From positions 7,997-71,996 of the forward strand of contig CAYQPO010000002.1 in NCBI GenBank assembly GCA_964420015.1: a stretch of DNA of 64,000 nucleotides, in the 5' to 3' direction. Positions 1-64,000 of the stretch are shown here, one piece after another; the stretch's first letter is position 1, and each line of letters opens with the position of its first letter. The stretch is from an uncultured Candidatus Saccharibacteria bacterium (GTDB lineage: Bacteria > Patescibacteriota > Minisyncoccia > Phycocordibacterales > SBAW01). The notes under the pieces were generated by a model. It saw only the letters and a program-made list of their open reading frames with translations. It was not told where the DNA came from and did no database searches. Made by a program: the position numbers and the translations under genes.

Positions 1-832
1 GAAGCTCCAAGACGAAGACCCAACCTTCCGCGTGACCTCAGACCAAGAGACCGCTGAGACGCTCATCTCGGGCATGGGCGAGCTGCACTTGGAGATTATG
101 GTCGATCGTATGAAGCGCGAGTTTAATGTCGAGGCCAACGTGGGCAAACCGCAGGTGGCCTACCGCGAAACCATCCAGGCTGCTGCCGAAGCAGAGGGTA
201 AATATATTAAGCAGACCGGGGGCAAGGGTCAGTACGGCCATGTGCGCCTGCGGGTGAAGCCGCTTGAGCCGCTCGATCCGGATAAAAAGATTGCTAAAAA
301 CGTTACGCGTGAGGACCACTTCGAATTTATCGACTCGATCAAAGGGGGTGTGGTGCCGCAGGAGTTTATCGGCCCGGTCGAAGACGGCGTGCGCGAGGCA
401 ATGGAGCGTGGCTTTGTTGCTGGCTTTAAGATGGTGGATATTTCGGTTGAGCTCTACGACGGTTCCTACCACGACGTCGACTCCTCAGAAATTGCATTTA
501 AAATCGCGGCATCGATGGGCTTTCAAGAGGCGCTGCGCTCTGCCCGTCCGGTGTTGCTTGAGCCCATCATGAAAGTTGAGGTGGTGACTCCAGAGAAGTT
601 TATGGGTGACATCACTGGCTCACTTTCAGGTAAGCGCGGCCAGATTGAAGGGATGGAGGAGCGCGGCATGGCACGCGCAATCAAGGCCAAGGTGCCCCTT
701 AGTGAGATGTTTGGGTACACCACCTCGCTTCGCTCGATGACCGAGGGTCGCGCGAGCTTTACCATGGAGTTTGACCACTACGAGGTGGTGCCACCGCAGG
801 TGGCCCAAACGATCATCGCCGCGCGCAAATAG
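1..832 (+). CDS. fusA: elongation factor G, C-terminal portion (5' end lies outside window)
   Basis: ORF 32..832 translation ([16 protein letters not shown]...[12 protein letters not shown]) matches EF-G domains IV/V; the frame is open to the window edge; followed by tuf as in the str operon. Confidence 0.9.
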
Positions 833-959
833 TCTTGCGTAATCCAGAGACTCTGGTAGTATGTCCAGAACGCTAGTGCGGGCGCCTGCCTGCCGGCAGG
901 CAAGTGTATCCCTTTGCTCGAAAATTAATTAGTAGGGTTAATAATTAGTAATTGTTTAT

Positions 960-2153
960 ATGGCAAACTTTGAACGTGCGAAGCCGCACCTAAACGTCGG
1001 CACCATCGGCCACGTCGACCACGGCAAGACGACGCTCACCGCGGCGATCACCCACGTGCTTGACATGGCGAAGGGCCAAGGCTACGGCGCTCGCGTCGAG
1101 GGTGTTGACAAGATCGACAACGCTCCCGAAGAGAAGGCGCGCGGTATTACGATTGCGCTCCACCACTCGGAGTACGAGACCCCGAACCGCCACTACGCGC
1201 ACATCGACGCGCCTGGCCACGCCGACTACATCAAAAACATGATCACGGGTGCGGCACAGATGGACGGTGCGATCCTCGTGGTCGCCGCAACCGACGGTGC
1301 GATGCCGCAAACGCGCGAGCACATCTTGCTTGCTAAGCAGGTCGGCGTGCCGAAGATCATCGTCTTTCTCAACAAGACCGACATGGTTGACGACAAAGAC
1401 CTCATCGACCTCGTCGAGGAGGAGGTAAAAGACTTGCTCAAAAAGCAGGGCTACACCGACTCGCCGGTTATCCGCGGCTCTGGGCTGAAGGGTTTGGAGT
1501 CTAAATCGATGGACGATGAGTGGGCTAAAAAGATCCTTGAGCTCGTAAACACGCTCGACAGCTACATTCCTGAGCCCAAGCGCGAGCTCGACAAGCCGTT
1601 CTTGATGCCGGTAGAAGACATCTTTTCAATCGAAGGCCGCGGCACCGTCGTGACTGGCCGCATTGAGCGCGGTGTGGTTAAGGTGGGCGAGGAGGTAGAG
1701 ATCGTAGGACTGCAGCCGACCACCAAAACGACCGTGACCGGTATCGAGATGTTTAACAAACAACTTGACCAGGGTCAGGCCGGCGACAACGCAGGAATCT
1801 TGCTGCGCGGTACTGCTAAAGAAGACATCCACCGCGGCCAAGTACTGGCCAAGCCTGGGTCTGTAACCCCGCACACCGAGTTTGAGGCTGAGGTATATGT
1901 GTTGACCAAAGACGAGGGGGGCCGCCACACGCCATTCTTTTCTGGCTACAAACCGCAATTCTACATCCGCACGACCGACGTGACCGGGGAGGTAACCTTG
2001 GCACAGGGGACCGAGATGGTCATGCCAGGTGACACCGCCAAGTTTAAGGTCAAGCTCGTAGCGCCAGTCGCCTTGGAGGAGCAGACCCGCTTCGCTATCC
2101 GCGAGGGTGGCAAGACGGTCGGCGCAGGCGTCGTTACTAAGATCACTGCGTAA
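960..2153 (+). CDS. tuf: elongation factor Tu
   Basis: 397 aa; [19 protein letters not shown] GTPase motifs; full-length EF-Tu. Confidence 0.97.
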
Positions 2154-2174
2154 TCTAAGAAAACTAAACAGAAA

Positions 2175-2202
2175 AACCCGGCCTCGCGGTCGGGTTTTTC
2201 TT
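2175..2202 (+). terminator. rho-independent terminator after tuf
   Basis: hairpin aacccggcctcgcggtcgggtt followed by a T-run. Confidence 0.6.
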
Positions 2203-2302
2203 ATGCTAGTATGGTTTTGTTCGAATATTATCTGTAAGCGTTAGCTAATCGGGTATAGGTTACTCCGAGCGTAGTCGAGGAGAGAACTAGACCCACGTAA
2301 TT

Positions 2303-2713
2303 ATGGCAACCGAAAAGAAAGAGAAGAAGGCGCCCTCTTCCGTTAAAGCTGCGGAGAGCAAGCCGGCAAAGCCGCGCGCGCCTCGTGCAAAAAAGGCAGA
2401 CGCGCCGGTGGCGCGGCTGCGCATTAAGGTCCGCGCCTACGAGCACAAGGTGCTCGACGCGTCGGTGAAGCAAATATTAGACACCGCGCTTCGCTATGAT
2501 GCGAAAGTTGCGGGGCCAATCCCTTTGCCGACCGAAATTAAAAAGTATACGGTCAACCGCTCAACCTTCATCTACAAAGATGCGCGCGAGCAGTTTGAGA
2601 TGCGCATCCACAAGCGCGTGATCGATATTCTCGACCCCACGCCGAAGGTGATTGAGGCGCTCACTAACTTGTCACTCCCATCTGGAGTCACCATTGACGT
2701 CAAGATGGCCTAA
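2303..2713 (+). CDS. rpsJ: 30S ribosomal protein S10 with Lys/Ala-rich N-terminal extension
   Basis: [15 protein letters not shown]...[26 protein letters not shown] is the S10 core; ~35 aa basic N-terminal tail. Confidence 0.9.
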
Positions 2714-2720
2714 ACAAAAA

Positions 2721-2744
2721 CTCCCGCTCCGGCGGGAGTTTTTC
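2721..2744 (+). terminator. rho-independent terminator after rpsJ
   Basis: ctcccgc-tccg-gcgggag hairpin + TTTTT. Confidence 0.75.
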
Positions 2745-2876
2745 GTGTATAGTGATGGTGTCCGAGTCGAGTCGAGAGGGGCCACAAGCCTCAGACCCTC
2801 GGAAACGGGCGAGGATCAGTTCATTAACCCAAATCCTTGCTGACAGGCCGGCGGCACACCCCCGCCGGCTTTCTGT

Positions 2877-2904
2877 TTGCATAAAAAATTGAAAGAAGTA
2901 TAAC
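2877..2904 (+). promoter_or_regulatory. sigma-70-like promoter TTGCAT-N16-TATAAC, ~5 nt upstream of the CPBP gene ATG (leaderless-like)
   Basis: seen in sequence; the TTGCATAAAAA motif recurs at 3507 in front of rplC. Confidence 0.45.
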
Positions 2905-2908
2905 CCTT

Positions 2909-3475
2909 ATGGGCGTTGCACCTACAACGGCAAAGGAGGAGACCGTGCGCGCATTACAGCAGTGGCTCCTCAGGGAGCCGTCTGGGAATCTGTTGCTCGG
3001 GTTGTGCCATTTTTTCCTGGCGCTTCTTGTGTTTGATCTACTGTACCCAACCGCGTGGTTTGCCGAAGTGGCAAAATCCCTACCACTCCCAGAATATCAG
3101 CGTCCTAGGCCTCTTGATCCAAATCTGAGGTCTTATATGGTCCTGCTTCTGGCCACTCCCCTGCTAGAAGAGTTTTTCTATCGAGTTGTGCCCTTGACCG
3201 GAGCTGTTTGGTTGTCGCGATGGGGCGGTTGGGTTGGAATATGGGCAATCACAGTGGAGAGTTCTTTGTTCTTCGGGTTTAGGCATGTACCTACGTGGGG
3301 GTGGGGAACAATACCTTTCTATTTTTTGGTGGGAGTGGTCTACTCTCTGTTGTATCTGAAGTGTGGTGGATTGCAGGGTAAGATCCTAAAACCTTTCGCA
3401 ATCTGTGTAGGATCCCATATATTCTGGAATTGGTTCGCTCTGGTCTTGCAATGGATCCAATTGATCTACAGGTGA
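2909..3475 (+). CDS. CPBP-family (CAAX/Abi-type) intramembrane metalloprotease
   Basis: 188 aa, multi-TM; EEFFYRVV (EExxxR), FGFRH (FxxxH) and HIFWN (HxxxN) motifs typical of the CPBP family; sits between rpsJ and rplC. Confidence 0.7.
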   Translation: MGVAPTTAKEETVRALQQWLLREPSGNLLLGLCHFFLALLVFDLLYPTAWFAEVAKSLPLPEYQRPRPLDPNLRSYMVLLLATPLLEEFFYRVVPLTGAVWLSRWGGWVGIWAITVESSLFFGFRHVPTWGWGTIPFYFLVGVVYSLLYLKCGGLQGKILKPFAICVGSHIFWNWFALVLQWIQLIYR

Positions 3476-3506
3476 GGCGTCGCAAGTTAAGCGGCGCCTC
3501 TTTAAT

Positions 3507-3535
3507 TTGCATAAAAATTTGGCCTAGAGTATAGT
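3507..3535 (+). promoter_or_regulatory. promoter TTGCAT-N17-TATAGT upstream of rplC
   Basis: -35/-10 spacing; shares the ctag(g/a)gTATAGTG extended -10 with promoters at 6515 and 12182. Confidence 0.5.
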
Positions 3536-3615
3536 GCCTGAGACGTTAGAAATAGCGTTGATGAGCGTCCCAGCGGCTTTGCCGCACTCAGGCGTAGAGC
3601 GGACCAACCACAACT

Positions 3616-4287
3616 ATGAAGTTTATCCTTGGCACAAAGGGCAAGATGACCACCGTGTATACCGAAGAGGGCACGGCTTTTGCCGCTACCATCATCAACG
3701 CAGCCCCCAACACGGTGACGCAGATTAAGACCGCCGAAAAAGATGGCTACGATGCGGTGCAGCTCGGGGCGGGCGAGACTAAAGCAAGCCGCATCAACAA
3801 GGCGCAAGTTAATCATGCTAAGGGCAAGGCGCTTAAAAATTTTCGCGAGCTGCGCCCGCGCCCCTCGACTAAGCTCGGGGAAATCGACAAAAACTTTCCC
3901 GAAGTAGGCTCGACGGTTGACGTATCGACCTTTGCGGTCGGCGACAAAGTGGTCGTCTCGGCAATCTCCAAGGCCAAGGGCTTTCAAGGCGTGGTCAAGC
4001 GCCACGGCTTCCATGGCGGCCCGCGTTCACACGGCCAAAAGCACTCTGAGCGCGCGCCGGGCTCAATCGGCGGCGGCGGCGGTCGCGCAGGCGGCCGTGT
4101 CGCTAAGGGTATGCGCATGGCCGGCCGCATGGGGGGTGAGTTGGTGACGGTACGCAACCTTGCAATCCTTCAGGTGCATCCCGAGACCAACGAGCTCGTG
4201 ATTTCAGGCGCGATCCCGGGCCGCAAGGGCACACTCGTGGAAATTAGGGGTCTCAACCCTTCGACTGACGCTCAGGGTAAAAAATAA
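3616..4287 (+). CDS. rplC: 50S ribosomal protein L3
   Basis: 223 aa; L3 signature (KGKGFQGVVKRHGF); operon position. Confidence 0.95.
   Translation: MKFILGTKGKMTTVYTEEGTAFAATIINAAPNTVTQIKTAEKDGYDAVQLGAGETKASRINKAQVNHAKGKALKNFRELRPRPSTKLGEIDKNFPEVGSTVDVSTFAVGDKVVVSAISKAKGFQGVVKRHGFHGGPRSHGQKHSERAPGSIGGGGGRAGGRVAKGMRMAGRMGGELVTVRNLAILQVHPETNELVISGAIPGRKGTLVEIRGLNPSTDAQGKK
4256..4281 (+). repeat. dispersed motif A copy (ACCCTTCGAC-N-GCTCAGGGTAAA) at the rplC/rplD junction
   Basis: encodes the L3 C-terminus ...NPSTDAQGKK and precedes the rplD ATG by 16 nt. Confidence 0.8.
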
Positions 4288-4296
4288 GAATTTTTT

Positions 4297-4977
4297 ATGG
4301 AAAGCAAAATCTATAACTCACAAGGCAAAGAGGCAGGGAAGATCGATCTCCCCGAGAACCTCTTCGGTTTGCCCTGGAACGCCGACCTGGTGCACCAAGT
4401 GGTGACCTCGATGCAGGCCAACGCCCGCACGCCGGTGGCACACACTAAAGATCGCGGTGAAGTACGCGGCGGTGGTCGCAAACCTTGGCAGCAAAAGGGC
4501 ACTGGTCGCGCTCGCCATGGTTCGTCGCGCTCACCCATTTGGAAGGGTGGCGGTGTAACCCACGGCCCGCGCAACGAGCGCAATTATTCGGTTAAAGTAA
4601 ACCGCTCAATGTCGCGCAAGGCGCTCCTCGTAGCACTCTCGCGCAAGTACAAAGACGGTGAGGTAGTCTTCGTCGATTCGCTCGAGACCACAGCACCAAA
4701 AACTGCTGAGGCTAAAAAGGCGATCGTGGCGCTCAGCAAAAACTTTAAGGGCCTGGAAAAGCCGCGCAACGCTGCACTGGTAGTGTTGCCAGCGCGCAGT
4801 GTCCCGACCATCAAATCCTTCCGCAACTTTGGTAACGTGGCGGTCGAGGAGGCGCGCAACCTCAATGCCTTGAGCGTCCTTTCGGCCAAGTATGTGCTCG
4901 TCTCCTCGCCCAAAGAGTCGCTTGAGGTGATCGGTAAAAATGGTAACCCTTCGACAAAGCCTCAGGGTAAAAAATAG
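4297..4977 (+). CDS. rplD: 50S ribosomal protein L4
   Basis: 226 aa; L4 family; operon position. Confidence 0.93.
   Translation: MESKIYNSQGKEAGKIDLPENLFGLPWNADLVHQVVTSMQANARTPVAHTKDRGEVRGGGRKPWQQKGTGRARHGSSRSPIWKGGGVTHGPRNERNYSVKVNRSMSRKALLVALSRKYKDGEVVFVDSLETTAPKTAEAKKAIVALSKNFKGLEKPRNAALVVLPARSVPTIKSFRNFGNVAVEEARNLNALSVLSAKYVLVSSPKESLEVIGKNGNPSTKPQGKK
4946..4972 (+). repeat. motif A copy at the rplD/rplW junction
   Basis: encodes the L4 C-terminus ...NPSTKPQGKK; the flank (aaaaataRgaattttttATG) is near-identical to the copy at 4256. Confidence 0.8.
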
Positions 4978-4986
4978 GAATTTTTT

Positions 4987-5274
4987 ATGAAAAAGCACGC
5001 ATCCCAAATACTCTTTGCCCCGCGCATTACCGAAAAGGCCTCGTTCTTAAGCGAGCAGGGTGCTTATACATTTGATGTAGCAAAAGATGCCACCAAAGAG
5101 GCGGTGGCAACCGCGATCCGCGAGGTCTACCAAGTGGTGCCACGCAAGGTTACGTTTGTCACTGTGCCGCGCAAAATGGTTATAACGCGCGGTACTAACC
5201 GCTACGGGCACACCCGCGGTGGCAAAAAGGCCTACGTCTTTTTGAAGAAAGGAGACAAAATTGAGATTGCGTAA
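4987..5274 (+). CDS. rplW: 50S ribosomal protein L23
   Basis: 95 aa; L23 family; operon position. Confidence 0.9.
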   Translation: MKKHASQILFAPRITEKASFLSEQGAYTFDVAKDATKEAVATAIREVYQVVPRKVTFVTVPRKMVITRGTNRYGHTRGGKKAYVFLKKGDKIEIA

Positions 5275-5296
5275 GGGTAAATTTTAAGAAAAATTT

Positions 5297-6142
5297 ATGA
5301 AATCCTACCGACCATACACCAAATCGCGCCGCCACATGAGCACCGTTACCTTTAAGGGAGTGCTCACGCATAGCGAGCCGCACAAAGCACTTACCCAAGG
5401 TGGCAAGCGCCACATGGGCCGCTCAGCTGGCCGAATCTCGGTGCGCCACAAGGGCGGTGGTCACAAGCGCCTCCAGCGTTTGGTCGACTTTAGCTACAAA
5501 AAGTTGGTCCCCGCCAAAGTCGAAACAGTCGAGTATGATCCCAACCGCTCGGGCTTTATTGGTGTCTTGGTGTATCGCGACGGCGAGCGCCGCTACGCGC
5601 TCTTGCCACGTTCGATTAAGGTGGGCGCCACGATCGAAACGGGCGAGGGCGTCCCCGCAACTCCAGGCAATCGCATGCCGCTTAAACATATCCCGCTTGG
5701 CACCTTTGTATACAACGTCGAGATCAAACCGGGCCAAGGTGGCAAGCTCGGCCGCTCTGCGGGCACCCACATCGAGATAGTGGCGCGCGACCAGGGCTAT
5801 GTTGACCTTAAGATGCCTTCGAGCGAAATTCGTAAAGTGCCTGAAACTTGCTGGGCGACCGTCGGCGAGGTCTCTAACGACGAGCACCACCTACGCGTGA
5901 TCGGCAAAGCTGGCCGCTCCCGCTGGCTCGGGATCCGCCCCACGGTGCGCGGTACCGCGATGAACCCGGTAGATCACCCGCACGGCGGCGGCGAGGGCCG
6001 CCAGGGCAGGGGGCTTCGCCGCGCAAAAAGCATGTGGGGTAAGCCCACCGGCAAGGGCCAAAAGACGCGCCGCCCGAAAAAGTATTCTAACTATCTCATC
6101 GTCTCTCGTCGTAAGGTTGGTAAACGCGGTCAACAGCAATAG
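5297..6142 (+). CDS. rplB: 50S ribosomal protein L2
   Basis: 281 aa; HKGGGHKR...PVDHPHGGGEG L2 signature. Confidence 0.97.
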   Translation: MKSYRPYTKSRRHMSTVTFKGVLTHSEPHKALTQGGKRHMGRSAGRISVRHKGGGHKRLQRLVDFSYKKLVPAKVETVEYDPNRSGFIGVLVYRDGERRYALLPRSIKVGATIETGEGVPATPGNRMPLKHIPLGTFVYNVEIKPGQGGKLGRSAGTHIEIVARDQGYVDLKMPSSEIRKVPETCWATVGEVSNDEHHLRVIGKAGRSRWLGIRPTVRGTAMNPVDHPHGGGEGRQGRGLRRAKSMWGKPTGKGQKTRRPKKYSNYLIVSRRKVGKRGQQQ

Positions 6143-6154
6143 AAAGAAAAACAA

Positions 6155-6180
6155 TCACCCTGGCTGAAAAGCCAGGGTGA
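6155..6180. terminator. bidirectional hairpin terminator between rplB (+) and the antisense ORF (-)
   Basis: tcaccctggc-tgaaaa-gccagggtga hairpin; the T-run is on the minus-strand side. Confidence 0.5.
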
Positions 6181-6197
6181 CCGCGCTCTGCGCATCA

Positions 6198-6464
6198 TTA
6201 TTTGCGCATCGTCTGGTAGTCTCTCAAGAGCGCGTTGTAGCGCTCTGTGCACTGCTCGCAATCTTCGGTGACGTGCTTCCACGTCAGTTCCATTGATGCG
6301 CGGTTATTGAAGAAATGGCAGAAATACGCGCTGCGTGCCAACCGGACTTCGTGGAGGCTTCTCTCTCCAGTCGCCGTAAAACTACGCAGATCATACTCCA
6401 AGCGCTGAAGCCTCGTCTCTACCGGTCCCCGGAAGGGAACCGTATCCACGGACAAGGTGCTCAT
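6198..6464 (-). CDS. hypothetical protein (88 aa) encoded antisense inside the ribosomal-protein cluster
   Basis: ORF with its own downstream hairpin terminator; no recognisable family. Confidence 0.4.
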   Translation of the reverse strand: MSTLSVDTVPFRGPVETRLQRLEYDLRSFTATGERSLHEVRLARSAYFCHFFNNRASMELTWKHVTEDCEQCTERYNALLRDYQTMRK

Positions 6465-6514
6465 GGTTCCCTCCGCACTGTCTGTCCAACAACACTGTAC
6501 ATTTTACCGGACGC

Positions 6515-6543
6515 TTGCACAAGATATCCTGCTAGGCTATAGT
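6515..6543 (+). promoter_or_regulatory. promoter TTGCAC-N17-TATAGT upstream of rpsS
   Basis: gctaggcTATAGTG extended -10 shared with other r-protein promoters. Confidence 0.5.
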
Positions 6544-6617
6544 GTCCACACATCGCGTACCGCAAGGCCCAGGCGCTCTCTGCTTGTGGCGGGTAGGCGA
6601 ATTTATATTGGCAGAGT

Positions 6618-6980
6618 ATGGCACGCAGCCTCAAAAAAGGACCCTATGTAGATGAGAAGCTCCTCAAAAAGATTGAGGGGAAACGCCCTTTGGACACCGG
6701 GCTGATTAAGACCTGGGCGCGCCGCTCACAGATTGCTCCTGAAATGGTGGGCTTTAAGTTTGGAGTGCATAACGGCAAAACTCATATTGAGGTGCTCGTC
6801 TCTGAAGACATGGTGGGGCACCGCTTGGGGGAGTTTTCTCCTACAAAGAAGTTCTTGCGCCACGGCGGCAAGATGCAGAAGGAGATCGAGCTCAAGGCCA
6901 AGGAGGCCGAGGTTGCAGCCGCACAAGCTGCCAAGGCCGCCGCTGATGCAACGGCCAACAAAAAGCCGGCCGCAAAATAA
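6618..6980 (+). CDS. rpsS: 30S ribosomal protein S19 with Ala/Lys-rich C-terminal extension
   Basis: [12 protein letters not shown]...[13 protein letters not shown] is the S19 core; ~30 aa extension. Confidence 0.93.
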
Positions 6981-7010
6981 TCTATACATCACTCGTAAAC
7001 TCGTATCCCT

Positions 7011-7370
7011 ATGGCAGCCGCAACCGCACAACTCAAAAACTATCGCCAAGCACCGCGCAAGGTGCGCCTTTTGGCCGATTTGGTCCGCGGCAAGAGTGCC
7101 GAGCGTGCACTCTCGCTCCTCTCGGTGCTCCCCAAGCGCGCCTCTGAGCCCATGCAAAAACTCATCAAGTCGGCCATCGCAAACTCGGGCGCCCCTGCCT
7201 CGGAGCTCTACATCTCAAGCATCCAGGTTAATGGCGGAATTGTGTTTAAGCGCATGATGCCGCGTGCTCGGGGCAGGGGTGCGCGCATCAATAAGCGCAC
7301 GAGCCATATCTCGCTTTCTTTGGATAAGAAAGTGAAATCCGAAGCACGAAGTCCGAAATCCGAAAAATAA
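7011..7370 (+). CDS. rplV: 50S ribosomal protein L22
   Basis: 119 aa; L22 family; basic C-terminal tail. Confidence 0.9.
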   Translation: MAAATAQLKNYRQAPRKVRLLADLVRGKSAERALSLLSVLPKRASEPMQKLIKSAIANSGAPASELYISSIQVNGGIVFKRMMPRARGRGARINKRTSHISLSLDKKVKSEARSPKSEK

Positions 7371-7371
7371 T

Positions 7372-8046
7372 ATGAGTAAAGTAGTACACCCATTTGCACA
7401 CCGCCTTGGCACGCTTCGCGACTGGCGCCACCGCTGGTTCGCCGAAGGCCCCGCCTATATTGAGAATCTCAAGATGGGCGTCCTTTTGCGCGAGCATCTT
7501 ATGAAAGAGCTGCGCGGTATGTACGTGGGCGGCATGGAGCTCGAGCGCAACACCAAGCAACTGCGCGTCGTGATCAAGACCTCGCGTCCAGGCCTCATCA
7601 TCGGCCGCTCGGGAGAGGGCTCGGCAAAACTGCGCCAAAATATCGAGAAGTTCCTCCGCAAGAAAGGGCTCGCGGTGCCCGAGATTAAGCTCGACATTGA
7701 AGAAATCCGTAGTCCAGAGTCGTCCGCTGCGATCGTAAGCTACATGGTGGTCGAAGGGCTCGAGAAGCGCTTGCCATTTCGCCGGGTGCTCAAGTCGACT
7801 ATTGAAAAGGTGATGGCCAACCGCGATGTAAAGGGCGTGCGCATTCAAATTTCGGGCATGCTCGGCGGTGGCTCAATGGCCCGCACCGAAACCTTGAAGA
7901 AGGGCCGGATTCCCTTGCAGACGATCCGTGCCGACGTCGACTACCACCGCGAGCGCGCTAACTTACCGCTGGGTGTCGTTGGGGTCAAGGTCTGGATCTA
8001 CAAAGGCGACATCTTTAGCAAGAGCGCTAAGGACAACAAAGCGTAA
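7372..8046 (+). CDS. rpsC: 30S ribosomal protein S3
   Basis: 224 aa; KH domain plus S3 C-terminal domain. Confidence 0.95.
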   Translation: MSKVVHPFAHRLGTLRDWRHRWFAEGPAYIENLKMGVLLREHLMKELRGMYVGGMELERNTKQLRVVIKTSRPGLIIGRSGEGSAKLRQNIEKFLRKKGLAVPEIKLDIEEIRSPESSAAIVSYMVVEGLEKRLPFRRVLKSTIEKVMANRDVKGVRIQISGMLGGGSMARTETLKKGRIPLQTIRADVDYHRERANLPLGVVGVKVWIYKGDIFSKSAKDNKA

Positions 8047-8062
8047 TTAACTTTTTCTTACC

Positions 8063-8482
8063 ATGCTGTTTCCTAAAAAAGTAAAATTTCGTAAGTCGCA
8101 CACCATGCGCAAAAACCCCAAGATCGTTAAGTTTGCAACGAGGGGGGTAACCATTGCCTTTGGCAGCCATGGCCTCAAAGCCACCTCGGCCGCGCGCGTG
8201 CGCTCGAACCAAATTGAAAGTGCGCGCAAGGTGATCGCGCGCTCACTTGGCAAAACCGGTAAGCAGTGGGTGCGCATCTTCCCCGATAAACCGTTTACTA
8301 AAAAGCCGCCAGAAGTAAAACTCGGCAAGGGCAAAGGCGAATTGGAGGGCTACGAGGTGCAGATCTGGCCGGGCCGTGTTTTGTTTGAAGTAGACGGCGT
8401 GCCGGCAGAGCTGGCGGTCAAGACCTTGAACTCGGCTGCGAAGAAACTGCCGCTCAAGGCCAAAGTCGTTGCCCGTCACTAA
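8063..8482 (+). CDS. rplP: 50S ribosomal protein L16
   Basis: 139 aa; L16 family. Confidence 0.95.
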   Translation: MLFPKKVKFRKSHTMRKNPKIVKFATRGVTIAFGSHGLKATSAARVRSNQIESARKVIARSLGKTGKQWVRIFPDKPFTKKPPEVKLGKGKGELEGYEVQIWPGRVLFEVDGVPAELAVKTLNSAAKKLPLKAKVVARH

Positions 8483-8498
8483 CACGTATCCCACTACT

Positions 8499-8705
8499 AT
8501 GGCAAAGAAAACTGATTACAAAAATCAATCACACGAAGAGTTGCGCAAGGTGATTAACACCAAGCGCGAGGAGCTGCGCAGCTTGCGTTTTAATTACTCC
8601 GGTAGTAAAAATCGTGATGTTAATGCGGCGATGAAGCTGCGCCGGGAGATCGCCCGAGCGCTCACTGCGCTTAATAACCCTTCGACCAAGCCTCAGGGTA
8701 AATAA
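8499..8705 (+). CDS. rpmC: 50S ribosomal protein L29
   Basis: start moved to MAKKTDYK (in frame with ORF 8469); L29 family. Confidence 0.85.
   Translation: MAKKTDYKNQSHEELRKVINTKREELRSLRFNYSGSKNRDVNAAMKLRREIARALTALNNPSTKPQGK
8677..8703 (+). repeat. motif A copy at the rpmC/rpsQ junction
   Basis: encodes the L29 C-terminus ...NNPSTKPQGK. Confidence 0.8.
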
Positions 8706-8713
8706 GAATTTAT

Positions 8714-8980
8714 ATGGACAAGCAAAGCAACAAAGTCGGCCCTAAAGAGTTTCGCGGTACCGTCGTCTCGACCAAGATGGCACAGACGGCCGTGGTTGCA
8801 GTTTCGCGCTACGTGAAGCATCCCAAGTACAAGAAGTATATTAAGCACACCAAGAAGTTTGCGGTGCACAATCCCGAGAACCGCGCTCAAGAGGGCGAAG
8901 TGGTCACCATTCGCGCGACCCGCCCGCTTTCTAAAACGAAACACTTCGAGATCGTGTTCAACCCTGCCGCTCACTCGTAA
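8714..8980 (+). CDS. rpsQ: 30S ribosomal protein S17
   Basis: 88 aa; S17 family. Confidence 0.92.
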   Translation: MDKQSNKVGPKEFRGTVVSTKMAQTAVVAVSRYVKHPKYKKYIKHTKKFAVHNPENRAQEGEVVTIRATRPLSKTKHFEIVFNPAAHS

Positions 8981-8992
8981 ACTCGTAAATGT

Positions 8993-9373
8993 ATGATTCA
9001 AGATCGCTCACTCGTACACATTGCAGATAACTCCGGCGCCAAGATCGGACGCATCTTTAAAATCCCCGGCAGCTCAAAAAAGCGCTACGCCGAGATAGGG
9101 GAGCATGTCGTGCTCTCGGTGCAAACTGCCGAGCCGCGCAAAGCGGTAAAAAAGAAGGACATCCTGCATGCGGTAGTGGTGCGCCAGCGCAAACCGTTTC
9201 GCCGCAAAGACGGCTCCTACATCCGCTTCGACGACAATGCGGTCGTGATTTTGGAGTGGGGCGCTAAGGATAAAAAAGAGCCGAAAGCTGGGCGCATCTT
9301 TGGACCGATCCCGCGCGAGCTCCAAGACTTGGGCTACCAGACTATTATTTCGCGCGCTCCGGAGGTCGTCTAA
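8993..9373 (+). CDS. rplN: 50S ribosomal protein L14
   Basis: 126 aa; L14 family. Confidence 0.95.
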   Translation: MIQDRSLVHIADNSGAKIGRIFKIPGSSKKRYAEIGEHVVLSVQTAEPRKAVKKKDILHAVVVRQRKPFRRKDGSYIRFDDNAVVILEWGAKDKKEPKAGRIFGPIPRELQDLGYQTIISRAPEVV

Positions 9374-9412
9374 GGTTAAACCTTGAGAGCTCTTGTGTTA
9401 AGGTTTAACCTT
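9372..9412 (+). promoter_or_regulatory. long inverted repeat / RNA hairpin between rplN and rplX
   Basis: aaggttaaacctt - gagagctcttgtgtt - aaggtttaacctt (13-bp arms); spans the rplX RBS region. Confidence 0.35.
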
Positions 9413-9418
9413 GAATCT

Positions 9419-9649
9419 ATGCAACCGAAACTACATATTAAAAAAGGAGATACGGTGACGATCCTCAGTGGGGTCGACAAAGGCAAAAGCGGCAAGGTCG
9501 TGCGCGTTTTCCCCAAACTCGGCAAAGTGCTTGTCGAGGGCGTGGGCAAGCGCGTTAAGCACCAAAAACCGCGCCGCGCTGGGCAAGCTGGCCAAGTGGT
9601 GGAGAAATTCCACCCCATCGCTGCAAGCAAAGTGGCGCTCAAGAAATAA
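9419..9649 (+). CDS. rplX: 50S ribosomal protein L24
   Basis: start at MQPKLHIKKGD (in frame with ORF 9383); KOW motif. Confidence 0.85.
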   Translation: MQPKLHIKKGDTVTILSGVDKGKSGKVVRVFPKLGKVLVEGVGKRVKHQKPRRAGQAGQVVEKFHPIAASKVALKK

Positions 9650-9656
9650 TGGATAG

Positions 9657-9680
9657 ACCCTTCGACAAGCTCAGGGTAAA
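9657..9680 (+). repeat. motif A copy between rplX and rplE (non-coding)
   Basis: acccttcgacaagctcagggtaaa followed by tttgaagacaaatttATG. Confidence 0.8.
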
Positions 9681-9695
9681 TTTGAAGACAAATTT

Positions 9696-10232
9696 ATGGA
9701 TCTAATTCAAGCAAAACAAAAGAAAACACACGAGGCGCTCAAAGGCGAAATGGGCTGGAAGAGTGTAATGCAAACGCCAAAAATTTCTAAAGTGGTGGTC
9801 TCGGTTGGCGTGGGCAAAATGACCAAAGACAAAGGTCGCGTTGAATTGGTTGCCGACCGGCTTGCTAAGATCACGGGCCAAAAGCCCGCTACTCGCGGCG
9901 CCAAAAAGTCGATCGCAACCTACAAGACCCGGATCGGCGATTTGGTGGGCTACCAGGTGACGCTCCGGGGCAAGCGCATGGAGGACTTTCTTAACCGCCT
10001 GTTGCATGTGGCGCTGCCGCGCACCAAAGACTTTAAAGGCATCTCGCTTGCAGGTGCCGATGAGATGGGCAACTACACGCTCGGCGTGCGCGAGCACACC
10101 GTCTTCCCCGAAACCGCCGACGAGGATATCAAAGATGTGTTCGGGATGGCGATCACAATCGTAACCACTGCTAAAGACAAAAAAGAGGCGCAAGCCTACC
10201 TCAAACACCTCGGCTTCCCGTTTAAGAAATAG
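9696..10232 (+). CDS. rplE: 50S ribosomal protein L5
   Basis: 178 aa; L5 family. Confidence 0.95.
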   Translation: MDLIQAKQKKTHEALKGEMGWKSVMQTPKISKVVVSVGVGKMTKDKGRVELVADRLAKITGQKPATRGAKKSIATYKTRIGDLVGYQVTLRGKRMEDFLNRLLHVALPRTKDFKGISLAGADEMGNYTLGVREHTVFPETADEDIKDVFGMAITIVTTAKDKKEAQAYLKHLGFPFKK

Positions 10233-10290
10233 GGAACAAAAAACTCCAGAGGCGTTTTTGAGATATCCTCGGCGGGAAGGAATTATAAAG

Positions 10291-10317
10291 AAAAAGGCAC
10301 GACCGTAAGGCCGTGCC
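10291..10317 (-). terminator. terminator for the antisense gene block
   Basis: ggcacgacc-gtaa-ggccgtgcc hairpin with a T-run on the minus strand. Confidence 0.45.
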
Positions 10318-10337
10318 AAATTGATTGAAGGTTCTCG

Positions 10338-10670
10338 CTACTTTTTCATGAGAGCGTCGACCCTGAATTCCGCCCACGTCTGGGGATCGTAGATCTTCGC
10401 TGAAAGTTGCTCGAGCTCGGCGATGCGATTGTCGTCCATGACAGGATGGTAGCGCTGCATGAACTCGCCGAGTGGACGGAAATCCCAGCCGCCCTTGATC
10501 TTGTAGACGTAGGCTTCTTGGTCGAGAGGGCGGTAGACCACCACTTCTTCCCAGCCTGGCGGTGCATCTTTGCAATAAGCCAGCTTGAGCCACTCGACCA
10601 CCCGTACCCCGGGTGCAGCGTCTTCGGGACGCTCGACGTGATCGAAGTACTTCACCTCCTTGATCGGCAT
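10338..10670 (-). CDS. hypothetical protein (~110 aa)
   Basis: start MPIKEVKYFDH..., 1 nt after the stop of the upstream MOSC gene (TAAcATG); no family recognised. Confidence 0.5.
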   Translation of the reverse strand: MPIKEVKYFDHVERPEDAAPGVRVVEWLKLAYCKDAPPGWEEVVVYRPLDQEAYVYKIKGGWDFRPLGEFMQRYHPVMDDNRIAELEQLSAKIYDPQTWAEFRVDALMKK

Positions 10671-10671
10671 G

Positions 10672-11136
10672 TTAATAGTCCTTCTTGGGAGGGACGACCG
10701 AGTCGCCAACCTTGAACATGCCGCTCTTGACGACTTCGGCGATCAACCCACCGCGGTCGTGGAAGACATCGCGGAAGGCAACCGACTTGCCACTGAGGAC
10801 ACTTGGCCGCAAGCAAGGATCGCAGTATTTCACGCCACGCAGTGTTGCCTCGCCGACCTGAAATTCCTTGCCGATGAGATCCATGAGCTCGACGCCGAGC
10901 GTCACGATGTTGCGGCGGGTGTCGACGTAGTCGAATCCGCTGCCAGCGAAGAAAGCTCCGTTGATGAGGCTGACTTGGCGTTTGCCTTGCCGCCCCTTAT
11001 TGAAGCTGCCTTCGCCACGGGAGTAGCGGTCTCCTTCGAGACCCTGCCCCTCAATGGCGTAGACAGTTTGCTGTTGCTGCATCGGGGCTCCTGCTTCGGA
11101 TCCGATGCAGATGGCTAATACGCTTCCGTTCGCCAT
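10672..11136 (-). CDS. MOSC-domain protein (YcbX/YiiM-like)
   Basis: start MANGSVLAICIGSEAG; GDRY...LINGAFFAGSGFDYVD...GVKYCDPC resembles the MOSC beta-barrel domain with its conserved Cys. Confidence 0.55.
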   Translation of the reverse strand: MANGSVLAICIGSEAGAPMQQQQTVYAIEGQGLEGDRYSRGEGSFNKGRQGKRQVSLINGAFFAGSGFDYVDTRRNIVTLGVELMDLIGKEFQVGEATLRGVKYCDPCLRPSVLSGKSVAFRDVFHDRGGLIAEVVKSGMFKVGDSVVPPKKDY

Positions 11137-11289
11137 TTTGTGCCTCCCTGGTTGGAACAAAGCGGCCTTTAAAATACAATGGACACCCACGATTAGCAAG
11201 GAAATTTTTGCAAAGCCTCTTTCACCGAAAGGTATTTTAGAAACGTGGAGGAGTTTTTGCGGAACAACTGTCAAGAAATAAAAAATGAA

Positions 11290-11321
11290 GAGCCTGGCGG
11301 TGAAGCCGGGCTCTTTCTTTT
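11290..11321. terminator. hairpin terminator
   Basis: gagcctggc-ggtgaa-gccgggctc + TTTCTTTT. Confidence 0.5.
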
Positions 11322-11329
11322 GTGGCGTA

Positions 11330-11761
11330 CTAGGCGGAGTAGGTGACGAGCACCTGTCGCATATAGCGGCGATGGCGAAGAAAGTTCTGAGCTTTTTTGA
11401 GGAGATCTTGGCGCAGCTCTCGCAGTATTTGCGAATACGCCACCTCGCTTTCTGGAGGCTCCTCTCCAAGCGCTTTTCGCGTCTCGATGGTCCGAAAGAG
11501 GAGAAACGCAACTGTTTCTAAACTTTTACTCGTGTTGCGCATCGCCACCACTTCTTTGAAGCAAGCTCGGCGCTTGGCCAACGTAGCTTCGAATCGACAG
11601 CCCTGGGCAAGCCGAACAAAGAAGTACTCAGAGGGTGCCTCCAGAAAGCCCTTCTCGATGGAGTAGAAAGGTTCTTTCAGAGCCGGGCCAAGAAAAAGTT
11701 TCTCTGCGCTCGCGGTTGTGGCCAGACAGAGCCACGTAATCAAAACAAGAATGGACCTCAT
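11330..11761 (-). CDS. secreted hypothetical protein (signal peptide MRSILVLITWLCLATTASA)
   Basis: start chosen at the signal-peptide Met inside ORF 11330..11875. Confidence 0.5.
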   Translation of the reverse strand: MRSILVLITWLCLATTASAEKLFLGPALKEPFYSIEKGFLEAPSEYFFVRLAQGCRFEATLAKRRACFKEVVAMRNTSKSLETVAFLLFRTIETRKALGEEPPESEVAYSQILRELRQDLLKKAQNFLRHRRYMRQVLVTYSA

Positions 11762-11811
11762 CTGCAGCCTCCTTGGCTGGTTTCTACTCAGCAGTATATA
11801 CAAAAAACAAA

Positions 11812-11837
11812 GGCCCGCCGATGAGGCGGGCCTTTTT
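11812..11837. terminator. hairpin terminator
   Basis: ggcccgcc-gatga-ggcgggcc + TTTTT. Confidence 0.6.
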
Positions 11838-11853
11838 GATTGCGGGGCGAGGA

Positions 11854-12102
11854 TCAGGCAATGATCTTGAGCCACCGGCCGTTGATCCAGAAGAACGCCT
11901 TGGGGTGGGGGTAGCCATCCTTATCGATGATCTGGATGTCCTCGTCGAGGACCTCCCAGTCGTCGCTGCGGAGAATTTCGCCCATGTGAGTGGTCATCTC
12001 CTCCGGCGACTCGTGGTGGAGTGATACCTCGGCGAAAGCATCGAGGAGGGCGTCGTGAGCTTGGTCCTCCTTCGACTTGAGCGCAAGAACAGCTGCAGCC
12101 AT
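11854..12102 (-). CDS. hypothetical acidic protein (82 aa)
   Basis: ORF with a downstream terminator; no family recognised. Confidence 0.4.
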   Translation of the reverse strand: MAAAVLALKSKEDQAHDALLDAFAEVSLHHESPEEMTTHMGEILRSDDWEVLDEDIQIIDKDGYPHPKAFFWINGRWLKIIA

Positions 12103-12181
12103 AGTGGCTCCCTACGTTGCCGTTGACCTGTATAAACTAGTAACCCAATTCGTAAGAGTTGTCAACTTTTTACCCAGATAT

Positions 12182-12210
12182 TTGCATTATTTATAGCCCT
12201 AGGCTATAGT
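12182..12210 (+). promoter_or_regulatory. promoter TTGCAT-N17-TATAGT restarting the spc-type operon at rpsN
   Basis: cctaggcTATAGTG extended -10; followed by an ~80-nt structured leader (ggtctccc...ggggagatacc). Confidence 0.5.
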
Positions 12211-12292
12211 GCTCGAAGCCCAATCAGGGCCCCTTTTTCTTGTTAGGTCTCCCAGACATAGGTTGGGGAGATACCGACAGGATCATAGCCAT

Positions 12293-12478
12293 ATGGCAAA
12301 GAAATCTACCGTTGCACGCTCAAACCGCCCCCCGAAGTTTAAGTCTCGGGTGGTTCGCCGTTGCTTTCGCTGCGGCCGCAAGCGCGCCTTTATGCGCGAC
12401 TTCGGCCTTTGTCGCGCCTGCTTTCGCGAAGCAGCAAATGAGGGTCTTATCCCAGGCGTGAAGAAATCGTCTTGGTAA
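12293..12478 (+). CDS. rpsN: 30S ribosomal protein S14 type Z (zinc-ribbon form, 61 aa)
   Basis: [46 protein letters not shown] with CxxC...CxxC. Confidence 0.9.
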
Positions 12479-12481
12479 TGT

Positions 12482-12862
12482 ATGGTAACTGACCCTATTG
12501 CAGACTTGTTGGTTCGCCTCCAAAATGCTTCGCGCGTGGGCAAAGTGTCTGTCTCGCTCCCATACTCGCGCATTAAGCTTTCGATCGCTGAAGTGTTGGC
12601 CAAAGAGGGCTACGTAGAGAGTCCTTCGCAAAAAAACTTCTCGCTCACTATTCCTTTGCGCTACAGCGCTGGCAAACCCGCAATCCAAGGCGTTAAGCGC
12701 CTCTCCAAGCCCTCACGCCGCACCTATCTCGGTGTGCGCGACGTTCGCTCGGTTAAGCGCGGCCATGGGCTTTTGGTCCTCTCGACGCCAAAGGGTGTTA
12801 TGAGCGGCCAAGAGGCGCGCAAGCAGCGCGTCGGTGGCGAAGCCCTGTTCGAAATTTGGTAA
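12482..12862 (+). CDS. rpsH: 30S ribosomal protein S8
   Basis: 126 aa; S8 family. Confidence 0.95.
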   Translation: MVTDPIADLLVRLQNASRVGKVSVSLPYSRIKLSIAEVLAKEGYVESPSQKNFSLTIPLRYSAGKPAIQGVKRLSKPSRRTYLGVRDVRSVKRGHGLLVLSTPKGVMSGQEARKQRVGGEALFEIW

Positions 12863-12867
12863 TTATT

Positions 12868-13401
12868 ATGAGCCGCCTTGCTAAACGCCCCATTGCTATA
12901 CCGCCCAAAACCGAGGTTACCGTCTCCGGTTCTTCGGTCGTGGTTAAGGGTCCCAAGGGCACGCTTGAAAAGCCGCTGCACCGCCTGGTAAACATCGAGG
13001 TGGGAGGCGAGGGTGTGCAGGTTTCTCCCAAGGGCGAGAGTCTTGAGAGCAAGGCGCTTATTGGTACGTACGCTTCACACGTGCGCAACATGCTCCAAGG
13101 GGTCAACAGTGGTTTTTCGAAGAAGCTCTTGGTTGAGGGGGTGGGCTACAAATGGGACCTTAAGGGTAAACAAATCCAGCTTGCGCTGGGCTTCTCTCAC
13201 CCCGTGCTTGTAGACGTCCCCGAGGGGATTGCGATCAGAATAGACAAGGGAACGATGGAGATCGTTGGCGCCGACAAAGAGTTGGTCGGCCAGTTTGCCG
13301 CCAACATCCGCGCATTAAAAAAACCCGAGCCGTATAAAGGCAAGGGCATCCGCTACGAGGGTGAGGTTGTCCGTCGCAAGCAAGGCAAGAAGGCTGCATA
13401 G
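12868..13401 (+). CDS. rplF: 50S ribosomal protein L6
   Basis: start at [12 protein letters not shown] within ORF 12856; L6 family. Confidence 0.92.
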
Positions 13402-13430
13402 TTCGATATGACTCACCACCAGTAACCACT
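13402..13430 (+). promoter_or_regulatory. motif C with conserved 5-codon uORF (ATG ACT CAC CAC CAG TAA) directly upstream of rplR
   Basis: ttcgatATGACTCACCACCAGTAAccactATG; a near-identical copy at ~43246 precedes the 98-aa pilus-operon gene (ATG ACT CAC TAC CGG TAA). Confidence 0.5.
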
Positions 13431-13730
13431 ATGAAACTCCAACGCCGCCACAACCGCATACGCGCCAAGATCTCTGGCACTTCGGAGCGCCCGCGCTTGG
13501 CAGTGTATCGCTCCAATCGCTTTATGGAGGCGCAGGTTATTGATGACACAAGGGGCCGTACGCTTTTGAGCGGCAAGATGGCTGACCCCGAAAAGCTCGG
13601 GAGTGAGATTGCTTCTAAAGCCAAAGTGCAAGGGATCACCAAGGTGGTGTTCGATCGCGGCGGTTTTCGGTATAGTGGCAAGGTCGCTAAGCTAGCGGAG
13701 GCGGCGCGCAAGGGTGGTCTGGAATTCTAA
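13431..13730 (+). CDS. rplR: 50S ribosomal protein L18
   Basis: 99 aa; L18 family. Confidence 0.9.
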
Positions 13731-13763
13731 AAATCACTCGTAAACTCGTATTCAACACATTGT

Positions 13764-14351
13764 ATGGCTGACGAAATTATCACAACGCAAGAGGCAGTTA
13801 CAACGGAGGCTACCCCCGAGGTTGCTGCGACGCCTCAAGACGCACGCCCGGGCCGCGGTGAACGAGGTCGTGGCCGCGGCCGCGGCGACCGCCGGCCATC
13901 GAGCCGCCCCCCTCGCCAAAAGAGCGAGTTTGACCAAAAAATGATCACAATCCGCCGTGTGGCACGCACGGTCGCTGGGGGCAGGCGCTTCTCTTTCTCA
14001 GTGGCGCTCATTATCGGCAACAAAAAGGGCAAAGTGGGTGTGGGCTTGGGTAAGGCCGGCGACACCACGCTCGCGATCGACAAAGCGGTGCGCGATGCCA
14101 AAAAGCATATGATCACGGTCAATCTCACCGAAGAGAACTCGATCGCGCACGAAACGCACGCAAAATATGCCGCGTCACGCGTTATGCTCATACCGGCCAA
14201 GGGCCGCGGTTTGGTCGCCGGCTCCTCGGTACGCCCCGTGCTCGAGCTTGCGGGCATTACCAACACGGTTGCCAAGATTCACTCGGGTTCAAAAAATGGT
14301 CTCAACAATGCGCGCGCTGCAATTGCCGCACTTAAATCACTGAAAGCGTAA
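13764..14351 (+). CDS. rpsE: 30S ribosomal protein S5 with Arg/Gly-rich N-terminal extension
   Basis: S5 dsRBD and C-terminal domain; ~50 aa low-complexity N-terminus. Confidence 0.93.
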   Translation: MADEIITTQEAVTTEATPEVAATPQDARPGRGERGRGRGRGDRRPSSRPPRQKSEFDQKMITIRRVARTVAGGRRFSFSVALIIGNKKGKVGVGLGKAGDTTLAIDKAVRDAKKHMITVNLTEENSIAHETHAKYAASRVMLIPAKGRGLVAGSSVRPVLELAGITNTVAKIHSGSKNGLNNARAAIAALKSLKA

Positions 14352-14357
14352 ATTTCT

Positions 14358-14804
14358 ATGCAACTCCACGAACTTAAACGTCATACTCCCAACAAAGGCT
14401 CCAAACGCATTGGTCGCGGTCGCGGCTCGGGCAAGGGCAAGACCGCTGGGCGCGGCACCAAAGGGCAAAACGCTCGTGCTGGCCACAAAAAGCGCCCTGA
14501 TGTCCGCGAGAAGCTCAAAAAACTTCCCAAGCTGCGCGGGCGCGGTATTCATCCGCTCCACTCTATACAGCTGCGTGCCTCGGTGGTCAACCTTACCGTG
14601 CTCGAAAAGGTGTTTAACGCAGGTGAGGTGGTAAGCCCGACGACGCTCCTTGAGCGCGGCGTTGTGCGCGCACGCAAAGGGCAAACTCCTGCAATTAAAA
14701 TTTTGGGCGAAGGGAGTTTGAGCAAGAAACTCACGTTTGAAAAGGTGGCGACCTCGGCCTCGGCCAAAGCCGCAATAGAAAAGGCCGGCGGCTCAGTTGC
14801 CTAA
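14358..14804 (+). CDS. rplO: 50S ribosomal protein L15 (no L30 gene lies between rpsE and rplO)
   Basis: 148 aa; L15 family; the 6-nt rpsE-rplO gap leaves no room for rpmD. Confidence 0.93.
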   Translation: MQLHELKRHTPNKGSKRIGRGRGSGKGKTAGRGTKGQNARAGHKKRPDVREKLKKLPKLRGRGIHPLHSIQLRASVVNLTVLEKVFNAGEVVSPTTLLERGVVRARKGQTPAIKILGEGSLSKKLTFEKVATSASAKAAIEKAGGSVA

Positions 14805-16080
14805 GATCATGGGTACTTTTATCCAAAAACTCACGCTCCTCATCCAAGACCCACAGCTGCGCGGGCGCCTCTTTTTTGTAATCGGCTCTTTGGCGGTCTT
14901 TCGCGTGCTTGCCTCGATCCCCATCCCGGGCATCAATGCCGCGCAATTGCAAAATTTTTTCACCAATAACCAGTTTTTTGGCTTGCTCAACCTCTTTTCT
15001 GGCGGGGGGCTCTCTAACCTTTCGCTCGTGATGCTCGGTGTGGGTCCCTACATTACCGCCTCGATCGTGATGCAGCTCTTGACCCTCATGATCCCGAGCC
15101 TCAAGGCGCTCTATCAAGAAGAGGGCGAGGCCGGCCGCGCCAAGTTTAGTATGTATACCCGCCTTCTCACGCTCCCCGTGGCGGTGGTCCAAGGCATCTC
15201 ATTCCTTATTATTCTTGAGCGCCAAGCGGTGCTACCGATTTTGGGCACGCTCCCATTTGTCATCAACCTCATCACGATCGTTGCGGGCTCGCTCCTGCTC
15301 ATGTGGATCGGCGAACTTATTTCTGAGTATGGCCTCGGCAACGGGGTGTCGGTGCTCATCTTTGCAGGTATTGTGGCGCGCTTGCCGAGCGACTTTTCTC
15401 AAACACTGTTCGCCTTCGACTCGACGCAAATCCCCGTGTATCTCGGGTTTATTGTCGCTGCGCTTGCGGTTATAGCTGCGGTGGTACTCATTACCGAGGC
15501 CGAGCGCCCCGTGCCGGTAACCTACGCTAAGCGCGTCCGAGGAATGAAGTTTTTTGGTGGCTCCTCGACCTATTTGCCGCTGCGCCTCAACCAGGCAGGA
15601 GTGATCCCAATCATCTTTGCGCTCTCGTTTTTGCTCATCCCGCAGATGTTCGCAACCTTCTTTCAGGGTTCCTCGCATACAATTTTGGCGAGTATTTCGG
15701 CATGGATCTTGAGCGTACTCCAAAACCTTACGGTGTACGGTCTCGTCTACTTTGTGCTGGTCTTCCTCTTTACCTACTTCTATACCGCGGTTACGTTTGA
15801 CCCACACCAAATTGCCGAGAACCTGCAAAAAAACGGCGCGTTCATCCCCGGCGTGCGCCCGGGCAATTCGACCGAAGAGTACTTGGGGAGCGTGATCACC
15901 CGCATCACCTTTGTAGGCGCTCTGTTCCTCGGCGTGATCGCGGTGTTACCGATCATTATGCAAGGAGTAACGGGGCTCACCACACTCTCACTTGGCGGCA
16001 CCGCGCTCCTCATCGTTGTCTCGGTTATTTTGGACCTCGCCCGCCGCATCGACGCGCAGATCTCCATTCGCGAATACTAG
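14797..16080 (+). CDS. secY: preprotein translocase SecY
   Basis: 427 aa; 10 TM; SecY family. Confidence 0.95.
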   Translation: MPKIMGTFIQKLTLLIQDPQLRGRLFFVIGSLAVFRVLASIPIPGINAAQLQNFFTNNQFFGLLNLFSGGGLSNLSLVMLGVGPYITASIVMQLLTLMIPSLKALYQEEGEAGRAKFSMYTRLLTLPVAVVQGISFLIILERQAVLPILGTLPFVINLITIVAGSLLLMWIGELISEYGLGNGVSVLIFAGIVARLPSDFSQTLFAFDSTQIPVYLGFIVAALAVIAAVVLITEAERPVPVTYAKRVRGMKFFGGSSTYLPLRLNQAGVIPIIFALSFLLIPQMFATFFQGSSHTILASISAWILSVLQNLTVYGLVYFVLVFLFTYFYTAVTFDPHQIAENLQKNGAFIPGVRPGNSTEEYLGSVITRITFVGALFLGVIAVLPIIMQGVTGLTTLSLGGTALLIVVSVILDLARRIDAQISIREY

Positions 16081-16095
16081 CGGTAGAATACGCCT

Positions 16096-16455
16096 ATGAA
16101 GCGCATCGGGGCACGCATCATAGCTGAAGCTTTGTTTGTACTCCACAGTGGGCTTATGGTGGTGCTTTTGGTAGGATGGCTCTTCCCCGAGCCGTACTAC
16201 TACATTTACCTTTCGATCCTCTCGGCCACCTTTCTTACCCAGCTTTTCTTCCGCTACTGTTTGCTCACCGCGTGGGAGTTTTATTTTAGACGCGTGCTCC
16301 AGCCCGACTTAGGCCCCACGCCTTACTTCTTGACCTACTACTCACACAAAATGTTCCCGGGCTGGGTAACCGACAGCTTCGTCGATCGTATCTCGCTGGT
16401 CTTTTTGGGTGTCTCGATCGCCTTTGCCGCACTGCATCTATCAGGGAATTTATAG
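16096..16455 (+). CDS. hypothetical membrane protein (119 aa, 3-4 TM) between secY and adk
   Basis: hydrophobic ORF; no family recognised. Confidence 0.45.
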   Translation: MKRIGARIIAEALFVLHSGLMVVLLVGWLFPEPYYYIYLSILSATFLTQLFFRYCLLTAWEFYFRRVLQPDLGPTPYFLTYYSHKMFPGWVTDSFVDRISLVFLGVSIAFAALHLSGNL

Positions 16456-16467
16456 TAGAGTGGGGCA

Positions 16468-17037
16468 ATGCAACTCCACACATTTTTGATGATGGGTAGG
16501 CCCGGCGCGGGGAAAGGGACTCAAGCTAAGCTCTTGGCCAAAAAGTTGGGTGCCGAAATTTATTCTTCGGGCAATCGCTTGCGCGAGATGGCTAAAGGTC
16601 ATGGATTTGTGGCCGAAAAAGTAAAACATGTGATAGAGCGCGGCGACCTACTCCCCCCATGGTTCTCCTCGCATCTGTTTGTTGACCTCTTGCTCGGGCG
16701 CGAGCCGAGTGAGCTGGTGGTGTTCGAAGGGGCGTGCCGCCGGCTTGAGGAGGCACAGGCGTTTGACCAAACCGCCACCTGGCTCGAGCGTCCGTACAAA
16801 GCGATCTTTTTAAATATTTCTGACCAAGAGGTAGAAAAACGCCTGCGCTTACGTGCGGGGGTAGAGGGGCGTAAAGATGATGCTTCAGACACGATCTCGC
16901 ATCGCATTAAAGAGTACGAAGAGAAAACTGCTCCCGCCGTTGCATTTTTTAAAGAGCGCGGCGTGTTGGTCGAAATTAATGGCGAGCAATCGGTGGAGCA
17001 GGTGCAGACTGCAATTGCTACAGCGCTTGGTCTCTGA
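16468..17037 (+). CDS. adk: adenylate kinase
   Basis: GRPGAGKGTQA P-loop; 189 aa. Confidence 0.93.
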   Translation: MQLHTFLMMGRPGAGKGTQAKLLAKKLGAEIYSSGNRLREMAKGHGFVAEKVKHVIERGDLLPPWFSSHLFVDLLLGREPSELVVFEGACRRLEEAQAFDQTATWLERPYKAIFLNISDQEVEKRLRLRAGVEGRKDDASDTISHRIKEYEEKTAPAVAFFKERGVLVEINGEQSVEQVQTAIATALGL

Positions 17038-17061
17038 CAATCAATCGCAAGCTCGTATCCC

Positions 17062-17874
17062 ATGATCACTCGTAACGAAGAAGACCTTAAACAATTGCGC
17101 GCTGCTGGCAAAATTTTGGCCGGCGTGCTCGATGATCTCGAAAAGCTCACTAAAGATGGAGTCTCGGCTGCCGAGCTCGACTTAGCAGCCGAGCACACGA
17201 TCCGTGCGCGCGGCGCCACTCCGGCATTTTTGGGCTACCAACCCGAAGGGGCGACGCATCCATTCCCCGCGACATTGTGCGTTTCACTCAACGACGAGGT
17301 GGTACACGGCCTGCCGCATGCCGAAAAAGTTTTGCGCAAAGGCGACGTGGTCATGTACGACCTCGGGCTCTCGTACAAAGGCTACTTTGTCGATGCTGCG
17401 CGCACCCACTTGGTTGGGTATCATACTAACTTTGTCCAAAGCGGCGAGCAGTCGCTGCGGGTCATCGAGGGCGACGCAGCAGCGCAAAAGTTGATTATGG
17501 CCACCCACGAGGCGCTCGGCGCGGCGCTTGCGGTGATCCGCCCTGGCGCACACACCGGCGACATTGGCGCAGCAGTCTCGCGTGTTGCAAAAAAGTATGG
17601 ATATACCACACCGCACGAGCTTGGCGGCCACGGCTTGGGCAAGGTGGCGCACGAAGGCCCGTTTGTCCCGAACGAGGGTAAAGAGGGCGAGGGAGAGGAG
17701 CTCGTTGAAGGTCAGGTGCTCGCCATCGAACCCATTTTTTGTGAAGGCAGCGCCGTGCTTAAAGAAGATGCCGACCACTGGACGCTGCGCACCAAAGACG
17801 GCAAGCGTTCAGCCGAGTTTGAGGACACCATCATCGTCACCAAAAACGGCTGCGAGGTTTTGACTCGGCTCTAA
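17062..17874 (+). CDS. map: methionine aminopeptidase type I
   Basis: 270 aa; pita-bread fold metal-ligand motifs. Confidence 0.93.
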   Translation: MITRNEEDLKQLRAAGKILAGVLDDLEKLTKDGVSAAELDLAAEHTIRARGATPAFLGYQPEGATHPFPATLCVSLNDEVVHGLPHAEKVLRKGDVVMYDLGLSYKGYFVDAARTHLVGYHTNFVQSGEQSLRVIEGDAAAQKLIMATHEALGAALAVIRPGAHTGDIGAAVSRVAKKYGYTTPHELGGHGLGKVAHEGPFVPNEGKEGEGEELVEGQVLAIEPIFCEGSAVLKEDADHWTLRTKDGKRSAEFEDTIIVTKNGCEVLTRL

Positions 17875-17924
17875 CATATTTTGGCTTGTGTTTTAAGCCT
17901 TTTTGGGCTATTGTGGGGCACTAT

Positions 17925-18512
17925 ATGGCTACAAAAGTTAAAGAAGAGCGGACATTTGTGTTGGTTAAACCTGATGCCGTCCGCAAAGGACTCATTGGCG
18001 AAATCATTAAGCGTTTTGAGCAGCGCGATTTAAAAGTAGTTGCACTAGAGATGCATCACGCAACGGCAAAAGAAATGGATGGTCATTATCCAAAAGATAA
18101 GGCATGGGTGCGGCGCTTGGGTGAGAACACCGTCAAGTCGTATGAAAAATATGGCCTCAATTTAAAAAAAGATTTTGGTACCGAGGATCCACAAAAAATA
18201 GGAGTATTTGTACGCGGCTGGCTTATAGACTTTATGGTTTCTGCGCCGCTCATCAAAATAGTGGTCGAAGGATTGCACGCGATCGACATGGCGCGGAAAA
18301 TTGTCGGCAAATCGATGCCGTACATGGCTGATATGGGGACTATCCGCGGCGACTTCTCGGTTGATTCCCCCGCCCTGGCCAATGCTGAAAAACGTGCGGT
18401 TTCCAACCTTATACATGCCAGCGAGACCCCCGATGAGGCCAAGCATGAGATCAAGCATTGGTTTGGCGACAAAAAAATCTTCTCCTATAAGCGCTTTGGT
18501 GTTGACGAATAA
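17925..18512 (+). CDS. ndk: nucleoside diphosphate kinase (long form, ~195 aa)
   Basis: ERTFVLVKPDAVRKGLIGEIIKRFE...; start at MATKVKEE within ORF 17886. Confidence 0.85.
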   Translation: MATKVKEERTFVLVKPDAVRKGLIGEIIKRFEQRDLKVVALEMHHATAKEMDGHYPKDKAWVRRLGENTVKSYEKYGLNLKKDFGTEDPQKIGVFVRGWLIDFMVSAPLIKIVVEGLHAIDMARKIVGKSMPYMADMGTIRGDFSVDSPALANAEKRAVSNLIHASETPDEAKHEIKHWFGDKKIFSYKRFGVDE

Positions 18513-18763
18513 TCAAACCGAATCTCAAAACTAGAATCCACAACCATAGAAAGGTGATTTTGGTATACTAGGCTCAGGACTACCGAAGGCAAAAGTTACT
18601 TAAGTGATCTACAGGGAAGCTCGAAACCCCTCGCAATCGCGAGATTGTCTGCGCCGCCGTGGCGGCGCGATAGAGCACCCACTTAGCGCAACAAGTAGAC
18701 GCTTTGCTTTCGAAGTCCTACTAAAAATACCGCCTGGAGGCGGCATTTTTAGTAGTCCTGAGC

Positions 18764-20179
18764 TTGTCGAAGGGCTATAATACTTTGGTGCAATCAACAC
18801 TTTACTTTTACGGCGCGGCGGGCTCGGTGACGGGCTCGCACTTTTTACTAGAAATAGGCAGCCCCTCGACTTCGCTCGGGACAACCAGCACCAAGCTGCT
18901 GGTTGATTGCGGTTTGCGCCAAGGGATGGGCGAGGAGCACAATTGGGACCCGTTCCCCTATAACCCAGCCGAAGTGTCGCATCTGTTGGTGACCCACGCT
19001 CATCTCGACCACGTTGGCCGGATTCCTTTTTTGGTTAAAAACGGGTTTAAGGGGGAGATCATTTCGACCAAGGCTACACGCGCGCTAGCCGAGCCGATGC
19101 TCTACGACGCGCTCGAAATTTTGCAGCACAATGCAAAACATAATGGGCGCCCCGAGCTCTATGGTGAGCAAGATGTTGAATCAACGTTGCGTCTATGGCG
19201 CGGGGTCGACTATCACGACAAAATTGCTTTGTCCGGCGAGGTAGAGGCGCAGTTGTATGACGCAGGGCACATCTTGGGCTCGGCGATGGTGGTTCTTGGC
19301 AGAGCCGGGCGCGCTATCGTCTTTACCGGAGATGTGGGTGGCGGTAACTCGCCGCTCTTAGCTCCGACCGAAGAGTTACCCGTAGTCAATTATGTGGTAC
19401 TGGAGGGCACGTATGGGGACAAACTGCGCCCCGAAGATCCCGACCGTTTAGAAAAGCTCGAAGACGTGATCGAGGACACCGCCGCGCGCGGTGGCACGCT
19501 CGTGGTGCCCGCATTTTCCACCGAGCGCACGCAGGATCTCCTCTTCGATATTCGTAGGCTCATGCTCGAGAAGCGTGTGCCCTTAATGCCGGTGTATCTC
19601 GACTCGCCACTGGCCGAAAAGATCACCGAAGCTTATTTGCAGTATCCAAACTATTTTGCACCAAAGATCGCAAAGCGCGTCGAAGATGGAGAAAAGATCT
19701 TTTCCTTCCCCGAGCTGCACTACGTAAGCACGCGCGAGGAGTCTCAAGCGCTCAATGCCAAGGAGGGAAGTAAGATTATTTTAGCCGGCTCGGGCATGAG
19801 CAGTGGCGGACGCGTGTTTAGCCACGAGCGCGCTTACTTGCCCGACCCGAATTCGACCGTGCTCATTGTGGGATATCAGGCTGCAGGCACAACTGGCCGG
19901 CAGCTTATCGAAGGCTCCAAAACAATCAAGGTGCGCAGCGGCAACGAGGTAGTCGAGGTCAGGGCGCATGTGGAGCAACTCTACGGCTACTCCGCCCACC
20001 GCGATGGCGAGGGCTTGCTCGATTTTGCCAACCAAGCAGCGACACAGCATGCCGAGGAGATTTTTGTGGTCCATGGCGAGCCGCAAGCGACGATGTTTTT
20101 GGCACAGCGTATCCGGGACTATTTGGGGACTAAGGCCACTGCGCCCGAAGCGGGGAGCGCTGTGCAACTCGACTTTTAG
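18764..20179 (+). CDS. MBL-fold beta-CASP ribonuclease (RNase J / CPSF-like)
   Basis: HAHLDHVGRIP metallo-beta-lactamase motif plus beta-CASP region; TTG start as in the ORF track, a GTG at 18791 is an alternative. Confidence 0.8.
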   Translation: MSKGYNTLVQSTLYFYGAAGSVTGSHFLLEIGSPSTSLGTTSTKLLVDCGLRQGMGEEHNWDPFPYNPAEVSHLLVTHAHLDHVGRIPFLVKNGFKGEIISTKATRALAEPMLYDALEILQHNAKHNGRPELYGEQDVESTLRLWRGVDYHDKIALSGEVEAQLYDAGHILGSAMVVLGRAGRAIVFTGDVGGGNSPLLAPTEELPVVNYVVLEGTYGDKLRPEDPDRLEKLEDVIEDTAARGGTLVVPAFSTERTQDLLFDIRRLMLEKRVPLMPVYLDSPLAEKITEAYLQYPNYFAPKIAKRVEDGEKIFSFPELHYVSTREESQALNAKEGSKIILAGSGMSSGGRVFSHERAYLPDPNSTVLIVGYQAAGTTGRQLIEGSKTIKVRSGNEVVEVRAHVEQLYGYSAHRDGEGLLDFANQAATQHAEEIFVVHGEPQATMFLAQRIRDYLGTKATAPEAGSAVQLDF

Positions 20180-20229
20180 GCTCCATTCTGCTACTGTCTC
20201 GGGCAGATCAACCGTCGATGAGGTGTGCT

Positions 20230-20640
20230 ATGCGCACATTTGGAGAGTTGCTGGATGATGCTCGAGGCGGCAGCGAAGTGGGCATGTCTCATTTTTACGC
20301 TGGGCTGCCCGATCATGCCGGTGATCAGATGGTGTTGCTGTGGGCGATTGGGGTATTGATCATACAGCAACCGGTATTACGTGTGCCGGCTGCTGCTGCG
20401 GTTGCCCATACGGTGCTCGGGCTTCCGATCGACGAGCGGCGTACGCGACTGCTTGGGGTTATGTCAAATGACCCCGATCAATACGTGCGGCGGTGGCTCG
20501 CGACGGCGTTTTACAAAATCGACCCTATTCAAAAGATCGATAATCGAAACCCAGAAGTCTTGGCCCTGTTTGGTGAAGCTTGCAAGCAACAGGGGCCATT
20601 GGGCAGATATGCCCGCAAGCTCAGAAAACAACTGGCTTAA
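20230..20640 (+). CDS. hypothetical protein
   Basis: ORF 20218..20640; overlaps the next gene out of frame; weak. Confidence 0.3.
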   Translation: MRTFGELLDDARGGSEVGMSHFYAGLPDHAGDQMVLLWAIGVLIIQQPVLRVPAAAAVAHTVLGLPIDERRTRLLGVMSNDPDQYVRRWLATAFYKIDPIQKIDNRNPEVLALFGEACKQQGPLGRYARKLRKQLA

Positions 20641-21370
20641 GCAACAACTGGCAGCGGCGCGACGAGAGTCGCGCCGCTTTGCTTCCTGTCTGCCGGAAGG
20701 CAGGTGTGTTAAAATTGCACGGATGGACCCCAACCACACGCATCTCAAGATCAAACTCTGCGTCTCGGGTGCGGCCGAAACTGGCCACTGCGGAGCCGAC
20801 GCCTACGACAAAGGTGTCGAACTCGGCCGCCAAATCGCCAAACAAGGCGCCGCGTGTGTCACGGGCGCGACAACCGGCTTCCCCTTGTGGGCAGCGATGG
20901 GTGCTAAAGAGGTCGGAGGGTTCTCGATCGGCTTTTCGCCGGCTAACTCTGAGCGCGAACATATCGAGCAGTACAACTTGCCGGTCGAGTATATGGACGT
21001 GATCGTCTACACCGGTTTTGGCTACCCGGGCCGCGACCTTATCCTAACGCGCTCCAGCGATGCGGTGCTGTTTGGTTGTGGGCGCATAGGCACGATCCAT
21101 GAGTTTACGATCGCGTTTGAAGACCAAAAGCCCATCGGTATTTTGGAGGCCGGGTGGGAGACCGACGAAGTGATCAAAAATATTTTGGAGAACGGGCATC
21201 GGGCAAACGACCGCATTGTCTTCGACACCGATCCCAAAGCGCTTGTCGAGCGGGTGATGGAGTTGGTCAATAAAGATCGCATCAACCGAGCATCGTTCCA
21301 CTTCGACCCAGCAGCGCCTGCGCAGCCGCCACACCCAGCACCATTGGCGCTCGGCTCCGAAGAGCAGTAG
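20609..21370 (+). CDS. TIGR00725/LOG-like Rossmann-fold protein
   Basis: KIKLCVSGAAETGHCG...GATTGFPLWAAMGA...GGFSIGFSP...IVYTGFGYPGRDL pattern of the SLOG/LOG family; start uncertain (20609 or 20723). Confidence 0.55.
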   Translation: MPASSENNWLKQQLAAARRESRRFASCLPEGRCVKIARMDPNHTHLKIKLCVSGAAETGHCGADAYDKGVELGRQIAKQGAACVTGATTGFPLWAAMGAKEVGGFSIGFSPANSEREHIEQYNLPVEYMDVIVYTGFGYPGRDLILTRSSDAVLFGCGRIGTIHEFTIAFEDQKPIGILEAGWETDEVIKNILENGHRANDRIVFDTDPKALVERVMELVNKDRINRASFHFDPAAPAQPPHPAPLALGSEEQ

Positions 21371-21382
21371 ACTCCTTTTAGC

Positions 21383-21733
21383 TTAGGCTATTTTGTTGAC
21401 CACCCGGGCAAAACTTGCGGGGTTGGTGGCGGCGAGCTCGGCGAGCATTTTGCGATTGATCTTGATGCCTTTTTTATTCATCGCACCGATAAACTTGCTG
21501 TAAGAAAAATCACTGCTAATACCCCTAAGCCCAGCATTAAGGCGGACATTCCACAAGCGGCGAAAGTCGTTCTTCTTGTCGCGGCGGTGGGCAAAGGCAT
21601 ATTTGCCCGCGTGGAAGATCGCCTCCTTGGCCATGCGCTTCTTGGTCGAGCGACCAAAACGATAGCCCTTGGCCTGCGCCAAGATATTCTTGCGGCGTTT
21701 GTTGCTCGTTTTGCCTCCTTTGACGCGTGCCAT
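21383..21733 (-). CDS. rplT: 50S ribosomal protein L20
   Basis: 116 aa; L20 family. Confidence 0.95.
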   Translation of the reverse strand: MARVKGGKTSNKRRKNILAQAKGYRFGRSTKKRMAKEAIFHAGKYAFAHRRDKKNDFRRLWNVRLNAGLRGISSDFSYSKFIGAMNKKGIKINRKMLAELAATNPASFARVVNKIA

Positions 21734-21754
21734 AAATTTTTCTTAAAATTTAAA

Positions 21755-21964
21755 TTATTTAGCAAAATGCTTCGGATTGCCAATGTAGCGCTGGAGCACT
21801 TTGGCAGTCATGATGTCTTTGCCGAGCTCTTGGGTACGATTGTTGTTCATCTGGGCGGCGCGACCCTCTTTGGCATTAAAGTGATTCTTGCCTGGTTTGC
21901 GCGCAACAATCTTCCCCTTGCGGGTAATCTTAAGACGCTTGGCAAATGATTTATTGGTTTTCAT
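21755..21964 (-). CDS. rpmI: 50S ribosomal protein L35
   Basis: 69 aa; L35 family. Confidence 0.9.
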   Translation of the reverse strand: MKTNKSFAKRLKITRKGKIVARKPGKNHFNAKEGRAAQMNNNRTQELGKDIMTAKVLQRYIGNPKHFAK

Positions 21965-21979
21965 GATTTTGTCTTCAAA

Positions 21980-22003
21980 ATCACCCTGAGCTTGTCGAAG
22001 GGT
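21980..22003 (-). repeat. motif A copy between infC and rpmI (minus strand)
   Basis: acccttcgacaagctcagggtgattttgaagacaaaatcATG; same motif plus flank as the rplX/rplE copy. Confidence 0.8.
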
Positions 22004-22005
22004 TA

Positions 22006-22515
22006 CTATTTCTTAGCTCGCTCGAGCGTGGTCGCAAGCCCTTTGGGGCTCTTCGCAATCGGGTCGGCGAGTTTGTACTCGGCCGGTATCAGTTTGAGGA
22101 AGCGCTCCAGTCTTTCTTTAAGAAAGGGGAACTCCATATATTTGTACCGGCCCCACAAAAACAAGTCGACCTTAACCCGGTGGCCCTCCTCGAGCCACTG
22201 TGCTGCCTTTTTGGCCTTAAGCTGCATGTCGTGATCGCCGGTCCCAATCTTGACCTGGACAGACTTCGTCTCGGTCGTGTGGGATTTGGCCTTTATTTCA
22301 CGCCTTTTTTTCTGCTGCTCGTACTGGAATTTACCATATTCCATGATCTTTGCAACCGGCGGGACAGCATTGGGGCTTATTTCTATAAGGTCGAGGCCGA
22401 CTTCTTGCGCTTTGGCGATAGCGTCGCCCAAAGGAAGCACACCGAGGTTCTCTCCTTGGGCGCCCACGACGCGCACCTCCTTGGCCTTGATCTGGTGATT
22501 TACTCGCGTATCCAA
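22006..22515 (-). CDS. infC: translation initiation factor IF-3 (likely TTG start, near-leaderless)
   Basis: IKAKEVRVVGAQGENLGVLPLGDAIAKAQEVGLDLIEISPNAVPPV...; a TTGTCA-N17-TATAGT promoter ends 9 nt before the TTG; the upstream part of the ORF (to 22593) is probably not translated. Confidence 0.8.
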   Translation of the reverse strand: MDTRVNHQIKAKEVRVVGAQGENLGVLPLGDAIAKAQEVGLDLIEISPNAVPPVAKIMEYGKFQYEQQKKRREIKAKSHTTETKSVQVKIGTGDHDMQLKAKKAAQWLEEGHRVKVDLFLWGRYKYMEFPFLKERLERFLKLIPAEYKLADPIAKSPKGLATTLERAKK

Positions 22516-22609
22516 AGTTGGCCCTACTATAGCACAAGGGCAAAAGTTTGACAGCGCGGGCTGTAAAGGGCAGAGTGTAACAAGGAGAAACAAGTTTGTG
22601 AGGTGAGTG

Positions 22610-22684
22610 ATGCGAAAGCTCGCGTACTTCTACCTAGCGGTGCTGCTGTGTTCTGGAGCGGCGCTCGCGATGGTCTATCTATGA
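22610..22684 (+). CDS. possible 24-aa hydrophobic peptide (MRKLAYFYLAVLLCSGAALAMVYL)
   Basis: strong SD GAGGTGA 7 nt upstream; followed by a hairpin terminator at 22694-22726; speculative. Confidence 0.2.
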   Translation: MRKLAYFYLAVLLCSGAALAMVYL

Positions 22685-22820
22685 GACCGATCCAAACAGG
22701 CCCGCCCAAGAATAAAGAGGGCGGGCCTTTTGCTTGCACAAAACACATCCACTGAAGTAGTATGACCGCGGATTGAAGCGCATCCGCGCTAAGACCTTCA
22801 AGAGTAAGCAGGGGAGACCC

Positions 22821-24221
22821 ATGCCGATCATGCAGTATCACTCAACGCGAGGCGCCCTCATGGGGCACTTTGCCGAGGTGGCAAACACAGGTCTCGCCGA
22901 AGATGGCGGTCTTGCGGTGCCCGAAGTGTATCCGCGGCTCGACATCCACGGCATGCACCAGCAGAATTTTCAACAACTCTGCTGGTACGTTCACACCAAT
23001 CTTTCGGGCGATATCCCGGGGCACGACTGGAAGCAGCTCATCAGCAAGGCCTACACGGCCGAGCTGTTTGGTACCAAGGCGATCACGCCGCTGGAGTGGC
23101 TTGAGCCAGGCCTGGCGCGGCTCAAACTCTCTGAGGGCCCGACGCTGGCGTTTAAAGATGTGTCGCTGCAGCTTGTCGGCCACGAGATGGAGTACATCCA
23201 GCGCAAGAAGGGCACCGTGCTCAACATCGTCACCTCGACCTCGGGGGACACCGGTTCGGCCGCCGGCTATGCGGCCAAAGGGAAGGAGCACCTGCGACTC
23301 TTTGTACTTTTTCCCAAGGGTCGTGTGAGCGAGGTGCAGCGCCGGCAGATGACCACCATTGGTGCCGACAATGTGCATGTGCTCGCGGTCGAAGATGCAA
23401 CCTTCGACGACTGCCAAGCAGTTGTTAAGGCGCTGCACAATGACCTCGCGTTCAAGACAAAGTACGAGCTCGGGACCATGAACTCGATCGCCTGGCCGCG
23501 CATTGCGGCACAGGCGGTCTATTGGGCCGACGCGTGGCGGCAGGCTACCAAACACGTGAGTGAGAAGATCGATGTGGTGGTGCCTTCGGGCAACTTCGGC
23601 AACGCCTTCGCAGCCTATGTGGCCAAGCGGATGGGAATTCCCATCCGTCGGATCATCGTGGCATCTAACGTCAACTGTGTGCTCTATGACTTCTTCCTCT
23701 CGGGTTTCTATCGGCGCGGCAAACGGGTCATAGAGACCATGAGCCCGTCGATGGATATTCAAGTATCCTCGAACCTCGAGCGCCTCATCTACGAAGAAGG
23801 CGGCCGAGATCCGGAGCTTGTGCGCCGGCTCTACAAAGAGTTCGCCGCAAATGGTGAGTTCGATGCGTACTTCCTGCTTGCCAATCTCGAGGCCGCTGGC
23901 TTTACCACTGGCATGGCGGTCGAGGAGGAGGTGCGCGAAGCGATGCGTACGATGTATCGGCTCGAAAGTCGGCCGGTGATCGACCCACACACCGCGGTGG
24001 GGATGCACGTTGCGCTGCAAGAGCGTGACATCAAAGTCCCAATGATCGTTGCCGAAACCGCTCAGCCGGCAAAGTTTGCCGACACGGTTCGTCATGTGTT
24101 GGGAATTAATCCGCCGACGCCCCCGGGCTTTGAGCGATTGATGGAGCGTGAAGAGCGGATGATCACCGTCTCGTGCAACCTCGATGCGGTGAAGAGCTAC
24201 ATCGTCAAACACGCTGCGTGA
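22821..24221 (+). CDS. thrC: threonine synthase
   Basis: QYHSTRG...GPTLAFKD...TSGDTGSAA...VPSGNFGN PLP-enzyme motifs; start at MPIMQYH within ORF 22773. Confidence 0.9.
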   Translation: MPIMQYHSTRGALMGHFAEVANTGLAEDGGLAVPEVYPRLDIHGMHQQNFQQLCWYVHTNLSGDIPGHDWKQLISKAYTAELFGTKAITPLEWLEPGLARLKLSEGPTLAFKDVSLQLVGHEMEYIQRKKGTVLNIVTSTSGDTGSAAGYAAKGKEHLRLFVLFPKGRVSEVQRRQMTTIGADNVHVLAVEDATFDDCQAVVKALHNDLAFKTKYELGTMNSIAWPRIAAQAVYWADAWRQATKHVSEKIDVVVPSGNFGNAFAAYVAKRMGIPIRRIIVASNVNCVLYDFFLSGFYRRGKRVIETMSPSMDIQVSSNLERLIYEEGGRDPELVRRLYKEFAANGEFDAYFLLANLEAAGFTTGMAVEEEVREAMRTMYRLESRPVIDPHTAVGMHVALQERDIKVPMIVAETAQPAKFADTVRHVLGINPPTPPGFERLMEREERMITVSCNLDAVKSYIVKHAA

Positions 24222-24240
24222 GCGGCGTCTAAAAAAGGAA

Positions 24241-24265
24241 AGGCCCCGCGGATGCGGGGCCTTTT
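24241..24265 (+). terminator. terminator after thrC
   Basis: aggccccgcg-gat-gcggggcct + TTTT. Confidence 0.7.
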
Positions 24266-24351
24266 GCTACATACAAAATTTAAAATTCTTTCACCCGGCA
24301 TTCAGCGCGCTTGCGTTAGGGTGGAAGCTTAGCAGCTAATCGCATACACAC

Positions 24352-24621
24352 ATGGCGACAATACTAGAGCGCGAACGCCCCAGTGGCGTGCTCATCGAGC
24401 GCCAAGACGAGAGCACTGGCTGGGCCGTGGCGGCGGTCATCATCATCGCACTACTCGCGGTTGGCGCGTTTGTATGGGCGAGATATTATGCAACCCCGAC
24501 GCCCGCGCAGACCAACACGCCGGGCACCAATATTAATGTCACGCTGCCGCAAAGCGGAGGGGCCCAAGCTCCACAAACGCCAAGCGGTGCAACGCAGCCG
24601 CAGACCAACACGACCTATTAG
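24352..24621 (+). CDS. small membrane protein with Thr/Pro/Gln-rich tail (89 aa)
   Basis: one TM helix; terminator follows at 24644-24672. Confidence 0.4.
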   Translation: MATILERERPSGVLIERQDESTGWAVAAVIIIALLAVGAFVWARYYATPTPAQTNTPGTNINVTLPQSGGAQAPQTPSGATQPQTNTTY

Positions 24622-24672
24622 ATCCAGACACTATAAACGCACAACGCCCGGCGTAAGCCGGGCGTTTTGTTT

Positions 24673-25047
24673 TGGTGGAGATGCCGGAAATCGAATCCGG
24701 GTGCAACAACTAGCAAACTGTGCTTCTACGAAGCGTAGAGCGTCTTAGATTCTCGTCTTGCTGCATCAAAGATGCTCAAAAGCGCAGCAAGATACAGTTC
24801 AAGTCTTAGTTAGGGTAGGGAACAGCTACCCCAAAGCAGTGTGGTGATATAACAGCGTACTTTCTCTCACACACTTTGAGAAAGCGCCGACGACTAGGCT
24901 ATAGCGTAAGCGAAGTCGAAATCATTCGCCGCAAAATACGGCGATGCAACTGATTTGCCAGTTAGAGTTTGGAGCAGTTTAAAGAAGTACTCCAGTTCTG
25001 CCTCGCACATCAATTTGCGACAGTTATTGTCTAAGCCTGTCATCCCC
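24673..25047 (-). ncRNA. ssrA: tmRNA (SsrA), ~375 nt
   Basis: 3' end ...ACCCGGATTCGATTTCCGGCATCTCCACCA: T-arm, acceptor strand, encoded CCA. 5' end GGGGATG pairs with CATCTCC, giving the G3-U70 Ala identity pair. Internal frame GCG GCG AAT GAT TTC GAC TTC GCT TAC GCT ATA GCC TAG reads (A)ANDFDFAYAIA*. Lies 49 nt downstream of smpB on the same strand. Confidence 0.6.
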
Positions 25048-25096
25048 GAAGAGTGCCCGACGCTAAACCGGCGCTTTTCGCGAATTAAGACTCCTA

Positions 25097-25540
25097 CTAT
25101 TTATTTTTCAAAGTCCTATCAATCTCGCGCTTGGTGTCCCTTTCTTTTAATACCGCGCGCTTGTCGTATTTCTTACGGCCCCGCGCAATACCAATAGAGA
25201 GCTTGAGATTTCGCCTCTTATTGTACACCTTTAAGGGCACTATTGTCAAGCCTTTCTGCCCTTCGGCCTCAGCCAGTTTGGCTATCTCGGGCTTGGTTAG
25301 CAGGAGCTTTCGGCTCCTCTCCGGGTCATAGCCCTCGGGTGTGTTTTTGGGCTGGTAGGGCGGGATGTGCGCCCCCACCAAGTATGCCTCGCCATTTCTT
25401 ACAATTGCATGAGCACCCTCGAGCTTGCCGTTGCCTGCGCGGAGCGACTTAACCTCGCCGCCAAGCAGCTCTAACCCCGCCTCGAACTCTTCGAGGATTT
25501 CGTAGTTGAGATAGGCTTTTTTATTCTCCACGAGTGCCAT
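25097..25540 (-). CDS. smpB: SsrA-binding protein SmpB
   Basis: 147 aa; SmpB family (GAHIPPY...KLLL...) with basic C-terminal tail. Confidence 0.92.
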   Translation of the reverse strand: MALVENKKAYLNYEILEEFEAGLELLGGEVKSLRAGNGKLEGAHAIVRNGEAYLVGAHIPPYQPKNTPEGYDPERSRKLLLTKPEIAKLAEAEGQKGLTIVPLKVYNKRRNLKLSIGIARGRKKYDKRAVLKERDTKREIDRTLKNK

Positions 25541-25555
25541 GGCGACACTATAGCA

Positions 25556-26680
25556 CTAGCGCACTGTTTTGTAGCCGCCGGGGACGCCGCCTTTAGAGAG
25601 CACCACGTGCCACAGCTGCGCTTCGCGCGAGCGAAAGAGCCCAGCGCACGAAAGGAGATAAAACTTCCACATGCGGTAGAAGCGCTCGCCATATTTTGTT
25701 TTAAGACTCGGCCACGCGCGGTCAAAGTTTTCAAACCACGCGCAGAGGGTTTTGTCGTAGTCGGGGCCAAAGTTGTGCCAATCCTCCATCACAAAGAGTC
25801 CTTCAATAGCCTTGGCAAGTTGCCCGGGCGAGGGGAGCACCCCGTTGGGGAAAATATATTTATTAAGCCATGGATCGGTCGCCGCAAGAGCTCGGTTGCC
25901 ACCGATTGTATGCAACAAAAAGATCCCACCGCGCTTAAGTAGTTTGTGTGCGACCTCAAAGTACGTGCGGTAATTTTTGGGCCCCACATGCTCGAACATG
26001 CCGATTGAAATAATGTGGTCGAACTGCCCCTTGGTCGAACGATAGTCTTCGACGCGGATCTCAACCGGCAGCCCCTTGCATTTCTCACGTGCGAGCGCGG
26101 CCTGCTCTTTAGATACGGTGATCCCAACACCCTTCACCCCATAATGTTCTGCGGCGTATTTTAGGAACATTCCCCAACCGCAACCGATTTCCAAAATGGT
26201 ATCGTCTTCTTTGAGCCCCACTTTGCGGCAAATCAGGTCATACTTTGCCTCTTGAGCCTCTTCGAGCGTGTGCGCGGGTTTGTTAGGCGAGCTCCAATAG
26301 CCGCAGGAGTAAGCGAGCGTTGGCCCGAGCATGGGCACAAAGAGGTCGTTGCCGATGTCGTAGTGCTCCTCGCCGACCTGGTAGGCCCGTGCAACAGTCT
26401 GCATGTTTTGGAATTTTGCGCGCAAAAAGTAGAGTGCGGTTGAGAAGGTGTACAGCTCTTCATCGAGCTTGACTTTGAGTACGCGATTAAAAAACTCGGC
26501 CAAGTCCTCAGCATCCCACATGCCGTCCATGTATGCTTCGCCCACGCCCAAGGTTCCCTGGCTAAACGCGCGGGCATAGAGTGCCTTATCGCGCACTTGG
26601 ATGTCGTACGGCTCGGGGCCGTTGATGGTGACTCCCGCCTTGACCAAGAGTTGTTGCGCTTTTTCCTCGAGGCTCTTCAT
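25556..26680 (-). CDS. cfa: cyclopropane-fatty-acyl-phospholipid synthase family SAM methyltransferase
   Basis: start at MKSLEEKAQQ; ILEIGCGWG SAM motif; HYDIGNDLF... CFA-synthase pattern. Confidence 0.85.
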   Translation of the reverse strand: MKSLEEKAQQLLVKAGVTINGPEPYDIQVRDKALYARAFSQGTLGVGEAYMDGMWDAEDLAEFFNRVLKVKLDEELYTFSTALYFLRAKFQNMQTVARAYQVGEEHYDIGNDLFVPMLGPTLAYSCGYWSSPNKPAHTLEEAQEAKYDLICRKVGLKEDDTILEIGCGWGMFLKYAAEHYGVKGVGITVSKEQAALAREKCKGLPVEIRVEDYRSTKGQFDHIISIGMFEHVGPKNYRTYFEVAHKLLKRGGIFLLHTIGGNRALAATDPWLNKYIFPNGVLPSPGQLAKAIEGLFVMEDWHNFGPDYDKTLCAWFENFDRAWPSLKTKYGERFYRMWKFYLLSCAGLFRSREAQLWHVVLSKGGVPGGYKTVR

Positions 26681-26743
26681 AAAAGTTGAGTTAACGAGGC
26701 TACTATATGAGAAATTTACACAAAATGCTATGATGTTTCCCAC

Positions 26744-28732
<1,989 letters not shown>

Positions 28733-28765
28733 TCCTTCGACTACGCTCAGGACAAGAAAACAAAA

Positions 28766-28795
28766 CCCCGGCCGCAGGCCGGGGTCTCTGATTTT
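28766..28795. terminator. bidirectional terminator between ftsH (+) and a minus-strand gene
   Basis: ccccggcc-gcag-gccgggg hairpin. Confidence 0.55.
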
Positions 28796-28809
28796 GGGCG
28801 AGAACAGAG

Positions 28810-29355
28810 CTATTTCACCTCCAGTTCTTCTTCGTACACAAACTGGATGTACGCCCGCACGACGGTGACGGCGGCGTAGATCCCTACGAGGATTCCTATA
28901 GAACCCAAGCCATTCCAGACAATCCACGCCGCGGTGCCATAAGCGGCAATGCCGATGGCGGCGAATAAGATGACCGCCGTAGAAGGAGCGTCTTTGTGGC
29001 TATAGTCGCCTCTCATCCCATGCCACAGGCCGGTAAAGGGCCAGATGAGCACAAGCAACCCGATCAGGCCGGCGGCGTATGCGACATCGAGCCCACAAAA
29101 GAGCTTGGGGTGACGGTCTCTGAACTTCACCCACTTGCGCCTGAGTCGGGCCCACTCGTCTTCGCGCAGAGGCTCGACCGCGAGCCCAGTGCTCACCGTC
29201 GCACCCAACGTGAGAAATCCCACCCCAATAAAAAAGTAGTAGGAGAAGCTGACGCTGAGCCAGACAAAGAGCACTAAACAGACCCATGTGCCGATGCAGA
29301 CCTCGCGAATATTGGCCTGCGGCCCCACGCGACTTTTCTCAGAAGTGGTGCTCAT
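28810..29355 (-). CDS. hypothetical integral membrane protein (~181 aa, 4-5 TM)
   Basis: start MSTTSEKS with GGAGG SD upstream; hydrophobic. Confidence 0.55.
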   Translation of the reverse strand: MSTTSEKSRVGPQANIREVCIGTWVCLVLFVWLSVSFSYYFFIGVGFLTLGATVSTGLAVEPLREDEWARLRRKWVKFRDRHPKLFCGLDVAYAAGLIGLLVLIWPFTGLWHGMRGDYSHKDAPSTAVILFAAIGIAAYGTAAWIVWNGLGSIGILVGIYAAVTVVRAYIQFVYEEELEVK

Positions 29356-29434
29356 GGTTTTCCTCCTTGAGCGGTTTGGGGTTCTTACTCGCTCGACGAT
29401 AGCATGAAGCATAGGTTTCGGGTAGAGTTTAAGG

Positions 29435-29509
29435 GCGCGAGTAGCTCAGTGGTAGAGCGTCCGTCTTATACACGGATGGTCGTAGGTTCGATCCCTACCT
29501 CGCGCACCA
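29435..29509 (+). tRNA. tRNA-Ile, anticodon UAU (reads AUA)
   Basis: cloverleaf GCGCGAG/TA/GCTC..GAGC/G/TCCGT-CTTATAC-ACGGA/TGGTC/GTAGG-TTCGATC-CCTAC/CTCGCGC-A-CCA. Confidence 0.8.
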
Positions 29510-29700
29510 AGTAGAAATACGCAAGCCAATACTTTGAAGTTCCCGATTTCACATTCGGGAAAAAGAAAACTTTTTGTCATACAGAATGCAATAATTTTTT
29601 GATTTGTAATTCTCGTGAATTTGTGTCATATTGCTATCGGAGTAGCTGTTCTTTTCCAGAACAGTGTCTCCATACACCATCAACACAGGAGTGTGCTGAA

Positions 29701-30441
29701 ATGCCCGAACCTATCGCGCCCGGAGGTCTGTACAGCTACAGAAATCCTCCACCATCTCACGAAGTCGCATTGGCGCGCCTTCACGAGTTGGAAGTTGCCG
29801 TGCAGAGTATCGAAGTTCAACTCCAGCACGGAAATCCGAACGAGTTCCCGAGCGACGACGACTTTCTGACGTGGAAGGGTCGCGCAACGGGAGCGGCAGG
29901 CCACTACCGCGCCGAAATCGCCTATCTCGAACGCTGGATGGGTGTTCGTGGGTCGCAGTCCGGTCAGGGCGGCCCGCAGCATGTCTCCAGTGCGCAGTAC
30001 CGCACCGGCATCGAGGAAATCTCGGGAAAAGTGCGGAACATGACTGCGCAAGTGCGTGAGAAGTACAAGCGCGTCTACTCCGAAGGCCACCTGCCCGCCG
30101 ATGTCGTCGCGGCTCGCACGAGACGGCAGGAATTGTCGGCGCTGATCCAGATGTGCACCGGCTTCTTCAAGGACCTGAAGTTGTCGGCTGAAGCAGGAGG
30201 TGTCGGCGAAGAACGGATGCAGAAGCTCCGCAAACCGCTCTCGACGATCTACATGGAGATCCAAGCGGAGAACAAGTTGATCAACAGAACCTTCCACAAC
30301 GCTGTGGAGGGTCCGCAAGTTGATTGGACGTTGTTCCTGCTCTCGCTGCTCGATCGCGCAGTCACTTCCGGCTTCACCCTGACCGACGAAGAACGGAAGA
30401 CGGCCGAGGCGATTCGGGACGCGAAGTTGTCGCAGATTTAG
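29701..30441 (+). CDS. hypothetical protein (247 aa) in an islet next to the tRNA
   Basis: start MPEPIAPGG; preceded by a ~190-bp AT-rich stretch; the opposite-strand ORF looks like typical antisense noise. Confidence 0.5.
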   Translation: MPEPIAPGGLYSYRNPPPSHEVALARLHELEVAVQSIEVQLQHGNPNEFPSDDDFLTWKGRATGAAGHYRAEIAYLERWMGVRGSQSGQGGPQHVSSAQYRTGIEEISGKVRNMTAQVREKYKRVYSEGHLPADVVAARTRRQELSALIQMCTGFFKDLKLSAEAGGVGEERMQKLRKPLSTIYMEIQAENKLINRTFHNAVEGPQVDWTLFLLSLLDRAVTSGFTLTDEERKTAEAIRDAKLSQI

Positions 30442-30688
30442 CCGAACTCCGTCGGCTTCACGCGACGAGCCCTGCGCCACAAGCGCCGGGCTTTCTTTTT
30501 GGAAATTTCAAAGAACAATTTTGCATGCGCTCCGCGCATTCTCGAATTAGTCCACCAAAGAAAAATTTGATATTGTCAGCGGAGCGGCTTCGCCGCGTTC
30601 GGCATTTTTTGCGCCGGATGCGCCGCGCCGCCGCTCCCGCCACCGGCGGCGCGGCTGGTTCGCACTAATTCAAGTATTCTGCACCAGA

Positions 30689-32896
30689 CTATTCATGGTG
30701 CATTTGGAGGCTTTTGGCCTGCAACGCTTTGCGCAAGAGAGGATAGGCTTTGAGCTCGAAGTCTCCTTTAATTAATGCTTGTGCTTCGGCCCGCGCGGCT
30801 TCGACTAATTTCAAATTTTTAAGTGCCTCCATACCCACGTCCGAGATGCCCCATTGCTTGCGCCCGGCTAGGTCGCCCGCGCCGCGCTGCAACAAATCTT
30901 GTTCGGCCAGTTCGAAACCGTTTTTTGCTTGTACTAAAGCGTTGAGACGCTTGAGCGTTGCCTCGCCCTTGCTCTCGGGGGCAACAAAACAGTACGCCTG
31001 ATGCGTCGAGCGCACTACGCGGCCGCGCAGTTGATGGAGCTGCGAGAGCCCAAAGCGCTCGGCCCCTTCAATAAGGATGCACGTGGCGTTGGGCACATTG
31101 ACCCCCACTTCGACCACGCTGGTGGCGACCAAGATATCAATCTCGTGTTTTGCAAAACGCAGCATCACATCGTCTTTTTTAGCCGGTGTCATCTTGCTGT
31201 GCAGGATGTCTATTGCGTACTCGGGGAAGACATCTTTTTGCAGCCGCTTTGCTTCTGTCTTGACCGACTTGGCCTGCAAGGCAAATGCTTTGTCTGGGTC
31301 GGGCTCGTCGATACGCGGGCAAATGATGTATGCTTGGCGGCCCGCTTGGAGCTGCGTGCGGATTTTTTCGTACGCGGGGTTATTTTTACCCTGGCCGGGC
31401 AGGCCTGGAGGCACTATCTCAGTAATCACTCTTTTGCGCCCTGGCGGCATCTCGTCAAGCAGTGTTAGGTCGAGGTCGCCGTAGAGGGTGAGGGCGAGCG
31501 TGCGCGGGATTGGGGTTGCGGTCATGCTCAGCAGATGCGGGAGCCGCGCGTCTTTCTTTGCCAGCTTGCGGCGCTGGTTGGTGCCAAAGCGATGCTGTTC
31601 GTCTATTACTACCAACGCGAGGTGCTTAAATTGCACTGACTTTTGTATGAGTGCATGGGTGCCAATGAGGATCGGGATTTCGCCGTTTGCTACCCATTTT
31701 AAAAGCTGCGCACGCGAGATGTTGGTGTAGCCATCTTTGTTTACTTTGGAGGGGAATTTGTAACATCCCGAGCCCATGATGAGCCCGATGTTAATAGGGA
31801 AGTGCTCAAAAAATTTTATAAACGACTCAAAATGCTGCTTGGCCAAAATTTCGGTTGGGGCCATGTAAGCTACTTGGAGTGTGCCAAAATTTTGGCCTTG
31901 GGGTCTGGTTTGTACCGCTGCGTGTGCGGCTGTGGCGGCGACCGCCGTTTTGCCTGAGCCGACGTCGCCCTCTAAGAGGCGCGACATCGGCCGACCGCGA
32001 TGCAAGTCGGCCAAAATATGTTCGGTCGCGCGTTTTTGAGCAGCCGTGGCCTCAAAAGAGAAATCGCCCATAAACTCCTCGACTTGCGCGCGCGTTGGGT
32101 TGATTTCGTAGCTGTGCTCGCGCGCCGTCTCGGCGCGCTCGCGCGCGCGGTCGAGTTGGATAAAAAATACTTCTTCGAACGCAAAACGCTTGCGCGCAGC
32201 CTCGGCCTGCTTCAACGTTTGCGGCTGGTGCGCCCATACAAGCGCGGTGCGCAAGGTGGGGAGATTATATTTCTTGAGCATTTCGCGTGGCAGGGGGTCT
32301 TCGACCCCATCGAGCCCGCCCTCGACTATTTTTTTGATCGCGCTTCTAAACCAAAGCGATGAGATGCCGCGCGACTCGGGGTAGATCGCAAACAGGTCAT
32401 TCAAAAAGTCCTCGGGTCGCCCTCTGCGGGGCTCAACCAGACTTTTTTCATGACCTGTTTGCTTTTGGAATAAACTTGCTTCGGTCGCAGAAATTTTTTG
32501 CAGCTGCGGGTTGGCCAAGTAGAGCTTGCCTGCTGAGCCGGTGACCTTGCCCACGGCGCGCACCAAGGCACCCTCTGCGTACATTTTTGCAATGTAGGGC
32601 TGATTAAACCAGCGCAGTTTGACCCGGCCAGAGGAGTCGCGCAGCCACCCTTCAGTCATGGGCACACGCGATTTCCAGCTTTTTTTGGCCTCGAGCTTCT
32701 CCAGTGTCCCGACGATCGCGACCTCTTGGCCGCTTGTAAGGACTGAGACGCTTGCCTCGGCTCCAGCTTGGTCGTAGCGAGAGGGGAGGTGGTAGAGCAG
32801 ATCGCGTACTGTTTTAAGGCCTAATTTACTGAGCGCCGATCGTTGTGAGTCACTTAACCTAAAGGCGTTTTCGAGTCGCACGTCAAAATCCATCAC
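30689..32896 (-). CDS. recG: ATP-dependent DNA helicase RecG
   Basis: 735 aa; wedge domain, Walker A (GDVGSGKT), DEQH box. Confidence 0.93.
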   Translation of the reverse strand: MMDFDVRLENAFRLSDSQRSALSKLGLKTVRDLLYHLPSRYDQAGAEASVSVLTSGQEVAIVGTLEKLEAKKSWKSRVPMTEGWLRDSSGRVKLRWFNQPYIAKMYAEGALVRAVGKVTGSAGKLYLANPQLQKISATEASLFQKQTGHEKSLVEPRRGRPEDFLNDLFAIYPESRGISSLWFRSAIKKIVEGGLDGVEDPLPREMLKKYNLPTLRTALVWAHQPQTLKQAEAARKRFAFEEVFFIQLDRARERAETAREHSYEINPTRAQVEEFMGDFSFEATAAQKRATEHILADLHRGRPMSRLLEGDVGSGKTAVAATAAHAAVQTRPQGQNFGTLQVAYMAPTEILAKQHFESFIKFFEHFPINIGLIMGSGCYKFPSKVNKDGYTNISRAQLLKWVANGEIPILIGTHALIQKSVQFKHLALVVIDEQHRFGTNQRRKLAKKDARLPHLLSMTATPIPRTLALTLYGDLDLTLLDEMPPGRKRVITEIVPPGLPGQGKNNPAYEKIRTQLQAGRQAYIICPRIDEPDPDKAFALQAKSVKTEAKRLQKDVFPEYAIDILHSKMTPAKKDDVMLRFAKHEIDILVATSVVEVGVNVPNATCILIEGAERFGLSQLHQLRGRVVRSTHQAYCFVAPESKGEATLKRLNALVQAKNGFELAEQDLLQRGAGDLAGRKQWGISDVGMEALKNLKLVEAARAEAQALIKGDFELKAYPLLRKALQAKSLQMHHE

Positions 32897-32916
32897 TTCA
32901 TACTATACTCTCAAAG

Positions 32917-33474
32917 TTGGTAAAAAAGAGGTACCATATGCGTCATAGTATGCGGGACCTGGAGCGTGAATTTGGCGAGGCCTTTGAGGCTTATAGTGAC
33001 GAGCTTTTTCGGCACGCCGCCCTTCGCCTACGCGATCGAGAGCGAGCCTTGGAGCTTACCCAAGAGTGCTTTTTAAAGGTCTTTGAGTACGCCAAGAAAG
33101 GCGAAGAAATTCTCGATCTGAGGCCCTTTCTCTACCGCACACTGCGCCACCTGATTATCGACGAGTACCGGCGCAAAAAGTCGGTTTCGCTCGAGGCGAT
33201 GGCTGAGGCGGGAGAGTTCGAGGTCGAGGACCTGCTGCCGCACGACGAGAGCAATACGCTTGAGCGCGCGATAGAGCGCTTTGAGGGCAGGCGCGTGCTT
33301 GCATGCTTGCAAGAGTTGCCCGACCCATACCGCGAAGCGGTGTCACTGCGCTACATCGACGGGCTTTCTCCCAAAGAGATAGCGAAGATAGTCGATGAGA
33401 GTGAGAATGTGGTTAGTGTGCGCGTGCACCGCGGCTTGCAAAAACTGCGAGCATTGTTACAAAGCGATGAATAA
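32917..33474 (+). CDS. ECF-type RNA polymerase sigma-70 family factor
   Basis: region 2 (LVQECFLKV-like) and region 4 HTH (LSPKEIAKIVDESENVVSVRVHRGLQKLR). Confidence 0.85.
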   Translation: MVKKRYHMRHSMRDLEREFGEAFEAYSDELFRHAALRLRDRERALELTQECFLKVFEYAKKGEEILDLRPFLYRTLRHLIIDEYRRKKSVSLEAMAEAGEFEVEDLLPHDESNTLERAIERFEGRRVLACLQELPDPYREAVSLRYIDGLSPKEIAKIVDESENVVSVRVHRGLQKLRALLQSDE

Positions 33475-34243
33475 TCTACGAGACGAAGTGAATAAAATTC
33501 GGCTTACGCCGACCGAAAAGGCTCAAATGCGAGCTGCTATTTTCGGTGTACCTGCACCAATGGCTCCCAAACGCTCGCCCTACTTCCTCTTTACATATCA
33601 ATTCCGCGTAGTGGTGGCGGGGCTTTTGGTGGTGGTGTTCGCCAGCGCGGGCACCGCACAAGCTGCACAAGGCGCGCTCCCCGGCGATTTGCTTTATCCG
33701 ATCAAAATCAACATCAACGAGCGTGTCGAGGTCGCGCTTGCTGCTACGCCAAAAACTAAAGCAAACGTGGAAGCAACCATCGCGCAGCGCCGTGTGCAAG
33801 AAGCACTCGTACTCGAGGAGCAGGGCCGGCTTGATGCGACCACGACGCAAGAAATCGAGGATAACTTTAATGAGCACGCCTCAGCGGCGCTTGCGCTTGT
33901 CCCTGGCGCCGCTATGGGCATTGCGCCCGTATCGGAGAGTGGCACTCCTCAATTTGAACAAAAAAAGAGTCTCGCACCAACTTCCACGCGTAGCACTGCG
34001 GTGCGCACCAAGACTCCCCCCCGTGCTTTCTCGGCCTCCAGTACTGCTGTGCTTGAAGCGTCGTCGAGCGACACTGCAATGGCAAGCTCAAGCATCAACG
34101 AGCAAGGTCAAGACGAAGAAGAGGGTGTCCACATTCAAGCGAGTCTTGAGCACCAGCGCGATATTCTCGAGGGGCTTAAGCTGCGCGTGTCTGAGCAGCG
34201 TCACGGCAAACAGAAGGTTGAGTTGGATAGCCTTTCTGACTAG
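33467..34243 (+). CDS. putative anti-sigma factor / single-pass membrane protein
   Basis: start ATG overlaps the sigma stop (gATGAAtaa); one TM (VVVAGLLVVVFASAG); start moved inside ORF 33395. Confidence 0.5.
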   Translation: MNNLRDEVNKIRLTPTEKAQMRAAIFGVPAPMAPKRSPYFLFTYQFRVVVAGLLVVVFASAGTAQAAQGALPGDLLYPIKININERVEVALAATPKTKANVEATIAQRRVQEALVLEEQGRLDATTTQEIEDNFNEHASAALALVPGAAMGIAPVSESGTPQFEQKKSLAPTSTRSTAVRTKTPPRAFSASSTAVLEASSSDTAMASSSINEQGQDEEEGVHIQASLEHQRDILEGLKLRVSEQRHGKQKVELDSLSD

Positions 34244-34323
34244 CGGGGTCTTAAGCATTTGAACCGTCAGCAGCGCATCGGCGCTCTACGTACTAGCACA
34301 TCTCCAACACTTTTTGTCAAGGG

Positions 34324-34410
34324 CGGAGAGGGAGGGATTCGAACCCTCGGTCCCCGTTAAGGGACAACAACTTAGCAGGTTGCTGCATTCGACCGCTCTG
34401 CCACCTCTCC
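34324..34410 (-). tRNA. tRNA-Ser, anticodon GCU (long variable arm)
   Basis: GGAGAGG acceptor, anticodon loop CTGCTAA, long variable arm, T-arm GAGGGTTCGAATCCCTC. Confidence 0.8.
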
Positions 34411-34560
34411 AATAGCAAACACTTTAGCACTTTCAGGCCCAGTGGTACACTGCAAACGCAGAGAGAGAGTTACTCACCCCTCTCATCTAGGTTAAACCTA
34501 GGCGCTCTAAAAAATCACTTTGAAAATCTTTCTATTTTCTTACAAATCCGTTACCATATA

Positions 34561-34983
34561 GTGGTGATATTTTCGAGTCGATGTGTTCGACCCTTCGCCG
34601 CAATTGCGCTGGCTGCTTTTTTGACGGTGGGCATCTTCGGAGTCTCTCACGGCATGCAGATGGGGCCCAAAGGGGAGATGCCCAATTGTCCGTTTATGTC
34701 GGGCTCCGCGATCTGTACGATGTCTCCGTTCGAACATTTAGCAGCGTGGCAGTCTGCATTTTCCTTCACACCGATGAAGTACGGAGCTGCGTTTTTTGCT
34801 CTTATCATTATAACTTTTGTCGCAGCGTTTGTTTTTGCGGATATACGACGGCTTTGGGGAAACAGAATAGCTTTAGCGGTCAGCATGCAAAGAGTTCGGT
34901 ACAGACGTCGACCGCAGAGCGCTGTTCTCGAGCCGTTCCAAGAGCTCTTTTCAAACGGCATCTTAAATCCAAAGGTCTTCTAG
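34561..34983 (+). CDS. Cys-rich membrane protein (140 aa)
   Basis: N- and C-terminal TM helices; MPNCPFMSGSAICTMSP; weak. Confidence 0.4.
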   Translation: MVIFSSRCVRPFAAIALAAFLTVGIFGVSHGMQMGPKGEMPNCPFMSGSAICTMSPFEHLAAWQSAFSFTPMKYGAAFFALIIITFVAAFVFADIRRLWGNRIALAVSMQRVRYRRRPQSAVLEPFQELFSNGILNPKVF

Positions 34984-35042
34984 CGAAGGATATTTCCCGC
35001 GCGTTAATCTTGCGCGGCCTTTATCGTTTGTCTAAAAAATCT

Positions 35043-35762
35043 ATGGAAGAATCATCTCAAAAATCATTCACCCTCTCGACTCCCATGGCGATCATAATCG
35101 TCGGAGTCATCATTGCCGGTGCCGTGTATTTCGGGACGTCAAAAGGTGGAACTGTCGCAGGGACTCAAGTCCAGCAGCCCACAGAGCAACCTGCCGCGCA
35201 GGCGGTTGATGTGTCCAACGTTAAGACGGCCGGCGACCCATTTATCGGAAACCAGAATGCTCCAGCCACCATGGCGTATTGGTACGACTATCAGTGTCCG
35301 TTCTGTGGACGCAACGAGGAGCAGGTTATGCCACAAATCGTCAAGAATTATGTTGACACTGGAAAACTGAAAATCGTCTTTAAAGATTTCGAGTTCCTAG
35401 GGCCCGATTCGCAAACGCTCGGGCAGTATTCGCATGCCGTGTGGGAGGCCGCGCCAGACAAGTTCTACGCATGGCACAAGGCGGTATACGACAATCAAGG
35501 TACTGAGAATACGGGTTGGGCGACGCAAGCAAAGATCCTCTCGATCACGAAGAGCGTTCTTGATGCGGCAACCACTGACCAAGTGGTCAATCTCGTGAAG
35601 ACGAAAGGAGCCGAGTACCAGAAAATTATGGACGCCGACAAAGCCGAAGGCTCGGCGCTTGGTATCAACGGCACTCCCGGTTCGATCATCGGCAAGCGGC
35701 TCGTCGAGGGTGCGCAGCCGTATGCAGCCTTCCAAACAGCAATAGATGCAGCACTTAAATAA
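35043..35762 (+). CDS. DsbA-like thiol:disulfide oxidoreductase (thioredoxin fold), membrane anchored
   Basis: CPFC active site (WYDYQCPFCGR); N-terminal TM; start inside ORF 34581. Confidence 0.8.
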   Translation: MEESSQKSFTLSTPMAIIIVGVIIAGAVYFGTSKGGTVAGTQVQQPTEQPAAQAVDVSNVKTAGDPFIGNQNAPATMAYWYDYQCPFCGRNEEQVMPQIVKNYVDTGKLKIVFKDFEFLGPDSQTLGQYSHAVWEAAPDKFYAWHKAVYDNQGTENTGWATQAKILSITKSVLDAATTDQVVNLVKTKGAEYQKIMDADKAEGSALGINGTPGSIIGKRLVEGAQPYAAFQTAIDAALK

Positions 35763-35768
35763 AAGTAT

Positions 35769-36440
35769 ATGGAAACACAAAAGATCAGAGTGCCGGCGGC
35801 CATTATAGGTGTCGCGCTTGTGGGGGTAGTGCTATACGTTGCGGTACGACATCCGTCGCCCGTGTTAGCAGAGAATCAAAAAATCTATGCGAGTATCCCT
35901 ACAGAAGCGGGTAAGAAAAACTTTCTCACGCAGAGCGCGAACATGTCTGTTGCGGTCGACCCCGAACTCGTTGATCTTGATAGCCAGATAAGCAGCTGCG
36001 ATGCGGATGTCGACGGCGCAGTAAATGCCACGGGCATGAGCGGCAGCTGCATCGACTCCAGCGTGATTGATATCTCTAAAATGCAGGGAAAGTACATGGG
36101 CGGCCAGTGCTGCTCGGCGATGAAGGATACCGTCGAATATCATGAAAATCTAGAAAAGCTGCAGGCCTACAAGCGTATGCCCGACATCGTGCTTGACCCC
36201 ATGCACACGCCGGTTGAGACTGCAAAAAAATGGATTGACTACGACAAGGTAACAGAGCTTACATCAGCCGAGCAAGAGGTCTTCAACGAAGCGTACGCCC
36301 TCTCAAAAGAAAAACCGTGCTGTTGCAAATGCTGGCACTACTACGTTAACGAAGGCATCGCCAAAAAAATGATTAAAGACGGCTCCTACGGCGCGCAGCA
36401 GATTGCTGACTATTGGGATGCATCGGATATCTGTGGGTAA
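35769..36440 (+). CDS. Cys-rich exported protein (223 aa)
   Basis: N-terminal TM; QCCSAMKD and KPCCCKCWHYY cysteine clusters. Confidence 0.5.
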   Translation: METQKIRVPAAIIGVALVGVVLYVAVRHPSPVLAENQKIYASIPTEAGKKNFLTQSANMSVAVDPELVDLDSQISSCDADVDGAVNATGMSGSCIDSSVIDISKMQGKYMGGQCCSAMKDTVEYHENLEKLQAYKRMPDIVLDPMHTPVETAKKWIDYDKVTELTSAEQEVFNEAYALSKEKPCCCKCWHYYVNEGIAKKMIKDGSYGAQQIADYWDASDICG

Positions 36441-36443
36441 TGA

Positions 36444-37064
36444 TCACCGGAGGAAGATGAGCGCCAAGGCGAGTGCGACCATACCGAAATCTTCAATAAG
36501 CGTGATCTTGGTGAGTGGTACTTTAAGAAAAGTGCCGAGACACGCGCACTGGAACTCTTCGCCTTTTGCGAGCTTTAATGCGACACCCACGCCGCTAAAG
36601 AGCATTACTACAACTTCTGCCCACAAGAGCGTGGGAGTAAGTACACCTCCTAGCATCGCTAGTCCAAAAAAGAGCTCAATGAACGGATAGACGTACCCAT
36701 ACCCGAACCACCGCCCTGCTAATAAGTCGTATGTCGAGTACCCTTCGGCAAACCCTTTGAGATCCATCAATTTAAATCCGGCAAAGACGATAAAGAACCC
36801 AGCCATAAAATTTGAAATAGTATCTGTGAATGAAACACTGCCCGCCACATAGTTGTGCCACGCTATTGTCCCCGTGCTTGCGGCGAGGAGAAAAAAGATA
36901 ACCACCAGTGGAATATAGCTGCGCCAGGTGAGGGTGCCCAAACCTCTATCCTCAACATTCATTCTGATTGCGGGGGCATGCTTCTCCACTAGAGCCATGC
37001 CGCATTTTGGGCAGCGCCCTGGCCCACTCTGACGTATCTCCGGATGCATGGGGCATGTGTACAT
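36444..37064 (-). CDS. heavy-metal-binding domain (YTCPMHPE...CPKCGM) fused to a DoxX-like membrane domain
   Basis: N-terminal MYTCPMHPEIRQSGPGRCPKCGM motif as in Cu/Ag efflux-associated HMBDs; 4 TM. Confidence 0.6.
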   Translation of the reverse strand: MYTCPMHPEIRQSGPGRCPKCGMALVEKHAPAIRMNVEDRGLGTLTWRSYIPLVVIFFLLAASTGTIAWHNYVAGSVSFTDTISNFMAGFFIVFAGFKLMDLKGFAEGYSTYDLLAGRWFGYGYVYPFIELFFGLAMLGGVLTPTLLWAEVVVMLFSGVGVALKLAKGEEFQCACLGTFLKVPLTKITLIEDFGMVALALALIFLR

Positions 37065-37158
37065 GCTATGGATTGTACACCTTGTCGTAGATCCTATACA
37101 TTATTCTGTTTTAAGAAGATATATACTGGGTGGGTACTAATCCTCTTTATTTTTATGT

Positions 37159-39783
37159 ATGAAAATTACTAGTTGTATTTTGTCGCTCTCCCTCGCCGCT
37201 CTTCTTTCGGCAGGCCCATCGCTCGCATACGCGCAGCTAGGCGGCGTGGTGCCGCCATCGCCTAGCACACCATCTAGTGCAGAAGTCCAACAACAAGTGC
37301 AACAAATAGTTACTCCGCCCGCAGACACGACAGGACCGGTGATCTCGGGAGTCGCCGCCCTGTCATTGCTCTCTACGACCGCGGAGATCGTGTGGGCTAC
37401 CGATGAACTCGCGGTCTCGGGGCTGCACTACGGAGTTACCGAGAGTCTGGGCTCTACCGCTACACTCCCCACGACAGCGCTTTTGGTACATGGGGTAGTG
37501 CTCACCGGCCTTTTGCCAAGCACCACCTATCACTATTGTATCGACGCAACCGATGTCGTAGGCAATGTCACACACTCCTGCAGCCACACCTTCACGACCG
37601 CAGCTGCTTCAGTGCCAAGCATCGGCGACACGAATCCGCCTACGGTCTCGATTGTCTCTGCAGCCTCGGTCACCTCCTCGTCTGTGGTCGTTACCTGGAC
37701 CACCGACGAAGTCGCTGACGCGCAAGTGGAGTACGGCACAGAAGGATACGATTTGACCAGCGCGCTCGATACCAATCTTGCGCTCACTCACTCAGCCGCG
37801 CTCAACAATCTCTCGCCCAATACCACTTACCACTATCGTGTACGCTCGAGCGACGAGTTTGGCAATGTTGCGTACTCGCCCGACGAGACGTTTACTACTC
37901 TTTCGACAAACTCAGGGCAAGCAGCACCTTTAGGGTCCGGGTCGTCGGGATCGATTTCTTCCGGCGATCAAACAGTCTCTGCACTCACTTTTTCGTCAGT
38001 CGAGAGCACTTCGATCACGCAAACAGGCGTGGCTATTACGTGGACTACGAGTTTACCCGGAGACTCGCAAGTCGAGTATGGCGAGAGCGAAAACTTTGGC
38101 TACCAGACACCGCTTAGTGCTGTACTTGCGACATCCCACTCCGTTTCTGTTGCGGGGCTTTCGCCCGGTACCAATTACCTCTTTCGGGTAAAGTCCAAAC
38201 CCGCAGGTGCTTCTGCTGCGGTCGTATCGGCAGTCTACGAGTTCAACACGCTCGCCGCGCCCGAACTGCTTACTCAGCCGGCAAACATTACGGCGGTCGC
38301 AGCGTCGAGCACGACCATCTCCTCGGCGACGGTTACCTGGAACACGGATATAGCGGCCACAAGCCAAGTCGAGTATGGCGTCTCGACCGCTTACGGGCAA
38401 ACAAGTACCCCTTCTAACCTACTGGTCGCTTCCCATTCTGTAGTGCTCTCTAGTCTTGCGGCCGGCACCCTGTATCACTACCGCGTAAAGTCGGTGACCG
38501 AAGCGGGGGATATCACGTATTCGGACGATCATGCTTTTGCGACGACCTTGCCTCCAGGATCGGTCGGACAGGGCGCGCCCGTAGAAGTAGAGACGCTCTC
38601 CGTCTTGGCGCACGACCAAACTTCCGCGACACTTTCGTGGCACGTTGAGGGTGATACAGACGCGGCCGCGGGGTACGAGATTCGCTCTGCGACGTTTCAG
38701 ATAAATAGCGCCTCATACGCGCAAGCGAGCCTGGCGCAGGAGACGACCATCAGCTATGCCGACCTCTCACCAAACGGCGCTTCGCGCACCTACGTTGTCG
38801 CTGGACTCGATCCCAACACTACTTACTACTTTGCCCTCAAGTCTAAATATCAACACAGCGATTGGTCGGCAGTATCTAACATTGCTTCGGTAACGACTTC
38901 TGCCTCGGCACAAGGGTCGGGCGCACAATCGGGCGGTGGTGGAGGCTCAGTATCCGTCACTCACGCACCCACCCTCGTGAGCGCCTCGGGCGAAGACGGT
39001 CAGATAGTCTTCAATTGGAAAAATGCGAAGGAGGACAGCTACGTGCACACGGTTGTCGTGCGCAAGAAAGAGGGTTCGTATCCTACTTCGCCGACAGACG
39101 GTGAGGCTATTTATGAGGGTCGCAGCGAGACCTTTACCGACACCAATCTTGAGAATGGCAAAACATACTATTACGGCATCTACTCGTTTGATCGCGCAAA
39201 GCATTACTCGGTGCCAGTGCGTGTGTCGCTCACGCCCAAAAGCGGGACGGACGAAGTGAAGCTACAACAGAATCCAAACCTAATCGCAGTAGGTTCGAAA
39301 GAACATTTTGTGCGAGAACTTAAAAAGGGCGACAAAGATATCGAGGTTGAGCATCTTCAGCAGCTCCTACTCAACGAGGGCATCTATACCTTCGGCAAAG
39401 TGACCGGCTACTTTGGGGGTCGCACAGAAGTGGCGCTCAAGGCCTTTCAGAAAAAACACAACCTACCACAGTCGGGAGTTACTGACGCGGCCACGAGAAC
39501 TTTGCTTGCTGCACTGTCACAAAATCAAATAAGACTCGAAGTTCCGGGAGACGCGCTTTTGTTTACCATCAATCTGCGGCAGGGTGCGACCGGGGGCGTC
39601 GTCGAGGCTTTGCAGGAGTTTCTCATCCGCGAGGGGAGTTACCGAGGCACCGTTACGGGCTCGTTCGATGTAGCCACCAAGGCCGCGGTTATGGCGTTTC
39701 AGAAAAAATATAATATCCAGCCCTCCTCAGGGTATGTGGGCCCCAAGACCCGGCACGTGATACAAACCATAAGCGGGTTCTGA
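37159..39783 (+). CDS. cell-surface protein: signal peptide, six FN3-like repeats, two C-terminal peptidoglycan-binding domains
   Basis: repeats carry the VxWTTD...QVEYG...HS..L..L.P.T.Y.YRV pattern (purple-acid-phosphatase N-terminal/FN3-like); two LxxGxxGxxVxxLQ...GxFGxxTxxAVxAFQ PG_binding_1 units. Confidence 0.8.
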   Translation: MKITSCILSLSLAALLSAGPSLAYAQLGGVVPPSPSTPSSAEVQQQVQQIVTPPADTTGPVISGVAALSLLSTTAEIVWATDELAVSGLHYGVTESLGSTATLPTTALLVHGVVLTGLLPSTTYHYCIDATDVVGNVTHSCSHTFTTAAASVPSIGDTNPPTVSIVSAASVTSSSVVVTWTTDEVADAQVEYGTEGYDLTSALDTNLALTHSAALNNLSPNTTYHYRVRSSDEFGNVAYSPDETFTTLSTNSGQAAPLGSGSSGSISSGDQTVSALTFSSVESTSITQTGVAITWTTSLPGDSQVEYGESENFGYQTPLSAVLATSHSVSVAGLSPGTNYLFRVKSKPAGASAAVVSAVYEFNTLAAPELLTQPANITAVAASSTTISSATVTWNTDIAATSQVEYGVSTAYGQTSTPSNLLVASHSVVLSSLAAGTLYHYRVKSVTEAGDITYSDDHAFATTLPPGSVGQGAPVEVETLSVLAHDQTSATLSWHVEGDTDAAAGYEIRSATFQINSASYAQASLAQETTISYADLSPNGASRTYVVAGLDPNTTYYFALKSKYQHSDWSAVSNIASVTTSASAQGSGAQSGGGGGSVSVTHAPTLVSASGEDGQIVFNWKNAKEDSYVHTVVVRKKEGSYPTSPTDGEAIYEGRSETFTDTNLENGKTYYYGIYSFDRAKHYSVPVRVSLTPKSGTDEVKLQQNPNLIAVGSKEHFVRELKKGDKDIEVEHLQQLLLNEGIYTFGKVTGYFGGRTEVALKAFQKKHNLPQSGVTDAATRTLLAALSQNQIRLEVPGDALLFTINLRQGATGGVVEALQEFLIREGSYRGTVTGSFDVATKAAVMAFQKKYNIQPSSGYVGPKTRHVIQTISGF

Positions 39784-39797
39784 ACAATGAGGCTCCG

Positions 39798-40403
39798 CTA
39801 ACTTTTAGCGAGCGCGACTAAGTGCACCGCGCGCGCTCCGGCTTTGCGGAGCGCGCGCTTTGCTTCCTCAAGCGTTGCACCGGTCGTGTTTACGTCATCA
39901 ACTACCACGCACACCCGACCGCGCACGAGTAATTCATTTGCGCGCATCGAGTGGGCCACATTTTTAATTCGAATTGTTTTGGGCAACCCCTGTTGGGTTG
40001 GGCTGTGCACCACGCGCTCAAGCGCTTGCAGAGCATATACAAAAGTGTTTTTAGGCAGCTCTTGTAAGGCGGCTACACAGAGTGTCTCGGTTTGATTATG
40101 ACCACGCAACCGGCGGCGCTCCGCGTGCATCGGCACCGGCACCAAAAGCGGCGTGCCGATCTCCTCGGCAGCAACGCCAAGCAACATTTCGGCCAGATAC
40201 GCGCCGGCGAGTGCGCGTGCAGCGCGAGCGTTGTGATACTTAAACTCCCACACGAGTGCCTGCACGCGCGGCTCGTGGTAGGGCAGGCCCTCTTCGTTCG
40301 AGAGCCTGAGGAGTTGCTCAAGCGTAAGCGTACGCACAAGCCGCTCGGTTGCACGCGGCGGGATCAGCAAGTCGAGTACGTCTGTAATAAACTCAAAGGC
40401 CAT
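39798..40403 (-). CDS. comF: ComF-family phosphoribosyltransferase (competence protein ComFC-like)
   Basis: C-terminal PRTase motif VVVDDVNTTGATLEEA; divergent from pilM with only 18 bp between start codons. Confidence 0.75.
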   Translation of the reverse strand: MAFEFITDVLDLLIPPRATERLVRTLTLEQLLRLSNEEGLPYHEPRVQALVWEFKYHNARAARALAGAYLAEMLLGVAAEEIGTPLLVPVPMHAERRRLRGHNQTETLCVAALQELPKNTFVYALQALERVVHSPTQQGLPKTIRIKNVAHSMRANELLVRGRVCVVVDDVNTTGATLEEAKRALRKAGARAVHLVALAKS

Positions 40404-40408
40404 GGTGT

Positions 40409-40414
40409 TATAAT
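40409..40414 (+). promoter_or_regulatory. extended -10 (TGtTATAAT) 7 nt before the pilM ATG (leaderless)
   Basis: seen in sequence. Confidence 0.35.
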
Positions 40415-40421
40415 AGAACGA

Positions 40422-41540
40422 ATGGCTTTTTCTCTGTCATCGTTGTTCAACAAAGAGGCAAAAAGCGTACTCGGAGTCGACATTGGTACCTCGGCGATCA
40501 AGATAGTGCAACTGCGCAAAGAAAAAGGGAGGGTGATCCTCGAAACCTACGGCGCGATAGCGCTGGGCCCCTACGCCGGGGTCGAAATCGGTCGGGCTAC
40601 AGCGCTGGAGGCTTCGAAAGTAGCCGAGGCGCTCAAAGACGTGATCCGCGAGGCCAACGTCACCACACAAGACGCAGCCGTTTCTATTCCGTATTCCTCC
40701 TCGCTCGTCTCGATCATCCGCCTCCCCGCCACGGTAGAGAAGCAGCTCTCCCAGGTGGTGCCTATCGAGGCGCGCAAATATATCCCCGTGCCTATTAATG
40801 AAGTATTGCTTGACTGGTTTGTGGTCTCAGACAACAAACGTGCCGCAGCAGATGGCAAAATCGACGTGCTCTTGGTAGCAATCCACAACGATACGATAGC
40901 CAAGTTTCGCTCCGTTGCCTCCGATGCCGCTCTTACGCCGGGATTTTTTGAAATCGAGGTATTTTCCTCGGTACGCGCCGCACTCGACCACGGACTGGCT
41001 CCCATAGCGGTGGTAGACATAGGCGCCGCGACCACCAAGTTTTATGTGGTCGAGCGCGGGCTCATTCGCGAGAGCCACATCATCAACCACGGCGGGCAAG
41101 ATCTCACGCTTGCGGCAAGCCGCGCGCTCGGGCTTTCTGTTTTACAGGCCGAAGAGCGCAAGCGCAAATATGGCCTCAGCGGCGAGGGGCCAGCCGCAGC
41201 AGCCGGATCGACCCTGCCAGCAGGAGTCGCCGGGGCCGACCTCAAGCGCTCGCTTGAGCTCTCCCTCTCACCAATGCTCAACGAGCTTACCCGTACCATC
41301 ACCGCATGGGAGACGCGCACGAAACAGACACTCAACGGACTGGTCTTGACCGGTGGGGGAGCAACGCTGCGCGGTTTGCAAGAATTTATGCAGAGCAAAG
41401 TCTCGACGCAGATCCGTCTTGCCGACCCGTTTGGTAAAACACAAGCACCAGCGTTCCTTGAGCAGATCCTTAAAGAAGCAGGCCCCGAGTTTGCGGTTGC
41501 CGTTGGCTTGGCCTTGCGCCGCCTGCAAGAGCAAGGCTAA
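40422..41540 (+). CDS. pilM: type IV pilus assembly protein PilM (actin-like ATPase)
   Basis: LGVDIGTSAIKIVQL...; start inside ORF 40092. Confidence 0.85.
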   Translation: MAFSLSSLFNKEAKSVLGVDIGTSAIKIVQLRKEKGRVILETYGAIALGPYAGVEIGRATALEASKVAEALKDVIREANVTTQDAAVSIPYSSSLVSIIRLPATVEKQLSQVVPIEARKYIPVPINEVLLDWFVVSDNKRAAADGKIDVLLVAIHNDTIAKFRSVASDAALTPGFFEIEVFSSVRAALDHGLAPIAVVDIGAATTKFYVVERGLIRESHIINHGGQDLTLAASRALGLSVLQAEERKRKYGLSGEGPAAAAGSTLPAGVAGADLKRSLELSLSPMLNELTRTITAWETRTKQTLNGLVLTGGGATLRGLQEFMQSKVSTQIRLADPFGKTQAPAFLEQILKEAGPEFAVAVGLALRRLQEQG

Positions 41541-41549
41541 AGTGGGCTC

Positions 41550-42044
41550 ATGCAAGAGGCGGAATTCAAAAAACTCCTCAAGCCGGACTGTTATCAAGTC
41601 TTTTTATTTACCTGCCCGCCGAGCTTGCCGCTCTCGTTTGCCCTCCATCCGTGGTTTGTAGTCAATCATCGAGGCGAGATAGCGCGGTATGAGATCATCG
41701 CGAGCCCCCGGGCGCTTAAAAAAGACGCTTTTCGTGTCGGGCATTTATGCAAAGACATACTCCCGCCGCTTGTCGGCTTGCGGGTGGCGCGCTCAAGAAA
41801 CTGGCTGCGTTGGCCGGCATGCCTGTGCGGGGTAGTTGAGGGAGGCGAAGGATCGCTCGCCCACCGTATGGCCGAAGCGATAGAAAAATCATTCCAAAAC
41901 TACCCGCATTCCCATGAGTACGCTTACACGGGCCCCAACTCAAACACCTACGCGCAGTGGGTGATAGACCAGTTCCCTGAATCAGGCTTTACACTGCCGT
42001 GGAATGCTTTTGGCAAACACTTTTTGCGCCGTAAGCGCTCATAA
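41550..42044 (+). CDS. hypothetical protein (164 aa) inside the pilus operon
   Basis: no family recognised. Confidence 0.45.
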   Translation: MQEAEFKKLLKPDCYQVFLFTCPPSLPLSFALHPWFVVNHRGEIARYEIIASPRALKKDAFRVGHLCKDILPPLVGLRVARSRNWLRWPACLCGVVEGGEGSLAHRMAEAIEKSFQNYPHSHEYAYTGPNSNTYAQWVIDQFPESGFTLPWNAFGKHFLRRKRS

Positions 42045-42097
42045 TTTCTGTTAATAAACGGACACTGGTCAAAAAATCAAAGTTATACTAGAGACAA

Positions 42098-42694
42098 ATG
42101 GATCCTAATGTCCAAGGCTCCTTTATTCCCAAACAGGCGCTTGCCGCGCAAGCGCGCGGTGGCGGCGTGGGGCTCTTCTTTTTGGTTGCGCTCATCGTCT
42201 TTATCATGTCGATCGTGGCTGCAATGGGAGCGTTTCTCTATACTCTCTCGCTCAATCACTCGATAACCGACAAATCAGCTTCGCTCCAAGCTTCTGAGGG
42301 GGCCTTCGACCCGGCGGCGATCCAAGACTTGGTGCGCATGGACAGCCGGATACAGCAAGCCAAGCTCTTGCTTGCAAAACATGTCAGCAGCTCGGCGGTC
42401 TTTACCCTTCTTTCGCAGCTCACCTTGCAAAAGGTGCAGCTCTTGGGCATGAACTTTACCCTAAACCAAGATGGCTCGGGCACTATCTCGCTTAACGGCT
42501 CGGCCGACTCCTTCTCCACGGTAGCATTGCAGTCAGACTCCTACGGCGGCAGCAAGGTACTGCGCGACGTGATCTTTAGCGGCATTGCCGTGGGCGAAAG
42601 TGGGCGCGTCACCTTTACCGTCAACGCCTCAGTCGACCCCGACACGCTGCTCTACGCCAACAATCTCAACCAGGCCGCTCCAGCCTCTCAATAA
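42098..42694 (+). CDS. pilN: PilN-like pilus assembly protein
   Basis: single N-terminal TM then periplasmic domain; position after pilM. Confidence 0.6.
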   Translation: MDPNVQGSFIPKQALAAQARGGGVGLFFLVALIVFIMSIVAAMGAFLYTLSLNHSITDKSASLQASEGAFDPAAIQDLVRMDSRIQQAKLLLAKHVSSSAVFTLLSQLTLQKVQLLGMNFTLNQDGSGTISLNGSADSFSTVALQSDSYGGSKVLRDVIFSGIAVGESGRVTFTVNASVDPDTLLYANNLNQAAPASQ

Positions 42695-42695
42695 T

Positions 42696-43244
42696 ATGCG
42701 ACTCATACTCCCCATAATCCTCATCGTTGCAGCAATAGGGCTCTTCGCGCTCTACACCAACGGCGCCTACCAACACATTAAGGGGCTCCAGGTGCAGGTG
42801 GCCTCGTATGATAGCGCGCTTAATACCGCTCAGGAGCTGCGCGGTGTGCGCGACCAGCTCATCTCTAAACGTAATACCTTCTCCTCCGAAGACGTACAAA
42901 AACTCCAAGAGGTGCTGCCCGACAACGTCGACAACATCCGCTTTATCATCGACATCAACAATATCGCGAGCCGCCACAGTCTAACGCTTACCAACGTTGC
43001 CGTGGGTACCGTCTCCGACTCAAAAACAGCACGCAATGCACTTTCGGTGGGCAAATCGGGCGACCCGGTGGGCTCCGCGGCGGTGTCCTTTTCGGTCAAC
43101 GCTAGCTACGACAACTTTCTCGCGTTTCTCCAAGACCTTGAGCATAGTCTGCGCATCGTTGATGTGCAGACCATGGACTTTAAGCCCGTGCAAGGCAATC
43201 TCTATAGCGTCTCGCTCACTATTCGCACCTATTGGCTCCACTAG
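42696..43244 (+). CDS. pilO: PilO-like pilus assembly protein
   Basis: N-terminal TM, coiled region; start inside ORF 42585. Confidence 0.55.
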   Translation: MRLILPIILIVAAIGLFALYTNGAYQHIKGLQVQVASYDSALNTAQELRGVRDQLISKRNTFSSEDVQKLQEVLPDNVDNIRFIIDINNIASRHSLTLTNVAVGTVSDSKTARNALSVGKSGDPVGSAAVSFSVNASYDNFLAFLQDLEHSLRIVDVQTMDFKPVQGNLYSVSLTIRTYWLH

Positions 43245-43274
43245 TTTGATATGACTCACTACCGGTAACACACT

Positions 43275-43551
43275 ATGCAAAACCTTCTCCAAAACAAATT
43301 CTTGATGGGCGGGGTAGTTGCGGTGGTTGTACTCGTGCTCGTCTACTATGTTTGGAGTTCCTCCTCCGCGACACCGCTCTTGAGCGACTCAAGCGCGACC
43401 GTTTCGCCCGGCTCGGAGCAAATTCTCCAGAGTTTAGGTCAGCTGCACACGATCAACCTCGACGCATCGATCTTTACCGATCCGGTGTTTGCGTCGCTGA
43501 GCGACTTTGGCGTGACCATCCCGCCCGAGCAGGCAGGCCGTCGCAACCCAT

Positions 43552-43571
<20 letters not shown>
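43275..43571 (+). CDS. small membrane protein (98 aa), possible PilP-like component
   Basis: single TM; position between pilO and pilB. Confidence 0.4.
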
Positions 43572-45441
<1,870 letters not shown>

Positions 45442-45448
45442 TCTCGAT

Positions 45449-46513
45449 ATGCCCGATTACAAGCAAAAACTCAGCAATTTAATTGACATCACCGTTGCCC
45501 AAGGCGCCTCGGACCTCCACTTAGGTACGGGTATGCAGCCGACTATCCGCGTATCAAGCGCGCTCACCGCGCTTATCCAAGAGGCACCGCTTACGCAAGA
45601 GGACATGCTCGGGCTCCTCGACCAACTCCTGCCTCCCGAGCGCAAGAAAAAGTTTTTGGACACTCAAGAAGCCGACTTCTCCTTTGCCTACGGCGATAAG
45701 GCGCGCTTTAGAGGCAACGCCTACTTTGAGCGCGGCCATATTGGGGTGGCGCTGCGCCTTATCCCACGCACCATCCGCACGATCGGGGAGCTCAACTTGC
45801 CTCCCTCGCTTGAGCAGTTTACGCAGCGCGAACAAGGGTTCTTTTTGGTCGTAGGACCGGTAGGGCAGGGCAAGACCACTACACTCGCGGCGCTCATCGA
45901 GAAGATCAATGAGGAGCGCGCCGAGCACATTATTACGATCGAAGATCCGATCGAGTACTTGTTTGCAAACAACAAATCGCTCATCGACCAGCGCGAGGTG
46001 CGCGTTGACACGGCCGACTTCCAAACGGCGCTCGAGAGTTTGTTTAGGCAAGATGTTGACATTGTGATGATCGGCGAGATGCGTACGCCTGAGACCATCG
46101 CGACTGCGGTGACCGCAGCCGAAACTGGCCACCTCGTGCTCTCAACCCTGCATACCAACAACGCGGTACAAACGATCGACCGGATTATCGACGTCTTTCC
46201 CGCGGGGCAACAAGAGCAGATCCGCATCCAGCTTGCAGGCTCCTTGGCAGGGATCTTTAGCCAGCGTCTTATCCCGCGTATTTCTGGCGGGCTTATCCCA
46301 GCCTACGAGCTTTTGCTCAACAACACCGCTGTCGCCAACCTGATCCGCGAAAAGCGCACCCACGAAATTCAAACGCTCATCGAAACCGGAGCTGCCGAAG
46401 GGATGATCGACATGAACCGCTCGCTAGCCGACCTCGTGCGTGCAGGAGAGATCACTCCCGAGTCGGCCTACTCCCGCTCGCTCAACCCCAAAACCTTGGA
46501 GCGTCTGTTGTAA
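45449..46513 (+). CDS. pilT: twitching-motility retraction ATPase PilT
   Basis: 354 aa; Walker A GPVGQGKTT; PilT family. Confidence 0.9.
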   Translation: MPDYKQKLSNLIDITVAQGASDLHLGTGMQPTIRVSSALTALIQEAPLTQEDMLGLLDQLLPPERKKKFLDTQEADFSFAYGDKARFRGNAYFERGHIGVALRLIPRTIRTIGELNLPPSLEQFTQREQGFFLVVGPVGQGKTTTLAALIEKINEERAEHIITIEDPIEYLFANNKSLIDQREVRVDTADFQTALESLFRQDVDIVMIGEMRTPETIATAVTAAETGHLVLSTLHTNNAVQTIDRIIDVFPAGQQEQIRIQLAGSLAGIFSQRLIPRISGGLIPAYELLLNNTAVANLIREKRTHEIQTLIETGAAEGMIDMNRSLADLVRAGEITPESAYSRSLNPKTLERLL

Positions 46514-46516
46514 ACA

Positions 46517-47734
46517 ATGGCTGAATTTAAGTACGAAGCACTAGACCCGCAGGGCAAGGCAGTTGCCGGCAGCATTAATGCCGCGTCGCAAGACGCAGCG
46601 ATCGCAGCGCTGCAGCGCAAGGGGCTTACCCTGACCTCCGTGGTGCTCGGTGGGCAAAAAAGCCTCTACCAGCAGATGCAGGAGATCACCGTCTTTGGTG
46701 GGGTCTCGAGCCGTGACCTGGTGCTCCTCTCTCGGCAGATCGCAACGCTCTTTGAGGCGCAAGTTTCGGCTCTGCGCGTCTTTCGCCTCTTGGCCGAGCA
46801 GGCCGAAAAGCCCTACATAAGGAACGTCTTGGCCGAAATAAGCGACGACTTGCAAGGGGGCACCTCGATTTCTAAAGCCCTCGAGAAGCATCCTAAGGTC
46901 TTCTCCGACTTTTATGTCAACATGGTGCGCTCGGGCGAGGAGTCGGGCAAGCTCGACCAAACCTTTCTCTATTTGGCCGACTACATCGACCGCAGCTACG
47001 AACTGGGCTCCAAGGCTAAAAATGCACTTATTTACCCCGCGTTTATCTTGGTGACCTTTGTGGCGGTGATGACGCTCATGCTCACCTTCGTGATCCCTAA
47101 GATCGGGGCAATTTTGACCGACGGCGGCCAGGCACTCCCGGTATATACCCAGGTCATTCTTGGCTTTAGCTCTTTTTTGGTCGACTACGGGATCTTTCTC
47201 TTAATCGGGCTCATTGTGGGCGGGTACTTCGTCTGGCGCTATATACAGACTCCCTCGGGCAAAATAGCCTGGTCGCGCTTTAAATTCGCCATACCCTACA
47301 TTGGCGCGCTCTATCAAAAGCTGTATCTCTCGCGCATCGCCGACAACATGAACGTGATGCTCTCCTCGGGCATCGCGGCAGTTCGCGCGCTCGAGATCAC
47401 CGCCAACGTGGTCGAGGACGACGTATTTGAGGCGATTTTGCACGAAGCAATCGAGGCGGTTAAGGGCGGCGCTCCGCTCTCGCAGACGCTTGCACGCTAC
47501 CCCGAGCATATCCCGGGGATCTTTGTACAAATGCTCCAAATTGGCGAGGAGACAGGCGAGATGGGCAACATCCTCGACCGCCTGGCCAAGTTCTACAGCC
47601 GCGAGGTCAACTCGGCGGTCGATACGCTGGTCTCCCTCATTGAGCCGGTGATGATCGTGCTGCTCGCCTTGGGGGTGGGGTTCCTCCTCGCGGCGGTGTT
47701 GCTGCCTATCTATAACAGTGCTTCGAGCCTCTAG
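46517..47734 (+). CDS. pilC: type IV pilus platform protein PilC (GspF family)
   Basis: 405 aa; two T2SSF repeats; 3 TM. Confidence 0.9.
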   Translation: MAEFKYEALDPQGKAVAGSINAASQDAAIAALQRKGLTLTSVVLGGQKSLYQQMQEITVFGGVSSRDLVLLSRQIATLFEAQVSALRVFRLLAEQAEKPYIRNVLAEISDDLQGGTSISKALEKHPKVFSDFYVNMVRSGEESGKLDQTFLYLADYIDRSYELGSKAKNALIYPAFILVTFVAVMTLMLTFVIPKIGAILTDGGQALPVYTQVILGFSSFLVDYGIFLLIGLIVGGYFVWRYIQTPSGKIAWSRFKFAIPYIGALYQKLYLSRIADNMNVMLSSGIAAVRALEITANVVEDDVFEAILHEAIEAVKGGAPLSQTLARYPEHIPGIFVQMLQIGEETGEMGNILDRLAKFYSREVNSAVDTLVSLIEPVMIVLLALGVGFLLAAVLLPIYNSASSL

Positions 47735-47875
47735 CGGGTGGCAAAAGACTATCCACAGGGTGCCAGGGTTGGCTTGCCAAGGGTGGCTATAATAAGGGGG
47801 CCTTGCGGCTCTTGTGCAGGGCCGCTTTACTAGAATTATAAGTGGGCAGTGATTAATAATCTTATTTAGTACAGT

Positions 47876-48385
47876 ATGTACAAATCTATTAGCAAGGGTT
47901 TTACTTTGATCGAGCTTTTGGTGGTGATCGCCATCATCGGTATCTTGGCAGCCATCGTGCTCGTGTCTTTGGGCAACGCTCGCCAAAAGGGCGCTGATGC
48001 GGGCATCCAGGGCAACGTGGACTCAATCCGCACTCAGGCGGAAGTCTATTCGGGGAATCAGACCCCCAATACCTATGGCACACAAGCAACGACTACCGCC
48101 GGCGATTGCTCCTCGGCAGCCGCAGGTATGTTCTCCGACCCGACCATCAAGCAGGCGGTTACTAATGCCGAGGGTCAAGCAGGCACCGCGACACTCTTCG
48201 GCACCGCAAGTCGCAAATCGGTGTGCGGCAGCAACACTGGTAGCGTAGGTCAATACTGGGCTATTGCCGTGGTTCGCAACACGGATAACACCAAGCTTTG
48301 GTGTGTCGATAGCTCTGGTCGCGCCAAGGATATCTTGGTAAGCACCATAACGGCTGCGGGCGCCAACTTCCAAGGTTGCCTCTAA
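47876..48385 (+). CDS. pilA: type IV major pilin (paralog 1)
   Basis: prepilin signal ...[21 protein letters not shown] (G|FTLIE); C-terminal Cys pair. Confidence 0.9.
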
Positions 48386-48465
48386 ATCTAGTTTCGTCCT
48401 CCTGACGCAAAAATCCCCACCCAACCAAAGAGGTGGGGGTTTTTCGTTGTTATACTTAGAGCTAC

Positions 48466-48963
48466 ATGGATCGGCTTGTCTTAGGGCGCGGGTTTACGCT
48501 CATCGAGCTCTTGGTAGTCATCGCCATCATCGGTATTTTGGCCTCGATCGTACTGGTTTCTTTGGGCAACGCTCGCCAAAAGGGCGCTGATGCGGGTATC
48601 CAGGGCAACATCAATACAATCCGCAAGCAAGCGGAGATCTATGCCAATACGCCGAATTACCAATATGCTCCTTCGATACTTTCGACCACCACCAACTGTT
48701 CGGCTCTCACTGGAGGCATGTGGGATGATACTACTATTAAGACTGCCGTGGCTAATGCTGAGGCTCAAGCAGGTACTGCTCAGCTTATAGGTGTAGCTGG
48801 CAAGAAGTCGGTTTGCGGCGCAGGCGGCAACTATTGGGCAGTAGCAGTGGTTAGGAATACTGACAGTAGTAAACTTTGGTGTGCAGACAGCCTTGGTCGC
48901 ACCAAGGACATTACCGTGAGCGGCATTACCGCAGCGACCGCAAACTTCCAAGGATGTATCTAA
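48466..48963 (+). CDS. type IV major pilin (paralog 2, tandem duplicate of 47876..48385)
   Basis: [21 protein letters not shown]; high identity to paralog 1 for ~60 aa, then a divergent C-terminal half. Confidence 0.9.
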
Positions 48964-48968
48964 CTACT

Positions 48969-49571
48969 ATGAAACTACGCGGCTTTACCATAATTGAGCT
49001 CTTAGTGGTCATTGCGATCATCGGCATTTTGGCCTCGATCGTGCTCACTTCGCTCAGTGGAGCCAAGGCCAAGGCCCGCGACTCGCGCCGCATTGCCGAC
49101 ATCAAGTCTATCCAGCTTGCGCTCGCGCTCTACTACAACGACAACGGCATGTACCCCAAAAACATCTATGCGCTCTCTACCTCAGGCAGTGCGCCGAGCA
49201 ACGGCTTGGCGGGCGGCTACTTGGCAGTGGTCCCGACTGACCCTAGCTACACCAACAACTGTGGGACTGCGGGTACTGACCAAAGCTGCTATCGCTATGT
49301 GGCTCTCACCAATAGCGCAAATCAGGCGTGCAACAATACCAGCAACCTGCCGGTACTTTATCATTTGGGCGCCGTGCTTGAGGACAGCAACAACTCAGCC
49401 CTTGGCAACGACGTTGATCAAAACTCGACTCCAGGGACAGGGCTCAGCGGCTACTTTAGTGGATTTGTCACTTGCAACGCCTCCGGTACAAGCGGGTTTA
49501 ATGGAGTGCGCAGCGACTGCGCGGCCAACAACACCAACACGACCGATCAGTGCTACGACCAAAAGCCCTAG
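48969..49571 (+). CDS. type IV pilin / pseudopilin (paralog 3, GspG-like, Asn/Thr/Cys-rich C-terminal half)
   Basis: [21 protein letters not shown]; start inside ORF 48876. Confidence 0.8.
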   Translation: MKLRGFTIIELLVVIAIIGILASIVLTSLSGAKAKARDSRRIADIKSIQLALALYYNDNGMYPKNIYALSTSGSAPSNGLAGGYLAVVPTDPSYTNNCGTAGTDQSCYRYVALTNSANQACNNTSNLPVLYHLGAVLEDSNNSALGNDVDQNSTPGTGLSGYFSGFVTCNASGTSGFNGVRSDCAANNTNTTDQCYDQKP

Positions 49572-49574
49572 CCG

Positions 49575-50321
49575 ATGCTCGTAGTGGTTGCAATTTTGGG
49601 GGCGATACTCGGCAGTTTCCTTAATGCACTCCTGTTTCGCTATCAGACCGGCCGCTCCGTTATGCGTGGGCGCTCGCAGTGCATGTCCTGTGCCCACACA
49701 CTTTTTTGGTACGATCTCATTCCTGTTGTTTCTTGGCTCATGCTCTGTCGTCGATGTCGTTATTGTAGGACTAAGATTTCTGTCCAGTATCCACTCGTTG
49801 AGCTTGCAGCGGCTGCGCTTGCACTCGGTGTTTTTTTGCTCCACCCCGAGCTCTTGCGCTTTGCACTCGACACGGCGCTGTGGATGGTGCTCCTATTTGT
49901 GTTTGTGTACGACCTGCGCCACCAAGTTATCCCGTGGCCCGCACTGTGGATTGTAGCTGCGCTCGGTTTTGCTTCTTTCCTGCTCTACTCCGACCTCTCC
50001 CTCTGGTCTTTCTTTGCAGGGCCACTAGTAGCACTGCCACTGCTTGCTATCTCGGTGGTCTCGCGGGGGAGGTGGATGGGGTGGGGGGATGGTTTGCTTG
50101 AGGTGGGGCTTGGTTGGTTGCTGGGGCTCAGCGCTGGCTACAGCGCTTTGGCGGTTGCATTTTGGAGCGGCGCACTTGTGGGCATTGGGCTCCTTGGCTT
50201 GAGTAAAGCATATACAATAAAGAGCGAGGTCCCCTTTGCGCCATTTCTCATCCTGGGCGCAGGGGTAGCTTACTTCTTCCATGTGGACTTTTTTCAAGCG
50301 TTGCCGCTACTCTTCTCCTAA
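49575..50321 (+). CDS. pilD: prepilin peptidase PilD (A24 family)
   Basis: CxxC...CRRCRYC zinc motif and conserved Asp-containing TM core. Confidence 0.9.
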   Translation: MLVVVAILGAILGSFLNALLFRYQTGRSVMRGRSQCMSCAHTLFWYDLIPVVSWLMLCRRCRYCRTKISVQYPLVELAAAALALGVFLLHPELLRFALDTALWMVLLFVFVYDLRHQVIPWPALWIVAALGFASFLLYSDLSLWSFFAGPLVALPLLAISVVSRGRWMGWGDGLLEVGLGWLLGLSAGYSALAVAFWSGALVGIGLLGLSKAYTIKSEVPFAPFLILGAGVAYFFHVDFFQALPLLFS

Positions 50322-50946
50322 ACCGCGAGGTTTTACCCTCATTGAGCTTGTGGTGGTCTCGGCGATCATCCTCATCATTACGGTCTTTATTTTTTTTCAA
50401 CAATCCAAGTTTAACAGTGCGACCGTGTTGCGCAGCCTCACCTACAGCGTGGCACTTAGCTTGCGCCAAGCGCAGGTGTATGGCGTCTCGGTTCGCGAGT
50501 CTTCGCCCGGGAGCGGCGTGTTTGGCTCAGGCTATGGAGTCTATTTCCCCTCTGGTGTCACGACGCAGTACTACATCTTCTCCGACAATAACAGCAACGG
50601 CCAATATGACTCCGGCGAGGAGTTGCCAGTTTATACCTTGGGCAGTGGCTATACCATCAGCAATATCTGCGTGATGCTTTCGGGTACAGCCAACCTGCAA
50701 TGCGCCTCGGGCACCGGCACGGCGATCACCAAGCTCACCGTCTACTTCCGCCGGCCTAATCCTGACGCTTGTTTTGCAACCGACCAGGCTTCTGGCGCCT
50801 GCGTCACGGCGGCTTCGGCGGTATATTCGACCGCCTATATCCAGGTAAGGTCGACCGGCAATGGTGACACACGCAGCATCAAAGTTTCTTCAACCGGGCA
50901 AATTGCAGTGTGCAGTGCTAACCTTACCGATCTTACGCAATGTTAA
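50281..50946 (+). CDS. minor pilin (prepilin-type N-terminus)
   Basis: [12 protein letters not shown]; overlaps pilD by 41 nt. Confidence 0.7.
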   Translation: MWTFFKRCRYSSPKPRGFTLIELVVVSAIILIITVFIFFQQSKFNSATVLRSLTYSVALSLRQAQVYGVSVRESSPGSGVFGSGYGVYFPSGVTTQYYIFSDNNSNGQYDSGEELPVYTLGSGYTISNICVMLSGTANLQCASGTGTAITKLTVYFRRPNPDACFATDQASGACVTAASAVYSTAYIQVRSTGNGDTRSIKVSSTGQIAVCSANLTDLTQC

Positions 50947-51557
50947 AGCTGTACCAAAAAAATCCAAAGGGTTTTACGTTGATTGAGATCCTGGTCTCAG
51001 TGGCAATTTTTGCGATTGTGATGGTGATCTCGCTCGGCGCACTGCTCGCCATGTCCGAGAGCGATCGCAAGGCCCAGACGCTCAAGTCGGTCATCAACAA
51101 TCTTAACTTTTCGCTCGACTCTATATCGCGCGCGATCCGCACTGGCCAAAATTATCACTGCGATATAACGCAGACGCCGCTTGCTGCTCCGCTCGACTGC
51201 GCGGTGTCCCCCGGGACCTCGATTGCGTTTGTGCCTTCGGGCGGAGGGACCACCATGTACAAGTTTGAGAGTGCGAGCGCCAGTATCTGCGGGCAGTCGG
51301 GCACCGTGGGGTGCATCACCCGCTCGACCGACGGCGGTGCGACGTTTGCCGCTATCACCGCACCCGAGGTGGTGGTTTCTTCGATGAAGTTCTACGTCAC
51401 GGGCGCGCAGAGTGCCGGGATCCAACCAAAAGTGACCATTTTGCTCTCTGGCGTGGTTGCTCCCAAGGGGGTGGTGGCCAACTGCGGGGGGCAATCGTCC
51501 GCTTCGACCTGCTTTAACCTCCAGACCACCGTGACGCAGCGTCTCTACGACCAATGA
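50940..51557 (+). CDS. minor pilin
   Basis: KGFTLIEILVSVAIFAIV. Confidence 0.75.
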   Translation: MLKLYQKNPKGFTLIEILVSVAIFAIVMVISLGALLAMSESDRKAQTLKSVINNLNFSLDSISRAIRTGQNYHCDITQTPLAAPLDCAVSPGTSIAFVPSGGGTTMYKFESASASICGQSGTVGCITRSTDGGATFAAITAPEVVVSSMKFYVTGAQSAGIQPKVTILLSGVVAPKGVVANCGGQSSASTCFNLQTTVTQRLYDQ

Positions 51558-52141
51558 TAAAAAAAATCTTCAATAGGGGTTTTACTCTAATCGAGACACT
51601 GGTCGCGGTGCTTTTGCTCGCCTCAGCGATTGCAGGACCGCTCACGATTGCCTCCAAAGGTCTCTCTGCAGCATTGGTGGCCAAAGACCAAATTACCGCA
51701 TTCTTTCTTGCACAAGACGCGATGGAGCAGGTGCGTTTTTTGCGCGACAGCGCGTGTCTTGCCTCAGGCGGCGGGGCAGGGGGCTGTGCTGCGAATGTAT
51801 GGCTCTCTTCTCTGTCCCCGTGTGTGAGCACCGACGGCGTTGCCTCGTGCAAGCTCGACTCACTTGGCTTTTCACCCGCAAACCCGGTCGCATGCGATGC
51901 GGCTAGCTGCTCTGCGAGCACCGATGTCTTGCACTTCGACAGTACGAACAACAGCTTTAATTACAATCAGTCTGCACCGCTGAGCACGCAGCGCTATGTG
52001 CGTGTTATCCAAATCCAAAACGACCCCAACGGCACCGCCCCCGACGAGGCAGTAGTCACGGTTAAAGTAAGCTGGAGTGACATCGCCGGGGTCACGCATG
52101 CGCCGATCATTGTGCGAGAAGATATATTCAGATGGCAATAA
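51554..52141 (+). CDS. minor pilin
   Basis: RGFTLIETLVAVLLLAS. Confidence 0.75.
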   Translation: MIKKIFNRGFTLIETLVAVLLLASAIAGPLTIASKGLSAALVAKDQITAFFLAQDAMEQVRFLRDSACLASGGGAGGCAANVWLSSLSPCVSTDGVASCKLDSLGFSPANPVACDAASCSASTDVLHFDSTNNSFNYNQSAPLSTQRYVRVIQIQNDPNGTAPDEAVVTVKVSWSDIAGVTHAPIIVREDIFRWQ

Positions 52142-52632
52142 ATAATCGAGGGTTTACAATCTTTTTTGCAATGCTGGTGGGCGCTTTGGCGCTCGCGGTT
52201 GGCGCGGCAATCTACGACCTCACGGTGCGCGAGATCGACCTCTCTAACACAGCAACGCAGTCGCAGTACGCCATTTATGTTGCCGACACGGGTGCTGAGT
52301 GTGCGCTCTACTGGGACCTTAAATGCAGTTTGGGGGCGTGTTTTGCAGGGAGCGCGTTTGCCACCTCGAGCCACTCAACCGTGCCCGGCTCAGGAGCATC
52401 CTGCAGTGGGCAAGACATCGCCGCGGGGTGGACCGTCGACACCGCGGAGAGCGCTGCGACCACCACCTTTAAACTCACCTTTTTGCCTCAGCCCTATTGC
52501 GTCTTGGTAACGGTGGCTAAGCGCGGCAACCCAACACTCACCACGATCGTCTCGCACGGCTACAACACCAGCTGTCCACCGGGGACCCCAACAGCAACCC
52601 GTCTTGAACGCACCTTGCAGGTAGACTACTAA
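52132..52632 (+). CDS. minor pilin-like protein (atypical, no Glu+5)
   Basis: NRGFTIFFAMLVGALALAV. Confidence 0.55.
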   Translation: MAINNRGFTIFFAMLVGALALAVGAAIYDLTVREIDLSNTATQSQYAIYVADTGAECALYWDLKCSLGACFAGSAFATSSHSTVPGSGASCSGQDIAAGWTVDTAESAATTTFKLTFLPQPYCVLVTVAKRGNPTLTTIVSHGYNTSCPPGTPTATRLERTLQVDY

Positions 52633-52639
52633 GGGCTAG

Positions 52640-54649
<2,010 letters not shown>

Positions 54650-54693
54650 TAATTTGGTTGTTATTCTTGGCTCTATTTTAGAAAACACAGCTA

Positions 54694-54723
54694 TTGACAA
54701 CATATCTCTCGGTATAGTATAGT
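54694..54723 (+). promoter_or_regulatory. strong promoter TTGACA-N18-TATAGT driving the DGR target gene
   Basis: seen in sequence; ~135-nt leader with a good SD (AAAGGAGGA) before ATG 54859. Confidence 0.5.
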
Positions 54724-54858
54724 AGAGTGTCAGTTCTTTGATAGGGAATCAGCATTCGCCGCAGCGAAAAGCGCCTTTATTAGGACGTTTCTCGCTGTGG
54801 CGGACCCGATCGGGGACGCTTGAACGGCACTGTGAAAAGCGCTCAAAAGGAGGACTCC

Positions 54859-55521
54859 ATGAGCGAACGACAGCTTGCTGAACTCACCGGCAATCTCGTG
54901 CGGCACCAGCACTGCTTCGGTGCGATGTCGAACGACGACCGTCAGTGGACAATCAACAATCCGGCGGCGGCGATTGGCCTGTTTGCCGAGGCGGTGAAGA
55001 ACCGCAACAGCGGTACGGCGGCCGAGCGGAAGTCGCTCGAAAAGAAGAAGCAGCCAAAGCTTCTTGTCTCGGACGGCCACTACGCAGCCGTCGAGGCCAC
55101 TGAGCGTCACGAACCAGGTACGTTCTGGCAGACGCGCTCCGGCTTGTACGTGTACGACGACTTTCGTACACGCGTCGTCGCGGCAGCCACGCCGACCGAA
55201 GCTGGAGCGACGTTCAAGAAGCTCCCGCGCTTCAAGCTCGGCCGTAATGCCACTGGCGAGGAATTGAAGACGGCGCGTCCGAATGGTATTTGGACGGCGA
55301 CCGACTTCTGCCCCTGGCTTGCCGCAAAGCTTGCAAAGCAGGCGAAAGGCGAGGACGGTGAGTTCCTCACCAACGGTTGGGCCAACCTATTCTTGGTCGA
55401 AGGAGTTGGAGGCGAGGTCTTCGTCGTCCGCGTGCGCTGGGGCGTCGGCTTGTGGCTCGTCTACGCGTGGCCTCTCGGCCACGGCTGGCACGATGGTCGC
55501 CAGTTCGGCTCTCGCAACTGA
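54859..55521 (+). CDS. DGR variable (target) protein with C-terminal C-type-lectin-like variable region
   Basis: 220 aa; start inside ORF 54820; the C-terminal 36 codons coincide with the VR; ends ...WHDGRQFGSRN*. Confidence 0.8.
   Translation: MSERQLAELTGNLVRHQHCFGAMSNDDRQWTINNPAAAIGLFAEAVKNRNSGTAAERKSLEKKKQPKLLVSDGHYAAVEATERHEPGTFWQTRSGLYVYDDFRTRVVAAATPTEAGATFKKLPRFKLGRNATGEELKTARPNGIWTATDFCPWLAAKLAKQAKGEDGEFLTNGWANLFLVEGVGGEVFVVRVRWGVGLWLVYAWPLGHGWHDGRQFGSRN
55409..55519 (+). repeat. DGR variable repeat (VR)
   Basis: ~109-111 bp; identical to the TR at 55847-55957 except at 20-21 positions, every one a TR adenine. Confidence 0.9.
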
Positions 55522-55537
55522 CCAATTGCAACTTTGT

Positions 55538-55558
55538 GCGCCCGCCTAAGGCGGGCGC
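55538..55558 (+). promoter_or_regulatory. GC-rich hairpin just downstream of VR/IMH (DGR homing cruciform-like element)
   Basis: gcgcccgcc-taa-ggcgggcgc, 9-bp stem, 3-nt loop, 17 nt after the VR end; a second IR, ccccttgga...tccaagggg, lies at 55564-55612. Confidence 0.6.
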
Positions 55559-55846
55559 ATTGACCCCTTGGACACTCTGGCACTGTGCCGGAATCCAAGG
55601 GGTCTTTCGTTTTGATATAATGGCCCTGAAACCTTTGGTGATGCGGCGGTTAGGGCTTCCGTGTGGAGGTTTTGGAAGAGACAAATGCCTGAGTTCTTGC
55701 GGCCAAGGCTTCAAGAAGAGTGCGTTGAATCTTTCTAAAAAATAATTGGTAGTTGGTACTTGAAATTGGCGGACTTATAAGGTCCCACATTCGATACAGC
55801 CCGGAGAGTATTCGGTGGGTGGTGGTTCAGAAGGTTTCGAGTACGA

Positions 55847-55957
55847 GAGGCGAGGTCTTCGTCGTCAACGTGAACTGGAACGACGGCAAGTGGAACGTCA
55901 ACACGTGGCAACTCGGCAACGACTGGAACGATGGTAACCAGTTCGGCTCTCGCAACT
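55847..55957 (+). repeat. DGR template repeat (TR)
   Basis: contains 8 AAC plus AAG and CAA codons at the positions that vary in the VR; followed by a hairpin tctctcgc-N10-gcgagaga. Confidence 0.9.
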
Positions 55958-55977
55958 CTAGTGATTTCTCTCGCGCT

Positions 55978-56265
55978 CTATGGTGCGAGAGTTTTTGCAA
56001 CCAACCCTTTTCTCCACCCGCCTAGTATGCGTCCAAGTTCGTGCGTTTTTTCTGATAGATTCACGTATTTTTTATCGTCTAGCGCCTGCAGTTCCCATGC
56101 GACACGCAGAAGGAATTTTAACGTATCCGTTTTCTTGATTGCAATTTCAATCGTTGGCAACTTGTTTGCTCGACCCTGGTAACTCGCTGTAAAGAGCAAT
56201 TCAAGGATTTGAATAAACAAGCTATCTATTTTATCGCCAAGCGTATAGCGAGACTTTTTCGGCAA
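55978..56265 (-). CDS. avd: DGR accessory variability determinant (Avd, four-helix-bundle); start codon apparently lost to a frameshift in the G11/C11 tract
   Basis: aligns to Bordetella-phage bAvd (HLPKKSRYTLGDKI~IPRKHGVAREM; ...HELGRILGGW~EVGRILGSW). In-frame helix-1 coding continues upstream to 56355 with no start codon; the ATG at 56380 is off by one frame across the homopolymer. Confidence 0.7.
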   Translation of the reverse strand: MPKKSRYTLGDKIDSLFIQILELLFTASYQGRANKLPTIEIAIKKTDTLKFLLRVAWELQALDDKKYVNLSEKTHELGRILGGWRKGLVAKTLAP

Positions 56266-56307
56266 ATGGTCGCGGCATTCGTGCCAAAACTTGTATACTG
56301 CTACAGC

Positions 56308-57335
56308 ATGCTCGATAACAGGAAGAATTCGTTGGGGGGGGGGGTCGTAAAGGACTCACGCATACATACGAGAATATCATTTCTGTTGAAAACTTGCTCT
56401 CTGCGTGGCGCGAGTTCTGTCTTGGCAAACAAATTAAAAAATATTTAAGGGATTTTCAATTTTTTTGGATGGACACATTTCTTTGCTTTCATTCCGATTT
56501 AAAAAAAAAACCATAAAAACACGGACGATATCACGCCTTCAACATCTCCGACCCAAAACCGCGCAACATTCACAAGGCCTCGGTACGCGATCGTCTGCTC
56601 CACCATGCCATCTACCGAATATTGTATCCATATTTTGATAAGAAATTTGTATTCGATTCCTATTCTTGCAGGATAGGCAAGGGCACCCACAAGGCCATGA
56701 ACCGCTTCCGATCTTTTGCCTACCAAGTGTCCAAAAACCACACCCGCACTTGCTGGGTACTCAAGTGCGACATCCGTAAGTTCTTTGCGAGCATTGACCA
56801 CCAGATACTGTACGCAATCCTCGAAAAGTACATACAAGACGAGGCAATGCTCTGGTTGCTTCGAGAAGTTGTTAATAGTTTTTCATCAAGGTCGAACCTT
56901 GATGTTGGTCTGCCGCTCGGCAATCTCACGAGTCAGCTTTTGGTCAACGTTTACCTAAACGAGTTCGACCAGTATGTGAAGCACCAACTCAAGGTTAAGT
57001 ACTACATCCGCTACGCGGACGACTTCGTGCTCCTTTCGCACGACAAATCGGTACTACAACAAACACTTCCATATATGGAAGTGTTTCTGAGGGAGCATCT
57101 CAAACTAAGCTTCCATCCGGACAAGGTATACATTAAGACTCTGGCTTCGGGTGTCGACTTTCTCGGCTGGGTACACTTTGCTGACCACCGCGTGTTGCGT
57201 ACTGCTACCAAGCGACGGATGTTGCGACGGCTGTGCGAACGATTGGGGCAGGAGGGAGCAGAGGCAACGAGGCAGGCGTACTTGGGAATGTTGAGTCAAG
57301 GTAATACCAAAAAATTGCGGGACAGGTTAGTATAG
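56308..57335 (+). pseudogene. DGR reverse transcriptase, apparently disrupted (5' frameshift at the G11 tract plus an in-frame TAA at 56514 right after an A10 tract); intact ORF only 56622..57335
   Basis: frame-0 translation aligns with Bordetella Brt across the stop: ENIISVENLLSAWREF...DLKKKP*KHGRYHAFNISDPKPRNIHKASVRDRLL...CRIGKGTHKA...GLPLGNLTSQLLVNVY...YIRYADDFVLL (YxDD). Confidence 0.8.
56334..56344. repeat. homopolymeric G11 (C11) tract in the antisense overlap of the avd and RT 5' ends
   Basis: seen in sequence; the avd frame closes with run length 10/13, the RT N-terminus from ATG 56308 with 9/12; the current 11 fits neither. Confidence 0.85.
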
Positions 57336-57339
57336 CTAC

Positions 57340-57642
57340 ATGATTTCGCGCGAGGAAGTGCTCAATTTAGCCGAGCTCTGCCGGCTCAAACTTACCGACG
57401 AAGAGGTAGCTGCTTTGCAAAAGGATATCTCCAGTATTTTGGAGTATGTCGGCCAAGTCAATACAGTTTCGCTGCCTGACAAAAAAGATGAGAAGCCAGT
57501 GGTGCGCAATGTAATGCGTGAGGATGTGCCGCGCGAGGGTAGCCACCCAATGCAGGGCAAAGAGGAGGCTCTGCGCGCACAATTTCCAACCCGGGAGAAA
57601 GACTTTAATGTGGTGCGCAAAATAATCCAGAAGGATGAATAG
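57340..57642 (+). CDS. gatC: Asp/Glu-tRNA amidotransferase subunit C
   Basis: 100 aa; GatC family. Confidence 0.85.
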   Translation: MISREEVLNLAELCRLKLTDEEVAALQKDISSILEYVGQVNTVSLPDKKDEKPVVRNVMREDVPREGSHPMQGKEEALRAQFPTREKDFNVVRKIIQKDE

Positions 57643-57672
57643 TGGATTGATATATCAATCCACTTCAAGAGT

Positions 57673-59094
57673 ATGAAATTAAATGAGCTCACGATCGTAG
57701 AGGCTTCTAAAAAACTCGCCGCGGGCGAGATAACTTCGGTTGCGCTCACCCAAGCATGCTTAGACGAAGTTGAGAAACGCAACGGAACATTGAATGCATA
57801 TTTGGAGGTGTTTGATGATGCATTAGAACAAGCAAAAAGAGCAGATACCCTTCGACAAGCTCAGGGTAAAAGTGCTCACGCACTTTTAGGCATCCCGCTT
57901 GTGATCAAAGACAACATCCTAATTGAGGGTAAAAAAGTTTCTGCAGCGAGCAAAATGCTCGAAAATTATGTTGCAACCTACGACGCAACGGTTATCAAAA
58001 AGCTCAAAGCGGCAGGCGCGGTCTTTTTAGGCCGTACCAATATGGACGAGTTTGCGCTCGGCGGCTCTACCGAAAACTCCGCTTTTGGGGTTACTAAGAA
58101 TCCGCACGATGAATCGCGCGTGGCTGGCGGGACTTCGGGTGGTTCGGCGGCAGCAGTTGCTGCACATTTGTGCTTGGGTGCTCTTGGTACCGACACTGGA
58201 GGTTCGGTGCGTAACCCGGCGAGTTTTTGCGGCATCGTAGGATTGAAGCCAACCTACGGCGTAGTATCACGCTCGGGCGTTATTGCCGCAGTGTCATCGT
58301 TTGACCAGGTTGGCCCGATGGCAAAAACGGTTGAGGATGCCGAGCTGCTCTTTACTGCCATCCGCGGCAAAGATATTTTGGATAGCACCACAATTGATGA
58401 AAAAACTTACGAAACAAAAACAATCCAGACAAAAAATATAGGAGTTTTTGATTTGAAATCTACTGGATGGGAAGGTGGTATCGATAGTGATGTTCAGAAG
58501 TTGTATCAGTCTTTCCAAAAAAAACTTGAGGGAATGGGTTATGAAGTTGTAACTATTCCTATGGTATATCTACAGCCTGCGCTCGCTTCTTACTACATCA
58601 CCAACTTTGCGGAGGTTTCCTCTAACCTTGCGCGCTTCGACGGTGTCCGCTATGGGCTGCACAGTAAAGGCACCTCATTGTTTGAGGATTATGCCAAGAG
58701 CAAGGCTGAGGGCTTTGGCCCAGAGACGCGCCGCCGCATTATGCTCGGCACCTATGTACTTTCGGCCGGTTACTATGACTCATACTACGGTAAAGCAGTC
58801 GCTGCACGCGAACAGCTACGCCAGGAATTTATAAAAGCATTCGAGTTGGTAGATGCGATCATCACACCCACGATGCCCACCCCGGCCTGGAAGGAAGGGG
58901 AGAAGTCCGATCCGCTTTCAGCGTATTTGGCAGACGTCTTTACGGTCTCAGCAAACCTTACGGGGAACCCAGCGATATCTATTCCAATGGGAACTATTGA
59001 AAAAGACGGTAAGCAGTTGCCGGTAGGCATCCAACTCACCGCCGCGCACGGGGATGAAGCGGGACTGTTTGCGCTCGCTCGCTCCATAGAATAA
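57673..59094 (+). CDS. gatA: Asp/Glu-tRNA amidotransferase subunit A
   Basis: amidase signature GGSSGGSAAAVA; 473 aa; carries an in-frame copy of dispersed motif A at 57847. Confidence 0.95.
   Translation: MKLNELTIVEASKKLAAGEITSVALTQACLDEVEKRNGTLNAYLEVFDDALEQAKRADTLRQAQGKSAHALLGIPLVIKDNILIEGKKVSAASKMLENYVATYDATVIKKLKAAGAVFLGRTNMDEFALGGSTENSAFGVTKNPHDESRVAGGTSGGSAAAVAAHLCLGALGTDTGGSVRNPASFCGIVGLKPTYGVVSRSGVIAAVSSFDQVGPMAKTVEDAELLFTAIRGKDILDSTTIDEKTYETKTIQTKNIGVFDLKSTGWEGGIDSDVQKLYQSFQKKLEGMGYEVVTIPMVYLQPALASYYITNFAEVSSNLARFDGVRYGLHSKGTSLFEDYAKSKAEGFGPETRRRIMLGTYVLSAGYYDSYYGKAVAAREQLRQEFIKAFELVDAIITPTMPTPAWKEGEKSDPLSAYLADVFTVSANLTGNPAISIPMGTIEKDGKQLPVGIQLTAAHGDEAGLFALARSIE
57847..57870 (+). 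repeat. motif A copy embedded in-frame inside gatA (encodes ...TLRQAQGK...)
   Basis: acccttcgacaagctcagggtaaaa. Confidence 0.75.
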
Positions 59095-59115
59095 AAGAGA
59101 CGGTAGAATGGGGGA

Positions 59116-59727
59116 GTGTATCCCTCCAATGTCGACTATCTCAATCTTGAGTACTTTTTGGCCAAGGCCTACGATTTTGTAGTAGGTTTTCATTGGAGTG
59201 CAGGTGTTGCCGCTGCACCCAGCTGGACCATTACCGCCGTGACCACAATCGTGATCATTGGCATGAGCGCTTCGCTCCTCCTCCTGCTCATGATCGTCTA
59301 TGCGCAAATTAGACTGCTCCAAGTTGAGCACGGCGGCTTTCATGCCCTCGAGCATGCTGCGGTGCACGAGCACGAAGTGCACAAACACGAAGCAACCGAG
59401 GAGGCGCATGCGCAAAACGAACGCTGGCGCCGTATAGAAGAGTTGAGTGCCTCGACCAACCATGGCGACTGGCGCCGCGCAATTTTGGAGGCAGATATCA
59501 TGCTCGGCGACGCGCTCAATCAGGCCGGCTATGTCGGCCCGACCATTGGTGATCAATTAAAGATGACCAATCCATTGCAGCTCACGACACTCGACCTGGC
59601 CTGGCGAGCGCACAAGGTGCGCAACGACATAGCCCACGGAGGCGAGGCCTATGAGCTTACGCAGCGTGATGCTCAGGCGGCAATAAATAACTTTAGAAGG
59701 GTGTTTGAGGAGTTGGGAGCGATCTGA
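59116..59727 (+). CDS. hypothetical membrane protein with His-rich segment
   Basis: one TM; HALEHAAVHEHEVHKHE. Confidence 0.45.
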   Translation: MYPSNVDYLNLEYFLAKAYDFVVGFHWSAGVAAAPSWTITAVTTIVIIGMSASLLLLLMIVYAQIRLLQVEHGGFHALEHAAVHEHEVHKHEATEEAHAQNERWRRIEELSASTNHGDWRRAILEADIMLGDALNQAGYVGPTIGDQLKMTNPLQLTTLDLAWRAHKVRNDIAHGGEAYELTQRDAQAAINNFRRVFEELGAI

Positions 59728-59753
59728 TATACTAGGGGAGTAACGGGCGACAT

Positions 59754-59826
59754 AGCGGGGTGGAGCAGTAGTAGCTCGTCAGGCTCATAACCTGAAGGTC
59801 GCAGGTGCAATTCCTGCCCCCGCAAC
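59754..59826 (+). tRNA. tRNA with CAU anticodon (Met; initiator/elongator/Ile2 not resolved)
   Basis: D-arm GAGC..GCTC, anticodon stem-loop TCAGG-CTCATAA-CCTGA, T-arm GCAGG-TGCAATT-CCTGC; apparent 1:72 mismatch; 3' CCA not encoded. Confidence 0.6.
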
Positions 59827-59829
59827 AAG

Positions 59830-60435
59830 ATGCAGGTGTTTTCGATACAAGAAGCGCTCAAATTTGGTTGGCATAAAACCAAAGCGCACAACAAGCTTGT
59901 GTTCCAAGTTGTGCTCACCCTCTTGGCTGTACAAGTGGCCGCAGCAATTGTGCAAAAGGTGCTTGCGGGCAGCGGACTGGGGTTTGTCGCGCAGGTGGTG
60001 CTCGGAGTGCTTTCTTTGGCGTTTGGGATTGGCGCAATGAAAATAGCACTTTTGCTCGCGCGCGGTGAGCACGCAAGCTATGCGCAGATTTGGCCAAGCT
60101 GGAGACTCTTTTGGTATTACCTAGGCGCCTCGCTTTTGGCAGTGCTCTGCATCATAGGCGGCCTGATCTTGCTCATCATCCCGGGGTTTATCATTGCGGT
60201 ACGGCTCTCGATGGTGCGATTCGAGGTAATCGACGGAGCGCACGTGAAATCAAGTCTACAAAAAAGTTGGGAACTTACCCGGGGCCACTTCTGGAAACTG
60301 CTCGGGTTTTTTATCACGATTATCCTCTTAAATATTCTTGGAGCGGTCTGTCTTCTGGTGGGCCTGCTCGTGACCATTCCCATCTCGATGCTCGCGTTCG
60401 CACACGTATATCTAAAGCTTAAAAATAGGGGATAA
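59830..60435 (+). CDS. hypothetical polytopic membrane protein (201 aa)
   Basis: 5-6 TM. Confidence 0.5.
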   Translation: MQVFSIQEALKFGWHKTKAHNKLVFQVVLTLLAVQVAAAIVQKVLAGSGLGFVAQVVLGVLSLAFGIGAMKIALLLARGEHASYAQIWPSWRLFWYYLGASLLAVLCIIGGLILLIIPGFIIAVRLSMVRFEVIDGAHVKSSLQKSWELTRGHFWKLLGFFITIILLNILGAVCLLVGLLVTIPISMLAFAHVYLKLKNRG

Positions 60436-60495
60436 GTATATTCGAACACTGGTTTTAGGCTAGAATAGAACTTCAGTGTTTGGTGTAGAGATGTC

Positions 60496-60813
60496 GTGCT
60501 TACACCCCATCAAAAGAAGCTGCTGAACCAACGTGAAGCTAAGGGAAGAAGGTTGGGAAGTATAGAGGATATAAGGCCGTACTTGTATATTAGAGAGGTT
60601 CATAAACCGAGAGTAAACAAAATCTTGCAATTTTGGTCTAATTTTTTAAGTCTACCAAAAGAACAATTTCCCGTTATTATTTATATAAAAAATAAACATA
60701 AAAAAGTTTACGAAAATCACGATTCGTATTATGGTGTAATAGCTTTACGGGTAAGGGCCGGGACAGAATTAAAATATAAAATCTTAGGCCTCATTAAGGC
60801 CTGTAAAGAAGAA
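60496..60813 (+). CDS. AT-rich hypothetical ORF (foreign-looking); its 3' end reads into the tRNA gene
   Basis: ~35 % GC versus ~58 % around it; ORF 60496..60852 overlaps tRNA 60814..60887, so the C-terminus is probably artefactual or a remnant. Confidence 0.3.
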
Positions 60814-60887
60814 GCCGGGGTAGCTCAGATGGTTAGAGCATCACATTCATAACGTGAAGGTCGGCAGTTCGATCCTGCCCCCCGGCA
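60814..60887 (+). tRNA. tRNA-Met (CAU anticodon)
   Basis: GCCGGGG/TA/GCTC-AGATGGTTA-GAGC/A/TCACA-TTCATAA-CGTGA/AGGTC/GGCAG-TTCGATC-CTGCC/CCCCGGC-A. Confidence 0.7.
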
Positions 60888-60931
60888 CATGGTAGAAAAA
60901 TTCGTGTTTTTACGATAGAATCGCCTTGTTT

Positions 60932-61007
60932 GCGGGAGTAGCTCAGCTGGTTAGAGCGCCGCCCTGTCACGGCGGAGGTCGCGGGTTCGAACCCCGTCTC
61001 TCGCGCA
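60932..61007 (+). tRNA. tRNA-Asp (GUC anticodon)
   Basis: GCGGGAG acceptor, anticodon loop CTGTCAC, T-arm GCGGGTTCGAACCCCGT, discriminator G. Confidence 0.8.
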
Positions 61008-61077
61008 AATTGAACCGGAAACAGAAGTGTGTCAATTTCTCATTCTTTTTTCACGGAGGCTTTTGTACGCTCAGTGC

Positions 61078-61593
61078 ATGAGCTTGCAGAAAGTACATTT
61101 CAGTCCCATGCAAGACTCGCTCTGGGTAAATCCGCTCTGGAGCGATCCGCAGTTGCTGCGCTGGTTTTTTATACTGCTCGCTTTCTTCGGTTTGGGGTTT
61201 GCTGCGTTTATGGCCTCGCTTATGGCCACTACACACGTCGACACAGGGACCTCTGTACGTGCGGCGGCGCATATTGATGCTCGACCGCTCGAGCTCCATA
61301 TAGCAGACAGCGGGCTTATCCTGCTCCGGAGTGCTCGCATTGTCTCTATTGCGGGCCCAACGCTCATGCTGGAAACTGCGTGGGGCAGAAACAAATTTAT
61401 GTGGACCGTACATACTGATGCCTATCAATACGAGGCGCGCAGTGCGGGGACCAAATTTCTGACGCGTGATGGTACGCCGATTACGATCAATGACTTGCAG
61501 CTTGGGGATTTGGTAACGGTCACGGGCACACTCGCACAAAGCGGCTCAAGTTTTGTAGTTACTGCTGACGCAGTGCGACTCTCAGCTCAATAA
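61078..61593 (+). CDS. hypothetical membrane-anchored protein
   Basis: one TM (FFILLAFFGLGFAAFMASL); start uncertain (61027/61078/61108). Confidence 0.4.
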   Translation: MSLQKVHFSPMQDSLWVNPLWSDPQLLRWFFILLAFFGLGFAAFMASLMATTHVDTGTSVRAAAHIDARPLELHIADSGLILLRSARIVSIAGPTLMLETAWGRNKFMWTVHTDAYQYEARSAGTKFLTRDGTPITINDLQLGDLVTVTGTLAQSGSSFVVTADAVRLSAQ

Positions 61594-61741
61594 TTCTGAA
61601 TTTTTTTGCGCTTCTTTAAAACTTCATCAACCTGAATGAAGTTTTTTGCTCATGCATGGCAATGACATCCAGGATTTTTTCATTGCACTGATGGGTTGCG
61701 GTTGCCGTCAACCACACGTATGACCCTACACTGTAGAGCGC

Positions 61742-62878
61742 ATGAAGAAACAGATGAACAAAAAAATATGGTTCGTGTTCGTAATTATAGTATCTCTAGC
61801 ACAATTACTCATACCCCTTAGCCAGGCAGTGGCAGAAACTCCTGACCCCGACCCGGTACACGCCCTGCAGATGCAGGCGCTTGCTCAGGCGGTACAAACG
61901 GGTCAGGATACTGACCCGGTGCATGCTGCTTGGGTAAACACCTATACCAACACGCAGCCCAAGTCCAATAAAAAAAGTATTGCCGTAACACCGCCTCCGG
62001 CGCCCACTCCTGCGCCAGTTATCACGACCTTAACCACTAACACGGCGGGATATTATGTCGACCCGAACTCCGCTGCAAAGCAGCAGGCAGATGCGTGGCG
62101 CGTGGCGCGCCCCGCGGACGCCGCAAAAATGGACGTGCTCGCCGCACAGCCAACTGCCAAATGGTTTGGCGACTGGAGCGGCGACATCCAGTCGGCAGTC
62201 AATAGTTATGTCTCACAGGCCGCTGCCGCAGGTAAAGAAGCACTCATCGTCGCCTACGACATCCCGCAGCGCGACTGTGGTGGCTACTCGGCTGGTGGCA
62301 ATGGCGACTACAGCGCATGGGTCAAAGGGCTCGCTCAGGGCATCGGTAGCCGCCAAGCAACGGTGATCTTGGAGCCCGACTCGCTTGCGCTCGTCGACTG
62401 CCTTTCTACGAGCGATCTAAACACGCGCTACCAACTCTTGAGCTCAGCGGTCTCAGTGCTCAAAAACAATTCGAACACCAAGGTCTATCTCGACGCAGGC
62501 CACAGCGCTTGGGTCGACCCGACCACAATGGCGGCCCGATTACAAAAAGCTAACGTTGCGCAGGCAGACGGCTTCTACACCAACGTCTCAAACTTTATGA
62601 CGACGAGTGACGAGACTGTTTATGGCGCCAATGTAAGCCAGCTGCTTGGCGGCAAGCACTTCGTAGTCGACACCTCACGCAACGGCAACGGGTCAAACGG
62701 CGAGTGGTGTAACCCTACTGGTAGGGCAATTGGTCAAACTCCGACCAACCAAACAGGCAACGCGCTTGTAGATGCGCTTCTGTGGGTCAAAACGCCTGGC
62801 GAGTCCGACGGTACCTGCAACGGCGGCCCGAGCGCCGGAGTGTGGTGGCCCGACTACGCACTCTCGCTCGTCCCCTAA
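61742..62878 (+). CDS. secreted glycoside hydrolase family 6 (GH6 endoglucanase/cellobiohydrolase-like)
   Basis: signal peptide; Pro/Thr linker; GH6 signature 1 VAYDIPQRDCGGYSAGG and signature 2 VILEPDSLAL. Confidence 0.8.
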   Translation: MKKQMNKKIWFVFVIIVSLAQLLIPLSQAVAETPDPDPVHALQMQALAQAVQTGQDTDPVHAAWVNTYTNTQPKSNKKSIAVTPPPAPTPAPVITTLTTNTAGYYVDPNSAAKQQADAWRVARPADAAKMDVLAAQPTAKWFGDWSGDIQSAVNSYVSQAAAAGKEALIVAYDIPQRDCGGYSAGGNGDYSAWVKGLAQGIGSRQATVILEPDSLALVDCLSTSDLNTRYQLLSSAVSVLKNNSNTKVYLDAGHSAWVDPTTMAARLQKANVAQADGFYTNVSNFMTTSDETVYGANVSQLLGGKHFVVDTSRNGNGSNGEWCNPTGRAIGQTPTNQTGNALVDALLWVKTPGESDGTCNGGPSAGVWWPDYALSLVP

Positions 62879-62973
62879 ATTTGCGAGGCCGAACCCCACA
62901 AATATCAAGTTGATGCAAAAAGAGCCCTAGAAATAGGGCTCTTTTTGTACTTGACCAAATAGGAGATGACGCC

Positions 62974-63600
62974 ATGACTCAAGTCATGACCCCATCCGAA
63001 ATGACCGACGGCCAAATCAACAAGGCCGTGGCCAACTACCGCGCAATGCTCGAAAAGCACCGCGGGGAGCTCATGTCCGAGCCGGCACAGCAAGTGCTCG
63101 GCTCAGCCGAGCTCGGCGCCGAGATGTTCGGCATCCTGCGCCGACGCGTTGAGATGCTCACGGGCATGATTGTCCGGCGGGTCAAGGTCGATCGCTCGCG
63201 CACGCCGCAGGCGATGCTCGACGCGACCGGCCGCAAGCAGTACACCACCCGCTCGGTGGTGGATGCGATGCCTCGCGGCGAAGGGGAAGAGACCGATGTG
63301 GTCTTCTTCAAGCCCCGGCCGGAGGAGTACGATCACGACGGCTGGATGTCGGATGAGGCGCTCGATCGCGCATACGATGCGCGCGGGCTCAAGCCCGCCG
63401 ACCCGTACTCGGTCGGTGCTGTCAATGAGACCGACCCCGCTTTCGCCGACGAGAAGCCCCACGGCACCCACTGGAAGGATGGGCGGGGCAAGTGGTGCTT
63501 CGCGGCCTTCGACCGGTGGGGCGGCGAGCGCTTCGTCGACGTCTACCGCCGCGGCAGCGGCTGGGATATCTACTGGTCGTTCGCCGGTGTTCGCAAGTAG
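62974..63600 (+). CDS. hypothetical protein (208 aa)
   Basis: ORF with a purine-rich RBS (ATAGGAGATG) 9 nt upstream; no family recognised. Confidence 0.45.
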   Translation: MTQVMTPSEMTDGQINKAVANYRAMLEKHRGELMSEPAQQVLGSAELGAEMFGILRRRVEMLTGMIVRRVKVDRSRTPQAMLDATGRKQYTTRSVVDAMPRGEGEETDVVFFKPRPEEYDHDGWMSDEALDRAYDARGLKPADPYSVGAVNETDPAFADEKPHGTHWKDGRGKWCFAAFDRWGGERFVDVYRRGSGWDIYWSFAGVRK

Positions 63601-63790
63601 CACTCGGATTTTTGCCCGTTTGCACTTGCGCTTTGATTCATGCACTTTGTTTCCCGCCGCGTCCTCCAAGGACGCGGCGGTTTTGTATATAATAAAAGGC
63701 GAATAGTAGGCGAATCTGCTTTTGATTAAGGTCAAAGCGGCCGAGTTTCAGTGTACTTCAGGGGGCTGGTAGGATTTATCAAACCAAGAT

Positions 63791-64000
63791 CTGACTGAAA
63801 CTACTGAGCGTAGGCGGTTTTTGCTGCCTGCGCTACTGGGGTGTTGTAGCGCAGCTGGTAGACGTACAAGTTAAGGTCGTTGGAGAACCGGATCGCTTCG
63901 GTGCGCTTAAAGTGACTGTCGAAGTAGTCTTTGATTTTTTGTTCGTAACCCTGGTCATAGCTCAAAAGCAGGTACGCATATTGATGATCCCAAGTGGTCG
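63791..64000 (-). CDS. 3' end of a minus-strand gene continuing beyond the window (…YDQGYEQKIKDYFDSHFKRTEAIRFSNDLNLYVYQLRYNTPVAQAAKTAYAQ*)
   Basis: open frame from the window edge to a stop at ~63791; product unknown. Confidence 0.3.

Follow-up and report, generated by a model that had tools for sequence, protein, structure and literature searches.

A dispersed hairpin with a nearly invariant loop of 11 bases in a Candidatus Saccharibacteria genome belongs to a very widespread repeat family, probably of REP-like inserts

A 64,000-nucleotide stretch of DNA from an uncultured Candidatus Saccharibacteria bacterium (hereafter, the window) contains nine to ten dispersed copies of a hairpin, named H1, of 19-24 bases, whose 11-base loop is almost invariant. 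The genome is of the Patescibacteria and similar to Candidatus Adlerbacteria. With modest confidence, we regard H1 as a local representative of a very widespread family of minute inserted hairpins that resemble REPs, in which the loop would be read by a factor acting in trans and through which reading frames run. The family unit is a variable, covarying stem of 4-9 bp closing the loop TCGACA(A/G)GCTC, and the copies of this genome adjoin TAA-rich and A/T-rich cistron junctions of ribosomal-protein operons or terminators, or stand within leaders and a tolerant loop of GatA.

H1 is confirmed as a real motif. In the window, the pattern ACCCTTCGAC-N4-GCTCAGGGTAAA with up to three mismatches has three matches (4256, 4946 and 8677) versus 0.00 expected. 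Six copies are conserved, with ACCCT and AGGGT enclosing either TCGACAAGCTC or a 13-nt variant of it, and all six lie in the sense orientation; three more are diverged, and some further ones are borderline. An earlier note on this DNA had counted at least eight copies and placed a single variable base in the middle of the motif. The middle proved to be a loop, of 11 nt in three conserved copies and of 13 nt (two extra bases) in the three that form coding tails. A covariance model trained on 145 H1 copies from other phyla only, with the window copies excluded, scored eight window copies, and a further variant was found at 2263-2282. The model, a check that the note had proposed, recovers four window copies at E of about 1e-7 (4e-8 to 7e-7), which supports their membership of the family.

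The three copies with an 11-nt loop (ACCCT TCGACAAGCTC AGGGT) are canonical: a non-coding one at the L24-L5 junction (9657-9677, plus strand; model span 9653-9681, E 8.1e-8), a non-coding one at the infC-rpmI junction (21983-22003, minus strand; 21979-22007, E 6.1e-8) and one within gatA, in frame as T-LRQAQGK (57847-57867, plus strand; 57843-57871, E 3.8e-8). The copy CCCT TCGACAAGCTC AGGA (18756-18774, minus strand; 18751-18779, E 6.8e-7) is antisense to its flanking genes and adjoins a 17-bp terminator-like hairpin upstream of a beta-CASP ribonuclease gene; it is a good family member rather than the degenerate copy it had been taken for. The three copies with a 13-nt loop, all on the plus strand, encode in frame the tails already described for L3 (..NPSTDAQGKK; 4256-4278, ACCCT TCGACTGACGCTC AGGGT), L4 (..NPSTKPQGKK; 4946-4968, ACCCT TCGACAAAGCCTC AGGGT; 4942-4972, E 0.006) and L29 (..NNPSTKPQGK; 8677-8699, ACCCT TCGACCAAGCCTC AGGGT). 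The copy at 4946 forms a 24-nt block, CCCTTCGACAAAGCCTCAGGGTAA, with GGTAA on either flank, and that at 8677 is followed by TAAAT AAGA ATTTA and then by the S17 ATG at 8714. A variant copy, TCCT TCGACTACGCTC AGGA (28733-28752, plus strand), stands directly after the ftsH stop codon and ahead of a GC-rich terminator-like hairpin, and its loop variant is also found in two relatives, L246 and L250. The weakest model matches begin at 8673 (E 0.13), 28728 (E 0.19) and 4252 (E 0.26), and correspond to the L29, ftsH and L3 copies. The variant added here, CTCC TCGACTACGCTC GGAG (2263-2282, minus strand; its loop is also given as GAGCGTAGTCGA), lies in reverse orientation inside the conserved S10 leader, where relatives have either a plain CCCC GACA GGGG hairpin (L250) or a forward H1 copy (L253). 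Four borderline matches (37894, 53194, 51927 and 3861) are probably due to chance, since shuffled windows yield one to three loose matches.

The stem of H1 shows strong covariation, in contrast to its fixed loop. Among the 145 independent copies, the stem covariation score was 0.401 versus 0.185 for shuffled data (0 of 500 shuffles reached as high a value), and slid controls gave at most 0.165, which bears out the inverted repeat noticed earlier. Pair counts were UA59/CG43/GC16 at positions 6-24, GC61/CG44/AU10 at 7-23 and CG97/GC22 at 8-22, and the stem length varies from 4 to 9 bp across the family. When family members were required to have the loop TCGACA(A/G)GCTC with a T-A closing pair and three or more complementary pairs beyond it, four window copies qualified at 30-34 bits, and the three coding-tail copies, with their two extra loop bases, scored lower. 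The flanks read TAA/CAA...TAA in the window and TCRY...RYGA in other genomes. A search of Rfam with the window and 18 motif-rich loci gave no match on H1 at the gathering score and one weak, irrelevant hit (E=3).

Absence of the motif from the rest of the genome or from relatives had been named as grounds for refuting the observation; instead, it was found in relatives and in about 15 phyla. More than 120 stretches of species-representative genomes, isolates among them, contain the exact 22-mer; they come from Cyanobacteria, Nitrospirota, Patescibacteria, Alpha-, Beta- and Gammaproteobacteria, Chloroflexota, Bacteroidota, Eremiobacterota, Clostridia, Spirochaetota, Desulfobacterota and others, and its 17-mer core occurs in more than 120 stretches of IMG/VR. 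Plasmids of Sphingobium, Moraxella, Sinorhizobium and others also carry it. 17-mers drawn as controls from the genome's other junction motifs had 0 matches, and the exact 22-mer was not found in 5,426 E. coli genomes. More than 250 copies were collected in 120 loci of other genomes, and neighbouring pairs in other phyla are inverted in 68 cases versus direct in 27; in the window and its relatives, every copy stands alone. The H1 sequence was not found in the searchable literature.

Comparison with relatives showed that copies have been gained at differing sites among close relatives and in either orientation, a REP/MITE-like gain and loss that had been suspected from the spread of the motif into coding tails. 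Among the relatives compared, the L3-L4 copy is shared by the window, L246 and L250 only; that at L4-L23 is confined to the window (L4 of relatives ends in ..GKKVK* or ..SKKI*), that at L29-S17 is present in 0 of 9 relatives and that at L24-L5 in none. Copies of their own are found at L14-L24 in relative L246, and at L23-L2 and in the S14 leader in L250. The carriers of the L3-L4 copy may go back to one old gain followed by losses or to repeated gains at that junction, which the tree does not separate. About 11 distinct matches were counted in 802 kb of relatives versus five in the 64-kb window, showing that roughly five-fold more copies have accumulated in the window genome. L3, L4 and L29 owe their extra length to the arrival of the 24-nt block just ahead of their stop codons; in relatives without copies, these proteins end without PST..QGK tails. 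In the comparison of C-termini that the earlier note had recommended, the tails proved to be lineage-specific, a by-product of the nucleotide motif and not a conserved protein feature. Three or four copies have direct repeats of TAA or GGTAA on their flanks, which are short, inconsistent and ambiguous as target-site duplications.

As for mechanism, H1 would spread as a single-stranded DNA hairpin whose loop serves as the recognition determinant for a trans-acting enzyme, most plausibly an HUH/Y1-type nuclease-transposase, as in the REP/RAYT or IS200/IS605 systems. No Y1_Tnp or other transposase gene was found in the 64-kb window, and across 240 loci no gene family recurred next to H1; the palindrome on the flanks of a Y1 transposase gene in relative L327 is a different one, TGGAGAATCTGATTCTCCA. 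Known REPs, which RAYT (Y1/HUH) transposases mobilise, have GC-rich stems of 8-9 bp, loops of 4-5 nt, an unpaired GTAG or CGTC tag and lineage-specific sequences (PMC3733652; PMC3116915), and they occasionally lie in frame in genes, DNA ligase and tRNA synthetases being among those listed (PMC3733652). H1 resembles REPs and REPINs as a hairpin repeat in the 20-40 nt class that is dispersed, mostly intergenic and variable in copy number between relatives, with occasional in-frame copies, and perhaps also in its inverted doublets, which were seen in other phyla. Unlike a REP, it has a variable stem, an 11-nt loop as its conserved part, no tag and a loop common to about 15 phyla, and no RAYT gene flanked by H1 was present among the window, relative and neighbour loci searched. 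H1 is a short, imperfect, dispersed palindrome, as REPs are, lacking the GTAG/CGTC tag and the 4-5 nt loop, and its sequence is not in the supplementary lists of the REP paper PMC3733652. Nor does it have the features of a MITE, since its unit measures 19-24 nt (50-500 bp in MITEs) and its sole inverted repeat is the variable stem.

Further parallels exist outside the REP systems. HUH Rep proteins of rolling-circle plasmids and CRESS-DNA viruses nick their origins in hairpin loops. These origins share with H1 a variable stem and a conserved loop, a functional analogy only, at the level of architecture; they differ in being single per replicon rather than dispersed, and there is neither sequence likeness nor a Rep gene nearby. 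The architecture of H1 fits a protein that would read a single-stranded loop presented by a hairpin. Rickettsia palindromic elements (RPE), attributed to Ogata et al. in 2000, reportedly insert in frame in protein genes and are tolerated at surface loops and termini; H1 is like them in its coding insertions, although RPEs measure about 100-150 bp and are restricted to Rickettsia whereas H1 measures 19-24 nt and crosses phyla. MIRU, attributed to Supply et al. in 1997, are said to lie at intergenic operon junctions, oriented with transcription, with small frames that keep the flanking stop and start codons adjacent. Junction position and frame read-through are shared with H1, but MIRU are mycobacteria-specific tandem units of 46-101 bp without a conserved-loop hairpin.

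The gatA gene illustrates how H1 can enter coding DNA. Among 60 close homologues, 45 read ADARRAAGES at the insertion spot, while others carry H1, as checked on DNA, in forward frame 1 (LRQAQGK), in forward frame 3 (STSSGQ) or reversed (LSLSKG); both orientations and two frames are represented at this single spot among close relatives. The core can be read through in five of its six frames (forward LRQAQG, FDKLR and STSSG; reverse PELVEG and LSLSK), and therefore copies can sit in frame inside genes. Orthologues of the window gatA copy are present in L327, L328 and L329, and ligA of L328 and L329 also carries H1. Conservation of orthologous copies in both orientations would point to a constraint at the DNA level rather than to an mRNA signal. 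Against a purely selfish insert, which would be expected to decay in place, orthologous copies were observed to be conserved.

These copies also bear on a tentative and rather unlikely reading, that H1 is not just selfish DNA and would be a phylum-spanning host cis-element, a hairpin or duplex bound or processed by a widely distributed host protein that reads the 11-nt loop on single-stranded or cruciform DNA; new sites would insert, and selection on the host would keep them intact over long periods, even in essential genes and in either orientation. Motif nucleotides are retained in coding DNA although flanking synonymous sites are saturated (third-codon-position identity is 45 of 48 inside the gatA motif versus about 37% in the flanks), and the extra Ala codon beside the gatA motif varies (GCT, GCA, GCC), a sign that the insertion is old and shared. 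Between L326 and L331, the reverse gatA copies agree at all 21 nt although their flanks diverge. The L3-L4 cassette is 92-98% identical among orthologues versus 67-76% in flanking coding DNA, and these orthologous copies are closer to one another than to paralogues in their own genome, which excludes homogenisation within genomes. Orientation is independent of transcription, and an element of this kind would explain the identical loop across phyla in either orientation. Against it stand the patchy distribution, with none in the E. coli genomes and few copies in most relatives, the decay of some orthologues (L329 and L332), several GatA lineages with inserts of 5-6 residues from which the motif is gone, and the lack of any known candidate protein for the loop. 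Under the inserted-hairpin reading, a secondary cis role of H1 is possible because orthologous copies are conserved in place.

A role in mRNA had been suggested from the position of the motif ahead of start codons and from the lack of canonical Shine-Dalgarno sequences. Such sequences are indeed absent: a 4-mer core was found at 7 of 43 starts versus a background of 19%, and a 5-mer at 0 of 43. Stops lie close to starts at cistron junctions, and an A/T hairpin, H2, often stands between H1 and the next ATG. On the plus strand, H2 reads AAAAAAT AAGA ATTTTTT at 4279-4296 (repeat family D7), where the L3 stop codon falls within it and the L4 ATG comes directly after it at 4297; it follows the L4-tail copy at 4969-4986 (L23 ATG at 4987) and reads AAATTTG AAGA CAAATTT at 9678-9695, directly ahead of the L5 ATG at 9696. 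On the minus strand, it reads GATTTTG AAGA CAAAATC at 21965-21982 (fold z -2.0), directly ahead of the rpmI ATG at 21964. It looks improbable to us that H1 and H2 together serve genes lacking Shine-Dalgarno sequences as a portable cassette for translation initiation or coupling, or as an RNase processing site. In its favour, all conserved copies are sense and five end 11-15 nt before a same-strand ATG (the placement before start codons asserted earlier holds for these and fails for the gatA copy, which is inside the gene with no start), H1 lies upstream of 5 of 7 H2-type start regions and 0 of 36 others, near-identical H1+H2 cassettes occupy different junctions (L14-L24 in L246, L23-L2 in L250, L4-L23 in the window), and the TTTGAAGACAAA H2 stems at 21965 and 9678 differ by two compensatory double changes in 7 bp. 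However, most relatives translate the same genes from short TAA..ATG junctions without H1, and so initiation, coupling or RNase processing is not supported as the primary nature of H1. H2 also occurs without H1, as the module AAATTTTAAGAAAAATTTATG at L23-L2 (5279-5299, plus strand; family D7), where an AGGGT remnant precedes it, and as the identical module at rpmI-rplT (21731-21751, minus strand); since L250 has TAAattttacgaagatttATG without H1 at L24-L5, the H2 at 9678 is at least partly an ancestral junction. Copies within gatA and ligA, antisense copies at 18756 and 2263 and the reversed ones in gatA of relatives also disagree with an mRNA signal, as does the absence of strand bias in 120 genomes (19 sense versus 29 antisense in tandem contexts, with 16 between divergent genes), although insertion sites in the window clade lean sense (13 to 4, counted by hand). 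Folding of H1 is weak (-5 to -10 kcal/mol, z from +0.6 to -2), and the proposed pairing with 16S rRNA failed to appear: with E. coli rRNA as a proxy, the genome's own 16S gene lying outside the window, duplex energies with 16S or 23S rRNA were within the shuffled range, and H2 loops paired with the anti-Shine-Dalgarno at only -1.5 to -4.2 kcal/mol. For inserted hairpins, reading frames running through the insert would leave the stop 8-9 nt from the next ATG, and this would preserve the coupling of termination to reinitiation where Shine-Dalgarno sequences are lacking.

It is very improbable that no transposition was involved and that gene conversion or illegitimate recombination within a genome carried short cassettes from one operon junction to another, with horizontal DNA exchange behind the identity across phyla. 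A 33-nt block is near-identical at L3-L4 and L4-L23 (family D6/D7), the same 21-mer H2 stands at two junctions, and the clade-specific junction modules M2 and M3 recur at other junctions, but such copying leaves unaccounted for the gatA insertions in both orientations, the inverted doublets across phyla, the covarying stems with a fixed loop and the identical 22-mer in about 15 phyla. Selection on the peptides deserves practically no credence: the tails share a hydrophilic, Lys-rich character with many termini of ribosomal proteins, but the same nucleotides give differing peptides by frame and orientation (NPST..QGK, LRQAQGK, STSSGQ, LSLSKG), non-coding copies are conserved equally, and the tails are missing in almost all relatives.

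H1 was also considered as an intrinsic terminator and rejected, since its stems of 4-5 bp enclose an 11-nt loop and no run of T follows; the terminator-like hairpins that adjoin the copies at 18756 and 28733 are separate structures.

The window copies of the small hairpin repeat (termed H1 here) fall into conserved and diverged classes. The window scan with the four-base-spacer consensus returned three matches, none with more than one mismatch, at 4256, 4946 and 8677 (0.00 expected by shuffling), and a pattern scan for copies with an 11-base middle gave those at 9657 (+), 21983-22003 (-) and 57847 (+). All conserved copies share the stem ACCCT/AGGGT; the loop is TCGACAAGCTC in the three canonical ones, and the three copies in coding tails have two additional loop bases (loops TCGACTGACGCTC, TCGACAAAGCCTC and TCGACCAAGCCTC). 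Diverged copies are located at 18756-18774 (-; stem CCCT/AGGA), 28733-28752 (+; stem TCCT/AGGA, loop TCGACTACGCTC) and 2263-2282 (-; stem CTCC/GGAG, loop TCGACTACGCTC), the last of which is missing from the list in the earlier note. With a covariance model built from 145 copies of other phyla, four copies in the window score 30-34 bits, at E-values of 4e-8 to 7e-7, and the L4-tail copy has E 0.006. Since they are recovered by a model built from foreign copies, the window copies are members of the family, and the presence of the motif is confirmed. The motif is over-represented in the window's genome, with five matches in the 64-kb window versus approximately 11 distinct ones at E<0.01 in 802 kb of relatives (about five-fold). 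The matches of one relative's locus, L328, entered the raw scan twice; its contig carries ligA-gatC-gatA at both ends in opposite orientation and looks like an inverted-duplicate assembly artefact.

Loose matches at 3861, 37894, 51927 and 53194 are at chance level (shuffled windows yield 1-3 such matches); at 53194, the LigA stretch is equal in length across all relatives. The EF-Tu coding sequence ..GAGCTCGACAAGCCGTTC.. (ELDKPF), at 1587-1597 in the window and also in L246, L253, L255, L269 and L276 (handles for relatives' loci), imitates part of the loop and is a recurrent false match in loose scans. In the gap between the L14 and L24 genes, the hairpin at 9377-9418 (AAGGTTAAACCTT GAGAGCTCTTGTGTT AAGGTTTAACCTT, with a 13-bp stem) has a loop loosely resembling the reverse-complement loop GAGCTTGTCGA and may be a decayed reversed copy.

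In family copies of other genomes, the loop and the closing T-A pair are constant, the next three stem pairs vary with compensation (e.g., CCC/GGG, TGC/GCA, TGG/CCA, GGC/GCC and TAC/GTA), and the outer stem is frequently TCRY...RYGA. Among 145 distinct copies, chosen independently of the search pattern, the stem covariation score was 0.401, compared to 0.185 in shuffled data (none of 500 shuffles reached it) and no more than 0.165 with slid partners, and 253 stem cells were altered on both sides versus 129 expected. The hairpin described in the earlier note therefore holds, and the motif is a repeat with structure, in which the loop is fixed and the stem changes by compensation. An excess of G.T wobbles on the TCGACAAGCTC strand (31 vs 14 and 15 vs 1) is suggestive of strand-specific folding but confounded by subfamily descent. 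Neighbouring copies form a REPIN-like arrangement, with 68 inverted versus 27 direct pairs (254 copies in 120 genome loci). When genes were called crudely, convergent gene pairs enclosed 29 copies and divergent pairs 16, 40 copies fell within long ORFs, and tandem contexts included 19 sense versus 29 antisense copies; the family is without sense-strand preference across genomes.

The interest of the motif lies at the family level, in a loop that is identical across phyla and also conserved in place. The 17-mer CCTTCGACAAGCTCAGG was found in at least 120 stretches in IMG/VR, and the exact 22-mer CCCTTCGACAAGCTCAGGGTRA in at least 120 stretches in species-representative genomes. The matches listed for the 22-mer include Cyanobacteria, Nitrospirota, Patescibacteria, Alpha-, Beta- and Gammaproteobacteria, Zixibacteria, Chloroflexota, Bacteroidota, Ignavibacteria, Calditrichota, Eremiobacterota, Deferribacterota, Clostridia, Spirochaetota, Desulfobacterota and Myxococcota, and the isolates listed are Caulobacter radicis, Tistlia consotensis, Chakrabartia godavariana and Henriciella aquimarina. 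The motif also occurs on plasmids of Sphingobium, Novosphingobium, Moraxella osloensis, Sinorhizobium, Nitratireductor and Comamonas, unannotated each time. As a control, two other junction-motif 17-mers of the same genome gave no match. The motif was found in none of 5,426 complete E. coli genomes, and the sole match in cultured phages was a coding coincidence of 18 nt within a tail-fibre gene. No Rfam 15 model matches the motif in the window or in 18 motif-rich loci, and its sequence is absent from the REP survey PMC3733652, supplements included. Searching the open-access literature for the sequence, its RNA spelling or its encoded peptides returned nothing relevant, only unrelated primers; an earlier description is possible. 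Descent can hardly account for a 22-base string that is identical from Patescibacteria to Proteobacteria and has a covarying stem; such a string implies either a very promiscuous mobilising activity or a common host factor. The family is probably behind many spurious metagenomic "hypothetical proteins" (LRQAQ.., FDKLR.., STSSG.., PELVEG and LSLSK peptides).

Eighty loci encoding L4 relatives (55-70% identity) were retrieved, and the whole S10/spc operon was compared junction by junction. The L3-L4 copy is present only in the window, L246 and L250; L246 shares the odd loop of the window (TCGACTGAAGCTC), and the loop in L250 is canonical. The phylogeny of these carriers is a polytomy, with all identities at 76-77%. 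In L244, L245, L248, L249, L253, L254, L268, L270 and others, L3 ends in ..VEIRG*, followed by, e.g., TAAtttttATG. The copies at L4-L23, L29-S17 and L24-L5 are confined to the window among the compared relatives, whose L4 C-termini are ..GKKVK*, ..SKKI* or ..GKKTK*. Compared with these, the window L4 gene ends in GGTAAAAATGGTAA / CCCTTCGACAAAGCCTCAGGGTAA / AAAATAG, a 24-nt, eight-codon block with GGTAA on either side, and the L29 copy is laid out as AATAA / CCC..GGGTAA / ATAAG; the repeated TAA may be a target duplication. The relatives also have copies of their own (at L14-L24 in L246, at L23-L2 and in the S14 leader in L250, in the S10 leader in L253, and, reversed, 3' of the L2 gene in L269). 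The S10 leader is conserved in relatives except for one hairpin position, which is occupied by CCCC GACA GGGG in L250, a forward copy in L253 and a reversed variant in the window. The motif copies are thus lineage-specific insertions. The earlier note had regarded tails conserved as protein, independently of the motif, as evidence against its reading; the L3, L4 and L29 tails are lineage-specific and are not conserved in that way.

Insertions were also found inside genes. In the alignment of the 60 nearest GatA proteins, 45 read ADARRAAGESHPLLGIP and the rest diverge at exactly that point, with ADxLRQAQGKxA in the window and three relatives, RRTHSTSSGQE in one and RRALSLSKG.. in three; several have 5-6 additional residues without a remaining motif. 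At the DNA level, gatA contains the forward motif in one frame in the window, L327, L328 and L329 and in another frame in L325, and the reverse complement GCCCTGAGCTTGTCGAAGGGC in L326 and L331, with a decayed version in L332. The segment at this site varies in length among solved GatA structures. In L328 and L329, the linker that precedes the BRCT domain of LigA contains a forward copy translated as LRQAQGK; the window LigA is without it. The core is open in five of its six frames, which makes in-frame survival possible. Close relatives have acquired copies at different sites and in either orientation, copies are tolerated in frame, and the REP-like mobility suggested in the earlier note is borne out. 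Such tiny inserts can reshape essential proteins, here the L3, L4 and L29 tails and the GatA and LigA loops. A further gatA hairpin, AAAAGTGC TCAC GCACTTTT, was considered as the H2 part of the element (H2 being a second small A/T-stem hairpin between H1 and the start codon at junctions) and rejected, as it is not conserved in L327, L328 and L329.

Once inserted, copies are conserved in place. In the four genes with forward gatA copies, third-position identity is 45/48 pairwise in the eight motif codons versus approximately 37% in the flanks (saturation). The Ala codon directly 3' of the motif, missing from motif-free GatA, is GCT, GCA, GCC and GCC in the four carriers, and this difference indicates that the insertion is old and shared. 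The reverse gatA copies of L326 and L331 agree at all 21 nt, their flanks being divergent (the copy of L332 is decayed). The window, L246 and L250 share 92-98% identity in the L3-L4 H1+H2 cassette versus 67-76% in the adjacent L3/L4 coding DNA. Because orthologous copies are more alike than paralogous copies of one genome, within-genome concerted evolution is ruled out as the cause. Conservation in both orientations relative to transcription suggests that the constraint acts on DNA rather than mRNA. The in-place conservation is the observation that plain selfish DNA leaves unexplained, and it offers a concrete test between selfish and functional DNA, which is open to experiment in cultured carriers such as members of Caulobacter, Sphingobium, Sinorhizobium and Moraxella. 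It also favours the main rival explanation, i.e., that the motif is a cis-element of host DNA; this reading is rather unlikely, and the patchy distribution of the motif and the existence of decayed copies count against it.

The proposal of the earlier note, a signal in the mRNA, appears still less probable. It draws on a sense bias in the window's clade (13 sites vs 4 by our own count) and on the link between H1 and H2. Directly 3' of each junction H1 lies an H2 with an A/T stem and an AAGA or AGGA loop, ending at the ATG; H1 is upstream of 5 of 7 H2-type start regions versus 0 of 36 other starts, and near-identical H1+H2 cassettes are found at different junctions in different genomes. From this association and recurrence, it follows either that TAA plus A/T-rich sequences are preferred targets of H1 or that H1 and H2 move together as one cassette. 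H2 also stands without H1, as TAAattttacgaagatttATG at L24-L5 in L250 and, in the window, as the identical 21-mer AAATTTTAAGAAAAATTTATG at L23-L2 (5279-5299) and rpmI-rplT (21731-21751, -), and it is therefore partly the ancestral junction. The 21-mer, which forms the L2 and L20 start regions as an A/T hairpin with an AAG loop ending in the start codon, is also present at the L14-L24 junction of L246, which suggests exchangeable start-region modules in a Shine-Dalgarno-free genome. A dedicated translation or RNase signal is nevertheless contradicted by copies that are reversed or lie inside genes and by the relatives without the motif at those junctions. RNA folding energies are weak (-5 to -10 kcal/mol, z +0.6 to -2).

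No Shine-Dalgarno signal was found in the window starts (4-mer core in 7/43 vs 19% background; 5-mer in 0/43), and start regions have 63% A+T versus 45% for the window. In most ribosomal-protein cistrons, 1-12 nt separate the upstream stop from the following ATG, as would be expected if termination and reinitiation were coupled. Where the block was inserted ahead of a stop codon (L3, L4 and L29), the frame continues through it and a stop stays 8-9 nt from the next ATG, and the tails would be a by-product of keeping this coupling, which limits where inserts persist in a genome without Shine-Dalgarno sequences.

Mimicry of or complementarity to rRNA, considered from 14-nt resemblances to 16S (GCTCAGGACGAACG and GACTGACGCTCAGG), was dropped, as, with E. 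coli 16S/23S as a proxy, duplex energies were ordinary and neither complementarity, the 16S check proposed in the earlier note, nor similarity went beyond shuffles (20 11-mer identities for 427 copies vs 13-37 shuffled). Likewise, tRNA T-arm/D-arm likeness (TTCGA, AGCTCAG) was rejected on loop length and closing pairs, with G at the would-be G53 in 22/149 copies.

As a mobile repeat, the motif would spread in the form of a single-stranded DNA hairpin, with a trans-acting enzyme recognising the loop, as is the case for REP/RAYT, IS200/IS605 and loop-nicking HUH proteins. No such enzyme was found in the window or the loci examined. The window contains no transposase; when 3,748 ORFs from 240 loci were clustered against one another, only prophage structural genes recurred as neighbours, ORFs between inverted copies are ordinary genes (e.g., glmM and ftsZ), and Pfam scans of ORFs adjoining dense motif clusters gave nothing relevant. 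A gene for a 233-residue Y1_Tnp (IS200/RAYT-like) protein lies directly 5' of gatC in L327 (777-1478); its flanking palindromes (TGGAGAATCTGATTCTCCA-type) are unrelated to the motif. The closest known kind is REP/REPIN, with which the motif shares size, dispersion and intragenic copies; doublets are common among its copies in other phyla, and all copies in the window and its relatives are singletons. However, the GTAG/CGTC REP superfamilies are lineage-specific and combine stems of 8-9 bp with loops of 4-5 nt and an unpaired tag (PMC3733652), whereas the loop of the motif is long and its conserved part, the tag is absent and the sequence is the same across phyla. Its in-frame insertion recalls that of the RPEs of Rickettsia, which insert in frame. 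MIRUs lie at operon junctions with frames reading through, and the placement of the motif recalls theirs.

Between ligA and gatC, the window contains a complete diversity-generating retroelement (DGR; 54820-57335), comprising the target gene (54820-55521, variable repeat 55409-55519), the GC hairpin TGCGCCCGCC TAAG GCGGGCGCA directly 3' of the variable repeat (55538-55561), the template repeat (55847-55957), which differs from the variable repeat solely at template adenines, the bAvd gene (55978-56265, -) and the reverse transcriptase gene (56622-57335). A link of the motif to this DGR was rejected, as the template and variable repeats are unrelated to the motif.

The nearest named GatA homologues are from Candidatus Adlerbacteria and Kaiserbacteria (70-78% identity). 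The ribosomal cluster of the window runs from tuf, S10, an Rce1-like gene, L3, L4, L23 and L2 to secY, adk and map, with no L30 gene between the S5 and L15 genes; further genes include infC-rpmI-rplT, ftsH, type IV pilus genes, ligA and gatCA. The tuf-S10 spacer (2154-2302) contains the leader conserved in relatives, made up of GTAAGCGTWAGCTAAYCGGRKATAGGTTAC, the variable hairpin and GAGAACTAG..ATG; a terminator-like hairpin lies 5' of this leader, which may be an autoregulatory S10-operon leader. The cluster is interrupted by a 476-nt spacer between the L2 and S19 genes (6143-6617), where spacers are large and variable in relatives too, and by a stretch of approximately 2 kb that separates the L5 and S14 genes (10233-12289) and carries genes on the opposite strand, including one for a MOSC-domain protein (10672-11511, -). 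Another junction motif, ATCACTCGTAAACTCGTAT, lies directly 5' of the L22, L14, S5 and map starts (6981-7006, 8963-8988, 13726-13751 and 17033-17058); it is also present in L247, L251 and L252 and was not found in IMG/VR or loci of other phyla. A further one, TAG-TTYGATATGACTCACYACCRGTAAC..ATG (13399-13430 and 43242-43274), always begins at a TAG stop and occurs in relatives at the S8-L6 or L6-L18 junction (L245, L257, L270 and L276) and between pilus genes in L324. The window also contains a tmRNA gene (24673-25047, -; 79.6 bits) and, as predicted by ARAGORN, a tRNA-Ile with anticodon TAT (29435-29509).

Follow-up and report, generated by a model that had tools for sequence, protein, structure and literature searches.

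The region 39798-52632 of the 64,000-nt stretch of DNA analysed here (the window) encodes a type IV pilus (T4P) machine that has both extension and retraction ATPases and, as the evidence supports, no secretin in the locus or in the window ORFs scanned. We consider it very probable that a Parcubacteria-type bacterium (CPR/Patescibacteria) carries here its one pilus operon, which is chromosomal, type IVa-like and secretin-less for want of an outer membrane. The gene cluster is complete and real; attachment, twitching and DNA capture are its probable uses. The arrangement is ordinary for CPR and already described in the literature; the novelty implied by an earlier note on this DNA is absent.

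Gene content and conservation of the locus

The locus encodes, in order, a divergent ComF-like protein, PilM, a DUF3750 protein, PilN, PilO, a 98-aa membrane protein, PilB, PilT, PilC, three prepilins, PilD and four minor prepilins (Table 1). The ORFs, their translations and the Pfam/NCBIfam domains recovered every gene where the earlier note had placed it, along with the 41-nt overlap between pilD and minor pilin 1; the remaining overlaps are 7, 4 and 10 nt. PilB, PilC, the pilins and the ComF-like protein scored below the NCBIfam equivalog cut-offs. The PilB relatives (n=80, identity up to 84%) were all from Patescibacteria/CPR MAGs, and about 50 of their loci have in common the order comF(-)/pilM-N-O-98aa-B-T-C-pilins-pilD-four minor pilins-ligA, with ligA 3' of the minor pilins in 37 of 48 related loci. 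A diversity-generating retroelement lies immediately downstream of ligA.

A Pfam scan of 29 further window ORFs, comprising those with 250 aa or more and ten selected ones of 185-237 aa, found no secretin, ComEC, DprA or ComEA domain beyond the locus; a small ComEA may still be encoded among the many other window ORFs below 250 aa. Within the locus and these ORFs, the claimed absence of pilQ thus holds. The monoderm-like envelope claimed with it is supported by this absence and by the non-Gram-negative envelope documented for Patescibacteria/CPR (PMC4508563, PMC6744442), and the best explanation for the missing secretin is that the cell has no outer membrane. The Parcubacteria core includes a T4P operon without PilQ together with ComEC/ComF/DprA (PMC4508563), and co-localised T4P genes without PilQ occur across CPR (PMC6744442).

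Table 1. Features of the type IV pilus locus (positions in the window; a slash marks the prepilin cleavage site)
Feature	Position	Strand	Evidence or remark
T4P locus	39798-52632	comF -, pilM to minor pilins +	ORF list and translations
ComF-like phosphoribosyltransferase-fold protein, 201 aa	39798..40403	-	PF00156 E 8e-10
Extended -10 box TGTTATAAT	40406..40414	+	ends 7 nt before pilM ATG (sequence)
pilM, actin-like cytoplasmic platform protein, 372 aa	40422..41540	+	PF11104 E 3e-45; TIGR01175 179 bits, above the 133 cut-off
DUF3750 protein, 164 aa, accessory insert between pilM and pilN	41550..42044	+	
TATACT box, candidate internal promoter	42084..42089	+	8 nt before pilN ATG
pilN, 198 aa, one TM helix	42098..42694	+	PF05137 E 0.011 only for the window copy
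pilO, 182 aa	42696..43244	+	PF04350 E 5e-7
98-aa bitopic membrane protein, unnamed family	43275..43571	+	between pilO and pilB
pilB extension ATPase, 619 aa, N-terminal MshEN	43582..45441	+	PF00437 (T2SSE) E 4e-114; PF05157 E 2e-13
pilT retraction ATPase, 354 aa	45449..46513	+	T2SSE; TIGR01420 PilT/PilU 422 bits, above the 319 cut-off
pilC platform protein, 405 aa	46517..47734	+	PF00482 (T2SSF) twice, E 2e-59
pilin 1, 169 aa, 8-aa leader, G/FTLIE, 4 Cys	47876..48385	+	N_methyl
GC-rich hairpin and T-run, intrinsic-terminator-like, 3' of pilin 1	48415..48445	+	-26.3 kcal/mol, z -3.2
pilin 2, 165 aa, paralogue of pilin 1	48466..48963	+	N_methyl
pilin 3, 200 aa, GspG-like, 6 Cys; alternative ATG 48954	48969..49571	+	N_methyl; PF08334 (T2SSG) E 7e-6
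pilD prepilin peptidase/N-methyltransferase, 248 aa	49575..50321	+	PF06750 (A24_N) E 3e-28
minor pilin 1, 221 aa, 16-aa leader, weakly GspH/ComGD-like	50281..50946	+	N_methyl; GspH, ComGD E 1e-3, below cut-offs
minor pilin 2, 205 aa, weakly GspJ/HpsC-like	50940..51557	+	N_methyl E 7e-9
minor pilin 3, 195 aa, PilV/GspI-like	51554..52141	+	N_methyl; TIGR02523 PilV E 1.5e-7, GspI E 6e-5, below cut-offs
minor pilin 4, 166 aa, PilX/GspK-like, G/FTIFF without Glu5	52132..52632	+	orthologue matches

The comF-pilM junction and the ComF-like protein

The spacer between comF and pilM is 18 bp in total. The earlier note had described pilM as apparently leaderless with an extended -10 box close to its ATG, and a perfect box is present in ggTGtTATAATagaacgaATG. 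Conservation backs the claim: a TAnnnT box lies 5-9 nt before the pilM start in 36 of 68 orthologous loci, the distance peaking at 7 nt, and a Shine-Dalgarno-like 4-mer precedes pilM in only one of the 68. On the comF side, TATTAT on the reverse strand ends 6 nt before the comF ATG. It appears that starts near a -10 box without a Shine-Dalgarno site are common across the window.

The adjacency of comF, from which a role in DNA uptake had been argued, stood as far as position is concerned, the gene being the divergent neighbour of pilM here and in 64 of 71 related loci, but the protein is only ComF-like. Against TIGR00201 it scored 72 bits (E 4.5e-20; cut-off 233 bits) with only model positions 42-190 aligned, and it has no N-terminal four-Cys zinc finger, which is missing in its clade and present in distant relatives.

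The locus might instead encode a dedicated, ComG-like competence pseudopilus, used only for DNA uptake (nucleotide scavenging or transformation) without attachment or motility. We consider this unlikely, although several observations would fit it: the ComF-like gene diverges from pilM across a common control region and adjoins it in 64 of 71 related loci, the downstream ligA is conserved, the predicted model of pilin 1 is nearest to Thermus PilA4 with TTHA1222 (labelled a competence pilin) also near the top, and CPR lack nucleotide synthesis, DNA scavenging having been proposed for them (PMC6744442). However, ComG systems have neither PilT nor PilM/N/O, both of which are present here, and this places the locus outside the ComG type. 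None of the ComGA, ComGB and ComGC models reached its cut-off, and on the same proteins they were outscored by the PilB/GspE, PilC/GspF and GspH models; variable pilin cassettes suit surface or host recognition. In Saccharibacteria, T4P power twitching and host binding and comEC is required for transformation (PMC9894109, PMC10633639, PMC11623550), but T4P are essential independently of comEC, which is dispensable for growth (PMC10633639); competence may therefore be secondary. From the genes we infer that the pilus of the window may also take part in DNA uptake.

Insert, alignment complex and motor proteins

The gene 3' of pilM, labelled unknown in the earlier note, turned out to encode a DUF3750 protein with a permuted papain-like fold (NlpC/P60, PPPDE, LRAT), an invariant His33 and an N-S-N-T motif. 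Relatives gather unrelated inserts at the pilM-pilN junction, and two loci (L091 and L092) carry DUF3750 at the identical junction. In eight short-spacer relatives pilN is likewise preceded, at 6-9 nt, by a TATACT/TATAAT box, which often follows a T-run after pilM.

PF05137 (PilN) matched 43 of 48 pilN orthologues (best E 6e-7), and the N-terminal SFIPK peptide is conserved (columns S8, F9, I10, P11, K12). The 98-aa protein occupies the slot of PilP in diderm operons and is found between pilO and pilB in 43 related loci. It had no match in Pfam, NCBIfam or PDB, and has a conserved C-terminal block, ..DFGVxIPPxxxGRRNPFAP. None of its 1419 homologues carries a Pfam domain, and apart from one MgtE label their descriptive names are 'hypothetical protein'; the family has 3564 representatives at 50% identity. 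PilB matched TIGR02538 and TIGR02533 at E ~1e-140, below the equivalog cut-offs, and its start agrees with the gene calls on another locus (L083).

A type II secretion-like system, in which a short pseudopilus would push proteins through the wall, is a remote possibility for these genes. PilB, PilC and pilin 3 match the GspE, GspF and GspG models equally to or above the pilus models, and some minor pilins resemble GspH/I/J. But GspC, GspD, GspL and GspM are absent, PilM/N/O are present, PilT is a bona fide retraction ATPase scoring above the curated cut-off, pilin 1 has a predicted T4a pilin fold, and pili have been observed on related CPR cells.

Tandem pilins, PilD and minor pilins

Pilins 1 and 2 do not diverge after about 60 aa, as the earlier note had it; they are 68% identical at the amino acid level end to end, with four conserved Cys, and variable only at residues about 57-90. 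At 66.7% nucleotide identity overall, aligning the tandem pilins for recombination tracts, as that note had suggested, gave one near-identical tract in pilins 1 and 2 (47966-48016 and 48559-48609; 51 nt, 1 mismatch, permutation P<1e-4). The GspG-like character of the third pilin was confirmed by its T2SSG match; against TIGR01710 it reached E 2.5e-16, below the cut-off. In nearly every locus whose PilB is ~65% or more identical, the gene directly 5' of pilD is the orthologue of this pilin. TATAAT lies upstream of pilin 1 at 47788-47793, and a TGTTATACT box lies 9 nt before the pilin 2 ATG. The predicted model of pilin 1 is a T4a-pilin lollipop. From the promoter and terminator context, our guess is that pilin 1 is the likeliest major pilin.

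An artefact of assembly or binning, such as a chimeric join or the collapse of strain variants, is hardly conceivable as the origin of the tandem pilins or of the DUF3750 gene. Although the window comes from a metagenome, and pilin paralogues that share an identical N-terminal helix are a well-known site of mis-assembly, both pilin1-pilin2-pilin3 and pilM-DUF3750-pilN were matched at 100% in independent assemblies (three other read sets and one NCBI metagenome assembly), which clears the concern about assembly duplications, pilins 1 and 2 differ at 33% of nucleotides, the pilin slot of relatives carries 1-5 pilins, and DUF3750 recurs at the corresponding junction.

PilD has the motifs CxxC...CxxCxxC, YDL and GWGDG, and scored 25.2 bits against PF01478 (Peptidase_A24), slightly below the 26.5 cut-off. 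Orthologues of minor pilin 1 retain a long leader of 12-28 aa beginning MSIFS, and the matches of minor pilin 2 to GspJ, HpsC and Verru_Chthon cassette protein C (E 1e-4 to 4e-6) fell short of the cut-offs. By itself, the window copy of minor pilin 4 had no domain match among Pfam and NCBIfam models; seven of 22 orthologues matched PF14341 PilX_N (best E 3e-4), and all keep G/FT and lack Glu5. Even Cys counts are confined to the mature parts of the exported pilins, and PilM, PilN, PilO, PilT, PilC and the 98-aa protein have no Cys. A DsbA-like gene lies 5 kb upstream of the locus.

Proposed mechanism

By homology to characterised T4aP, we propose that the seven prepilins would enter the membrane, where PilD would cleave after the conserved Gly and methylate Phe1, and that the 4-6 Cys of the mature domains would be oxidised outside the cell. 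A priming tip complex would be built from all four minor pilins, which are GspH-, J-, I- and K/PilX-like, and the major pilin, likeliest pilin 1, would be polymerised by PilB through PilC; pilin 3, which is conserved and GspG-like, and pilin 2, as a paralogue, may be alternative or low-abundance subunits. Cytoplasmic PilM would hold the N-terminal peptide of PilN, and PilN, PilO and the 98-aa protein may form the membrane alignment complex. Depolymerisation by PilT would retract the fibre, which would serve to attach the cell to a host or surface and to move it there; DNA would likewise be drawn up to the membrane by retraction, to be passed on to ComEC (encoded elsewhere) and the neighbouring ComF-like protein. 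Transcription probably proceeds as several short-leader or leaderless units: comF; pilM(-DUF3750); pilN to pilC; pilin 1; and pilin 2 to the minor pilins, perhaps with ligA.

Comparison with known systems

The closest counterpart, from the same lineage, is the Parcubacteria (OD1)/CPR T4P operon (Nelson & Stegen 2015, PMC4508563; Meheust et al. 2019, PMC6744442), with co-localised PilM, N, O, B, T, C, D and pilins, no PilQ, a ComF-family gene within the conserved core and a thiol-disulfide oxidoreductase near, for Cys-rich pilins. There is no essential difference; here DUF3750 lies between pilM and pilN, two paralogous pilins are variable, and ComF is without the zinc finger.

The experimentally studied CPR pili are T4P-1 and T4P-2 of Saccharibacteria (TM7x, TM7i, Southlakia epibionticum; PMC9894109, PMC10633639, PMC11623550). 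They are likewise secretin-less PilBTCMNO machines with small lollipop major pilins and several pseudopilin-like minor pilins, among them PilX-type ones that lack the canonical PilD signal, and the Saccharibacteria studied also carry a competence system. Roles in twitching and host binding are established there and predicted for the locus here. Those bacteria belong to a CPR class different from that of the window organism and have two T4P systems over four loci, compared with one all-part locus here, whose minor pilins are small proteins of 166-221 aa that have neither beta-propeller nor jelly-roll modules.

Diderm T4aP (Pseudomonas, Neisseria, Myxococcus, Thermus) share with the locus the antagonistic PilB/PilT, PilC, PilM-PilN-PilO, a PilD with a Cys-rich methyltransferase region, short-leader Phe1/Glu5 pilins, four core minor pilins of which the last lacks Glu5, and a predicted pilin 1 fold nearest that of Thermus PilA4. 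Unlike them, the locus has no PilQ secretin, recognisable PilP, TsaP, FimV or PilY1, and gathers pilM through the minor pilins in one place. Gram-positive T4P (Clostridium, Streptococcus sanguinis) and ComG have the same monoderm-style secretin-less architecture, the former with PilT and PilMNO, ComG with the ATPase, platform, peptidase and pilin core in common. The likeness to these Firmicutes systems seen here is one of architecture.

Gene content of the pilus locus

The ORF listing and translation show that 40422-52632 is a co-directional row of genes with few gaps, with a single divergent gene, comF, beside it. The gene set listed in the earlier note is real, and most of the genes were identified by Pfam and NCBIfam models (see the table). 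PilB scored 465 for TIGR02538 against an equivalog cut-off of 676, which makes it a member at the family level and not at the equivalog level. For pilN and minor pilin 4, which gave no direct support for the earlier calls, the calls were tested through orthologue-wise Pfam scans: PF05137, which pilN itself matched only at E 0.011, was matched by 43 of 48 orthologues, and PilX_N was matched by 7 of 22 orthologues of minor pilin 4, which has no match of its own. PDB sequence-profile searches with PilN and minor pilin 4 returned no matches. The 41-nt overlap described between pilD and minor pilin 1 is exact and is backed by the conserved long leader (MSIFS...) of the orthologues. The gene called unknown between pilM and pilN is indeed present, and now has an identity as a 164-aa DUF3750 protein, a possible member of the permuted papain-like superfamily (NlpC/P60, PPPDE, LRAT).

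Table. Features of the pilus locus and its surroundings in the window
Feature	Position	Strand	Evidence or content
tRNA-Ile, anticodon TAT (UAU)	29435-29509	+	ARAGORN
DsbA/Thioredoxin_4 protein	34581-35762	+	215-aa N-terminal part without assignment
Heavy-metal-binding-domain and MauE-like membrane protein	36444-37064	-	
874-aa secreted protein	37159-39783	+	
ComF-like protein	39798-40403	-	TIGR00201 E 4.5e-20; GntX E 1.5e-20
PilM		+	PF11104 E 3e-45; TIGR01175 above cut-off
DUF3750 protein	41550-42044	+	E 3e-19
PilN	42098-42694	+	PF05137 through orthologues
PilO		+	PF04350 E 5e-7
98-aa protein	43275-43571	+	
PilB		+	PF00437 (T2SSE) E 4e-114; MshEN N-domain; TIGR02538 E 3e-139
PilT		+	TIGR01420, 422 bits vs cut-off 319
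PilC		+	PF00482 (T2SSF), two copies, E 2e-59
Pilin 1	47876-48385	+	N_methyl
Pilin 2	48466-48963	+	N_methyl
Pilin 3	48969-49571	+	N_methyl; T2SSG/GspG
PilD		+	A24_N E 3e-28; peptidase domain 1.3 bits short of cut-off
Minor pilins 1-3		+	N_methyl in each
Minor pilin 4	52132-52632	+	PilX_N through orthologues
ligA	52649-54649		
Complete diversity-generating retroelement (DGR)	54820-57335		
DGR target ORF	54820-55521		233 aa; no Pfam match
DGR VR	55409-55519		
DGR TR	55847-55957		
bAvd-like gene	55978-56265	-	E 3e-12
DGR reverse transcriptase	56622-57335		RVT_1 E 1e-21
Glycoside hydrolase family 6 (cellulase-type) domain protein	61742-62878	+	E 1e-64

Six of the seven prepilins carry G↓FT(L/I)IE together with an N_methyl match, which is the class III signal peptide type. 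The four minor-pilin genes are consecutive, and their family matches are all weak and below the cut-offs (GspH/ComGD, GspJ/HpsC and PilV/GspI, with PilX_N reached only via orthologues). In the orthologues of minor pilin 4, G↓FT is kept and Glu5 is missing in all. GspK/PilX-type subunits are without Glu5, and minor pilin 4 is like them in this respect. At 16212-18134 of locus L007, from a Kaiserbacteria MAG, the orthologue of minor pilin 1 has 640 aa instead of the usual ~220 aa and thus a large extra C-terminal module.

The best matches of the ComF-like protein, TIGR00201 and GntX, gave 72-74 bits against cut-offs of 233 (TIGR00201) and 304 (GntX), and they cover the PRT-like part only. Neither the window protein nor its close orthologues have a CxxC near the N-terminus, where the four-Cys zinc finger would be; the distant relatives at the comF position (loci L047-L082) have 2-4 CxxC and retain the finger. 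The predicted ComF-like protein of the window clade has lost the N-terminal zinc finger that these distant relatives keep.

Conserved gene order in related loci

A search with PilB against 185,579 species genomes found 80 loci, all in Patescibacteria/CPR MAGs, with a best identity of 84%. Their labels are Adlerbacteria, Kaiserbacteria, Nomurabacteria, Paceibacterota or Parcubacteria, with a generic 'Saccharibacteria' in many cases. When each window protein was compared with the PilB-related loci by tblastn, a shared architecture was found, in which a divergent comF is followed by pilM, pilN, pilO, the gene for the 98-aa protein, pilB, pilT, pilC, one to five pilins, pilD, the four minor pilins and ligA. 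This order is kept down to about 45% PilB identity. comF lies beside pilM in 64 of 71 loci, and ligA, which in the window begins 16 nt past the last minor pilin, has the same place in 37 of the 48 related loci that reach that far, distant ones included.

Tandem pilins

Pilins 1 and 2 had been described as diverging after about 60 aa. This is inaccurate, as the two are 68% identical over their full length, with four Cys conserved between them and only residues ~57-90 strongly divergent. Their DNA is 66.7% identical, and because silent changes are found in 52 of 111 identical-residue codons, the duplication is old. The alignment for gene-conversion tracts that the earlier note proposed revealed one near-identical tract of 51 nt (pilin 1, 47966-48016; pilin 2, 48559-48609; permutation P<1e-4) with just one mismatch, in which only 2 of 18 identical-residue codons differ silently. 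Either short-range gene conversion or a constraint at the nucleotide level could account for this tract. An assembly duplication is excluded, since the run from pilin 1 to pilin 3 recurs with 100% identity in independent assemblies.

In the predicted model, pilin 1 folds like a T4a pilin, and its structural matches include Neisseria PilV, the Thermus competence pilin TTHA1222 and P. aeruginosa PilE/PilA. The 141-bp spacer upstream of pilin 1 contains a perfect TATAAT (47788-47793), and a GC-rich hairpin with a T-run is located downstream of the gene (48415-48445). Major pilin genes usually have such surroundings, and we therefore propose that pilin 1 is the major subunit. Across the relatives, an orthologue of the GspG-like pilin 3 almost invariably lies directly 5' of pilD. 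Ahead of it are 0-4 further pilins, and from one genome to another their globular domains mostly show no relationship. Thus, the slot consists of a conserved subunit and a variable cassette, and it varies between genomes.

In each of the seven prepilins the Cys count of the mature protein is even (4 or 6), and PilM, PilN, PilO, PilT, PilC and the 98-aa protein have no Cys. A DsbA-like protein is encoded 3-5 kb upstream of the locus, as is a MauE-like membrane protein. These neighbours and the Cys-rich prepilins fit the oxidoreductase-pilin link that has been proposed for CPR (PMC6744442).

A small membrane protein between PilO and PilB

The gene for the 98-aa protein is always located between pilO and pilB; the protein has a single TM helix, and its C-terminus (...DFGVxIPPxxxGRRNPFAP) hardly varies. 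It matched no Pfam or NCBIfam family and no PDB chain. A search of 5.8 billion proteins returned 1419 homologues, all small, none with a Pfam domain, and the named ones are 'hypothetical protein' with the exception of one MgtE label. A search of 1.84 billion representatives found 3564 representatives at 50% identity, the top 150 being only proteins of 84-203 aa. As a by-product, a very widespread small protein without a name is placed in the T4P machine.

In diderm operons, pilO is followed by the gene for PilP, and PilP N-termini contain an R-N-P-F motif; both points made PilP a candidate identity for the 98-aa protein. That the 98-aa protein is itself PilP is unsupported, as a PDB profile search and Pfam scans of 41 members yielded no PilP. 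The C-terminal G-R-x-N-P-F block is invariant. In a reading that we rate as rather unlikely, the 98-aa protein would join PilM, PilN and PilO as an additional, fourth member of the alignment complex that is specific to CPR. It would take the place of PilP and link the machine to the cell wall instead of a secretin, and it might be what is left of a diderm-type PilP.

The pilM-pilN junction

The distance between pilM and pilN is 50-80 bp in most relatives. A T-run often follows pilM, and TATACT is conserved 6-9 nt before the pilN ATG. The T-run and the TATACT in the spacer suggest two transcription units, so that a pilM unit and a pilN-led unit may be transcribed separately. At least 6 of the 80 loci (L004, L031, L032, L035, L041 and L052) contain 1.5-3.3 kb of unrelated cargo in this spacer, and the spacer is about 350-450 bp in two further loci (L039 and L043). 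Judging by the ORF translations, the cargo includes pairs of antitoxin/toxin-like genes, a membrane protein with multiple passes and what may be a nuclease. The window junction (41541-42097) has the DUF3750 gene, which none of the 80 genome loci contains. Two metagenome contigs (L091 and L092), with PilM 70% and 88% identical, carry the closest DUF3750 homologues (62-65% identity) at this junction too, which rules out an insert unique to the window. A more distant homologue is located elsewhere, beside EEP-nuclease genes. Accessory genes appear to land repeatedly at the pilM-pilN junction and to be tolerated there.

Expression signals

The start codons of comF and pilM are 18 bp apart (ggTGtTATAATagaacgaATG), and a Shine-Dalgarno (SD) sequence is lacking. 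The extended -10 box noted earlier for pilM does end 7 nt 5' of the ATG, and on the opposite strand TATTAT ends 6 nt 5' of the comF ATG. When 68 pilM orthologues were compared, a TAnnnT box was found to end 5-9 nt before the start in 36 of them (mode 7 nt), and an SD-like 4-mer occurred in just one. For the 33 window starts checked, an SD-like 4-mer was found within 12 nt only at pilB, at 13-15 nt for seven starts, and not at all for 25. Boxes of the form (TGn)TAnnnT ending 5-9 nt upstream are present at several operon-leading genes (pilN, pilin 2, FtsH, RecG, DsbA and MauE); example starts of boxed or SD-less genes are 26744, 32896(-), 34581, 37064(-), 40422, 42098 and 48466. A scan of the locus for consensus promoters and terminators gave no more sites than shuffled sequence did, and the case for promoters is therefore based on where the boxes lie and on their conservation. 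The upstream signals suggest that leaderless or very short-leader mRNAs may be widespread in the genome or lineage. A search of the literature on leaderless mRNAs in CPR found nothing relevant.

Other features of the window

A complete DGR follows just after ligA. Its VR, the last 111 nt of the target ORF, is 82% identical to the TR, with all mismatches at TR adenines, and the bAvd-like and reverse transcriptase genes lie in a low-GC stretch. Directly upstream of comF is the gene for a secreted protein of 874 aa. It has some five fibronectin-III/purple-acid-phosphatase-N-like repeats and two peptidoglycan-binding domains and is likely a wall-anchored surface protein; just one relative, L007, has it at this position. 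The UAU anticodon of the tRNA-Ile is an uncommon bacterial way of reading AUA. The reduced genome also encodes a cellulase-type glycoside hydrolase.

Discussion

Ultrasmall host-dependent bacteria of this kind are believed to rely chiefly on type IV pili for partner attachment and DNA acquisition. A T4P operon without PilQ belongs, together with ComEC, ComF and DprA, to the conserved core of Parcubacteria (PMC4508563). Across the CPR, PilB, PilT, PilC, PilM, PilN, PilO, PilD and the pilins are co-localised without PilQ, and a thiol-disulfide oxidoreductase has been proposed as the pilin folder (PMC6744442). In cultivated Saccharibacteria, the T4P drives twitching and host binding and is essential, and comEC is needed for transformation and not for growth (PMC9894109, PMC10633639, PMC11623550). 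The window locus is one more complete example, which leaves the accepted picture unchanged. The by-products are a clean consensus order of the Parcubacteria T4P (comF, pilMNO, the 98-aa protein, pilBTC, variable pilins, a conserved GspG-like pilin, pilD, four minor pilins and ligA), the pilin slot, the pilM-pilN junction, the 98-aa protein, and promoter-proximal SD-less starts as a hint of leaderless expression in the lineage. We regard them as leads for CPR genome annotation and engineering, not as surprises.

The locus has the features of a T4aP, namely a PilB-family extension ATPase, a dedicated retraction ATPase PilT, PilC with PilM/N/O, and class III signal peptide pilins with a bifunctional prepilin peptidase. 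While a diderm T4aP has the PilP lipoprotein and the PilQ secretin, no PilP or Secretin domain was found in the locus or in the 29 scanned window ORFs outside it (those of at least 250 aa and ten chosen ones of 185-237 aa), which agrees with the absence of pilQ claimed in the earlier note. ComEC, DprA and ComEA were likewise not found among these 29 ORFs. Missing PilP and PilQ are expected, since this is the case for monoderm-type T4P and for CPR. Unlike a type II secretion system, the locus has PilM/N/O in place of GspL/M and has PilT, and GspC, the GspD secretin and GspL/GspM were undetected in it. A ComG-type competence pilus is a set without PilT and PilMNO, whereas the window locus has both, and the ComGA, ComGB and ComGC models scored below their own cut-offs and below the Pil/Gsp models on the same window proteins. 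As the earlier note had read it, the locus is a typical member of the already known secretin-less kind of CPR T4P, with its putative functions all assigned by homology.

Follow-up and report, generated by a model that had tools for sequence, protein, structure and literature searches.

Does the DNA between ligA and gatCAB in this genome carry an element that rewrites the end of one of its own genes, and could the copy as deposited still do so? Diversity-generating retroelements (DGRs) are known to be common in the ultra-small bacteria (Patescibacteria, or CPR). We examined the locus within the window, by which we mean the whole 64,000-nucleotide stretch of DNA that was analysed. The region is very probably a DGR of the Patescibacteria (CPR) clade, in which a target gene ending in a variable copy (VR) is followed by a template copy (TR), by avd on the opposite strand, and by a reverse transcriptase (RT) gene. 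Every component named in the original prediction, which had read the region as a DGR, was found.

Template and variable repeats

A repeat search returned a 111-nt direct repeat, 82% identical, whose copies lie 438 nt apart on the plus strand: the VR at 55409-55519, which makes up the last 37 codons of the target, and the TR at 55847-55957. The repeats and their 20 to 21 differences had been described before, with a length of about 109 bp and a spacing of about 440 bp that are corrected here. When the two intervals were realigned base by base and the mismatches sorted by TR base, they were restricted to TR adenines, as had been claimed. TR has A at 20 of the 20 mismatches, where VR has C (seven), G (seven) or T (six), and 20 of the 29 TR adenines are altered. 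The chance that 20 mismatches would all fall on the 29 A positions among 111 is P = 1.9×10−15. A 21st difference, A to G, is found one base upstream of the repeat (TR 55846, VR 55408). No third copy is present within the 64 kb window.

Positions 1 and 2 of the target codons take 19 of the 20 VR changes. Thirteen codons are altered, rather than the twelve first counted: the eight AAC, the AAG and the CAA listed earlier were borne out, and two GAC and one ACG are added. The TR holds nine AAC codons. The reachable VR repertoire was computed as 5×10^13, or 5×10^16 when every A-containing codon is counted, in line with the figure of more than 10^12 put forward previously. The final 20 nt of VR and TR are identical despite three adenines, after which the sequences diverge abruptly; this pattern matches what would be expected of an IMH-like 3′ boundary.

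Two hairpins follow the VR. The first is a GC-rich inverted repeat at 55537-55559, 18 nt past the end of the VR/TR identity (−15 kcal/mol, z = −5.7). It had been reported as a 9-bp GC hairpin with a 3-nt loop; it is real, and its stem measures 10 bp. It is found in the closest relatives only, and its position is that of the cruciform in BPP-1. The second, with a T-rich tail (55562-55613, plus strand), is likely the target terminator, and hairpin-plus-T-run equivalents exist in two related loci (L011 and L013).

Target gene

The target, or variable protein, gene (54859-55521, plus strand) encodes 220 aa, has AAGGAGG upstream and carries the VR at its end. Its family is small, with 23 proteins in 5.8 billion clusters, all from Patescibacteria MAGs and metagenome contigs. 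No Pfam domain matched the target, its VR scaffold VFVVxVxWxxGxxxWxVxxWxLxxxWxAGxQFxSRN included. The AF2 model (pLDDT 85.8) predicts a strand-helix-helix-four strands topology for residues 120-220, with the VR C-terminal. Both the predicted topology and the C-terminal VR are shared with TvpA (2y3c), Mtd and archaeal AvpA, which are of the C-type lectin type; however, the target sequence has no similarity to any PDB chain, and Foldseek with the model gave nothing significant in PDB or BFVD. The C-type-lectin fold announced for the target C-terminus is weakly suggested by the model, its topology and VR position agreeing and the structure and sequence searches giving no significant match.

Upstream of the gene, TTGACA-N18-TATAGT (54694-54723, plus strand; 11 of 12 consensus positions) lies 135 nt before the start codon. 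This site had been called a strong promoter. The site is there, but promoter-like sites are no more numerous in the region than in shuffles, so that it counts as a consensus match only.

In the public protein collection, no VR variants of the window target were found, and its 90% cluster has one member. A homologous target cluster (P0014) has four members that are identical over residues 1-167 and differ solely at variable VR positions. Comparison of these members shows natural variation confined to the VR, as would be produced by activity of the family in nature.

Avd, reverse transcriptase and neighbouring genes

The gene on the opposite strand, described earlier as Avd-like, is avd (accessory variability determinant; 55978-56328, minus strand). 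It scores 50.8 bits against Pfam bAvd, above the cut-off of 40, and 68.8 bits (E = 4×10−19) against NCBIfam DivGenRetAVD, under the cut-off of 80. The RT (56346-57335, plus strand) matches Pfam RVT_1. Its best PDB match is 8ub7, the BPP-1 bRT, over nearly the full length (E = 3×10−42, 148 bits), whereas retron and group II RTs reach at most 67 bits. The RT motif of the DGR clade is [I/L]GxxxSQ, and the translation contains LGNLTSQ as well as YADD. At least 8000 homologs are significant; the best 120 are 64-75% identical, and the named ones among them are mostly from Patescibacteria. The Brt-like RT of the original prediction is recovered in all these respects, but its open reading frame in the window lacks a start codon and is broken by a TAA.

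One scan for related loci used 9 closer sequences of the 23-member target family. The same gene order was found in L011, L013 and most of the 82 related loci, about 40 of which have TR/VR pairs whose mismatches are all, or nearly all, at A. Three loci (L007, L008 and L010) keep target, VR and TR but show neither avd nor RT within 5 kb, and two (L005 and L009) keep the target alone.

Identical Logan contigs bear Pfam tags that confirm the GatC and amidase (GatA) neighbours. For ligA, the name comes from our reading of the sequence and from ORFs in two other loci that are 43-45% identical to it. A relative with 71% RT identity (L015) has the same RT-gatC-gatA junction. Because this context is conserved in a relative, the position is inherited, so that the described location between ligA and gatCAB stands, and a recent insertion there does not.

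The order of TR, opposite-strand avd and RT on the TR strand is that of architecture B3. In CPR bacteria, 90% of DGRs are of this B3 type, TR-(avd)-RT (Wu et al. 2018, PMC5758913). CPR B3 DGRs (PMC5758913; Paul et al. 2017; DGR clade 2, Roux et al. 2021, PMC8144416) have the same gene order, orientation and host group, and share the C-terminal, AAC-rich VR; like the window target, CPR 'UVR' and ungrouped targets have no recognisable domain. Nothing essential differs. The window element itself is ordinary, its antisense avd being the B3 norm and not an unusual trait.

Reading frames and the avd/RT junction

As written, the window copy cannot make an RT. No in-frame ATG, GTG or TTG is available to the RT in the window, and a TAA interrupts it at 56514-56516. 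Nor has avd a canonical start codon there: the TTG with which relatives' avd starts reads CTT, and the best candidate is ATT at 56328-56326. A frameshift at an A10 run was ruled out, since the translation is one frame with a single TAA. An alternative genetic code is disfavoured: ligA itself ends at TAA, and in independent contigs the RT site is TAC.

The TAA sits inside an anomalous patch of 99 nt (56418-56516), with 28 substitutions relative to independent assemblies and 25% GC. Two Logan contigs from the same population, issued from two sequencing runs (L002 and L004), are without the patch; they have TAC at the site and an intact RT with no stop over 335 codons, for which no start could be placed there either. 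Everywhere outside 56418-56516, L002 is identical to the window. The substitutions spread 9/10/9 over the three codon positions and alter the amino acid in 18 of the 20 codons that they touch; with its low GC content, the patch therefore looks like bad sequence and not like an evolved allele. Two other origins were discarded. For recombination, no related locus is closer to the window version than L002, at 76%. For DGR-style adenine mutagenesis, A is the starting base in just 6 of the 28 changes.

A homopolymer, G11 (56334-56344), lies between the divergent avd and RT genes. In 57 of 69 loci, a tract of G8-14 occupies this junction. The 82 related loci have 64 junction runs of at least eight G, compared with 1 other G/C run of 8 or more in 428 kb. 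Logan contigs L001 and L002 have the same junction, G11 included, so the patch does not account for the missing start codons. One added G (G12) opens an RT ORF, MLDNRKNSLGGGGRKGLTHTYENII, which parallels the called N-termini of relatives, such as P0058 (MLNNGQKIPAGGGGRQRR). Of all features of a short-read assembly, the length of a homopolymer is the least trustworthy. A role of the tract as RT Shine-Dalgarno sequence is unlikely, as an AAAGGA-like element of its own stands between tract and ATG in several loci, and a −10 promoter directly upstream was not retained, [CT]AAAAT being found in merely 10 of 62 loci. A conserved GGCAAA near the tract represents the avd TTG start in reverse complement.

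Two other explanations of the locus have to be weighed. According to the more serious one, the DGR is dead in this genome, RT and avd being pseudogenes and the VR a frozen record of past mutagenesis. The broken RT frame and the altered avd start are what it predicts, the lack of start codons extends beyond the patch, no VR variant of the window target is on record, and decay is seen in the five relatives that have lost avd and RT, or all but the target. Still, we regard it as unlikely. The TAA belongs to a patch that is absent from two independent assemblies with an intact RT and that has the marks of bad sequence; outside it, the RT retains all catalytic motifs and its high identity to the best homologs; and a single G, in a run whose length is the most easily miscounted, restores a start resembling those of relatives. 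The RT defect most likely reflects faulty local sequence or assembly, perhaps along with a wrong count of the G run.

The other explanation supposes an ordinary diverged duplication beside the RT of an unrelated retroelement (group II intron, retron or defence RT). In the NCBIfam profile search, the RT did match models for group II intron, Drt3a and retron RTs below threshold, and no DGR-RT model was among the matches. However, the restriction of all mismatches to TR adenines, the far better match to the solved DGR RT than to any other RT, the adjoining Avd, and the same arrangement with A-specific mismatches in about 40 loci together refute a diverged duplication, to which we leave hardly any probability. 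A DGR whose RT was most likely misread in the deposited assembly is the reading we keep.

Predicted structure of the template RNA

The TR appears to be made as an RNA of its own of about 375 nt, whose ends, leader role and priming we infer from about 50 related loci. An extended −10 element, TGATATAAT (55613-55621, plus strand), is its putative promoter. TGnTAnnAT occurs in 20 of 44 related loci, and 16 of these have it 113-120 nt upstream of the core RNA domain. Next comes a 5′ domain of two similar hairpins (55622-55735, plus strand), in which 19 of 22 predicted pairs show compensatory changes across 16 loci.

The core structured domain (55756-55844, plus strand) consists of P1, pairing 55756-55767 with 55833-55844, plus P2 and P3, and ends 2 nt before the TR. 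Over 32 loci, 95% of cells are paired, with 178 double-sided changes versus 54 in shuffles, and the covariation is 0.70 versus 0.10-0.18 for slid controls. The domain was found by nhmmer in 52 sources. A GAAUAC/GUAUUC stem was rejected on inspecting the alignment by eye, because one side varies and the other is invariant.

A long-range helix, P0, is predicted between AAAUAAUUGG (55740-55749) and CUAGUGAUUU (55958-55967, directly 3′ of the TR), both on the plus strand. Cognate leader/flank duplexes average −5.61 kcal/mol versus −3.54 for non-cognate ones, and none of 20000 permutations was as good; in the window itself P0 is weak, at −2.9 kcal/mol. The single-sequence fold of the window RNA was not better than that of shuffles (z = −0.5). 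The TR had been said to be followed by its own hairpin, and such a hairpin is there: ten pairs (55968-55991) and TTTTT form a terminator-like element (55968-55996, plus strand) that overlaps the avd stop codon. The flank on the 3′ side of the TR is conserved too: hairpin and T-run are present in most of 51 related loci, and the stem sequence CUCUCC/GGGAGAG is common to the terminal hairpins of many.

Neither the window nor any of 8 related loci gave an Rfam match at or above the gathering score of the family. RT-15 (RF03018) gave a weak match at 55683-55752 (E = 0.053, 20 bits versus a gathering score of 82, with 131 model positions skipped) that was gone when a smaller stretch was searched. 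The leader hairpin there does resemble the first RT-15 hairpin in its stem and loop letters (GCCUG...CAAG...GUGCG...GAAUCU). RT-15 and RT-10 are structured RNAs beside RT genes, RT-10 being the BPP-1 spacer (Weinberg et al. 2017, PMC5737381).

Discussion

The element resembles that of BPP-1 (mtd-VR, avd, TR, brt) in its adenine-specific TR-to-VR differences, the identical 3′ ends of VR and TR, the GC hairpin downstream of VR, the full-length homologous RT and a member of the Avd four-helix-bundle family. It differs in being chromosomal, where BPP-1 is a phage, and in its target of 220 aa with no evident signal peptide, that of BPP-1 being a tail fibre. The template differs as well: the conserved part of the RNA structure is mostly on the 5′ side of the TR, whereas the BPP-1 spacer (Rfam RT-10) lies 3′ of it, and the window TR, unlike that of BPP-1, has a hairpin and U-run within 10 nt.

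Following the established DGR pathway, the TR would first be transcribed, from the extended −10 promoter just past the target terminator to the hairpin and U-run overlapping the avd stop. The RNA would carry a covarying 5′ leader of about 230 nt, which a long-range helix would pair with the first 10 nt downstream of the TR, so that the TR would be held as a closed loop beside the structured core and the terminal hairpin. By analogy with the BPP-1 spacer, in role and not in position, we take this structured RNA to be the handle and priming platform for RT and Avd. RT with Avd would copy the TR RNA into cDNA, misincorporating opposite template adenines, and the cDNA would take the place of the VR, with which the target gene ends. 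At least 13 codons, mostly AAC, would be recoded, giving at least 10^13 variants of what may be a small binding surface, probably C-type-lectin-like.

To our knowledge, how DGR template RNA works has been learnt almost entirely from BPP-1. In the DGR literature searched, Paul et al. 2017 excepted, no description was found of a structured leader, a TR-enclosing helix or a poly-G tract. We therefore raise, as a conjecture that we lean somewhat against, the possibility that CPR B3 DGRs use an undescribed template RNA of about 375 nt, with two covarying 5′ domains, a long-range helix closing the TR and a sequence-conserved terminal hairpin that perhaps supplies the priming end, and, separately, that a selectively maintained G8-14 tract where avd and RT meet head to head may switch RT (and Avd) expression, through slippage or as a regulatory element.

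With this locus, a clade already rich in DGRs gains another, whose target family is small and uncharacterised, and the by-products of its comparison, template RNA and poly-G tract, are more useful than the element itself. It also illustrates that a deposited MAG can carry a bad local patch that makes an intact RT look like a pseudogene. A strongly covarying RNA architecture unlike that of BPP-1, in the most abundant environmental DGR clade, offers a concrete and testable construct of about 375 nt, running from promoter to terminator and combined with RT and Avd. That a homopolymer is conserved between RT and avd points to a further, testable level of control over the switching of hypermutation; if our conjecture were true, the RT frame in lineages like that of the window would open only via the G tract, and mutagenesis itself would be phase-variable.

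Adenine-specific repeats and their reverse transcriptase

A direct repeat of 111 nt is present at 55409-55519 (the variable repeat, VR) and 55847-55957 (the template repeat, TR), the two copies lying 438 nt apart. The repeat had been described correctly in the original prediction: compared base by base, the copies differ at 20 positions, and at all 20 the TR carries A and the VR carries C, G or T (P = 1.9×10−15 for all mismatches falling on the 29 adenines among 111 positions, 20 of which are changed). A further A/G difference, the 21st, is at the base immediately preceding the repeat. In the frame of the target ORF, which ends at 55521, all changes but one affect codon positions 1 and 2. Thirteen codons are changed (eight AAC, two GAC, and one each of AAG, ACG and CAA), one more than the 12 first proposed. 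The repertoire that the VR can reach is 5×10^13, or 5×10^16 if every A-containing codon is counted. The 3′ terminal 20 nt are the same in both copies despite three adenines, and beyond them similarity ends abruptly. No third copy was found in the 64-kb window.

The avd ORF (55978-56328, minus strand) matched Pfam bAvd with a score of 50.8, above the cut-off of 40, which bears out the predicted antisense avd; against NCBIfam DivGenRetAVD it scored 68.8, below the cut-off of 80 (E = 4×10−19). The reverse transcriptase (RT; 56346-57335, plus strand) matched RVT_1 and contains the motifs LGNLTSQ and YADD. Among solved structures, it is by far most closely related to Brt, the diversity-generating retroelement (DGR) RT of Bordetella phage BPP-1 (8ub7; E = 3×10−42, 148 bits, near full length), whereas retron and group II RTs reached at most 67 bits, so that the RT assignment stands as well. 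All 8000 scored candidate homologs of the RT were significant; the best 120 of them share 64-75% identity with it, and those that are named are mostly from Patescibacteria. Adenine-specific repeats, a DGR-type RT and Avd together support the reading of this locus as a DGR, and we conclude that it is a real one.

Relatives and genomic position

An RT alignment was used to recover 80 metagenome loci, most of which have avd directly upstream of RT on the minus strand. About 40 loci have a TR flanked by a conserved RNA element and the 3′ end of avd, with a VR in most of them some 430-480 nt upstream; TR adenines account for all, or nearly all, of the mismatches (26/26, 19/19 and 18/18, for example). 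The order in the window, TR-(avd)-RT, is architecture B3, which accounts for 90% of DGRs in CPR bacteria (Wu et al., PMC5758913).

In a related locus with 71% RT identity (L015), gatC and then gatA follow the RT, as in the window, and ligA is near the locus in two others (L089 and L091). This shared neighborhood indicates that the genomic position was inherited, and not acquired by recent insertion. Upstream of ligA, at 51554-52632, two ORFs have N-termini like those of type IV pilins or pseudopilins (GFTLIETLVAVLL; NRGFTIFFAMLVG). The window also holds a tmRNA gene and five tRNA genes (24673-25047, 29435-29509, 34321-34411 and 59754-61006), including tRNA-Ile (anticodon TAT) and two tRNA-Met, without link to the DGR.

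Three related loci (L007, L008 and L010) keep target, VR and TR, with a TR/VR spacing of 440 nt and A-type mismatches (6536-7100 in L007), and neither avd nor RT lies within 5 kb. Two more, L005 and L009 (6001-6651), keep the target alone, without TR. These are decayed relatives, whose targets would be orphaned or served in trans.

A small target family diversified in nature

The target ORF (54859-55521) encodes 220 aa and has a GC content of 62%, against 44% for avd, 46% for RT and 54.5% for the whole window. Its 5′ UTR of 135 nt (54724-54858) contains a palindrome at 54800-54819 and an imperfect direct repeat of 18 nt (54757-54774 and 54825-54842). The protein belongs to no Pfam or NCBIfam family, and no sequence relative was found in the PDB, even by profile search. 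Among 5.8 billion clusters 23 homologs were detected, all those with a named source coming from Patescibacteria or Paceibacterota MAGs; the same family is carried by two of the related loci (L011 and L013). In the family alignment the N-terminus is variable and the core conserved, with a C-terminal scaffold, VFVVxVxWxxGxxxWxVxxWxLxxxWxAGxQFxSRN, in which the x positions coincide with the AAC codons.

A C-type-lectin fold had been proposed for the VR region. The AlphaFold model built from the family alignment is confident (pLDDT 85.8 overall; from residue 101 on, the block means are 87-98). A Foldseek search with it gave no significant match in PDB or BFVD; the C-type-lectin fold is plausible, not established.

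A homologous target is represented by four natural variants (P0014, P0145, P0146 and P0147), which are identical over residues 1-167 and differ only at variable VR positions. Asn, the product of the unmutated AAC codon, is abundant in P0145 and P0147. As variation is confined to the VR, this cluster is direct evidence that the family is diversified in nature. No variants of the window's own target are on record.

A poly-G tract between avd and RT, and an interrupted RT frame

At the head-to-head avd/RT junction lies a tract of 11 G (56334-56344). In 82 related loci (428 kb), 64 runs of at least eight G are located at this junction; elsewhere, G or C runs of that length occur only once. The tract (8-14 nt) is present in 57 of the 69 loci with enough upstream DNA, its length being 8 in seven loci, 9 in 20, 10 in 26, 11 in eight, and 12, 13 and 14 in one each. 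In most loci the tract is flanked by an in-frame RT ATG, 8-25 nt downstream, and by an avd TTG at 8-12 nt on its opposite side, and thus forms the middle of a very short intergenic region between divergent genes. In 20 loci, the window included, the downstream start codon is absent; eight of these have an in-frame start upstream, the tract being read as Gly, and twelve have none, a split close to that expected from random tract length. At least five contigs start within 10 nt of the tract, and Logan contigs also break there. These observations fit either a slippage-prone switch or a run that is unreliably assembled. If functional, the tract could act as a switch or have a regulatory or structural role; our literature search turned up no report that connects DGRs to homopolymers or phase variation.

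The window copy is defective in several respects. The RT is a single frame broken by a TAA at 56514-56516, a position occupied by Tyr in Brt and all relatives, and upstream of the conserved HTYENIIS motif no in-frame ATG, GTG or TTG is found. The TTG start of avd in relatives is replaced by CTT, leaving ATT (56328-56326) as the sole candidate. Three sequencing runs yielded four Logan contigs that overlap the region. One of them, L003, matches the window exactly, and L001 differs by one base; L002 is identical outside 56418-56516. Within this 99-nt patch, which includes the TAA and a run of ten A (56501-56510), the window departs from L002 and L004, independent assemblies of the same population in which the RT is intact and has TAC in place of the stop.

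Poor sequence in the deposited contig is the most likely explanation of the patch, although it may instead represent a rare dead allele. Its edges coincide with contig starts, that of L004 at one and that of L003 at the other. Between L002 and the window it holds 28 collinear differences, spread over the three codon positions (9/10/9), non-synonymous in 18 of 20 changed codons and biased to T and A (25% GC, versus 46% for the whole RT gene); no related locus is closer to the window version than L002. The missing start codons are a separate matter, because L001 and L002 have the same avd/RT junction, G11 included. With 12 G instead of 11, the RT frame would open at ATG 56308 or TTG 56332 and read MLDNRKNSLGGGGRKGLTHTYENII, which resembles N-termini called for relatives. 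As written, the window copy cannot express an RT, probably because of sequence quality.

A proposed architecture for the template RNA

The target is followed by two hairpins (55537-55559 and 55562-55613) and, directly 3′ of them, by an extended −10 element, TGATATAAT (55613-55621), a putative promoter. Of 44 related loci, 20 contain the pattern TGnTAnnAT, which in 16 of them precedes the core domain (see below) by 113-120 nt. The 5′ domain of the putative TR RNA (55622-55735) is predicted to fold into two similar hairpins, with compensatory changes in 19 of 22 predicted pairs (16 loci). The core domain (55756-55844) is closed by a 12-bp stem, P1, and has two further stems inside. Over 32 loci, 95% of its cells are paired, double-sided changes occur in 18 of 23 pairs (178 double-sided cells, versus 54 in shuffles), and its covariation score is 0.70, versus 0.10-0.18 with slid partners. 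By nhmmer the domain was detected in 52 sources, in 51 of them on the RT strand and just 5′ of the TR; in the window, 2 nt separate the end of P1 from the TR.

Conservation extends to the 3′ flank of the TR in loci whose targets differ: ...CGCAACUC, UCUUCAUUU, a hairpin with stem CUCUCC/GGGAGAG, and a U-run. UCUUCAUUU is complementary to AAAUGAAGA, itself just 5′ of P1, and the two would form a long-range helix, P0. Duplexes of cognate leader and flank averaged −5.61 kcal/mol, versus −3.54 for non-cognate ones; no permutation out of 20000 was as good, and the cognate flank ranked first or second in 13 of 26 cases. The window's P0 (55740-55749 with 55958-55967) is weak, at −2.9 kcal/mol, and is followed by the terminal hairpin (55968-55991) and U5. 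We propose an RNA of about 375 nt (55622-55996), in which P0 would close the TR into a loop, flanked by the core domain and, on the opposite side, by the terminal hairpin. By comparison among loci, leader, P0 and hairpin may constitute the platform for RT-Avd recognition and priming.

RT motifs have been proposed to serve DGRs, RT-10 being the BPP-1 spacer (Weinberg et al., PMC5737381). No Rfam family reached its gathering score in the window or eight relatives. For the leader hairpin at 55683-55752, a weak match to RT-15 (E = 0.053, 20 bits, gathering 82) covers the first hairpin of that motif; loop and flank letters are shared, and the match is absent when a smaller stretch is searched.

The window DGR belongs to a well-populated, published class, and is itself of modest interest. 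The points for specialist attention are the conserved architecture of its template RNA, together with the conserved G tract and the small target family, which lacks an annotated domain.

Follow-up and report, generated by a model that had tools for sequence, protein, structure and literature searches.

A hypermutable repeat between avd and the reverse transcriptase gene of Patescibacteria DGRs as a candidate slipped-strand switch

The 64-kb window (the whole stretch of DNA analyzed here) carries a DGR cassette whose two enzyme genes, avd and the gene for the reverse transcriptase (RT), lie head-to-head with near-zero intergenic DNA. Neither is intact and expressible as sequenced: the RT has no in-frame start at the present length of a G run between the two genes (G11) and is interrupted by a TAA shortly after an A10 run, and Avd lacks a canonical start. 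Is the G run a switch, a lesion of a dying element or a sequencing error? The initial annotation held that both DGR enzymes look switched off or phase-variable at homopolymers. This reading stands for the G tract and the RT, and falls for the frame logic proposed for Avd and for the A run. The G11 tract, the A10 run and the TAA were all confirmed in the sequence, and we conclude that the G tract and the A10/TAA are different things, not one phenomenon.

The two runs are the longest homopolymers of the window. We found no further G/C run longer than 7 and no further A/T run longer than 8 in the 64 kb, so G11 and A10 are more than chance. Both in-frame stops, the TAA in the RT frame and a TGA in the Avd frame, are real, because long ORFs of the window terminate at each of the three stop codons (TAA 17, TAG 17, TGA 7), and code 11 thus applies. 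An alternative code with TGA or TAA as a sense codon was ruled out on the same counts and by the large genes, which are intact under table 11.

The cassette is a Patescibacteria-type DGR. The target gene with its variable region (VR) is followed by the RNA of the template region (TR), then by avd on the minus strand and the RT gene on the plus strand. VR and TR differ at 20 of 110 bp, every time at a TR adenine, and are otherwise identical, as noted before. The RT carries LGNLTSQ and YADD, corresponding to the DGR-type motifs [LIV]GxxxSQ (motif 4) and YxDD, matches Pfam RVT_1 with 87 bits and is 56-72% identical to Patescibacteria RTs that adjoin an avd gene. Avd matches Pfam bAvd with 50.7 bits (cut-off 40) and NCBIfam DivGenRetAVD with 68.8 bits, which is below the cut-off of 80. 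All homologs of the two proteins came from Patescibacteria/CPR MAGs, with best identities of 72% for the RT and 75% for Avd. The target gene matched no Pfam or NCBIfam family, and there was no second RT, Avd or VR within the 64-kb window. The GC-rich inverted repeat directly after the VR occupies the usual position of a DGR hairpin, downstream of the IMH, according to general DGR knowledge and Wu et al. (PMC5758913).

The TR RNA appears to be terminated on its own. A 10-pair stem (55968-55991) followed by TTTTTGC stands just after the TR, and an extended -10-like element upstream of the TR is a candidate promoter, one that a strict sigma-70 scan did not call. Given these two elements, the TR RNA is probably a transcript of its own that is not co-transcribed with the RT, and the RT would need its own promoter. 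Searches against Rfam returned only a sub-threshold match to RT-15 (20 bits versus a gathering score of 82) upstream of the TR, and nothing in eight relatives.

Table 1 Features of the DGR cassette, with positions in the window.
Feature	Position	Strand	Basis
DGR target gene, 233 aa	54820..55521	+	ORF; VR at 3' end
Variable region (VR)	55410..55519	+	alignment to TR
GC-rich inverted repeat, directly 3' of VR	55537..55559	+	TGCGCCCGCC-TAA-GGCGGGCGCA, read from sequence
Extended -10-like element TGATATAAT, candidate TR RNA promoter (inferred)	55613..55621	+	sequence inspection
Template region (TR)	55848..55957	+	alignment to VR
Terminator-like hairpin and T-run, just after TR, overlapping avd stop	55968..56000	+	10-pair stem, then TTTTTGC
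avd (Avd four-helix-bundle accessory protein)	55978..56328	-	Pfam bAvd, NCBIfam DivGenRetAVD, start comparison with relatives
TATACT (56294-99), 8 nt, ATG (56308-10): candidate RT start upstream of tract	56294..56310	+	same arrangement in L048
TTG (56332-34) abutting/overlapping the G11 tract (56334-56344), simple-sequence tract at avd/RT junction	56332..56344	+	sequence, family conservation
ATG (56367-56365) in Avd frame at present tract length, closed by TGA (56358-56356)	56356..56367	-	MYA*VLYDPPPQRIL
DGR reverse transcriptase frame, homology from GRKGLTHTYENII, TAA-interrupted	56346..57335	+	frame translation, profile and homolog comparison
A10 run (56501-56510), CCA, in-frame TAA (56514-16) at invariant Tyr	56501..56516	+	sequence, homolog alignment

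Homology to RTs runs in one frame, and the TAA is its sole interruption. As first described, the homology continues on both sides of the stop (...HSDLKKKP*KHGRYHAFNISDPKPR...), and the frame is then free of stops to its end. The plus-strand ATG at 56308 lies in a different frame, which reads MLDNRKNSLGGGVVKDS...* and is 46 codons long. With the tract at G11, neither this ATG nor the TTG at 56332 is in frame with the RT, and no near-cognate RT start follows the tract in the window. The initial annotation stated that ATG 56308 joins the RT frame only with a run of 9 or 12. This is backed by a close relative (L048), in which TATACT and 8 nt likewise precede the homologous ATG and G8 keeps that ATG in the RT frame. 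The TATACT...ATG stretch is the antisense of conserved Avd codons for HAVAVY, so its conservation is no proof of a promoter. Even with G12, the TAA would cut the RT at about residue 70.

The stop was said to sit at a Tyr, and it does. The position (Y62) is Tyr in 32 of 32 aligned homologs, and the codon is TAC (59) or TAT (43) in all 102 other loci used for this check; TAA occurs in the window only. Relatives carry A runs of at most 7 at the site of A10, which is therefore private to the window. A second switch at the A10/TAA, as initially suggested, is thus not borne out, and we rejected a family-wide role for this run on the same grounds. We also rejected a bypass of the TAA by -1 frameshifting or slippage at A10, because the RT homology stays in one frame across the site and the shifted frame does not encode RT. 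The window RT deviates at eight strongly conserved sites, four of which cluster in residues 38-53, ahead of the TAA. The homologs deviate at 0-12 such sites, so any decay is recent.

The fault in Avd is of another kind. Its frame is open from 56355 downward, where it reads VLYDPPPQRILPVIEHAVAVYKFWHECRDHLPKK..., and it had been described as lacking any canonical start above the TTG at 56265. There is indeed no ATG, GTG or TTG between 56355 and 56265; the description overlooked an in-frame minus-strand ATG beyond the TGA, which closes it three codons later. The DivGenRetAVD profile begins at the L of LPVIEH, and the closest Avd relatives (L048 and L103-L105) start with a TTG at exactly this L, outside the tract and often preceded by ATT. 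Where relatives have (ATT)TTG, the window has ATT (56328-56326) and CTT (56325-56323), two bases off their TTG. ATT TTA stands at this site in three further loci (L037, L042 and L072), and a weak AUU start may be conceivable for the window Avd. An Avd start at the ATG 56380, reached through C10 or C13, found no backing in the relatives, whose Avd begins beside the tract with the L of LPV. With it goes the Avd half of the proposal that the avd and RT frames are mutually exclusive. Avd is not frameshifted at the tract either; its problem is the CTT start codon. Upstream antisense ATGs were considered as true Avd starts across the family and dropped: they are in frame in about 38% of loci, roughly chance level, and we did not use them as evidence.

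Comparison with orthologous cassettes, which had been named as a check on the G tract, was made over 74 avd/RT junctions of Patescibacteria DGRs. Enough upstream DNA was present in 73 relatives. All of them have a minus-strand avd immediately before the RT gene in the same head-to-head arrangement, and the distance from the LPV of Avd to the HTY of the RT is only 24-107 nt. A simple repeat was kept in place at this junction in 71 of the 74 loci. It is a run of 7-13 G in 64 loci (G7 in 3, G8 in 8, G9 in 16, G10 in 16, G11 in 15, G12 in 4 and G13 in 2), a (GA)n repeat in one subclade and (CT)n in one locus (L080). Runs of at least eight G occur at 58 of the 74 junctions, versus three G/C runs of that length or more in 434 kb of flanking DNA, a concentration of the kind that marks contingency-locus repeats. 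The G is always on the RT-sense strand, and in 9 of 10 cases the repeats that replace it also consist of purines only on that strand. That G runs and GA repeats are both purine-only on this strand may reflect something other than mutability.

In most family members the tract lies in neither ORF. In 19 loci it stands just upstream of a TAnnnT hexamer, 7 nt and the RT ATG, which is a candidate promoter position, and in the clade of the window it falls in the 5' part of the RT ORF. Across these junctions the tract is very probably a conserved, hypermutable feature of the family. Since it is kept across the family, the G11 of the window is no assembly artefact in kind, and its exact length may still be miscalled.

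Evidence for slippage comes from near-identical relatives, and it upholds the initial view that the G tract behaves as a slipped-strand element. Population 1 (L081-L093) consists of 13 contigs from groundwater assemblies, with the cassette closest to the window RT. These contigs are 99.3-99.96% identical over about 3 kb, except for one that is 98.5% identical and ragged at the contig end (L089). Their tracts are G9 (three contigs), G10 (four), G11 (four), G12 (one) and, in L089, G14. Alignment against L081 opened one gap per contig, four in L089, and the junction alignment and the shifted tract coordinates place this gap at the tract. Contigs with the same three SNPs carry G9, G10 and G12, and a contig with zero mismatches to the reference differs from it in the tract alone. 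In population 2 (L094-L102), G8, G9 and G10 were found on DNA that is 98-99.9% identical, and in one contig the T at the GnT edge of the tract is changed to G. In both populations the tract is essentially the sole indel. Within single 90% protein clusters, the N-termini show a switched frame or the gain of one Gly. The VR differs in two contigs of population 1, so the DGR there has been active.

The contigs of a population may include re-assemblies of the same read sets, and long G runs are hard for Illumina sequencing: there are Ns at the tract in L057 and a ragged sequence in L089. As judged from these two populations, tract length in the relatives changes by slippage during replication, and does so much faster than point mutations build up. 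For the strain of the window itself we found no second sequence, the exact 29-mer being absent from the metagenome contigs.

What such changes would do depends on where the tract lies. In the majority type, the RT ATG stands exactly 13 nt past the tract in 19 loci and 11-14 nt past it in several more. Among these 19 loci, the hexamer directly after the tract has T at position 1 in 19, A at position 2 in 16 and T at position 6 in 18, with the middle positions free (TAnnnT). This is the predicted signature of a bacterial -10 hexamer, and its distance of 7 nt from the ATG fits a leaderless or near-leaderless mRNA. The corresponding hexamer in the window is TCGTAA, which does not have this signature. 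On the upstream side, a short filler lies between the tract and NGG(C/T)AA. This hexamer spells the first Avd codons in antisense and weakly matches a -35 element (3-4 of 6 positions). Tract and filler lengths are negatively correlated (r = -0.67, permutation p = 0.0017, n = 17, shared ancestry not being corrected for), and their sum gives a spacer of 17.1 +/- 1.3 bp, measured from a -35 candidate that is weak and overlaps Avd codons. The optimal sigma-70 spacer is about 17 bp. This compensation suggests a variable promoter spacer. In population 1, TTGCGG and TACGCT would be 16-19 bp apart with tracts of G9-G12. A strict sigma-70 scan called no promoter at the junction of L081 or of the window. 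We infer that a promoter-spacer effect, not frameshifting, is the commoner mode in the family.

The clade of the window would work differently. About one fifth of the G-type loci have a shorter distance from the tract to HTY; among them are the window, L002, L007, L013, L048 and L103-L105. Past the tract, the window, L002, L007, L013, L048 and others of this group (L103 excepted) lack a start codon ahead of the His codon. Their RT ORF must therefore begin upstream, with the tract translated as Gly codons. Besides the in-frame L048, a relative with G13 (L104) has an in-frame ATG 6 nt ahead of the tract, and relatives with G10 (L103) and G9 (L105) are out of frame and annotated as truncated genes. 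In population 2, G9 is in frame with an ATG preceded by TAGAAT and 7 nt, G10 with another ATG and G8 with none. Clade members that lack a post-tract ATG are in frame with some upstream ATG about as often as expected by chance, so these counts do not demonstrate selection for the 'on' state.

We interpret the G run as a slipped-strand switch on the DGR RT, an interpretation that we hold to be somewhat favored by the combined comparisons. In the majority type, the tract would fill most of the gap of about 17 bp between a -35-like hexamer and the TAnnnT -10 hexamer, and length changes of one base would tune or switch RT transcription. In the clade of the window, the post-tract ATG would have been lost and the RT would start at ATG 56308 or TTG 56332 and continue through the tract, such that length changes would turn its translation on or off. 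G11 would then be an off state, and G12 or G9 an on state.

The window copy itself is likely non-functional as sequenced. Its lesions are the G11 that puts the RT out of frame, the TAA at the invariant Tyr and the CTT at the Avd start, which together would leave it silent; the rest of the RT and Avd is well conserved. The copy is probably starting to decay, and this decay may have begun after a time in the off state. The broadest form of the argument has, in our estimate, an even chance of being correct: a conserved contingency locus, in which the junction G run or GA repeat stochastically switches or dials the RT across a large family of Patescibacteria DGRs, only a changing subpopulation of cells would diversify its target, and lineages in the off state, such as that of the window, would drift to pseudogenes.

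Several other explanations would account for part of these observations. The tract could have a fixed role that is independent of its length, for example as a polypurine/polypyrimidine element that pauses or insulates the divergent overlapping units, or through an R-loop, reiterative transcription or RNA-polymerase slippage, with the length polymorphism as a by-product. The constant orientation of the G run, the purine-only replacements in 9 of 10 cases and the retention of the tract even outside both ORFs are consistent with such a role. We consider it unlikely, because the compensation of tract and filler to about 17 bp implies that total length matters and that changes should have consequences. 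The (CT)n on the RT strand of L080 also speaks against it, and the fixed TAnnnT-7 nt-ATG geometry fits a promoter. Recoding would instead make some in-frame RT at any DNA length, by RNA-polymerase slippage on G11, ribosomal frameshifting or both, and the RT would be constitutively low rather than switched. It is generally known that homopolymers of at least nine give heterogeneous transcripts, as in Thermus dnaX and IS elements, and many members of the clade look 'off' in their DNA. Recoding would not rescue the TAA of the window, since a frameshift at A10 enters a frame that is not RT, and it does not apply to the majority type, in which the tract lies upstream of the ATG; we regard it as very unlikely.

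Another explanation is a sequencing or assembly error, in which case the window would really carry G12 (or G9) and TAT or TAC in an intact cassette. Errors are most frequent at runs of 10-11, assemblers struggle at the tract in L057 and L089, and the remaining RT and Avd are well conserved. Yet the TAA is a base substitution and not a length error, the Avd start differs from that of the relatives at two bases, and four unusual substitutions cluster just ahead of the TAA. The other homopolymers of at least seven in the window sit in intact long ORFs, and the tract is a real feature of the family. We therefore judge such an error quite unlikely here, and assembly error is also unlikely as a general cause. 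Plain pseudogenization would mean that the DGR is dead and that the G run is a functionless mutational hotspot that broke the gene, in line with three separate lesions within about 200 bp. It leaves unexplained why an uninterrupted repeat persists at the same site in 71 of 74 diverged relatives against three runs in 434 kb of flanks, and why the spacing is compensated, and it is highly improbable. The slipped-strand switch, with a window copy that is in the off position and has probably begun to decay, remains our preferred reading.

Slipped-strand contingency loci and DGRs are each well known separately, and mutagenic retrohoming carries a cost. Little has been established on how DGRs are regulated beyond the phage model of Bordetella, or on the reason for the inactive look of many environmental DGRs. 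No description of a conserved hypermutable repeat that gates a DGR reverse transcriptase, nor of a poly-G tract or of phase variation in DGRs, was found in the searchable literature, which included Wu et al. 2018 (PMC5758913) and did not cover Paul et al. 2017, the main CPR DGR paper. If the switch is real, slippage at the RT would be a simple answer, a form of bet-hedging on whether to hypermutate at all, and it would account for the many RT and Avd genes of Patescibacteria MAGs that are called as 'truncated' or with an odd start. Tract length would then be a sequence marker to set against VR diversification in metagenomic time series, and annotators and DGR-finding pipelines should not discard such cassettes as broken. 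The DGR of the window should be treated as currently non-functional.

Promoter-spacer phase variation is known from porA (poly-G between -35 and -10) and opc (poly-C) of Neisseria meningitidis and from fim2/fim3 (poly-C) of Bordetella pertussis. As in these genes, a -10 hexamer of the DGR family is directly preceded by a G/C run of about 9-13, slippage by a single base would shift the -35/-10 spacing around the 17-bp optimum, and the length differs among near-identical strains. The differences are that the gene concerned encodes a mutagenic reverse transcriptase and not a surface antigen, that the host is an uncultivated member of the Patescibacteria, and that the weak candidate -35 shares its bases with the first codons of the divergent avd. 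The divergent fimbrial promoters of hifA/hifB in Haemophilus influenzae have (TA)n in their shared spacer. The DGR junction likewise places a simple repeat between two head-to-head genes of one system, with (GA)n at some loci, where it could affect both. Unlike at hifA/hifB, the avd side of the tract showed no -10-like element, and an effect on avd is therefore a candidate only.

In the clade of the window, the tract lies within the first ~10-25 RT codons and its lengths give full-length or truncated gene calls, which resembles the in-ORF poly-G contingency genes of Campylobacter jejuni and Neisseria (e.g. PMC4965091 and PMC5084427). In contrast to those genes, the RT start codon is uncertain, 'on' alleles are not clearly enriched and the tract is non-coding in most family members. 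With the DGR of Bordetella phage BPP-1 (mtd-avd-TR-brt) and the CPR DGR set of Wu et al. 2018 (PMC5758913), the cassette shares adenine-specific TR/VR differences, Avd, an RT with LGxxxSQ and YADD and a GC-rich hairpin after the VR. It departs from them in its avd, which is inverted and head-to-head with the RT gene, in a TR that has its own terminator and in the hypermutable repeat at the avd/RT junction.

The window seems to encode its TR as a self-contained ncRNA gene, with a candidate promoter and terminator of its own. A comparable hairpin lies 3' of the TR in the related locus L081 (positions 1099-1121 of that locus). The interval from the candidate TR promoter to the TR also holds a sub-threshold match to RT-15 RNA from Rfam (20 bits versus a gathering score of 82, E = 0.035). 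This match is probably due to chance, as RT-15 RNA had no match in eight relatives.

Sequence features of the window in and around the DGR
Feature	Position	Location and basis
Extended -10-like TGATATAAT	55613-55621	~230 nt upstream of TR; read from sequence
RT-15 RNA match	55683-55752 (+)
Terminator-like hairpin and T-run	55968-56000	directly 3' of TR; overlaps avd stop codon
AT-rich stretch of RT 5' region	56400-56520
Two ORFs with prepilin-type N-termini	51554-52632	ligA and the DGR follow shortly downstream

The RT 5' region includes an AT-rich stretch whose minus strand carries TTGAAA and TAATTT separated by 17 nt, which could be the avd promoter. Immediately before the in-frame TAA, this stretch has four substitutions (D38Y, V39L, L46W, and L53F) at residues that are 88-100% conserved elsewhere. 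Further upstream, the two neighboring ORFs have prepilin-type N-termini (GFTLIETLVAV... and GFTIFFAMLVG...), and therefore suggest a type IV pilin-like cluster.

The junction between avd and RT varies among related loci. In one subclade (L011, L021, L027, L050, L058, and L060-L063), (GA)5-15 replaces the G run, and a single locus (L080) has (CT)10. Because (GA)n encodes Arg-Glu repeats without stops in all reading frames, frame analysis is uninformative at the (GA)n loci. In L057, a run of Ns occurs immediately 3' of the G8 tract, thus assemblers or scaffolders break at the junction. Cassettes of this junction type may be systematically lost or mis-annotated in DGR surveys.

Outside junctions, G runs of 10-11 were found only at L010 3404, L010 5253, and L041 1338 in 434 kb of DGR-flanking DNA, and these may be additional contingency loci of those genomes. 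Within one near-identical population (L094-L102), L100 (515-524) differs from L094 by a T to G change directly 3' of the tract (G9T to G10C...), and the remaining DNA is identical. GnT has been reported as a mutational hotspot (PMC12344412), and the change fits this pattern.
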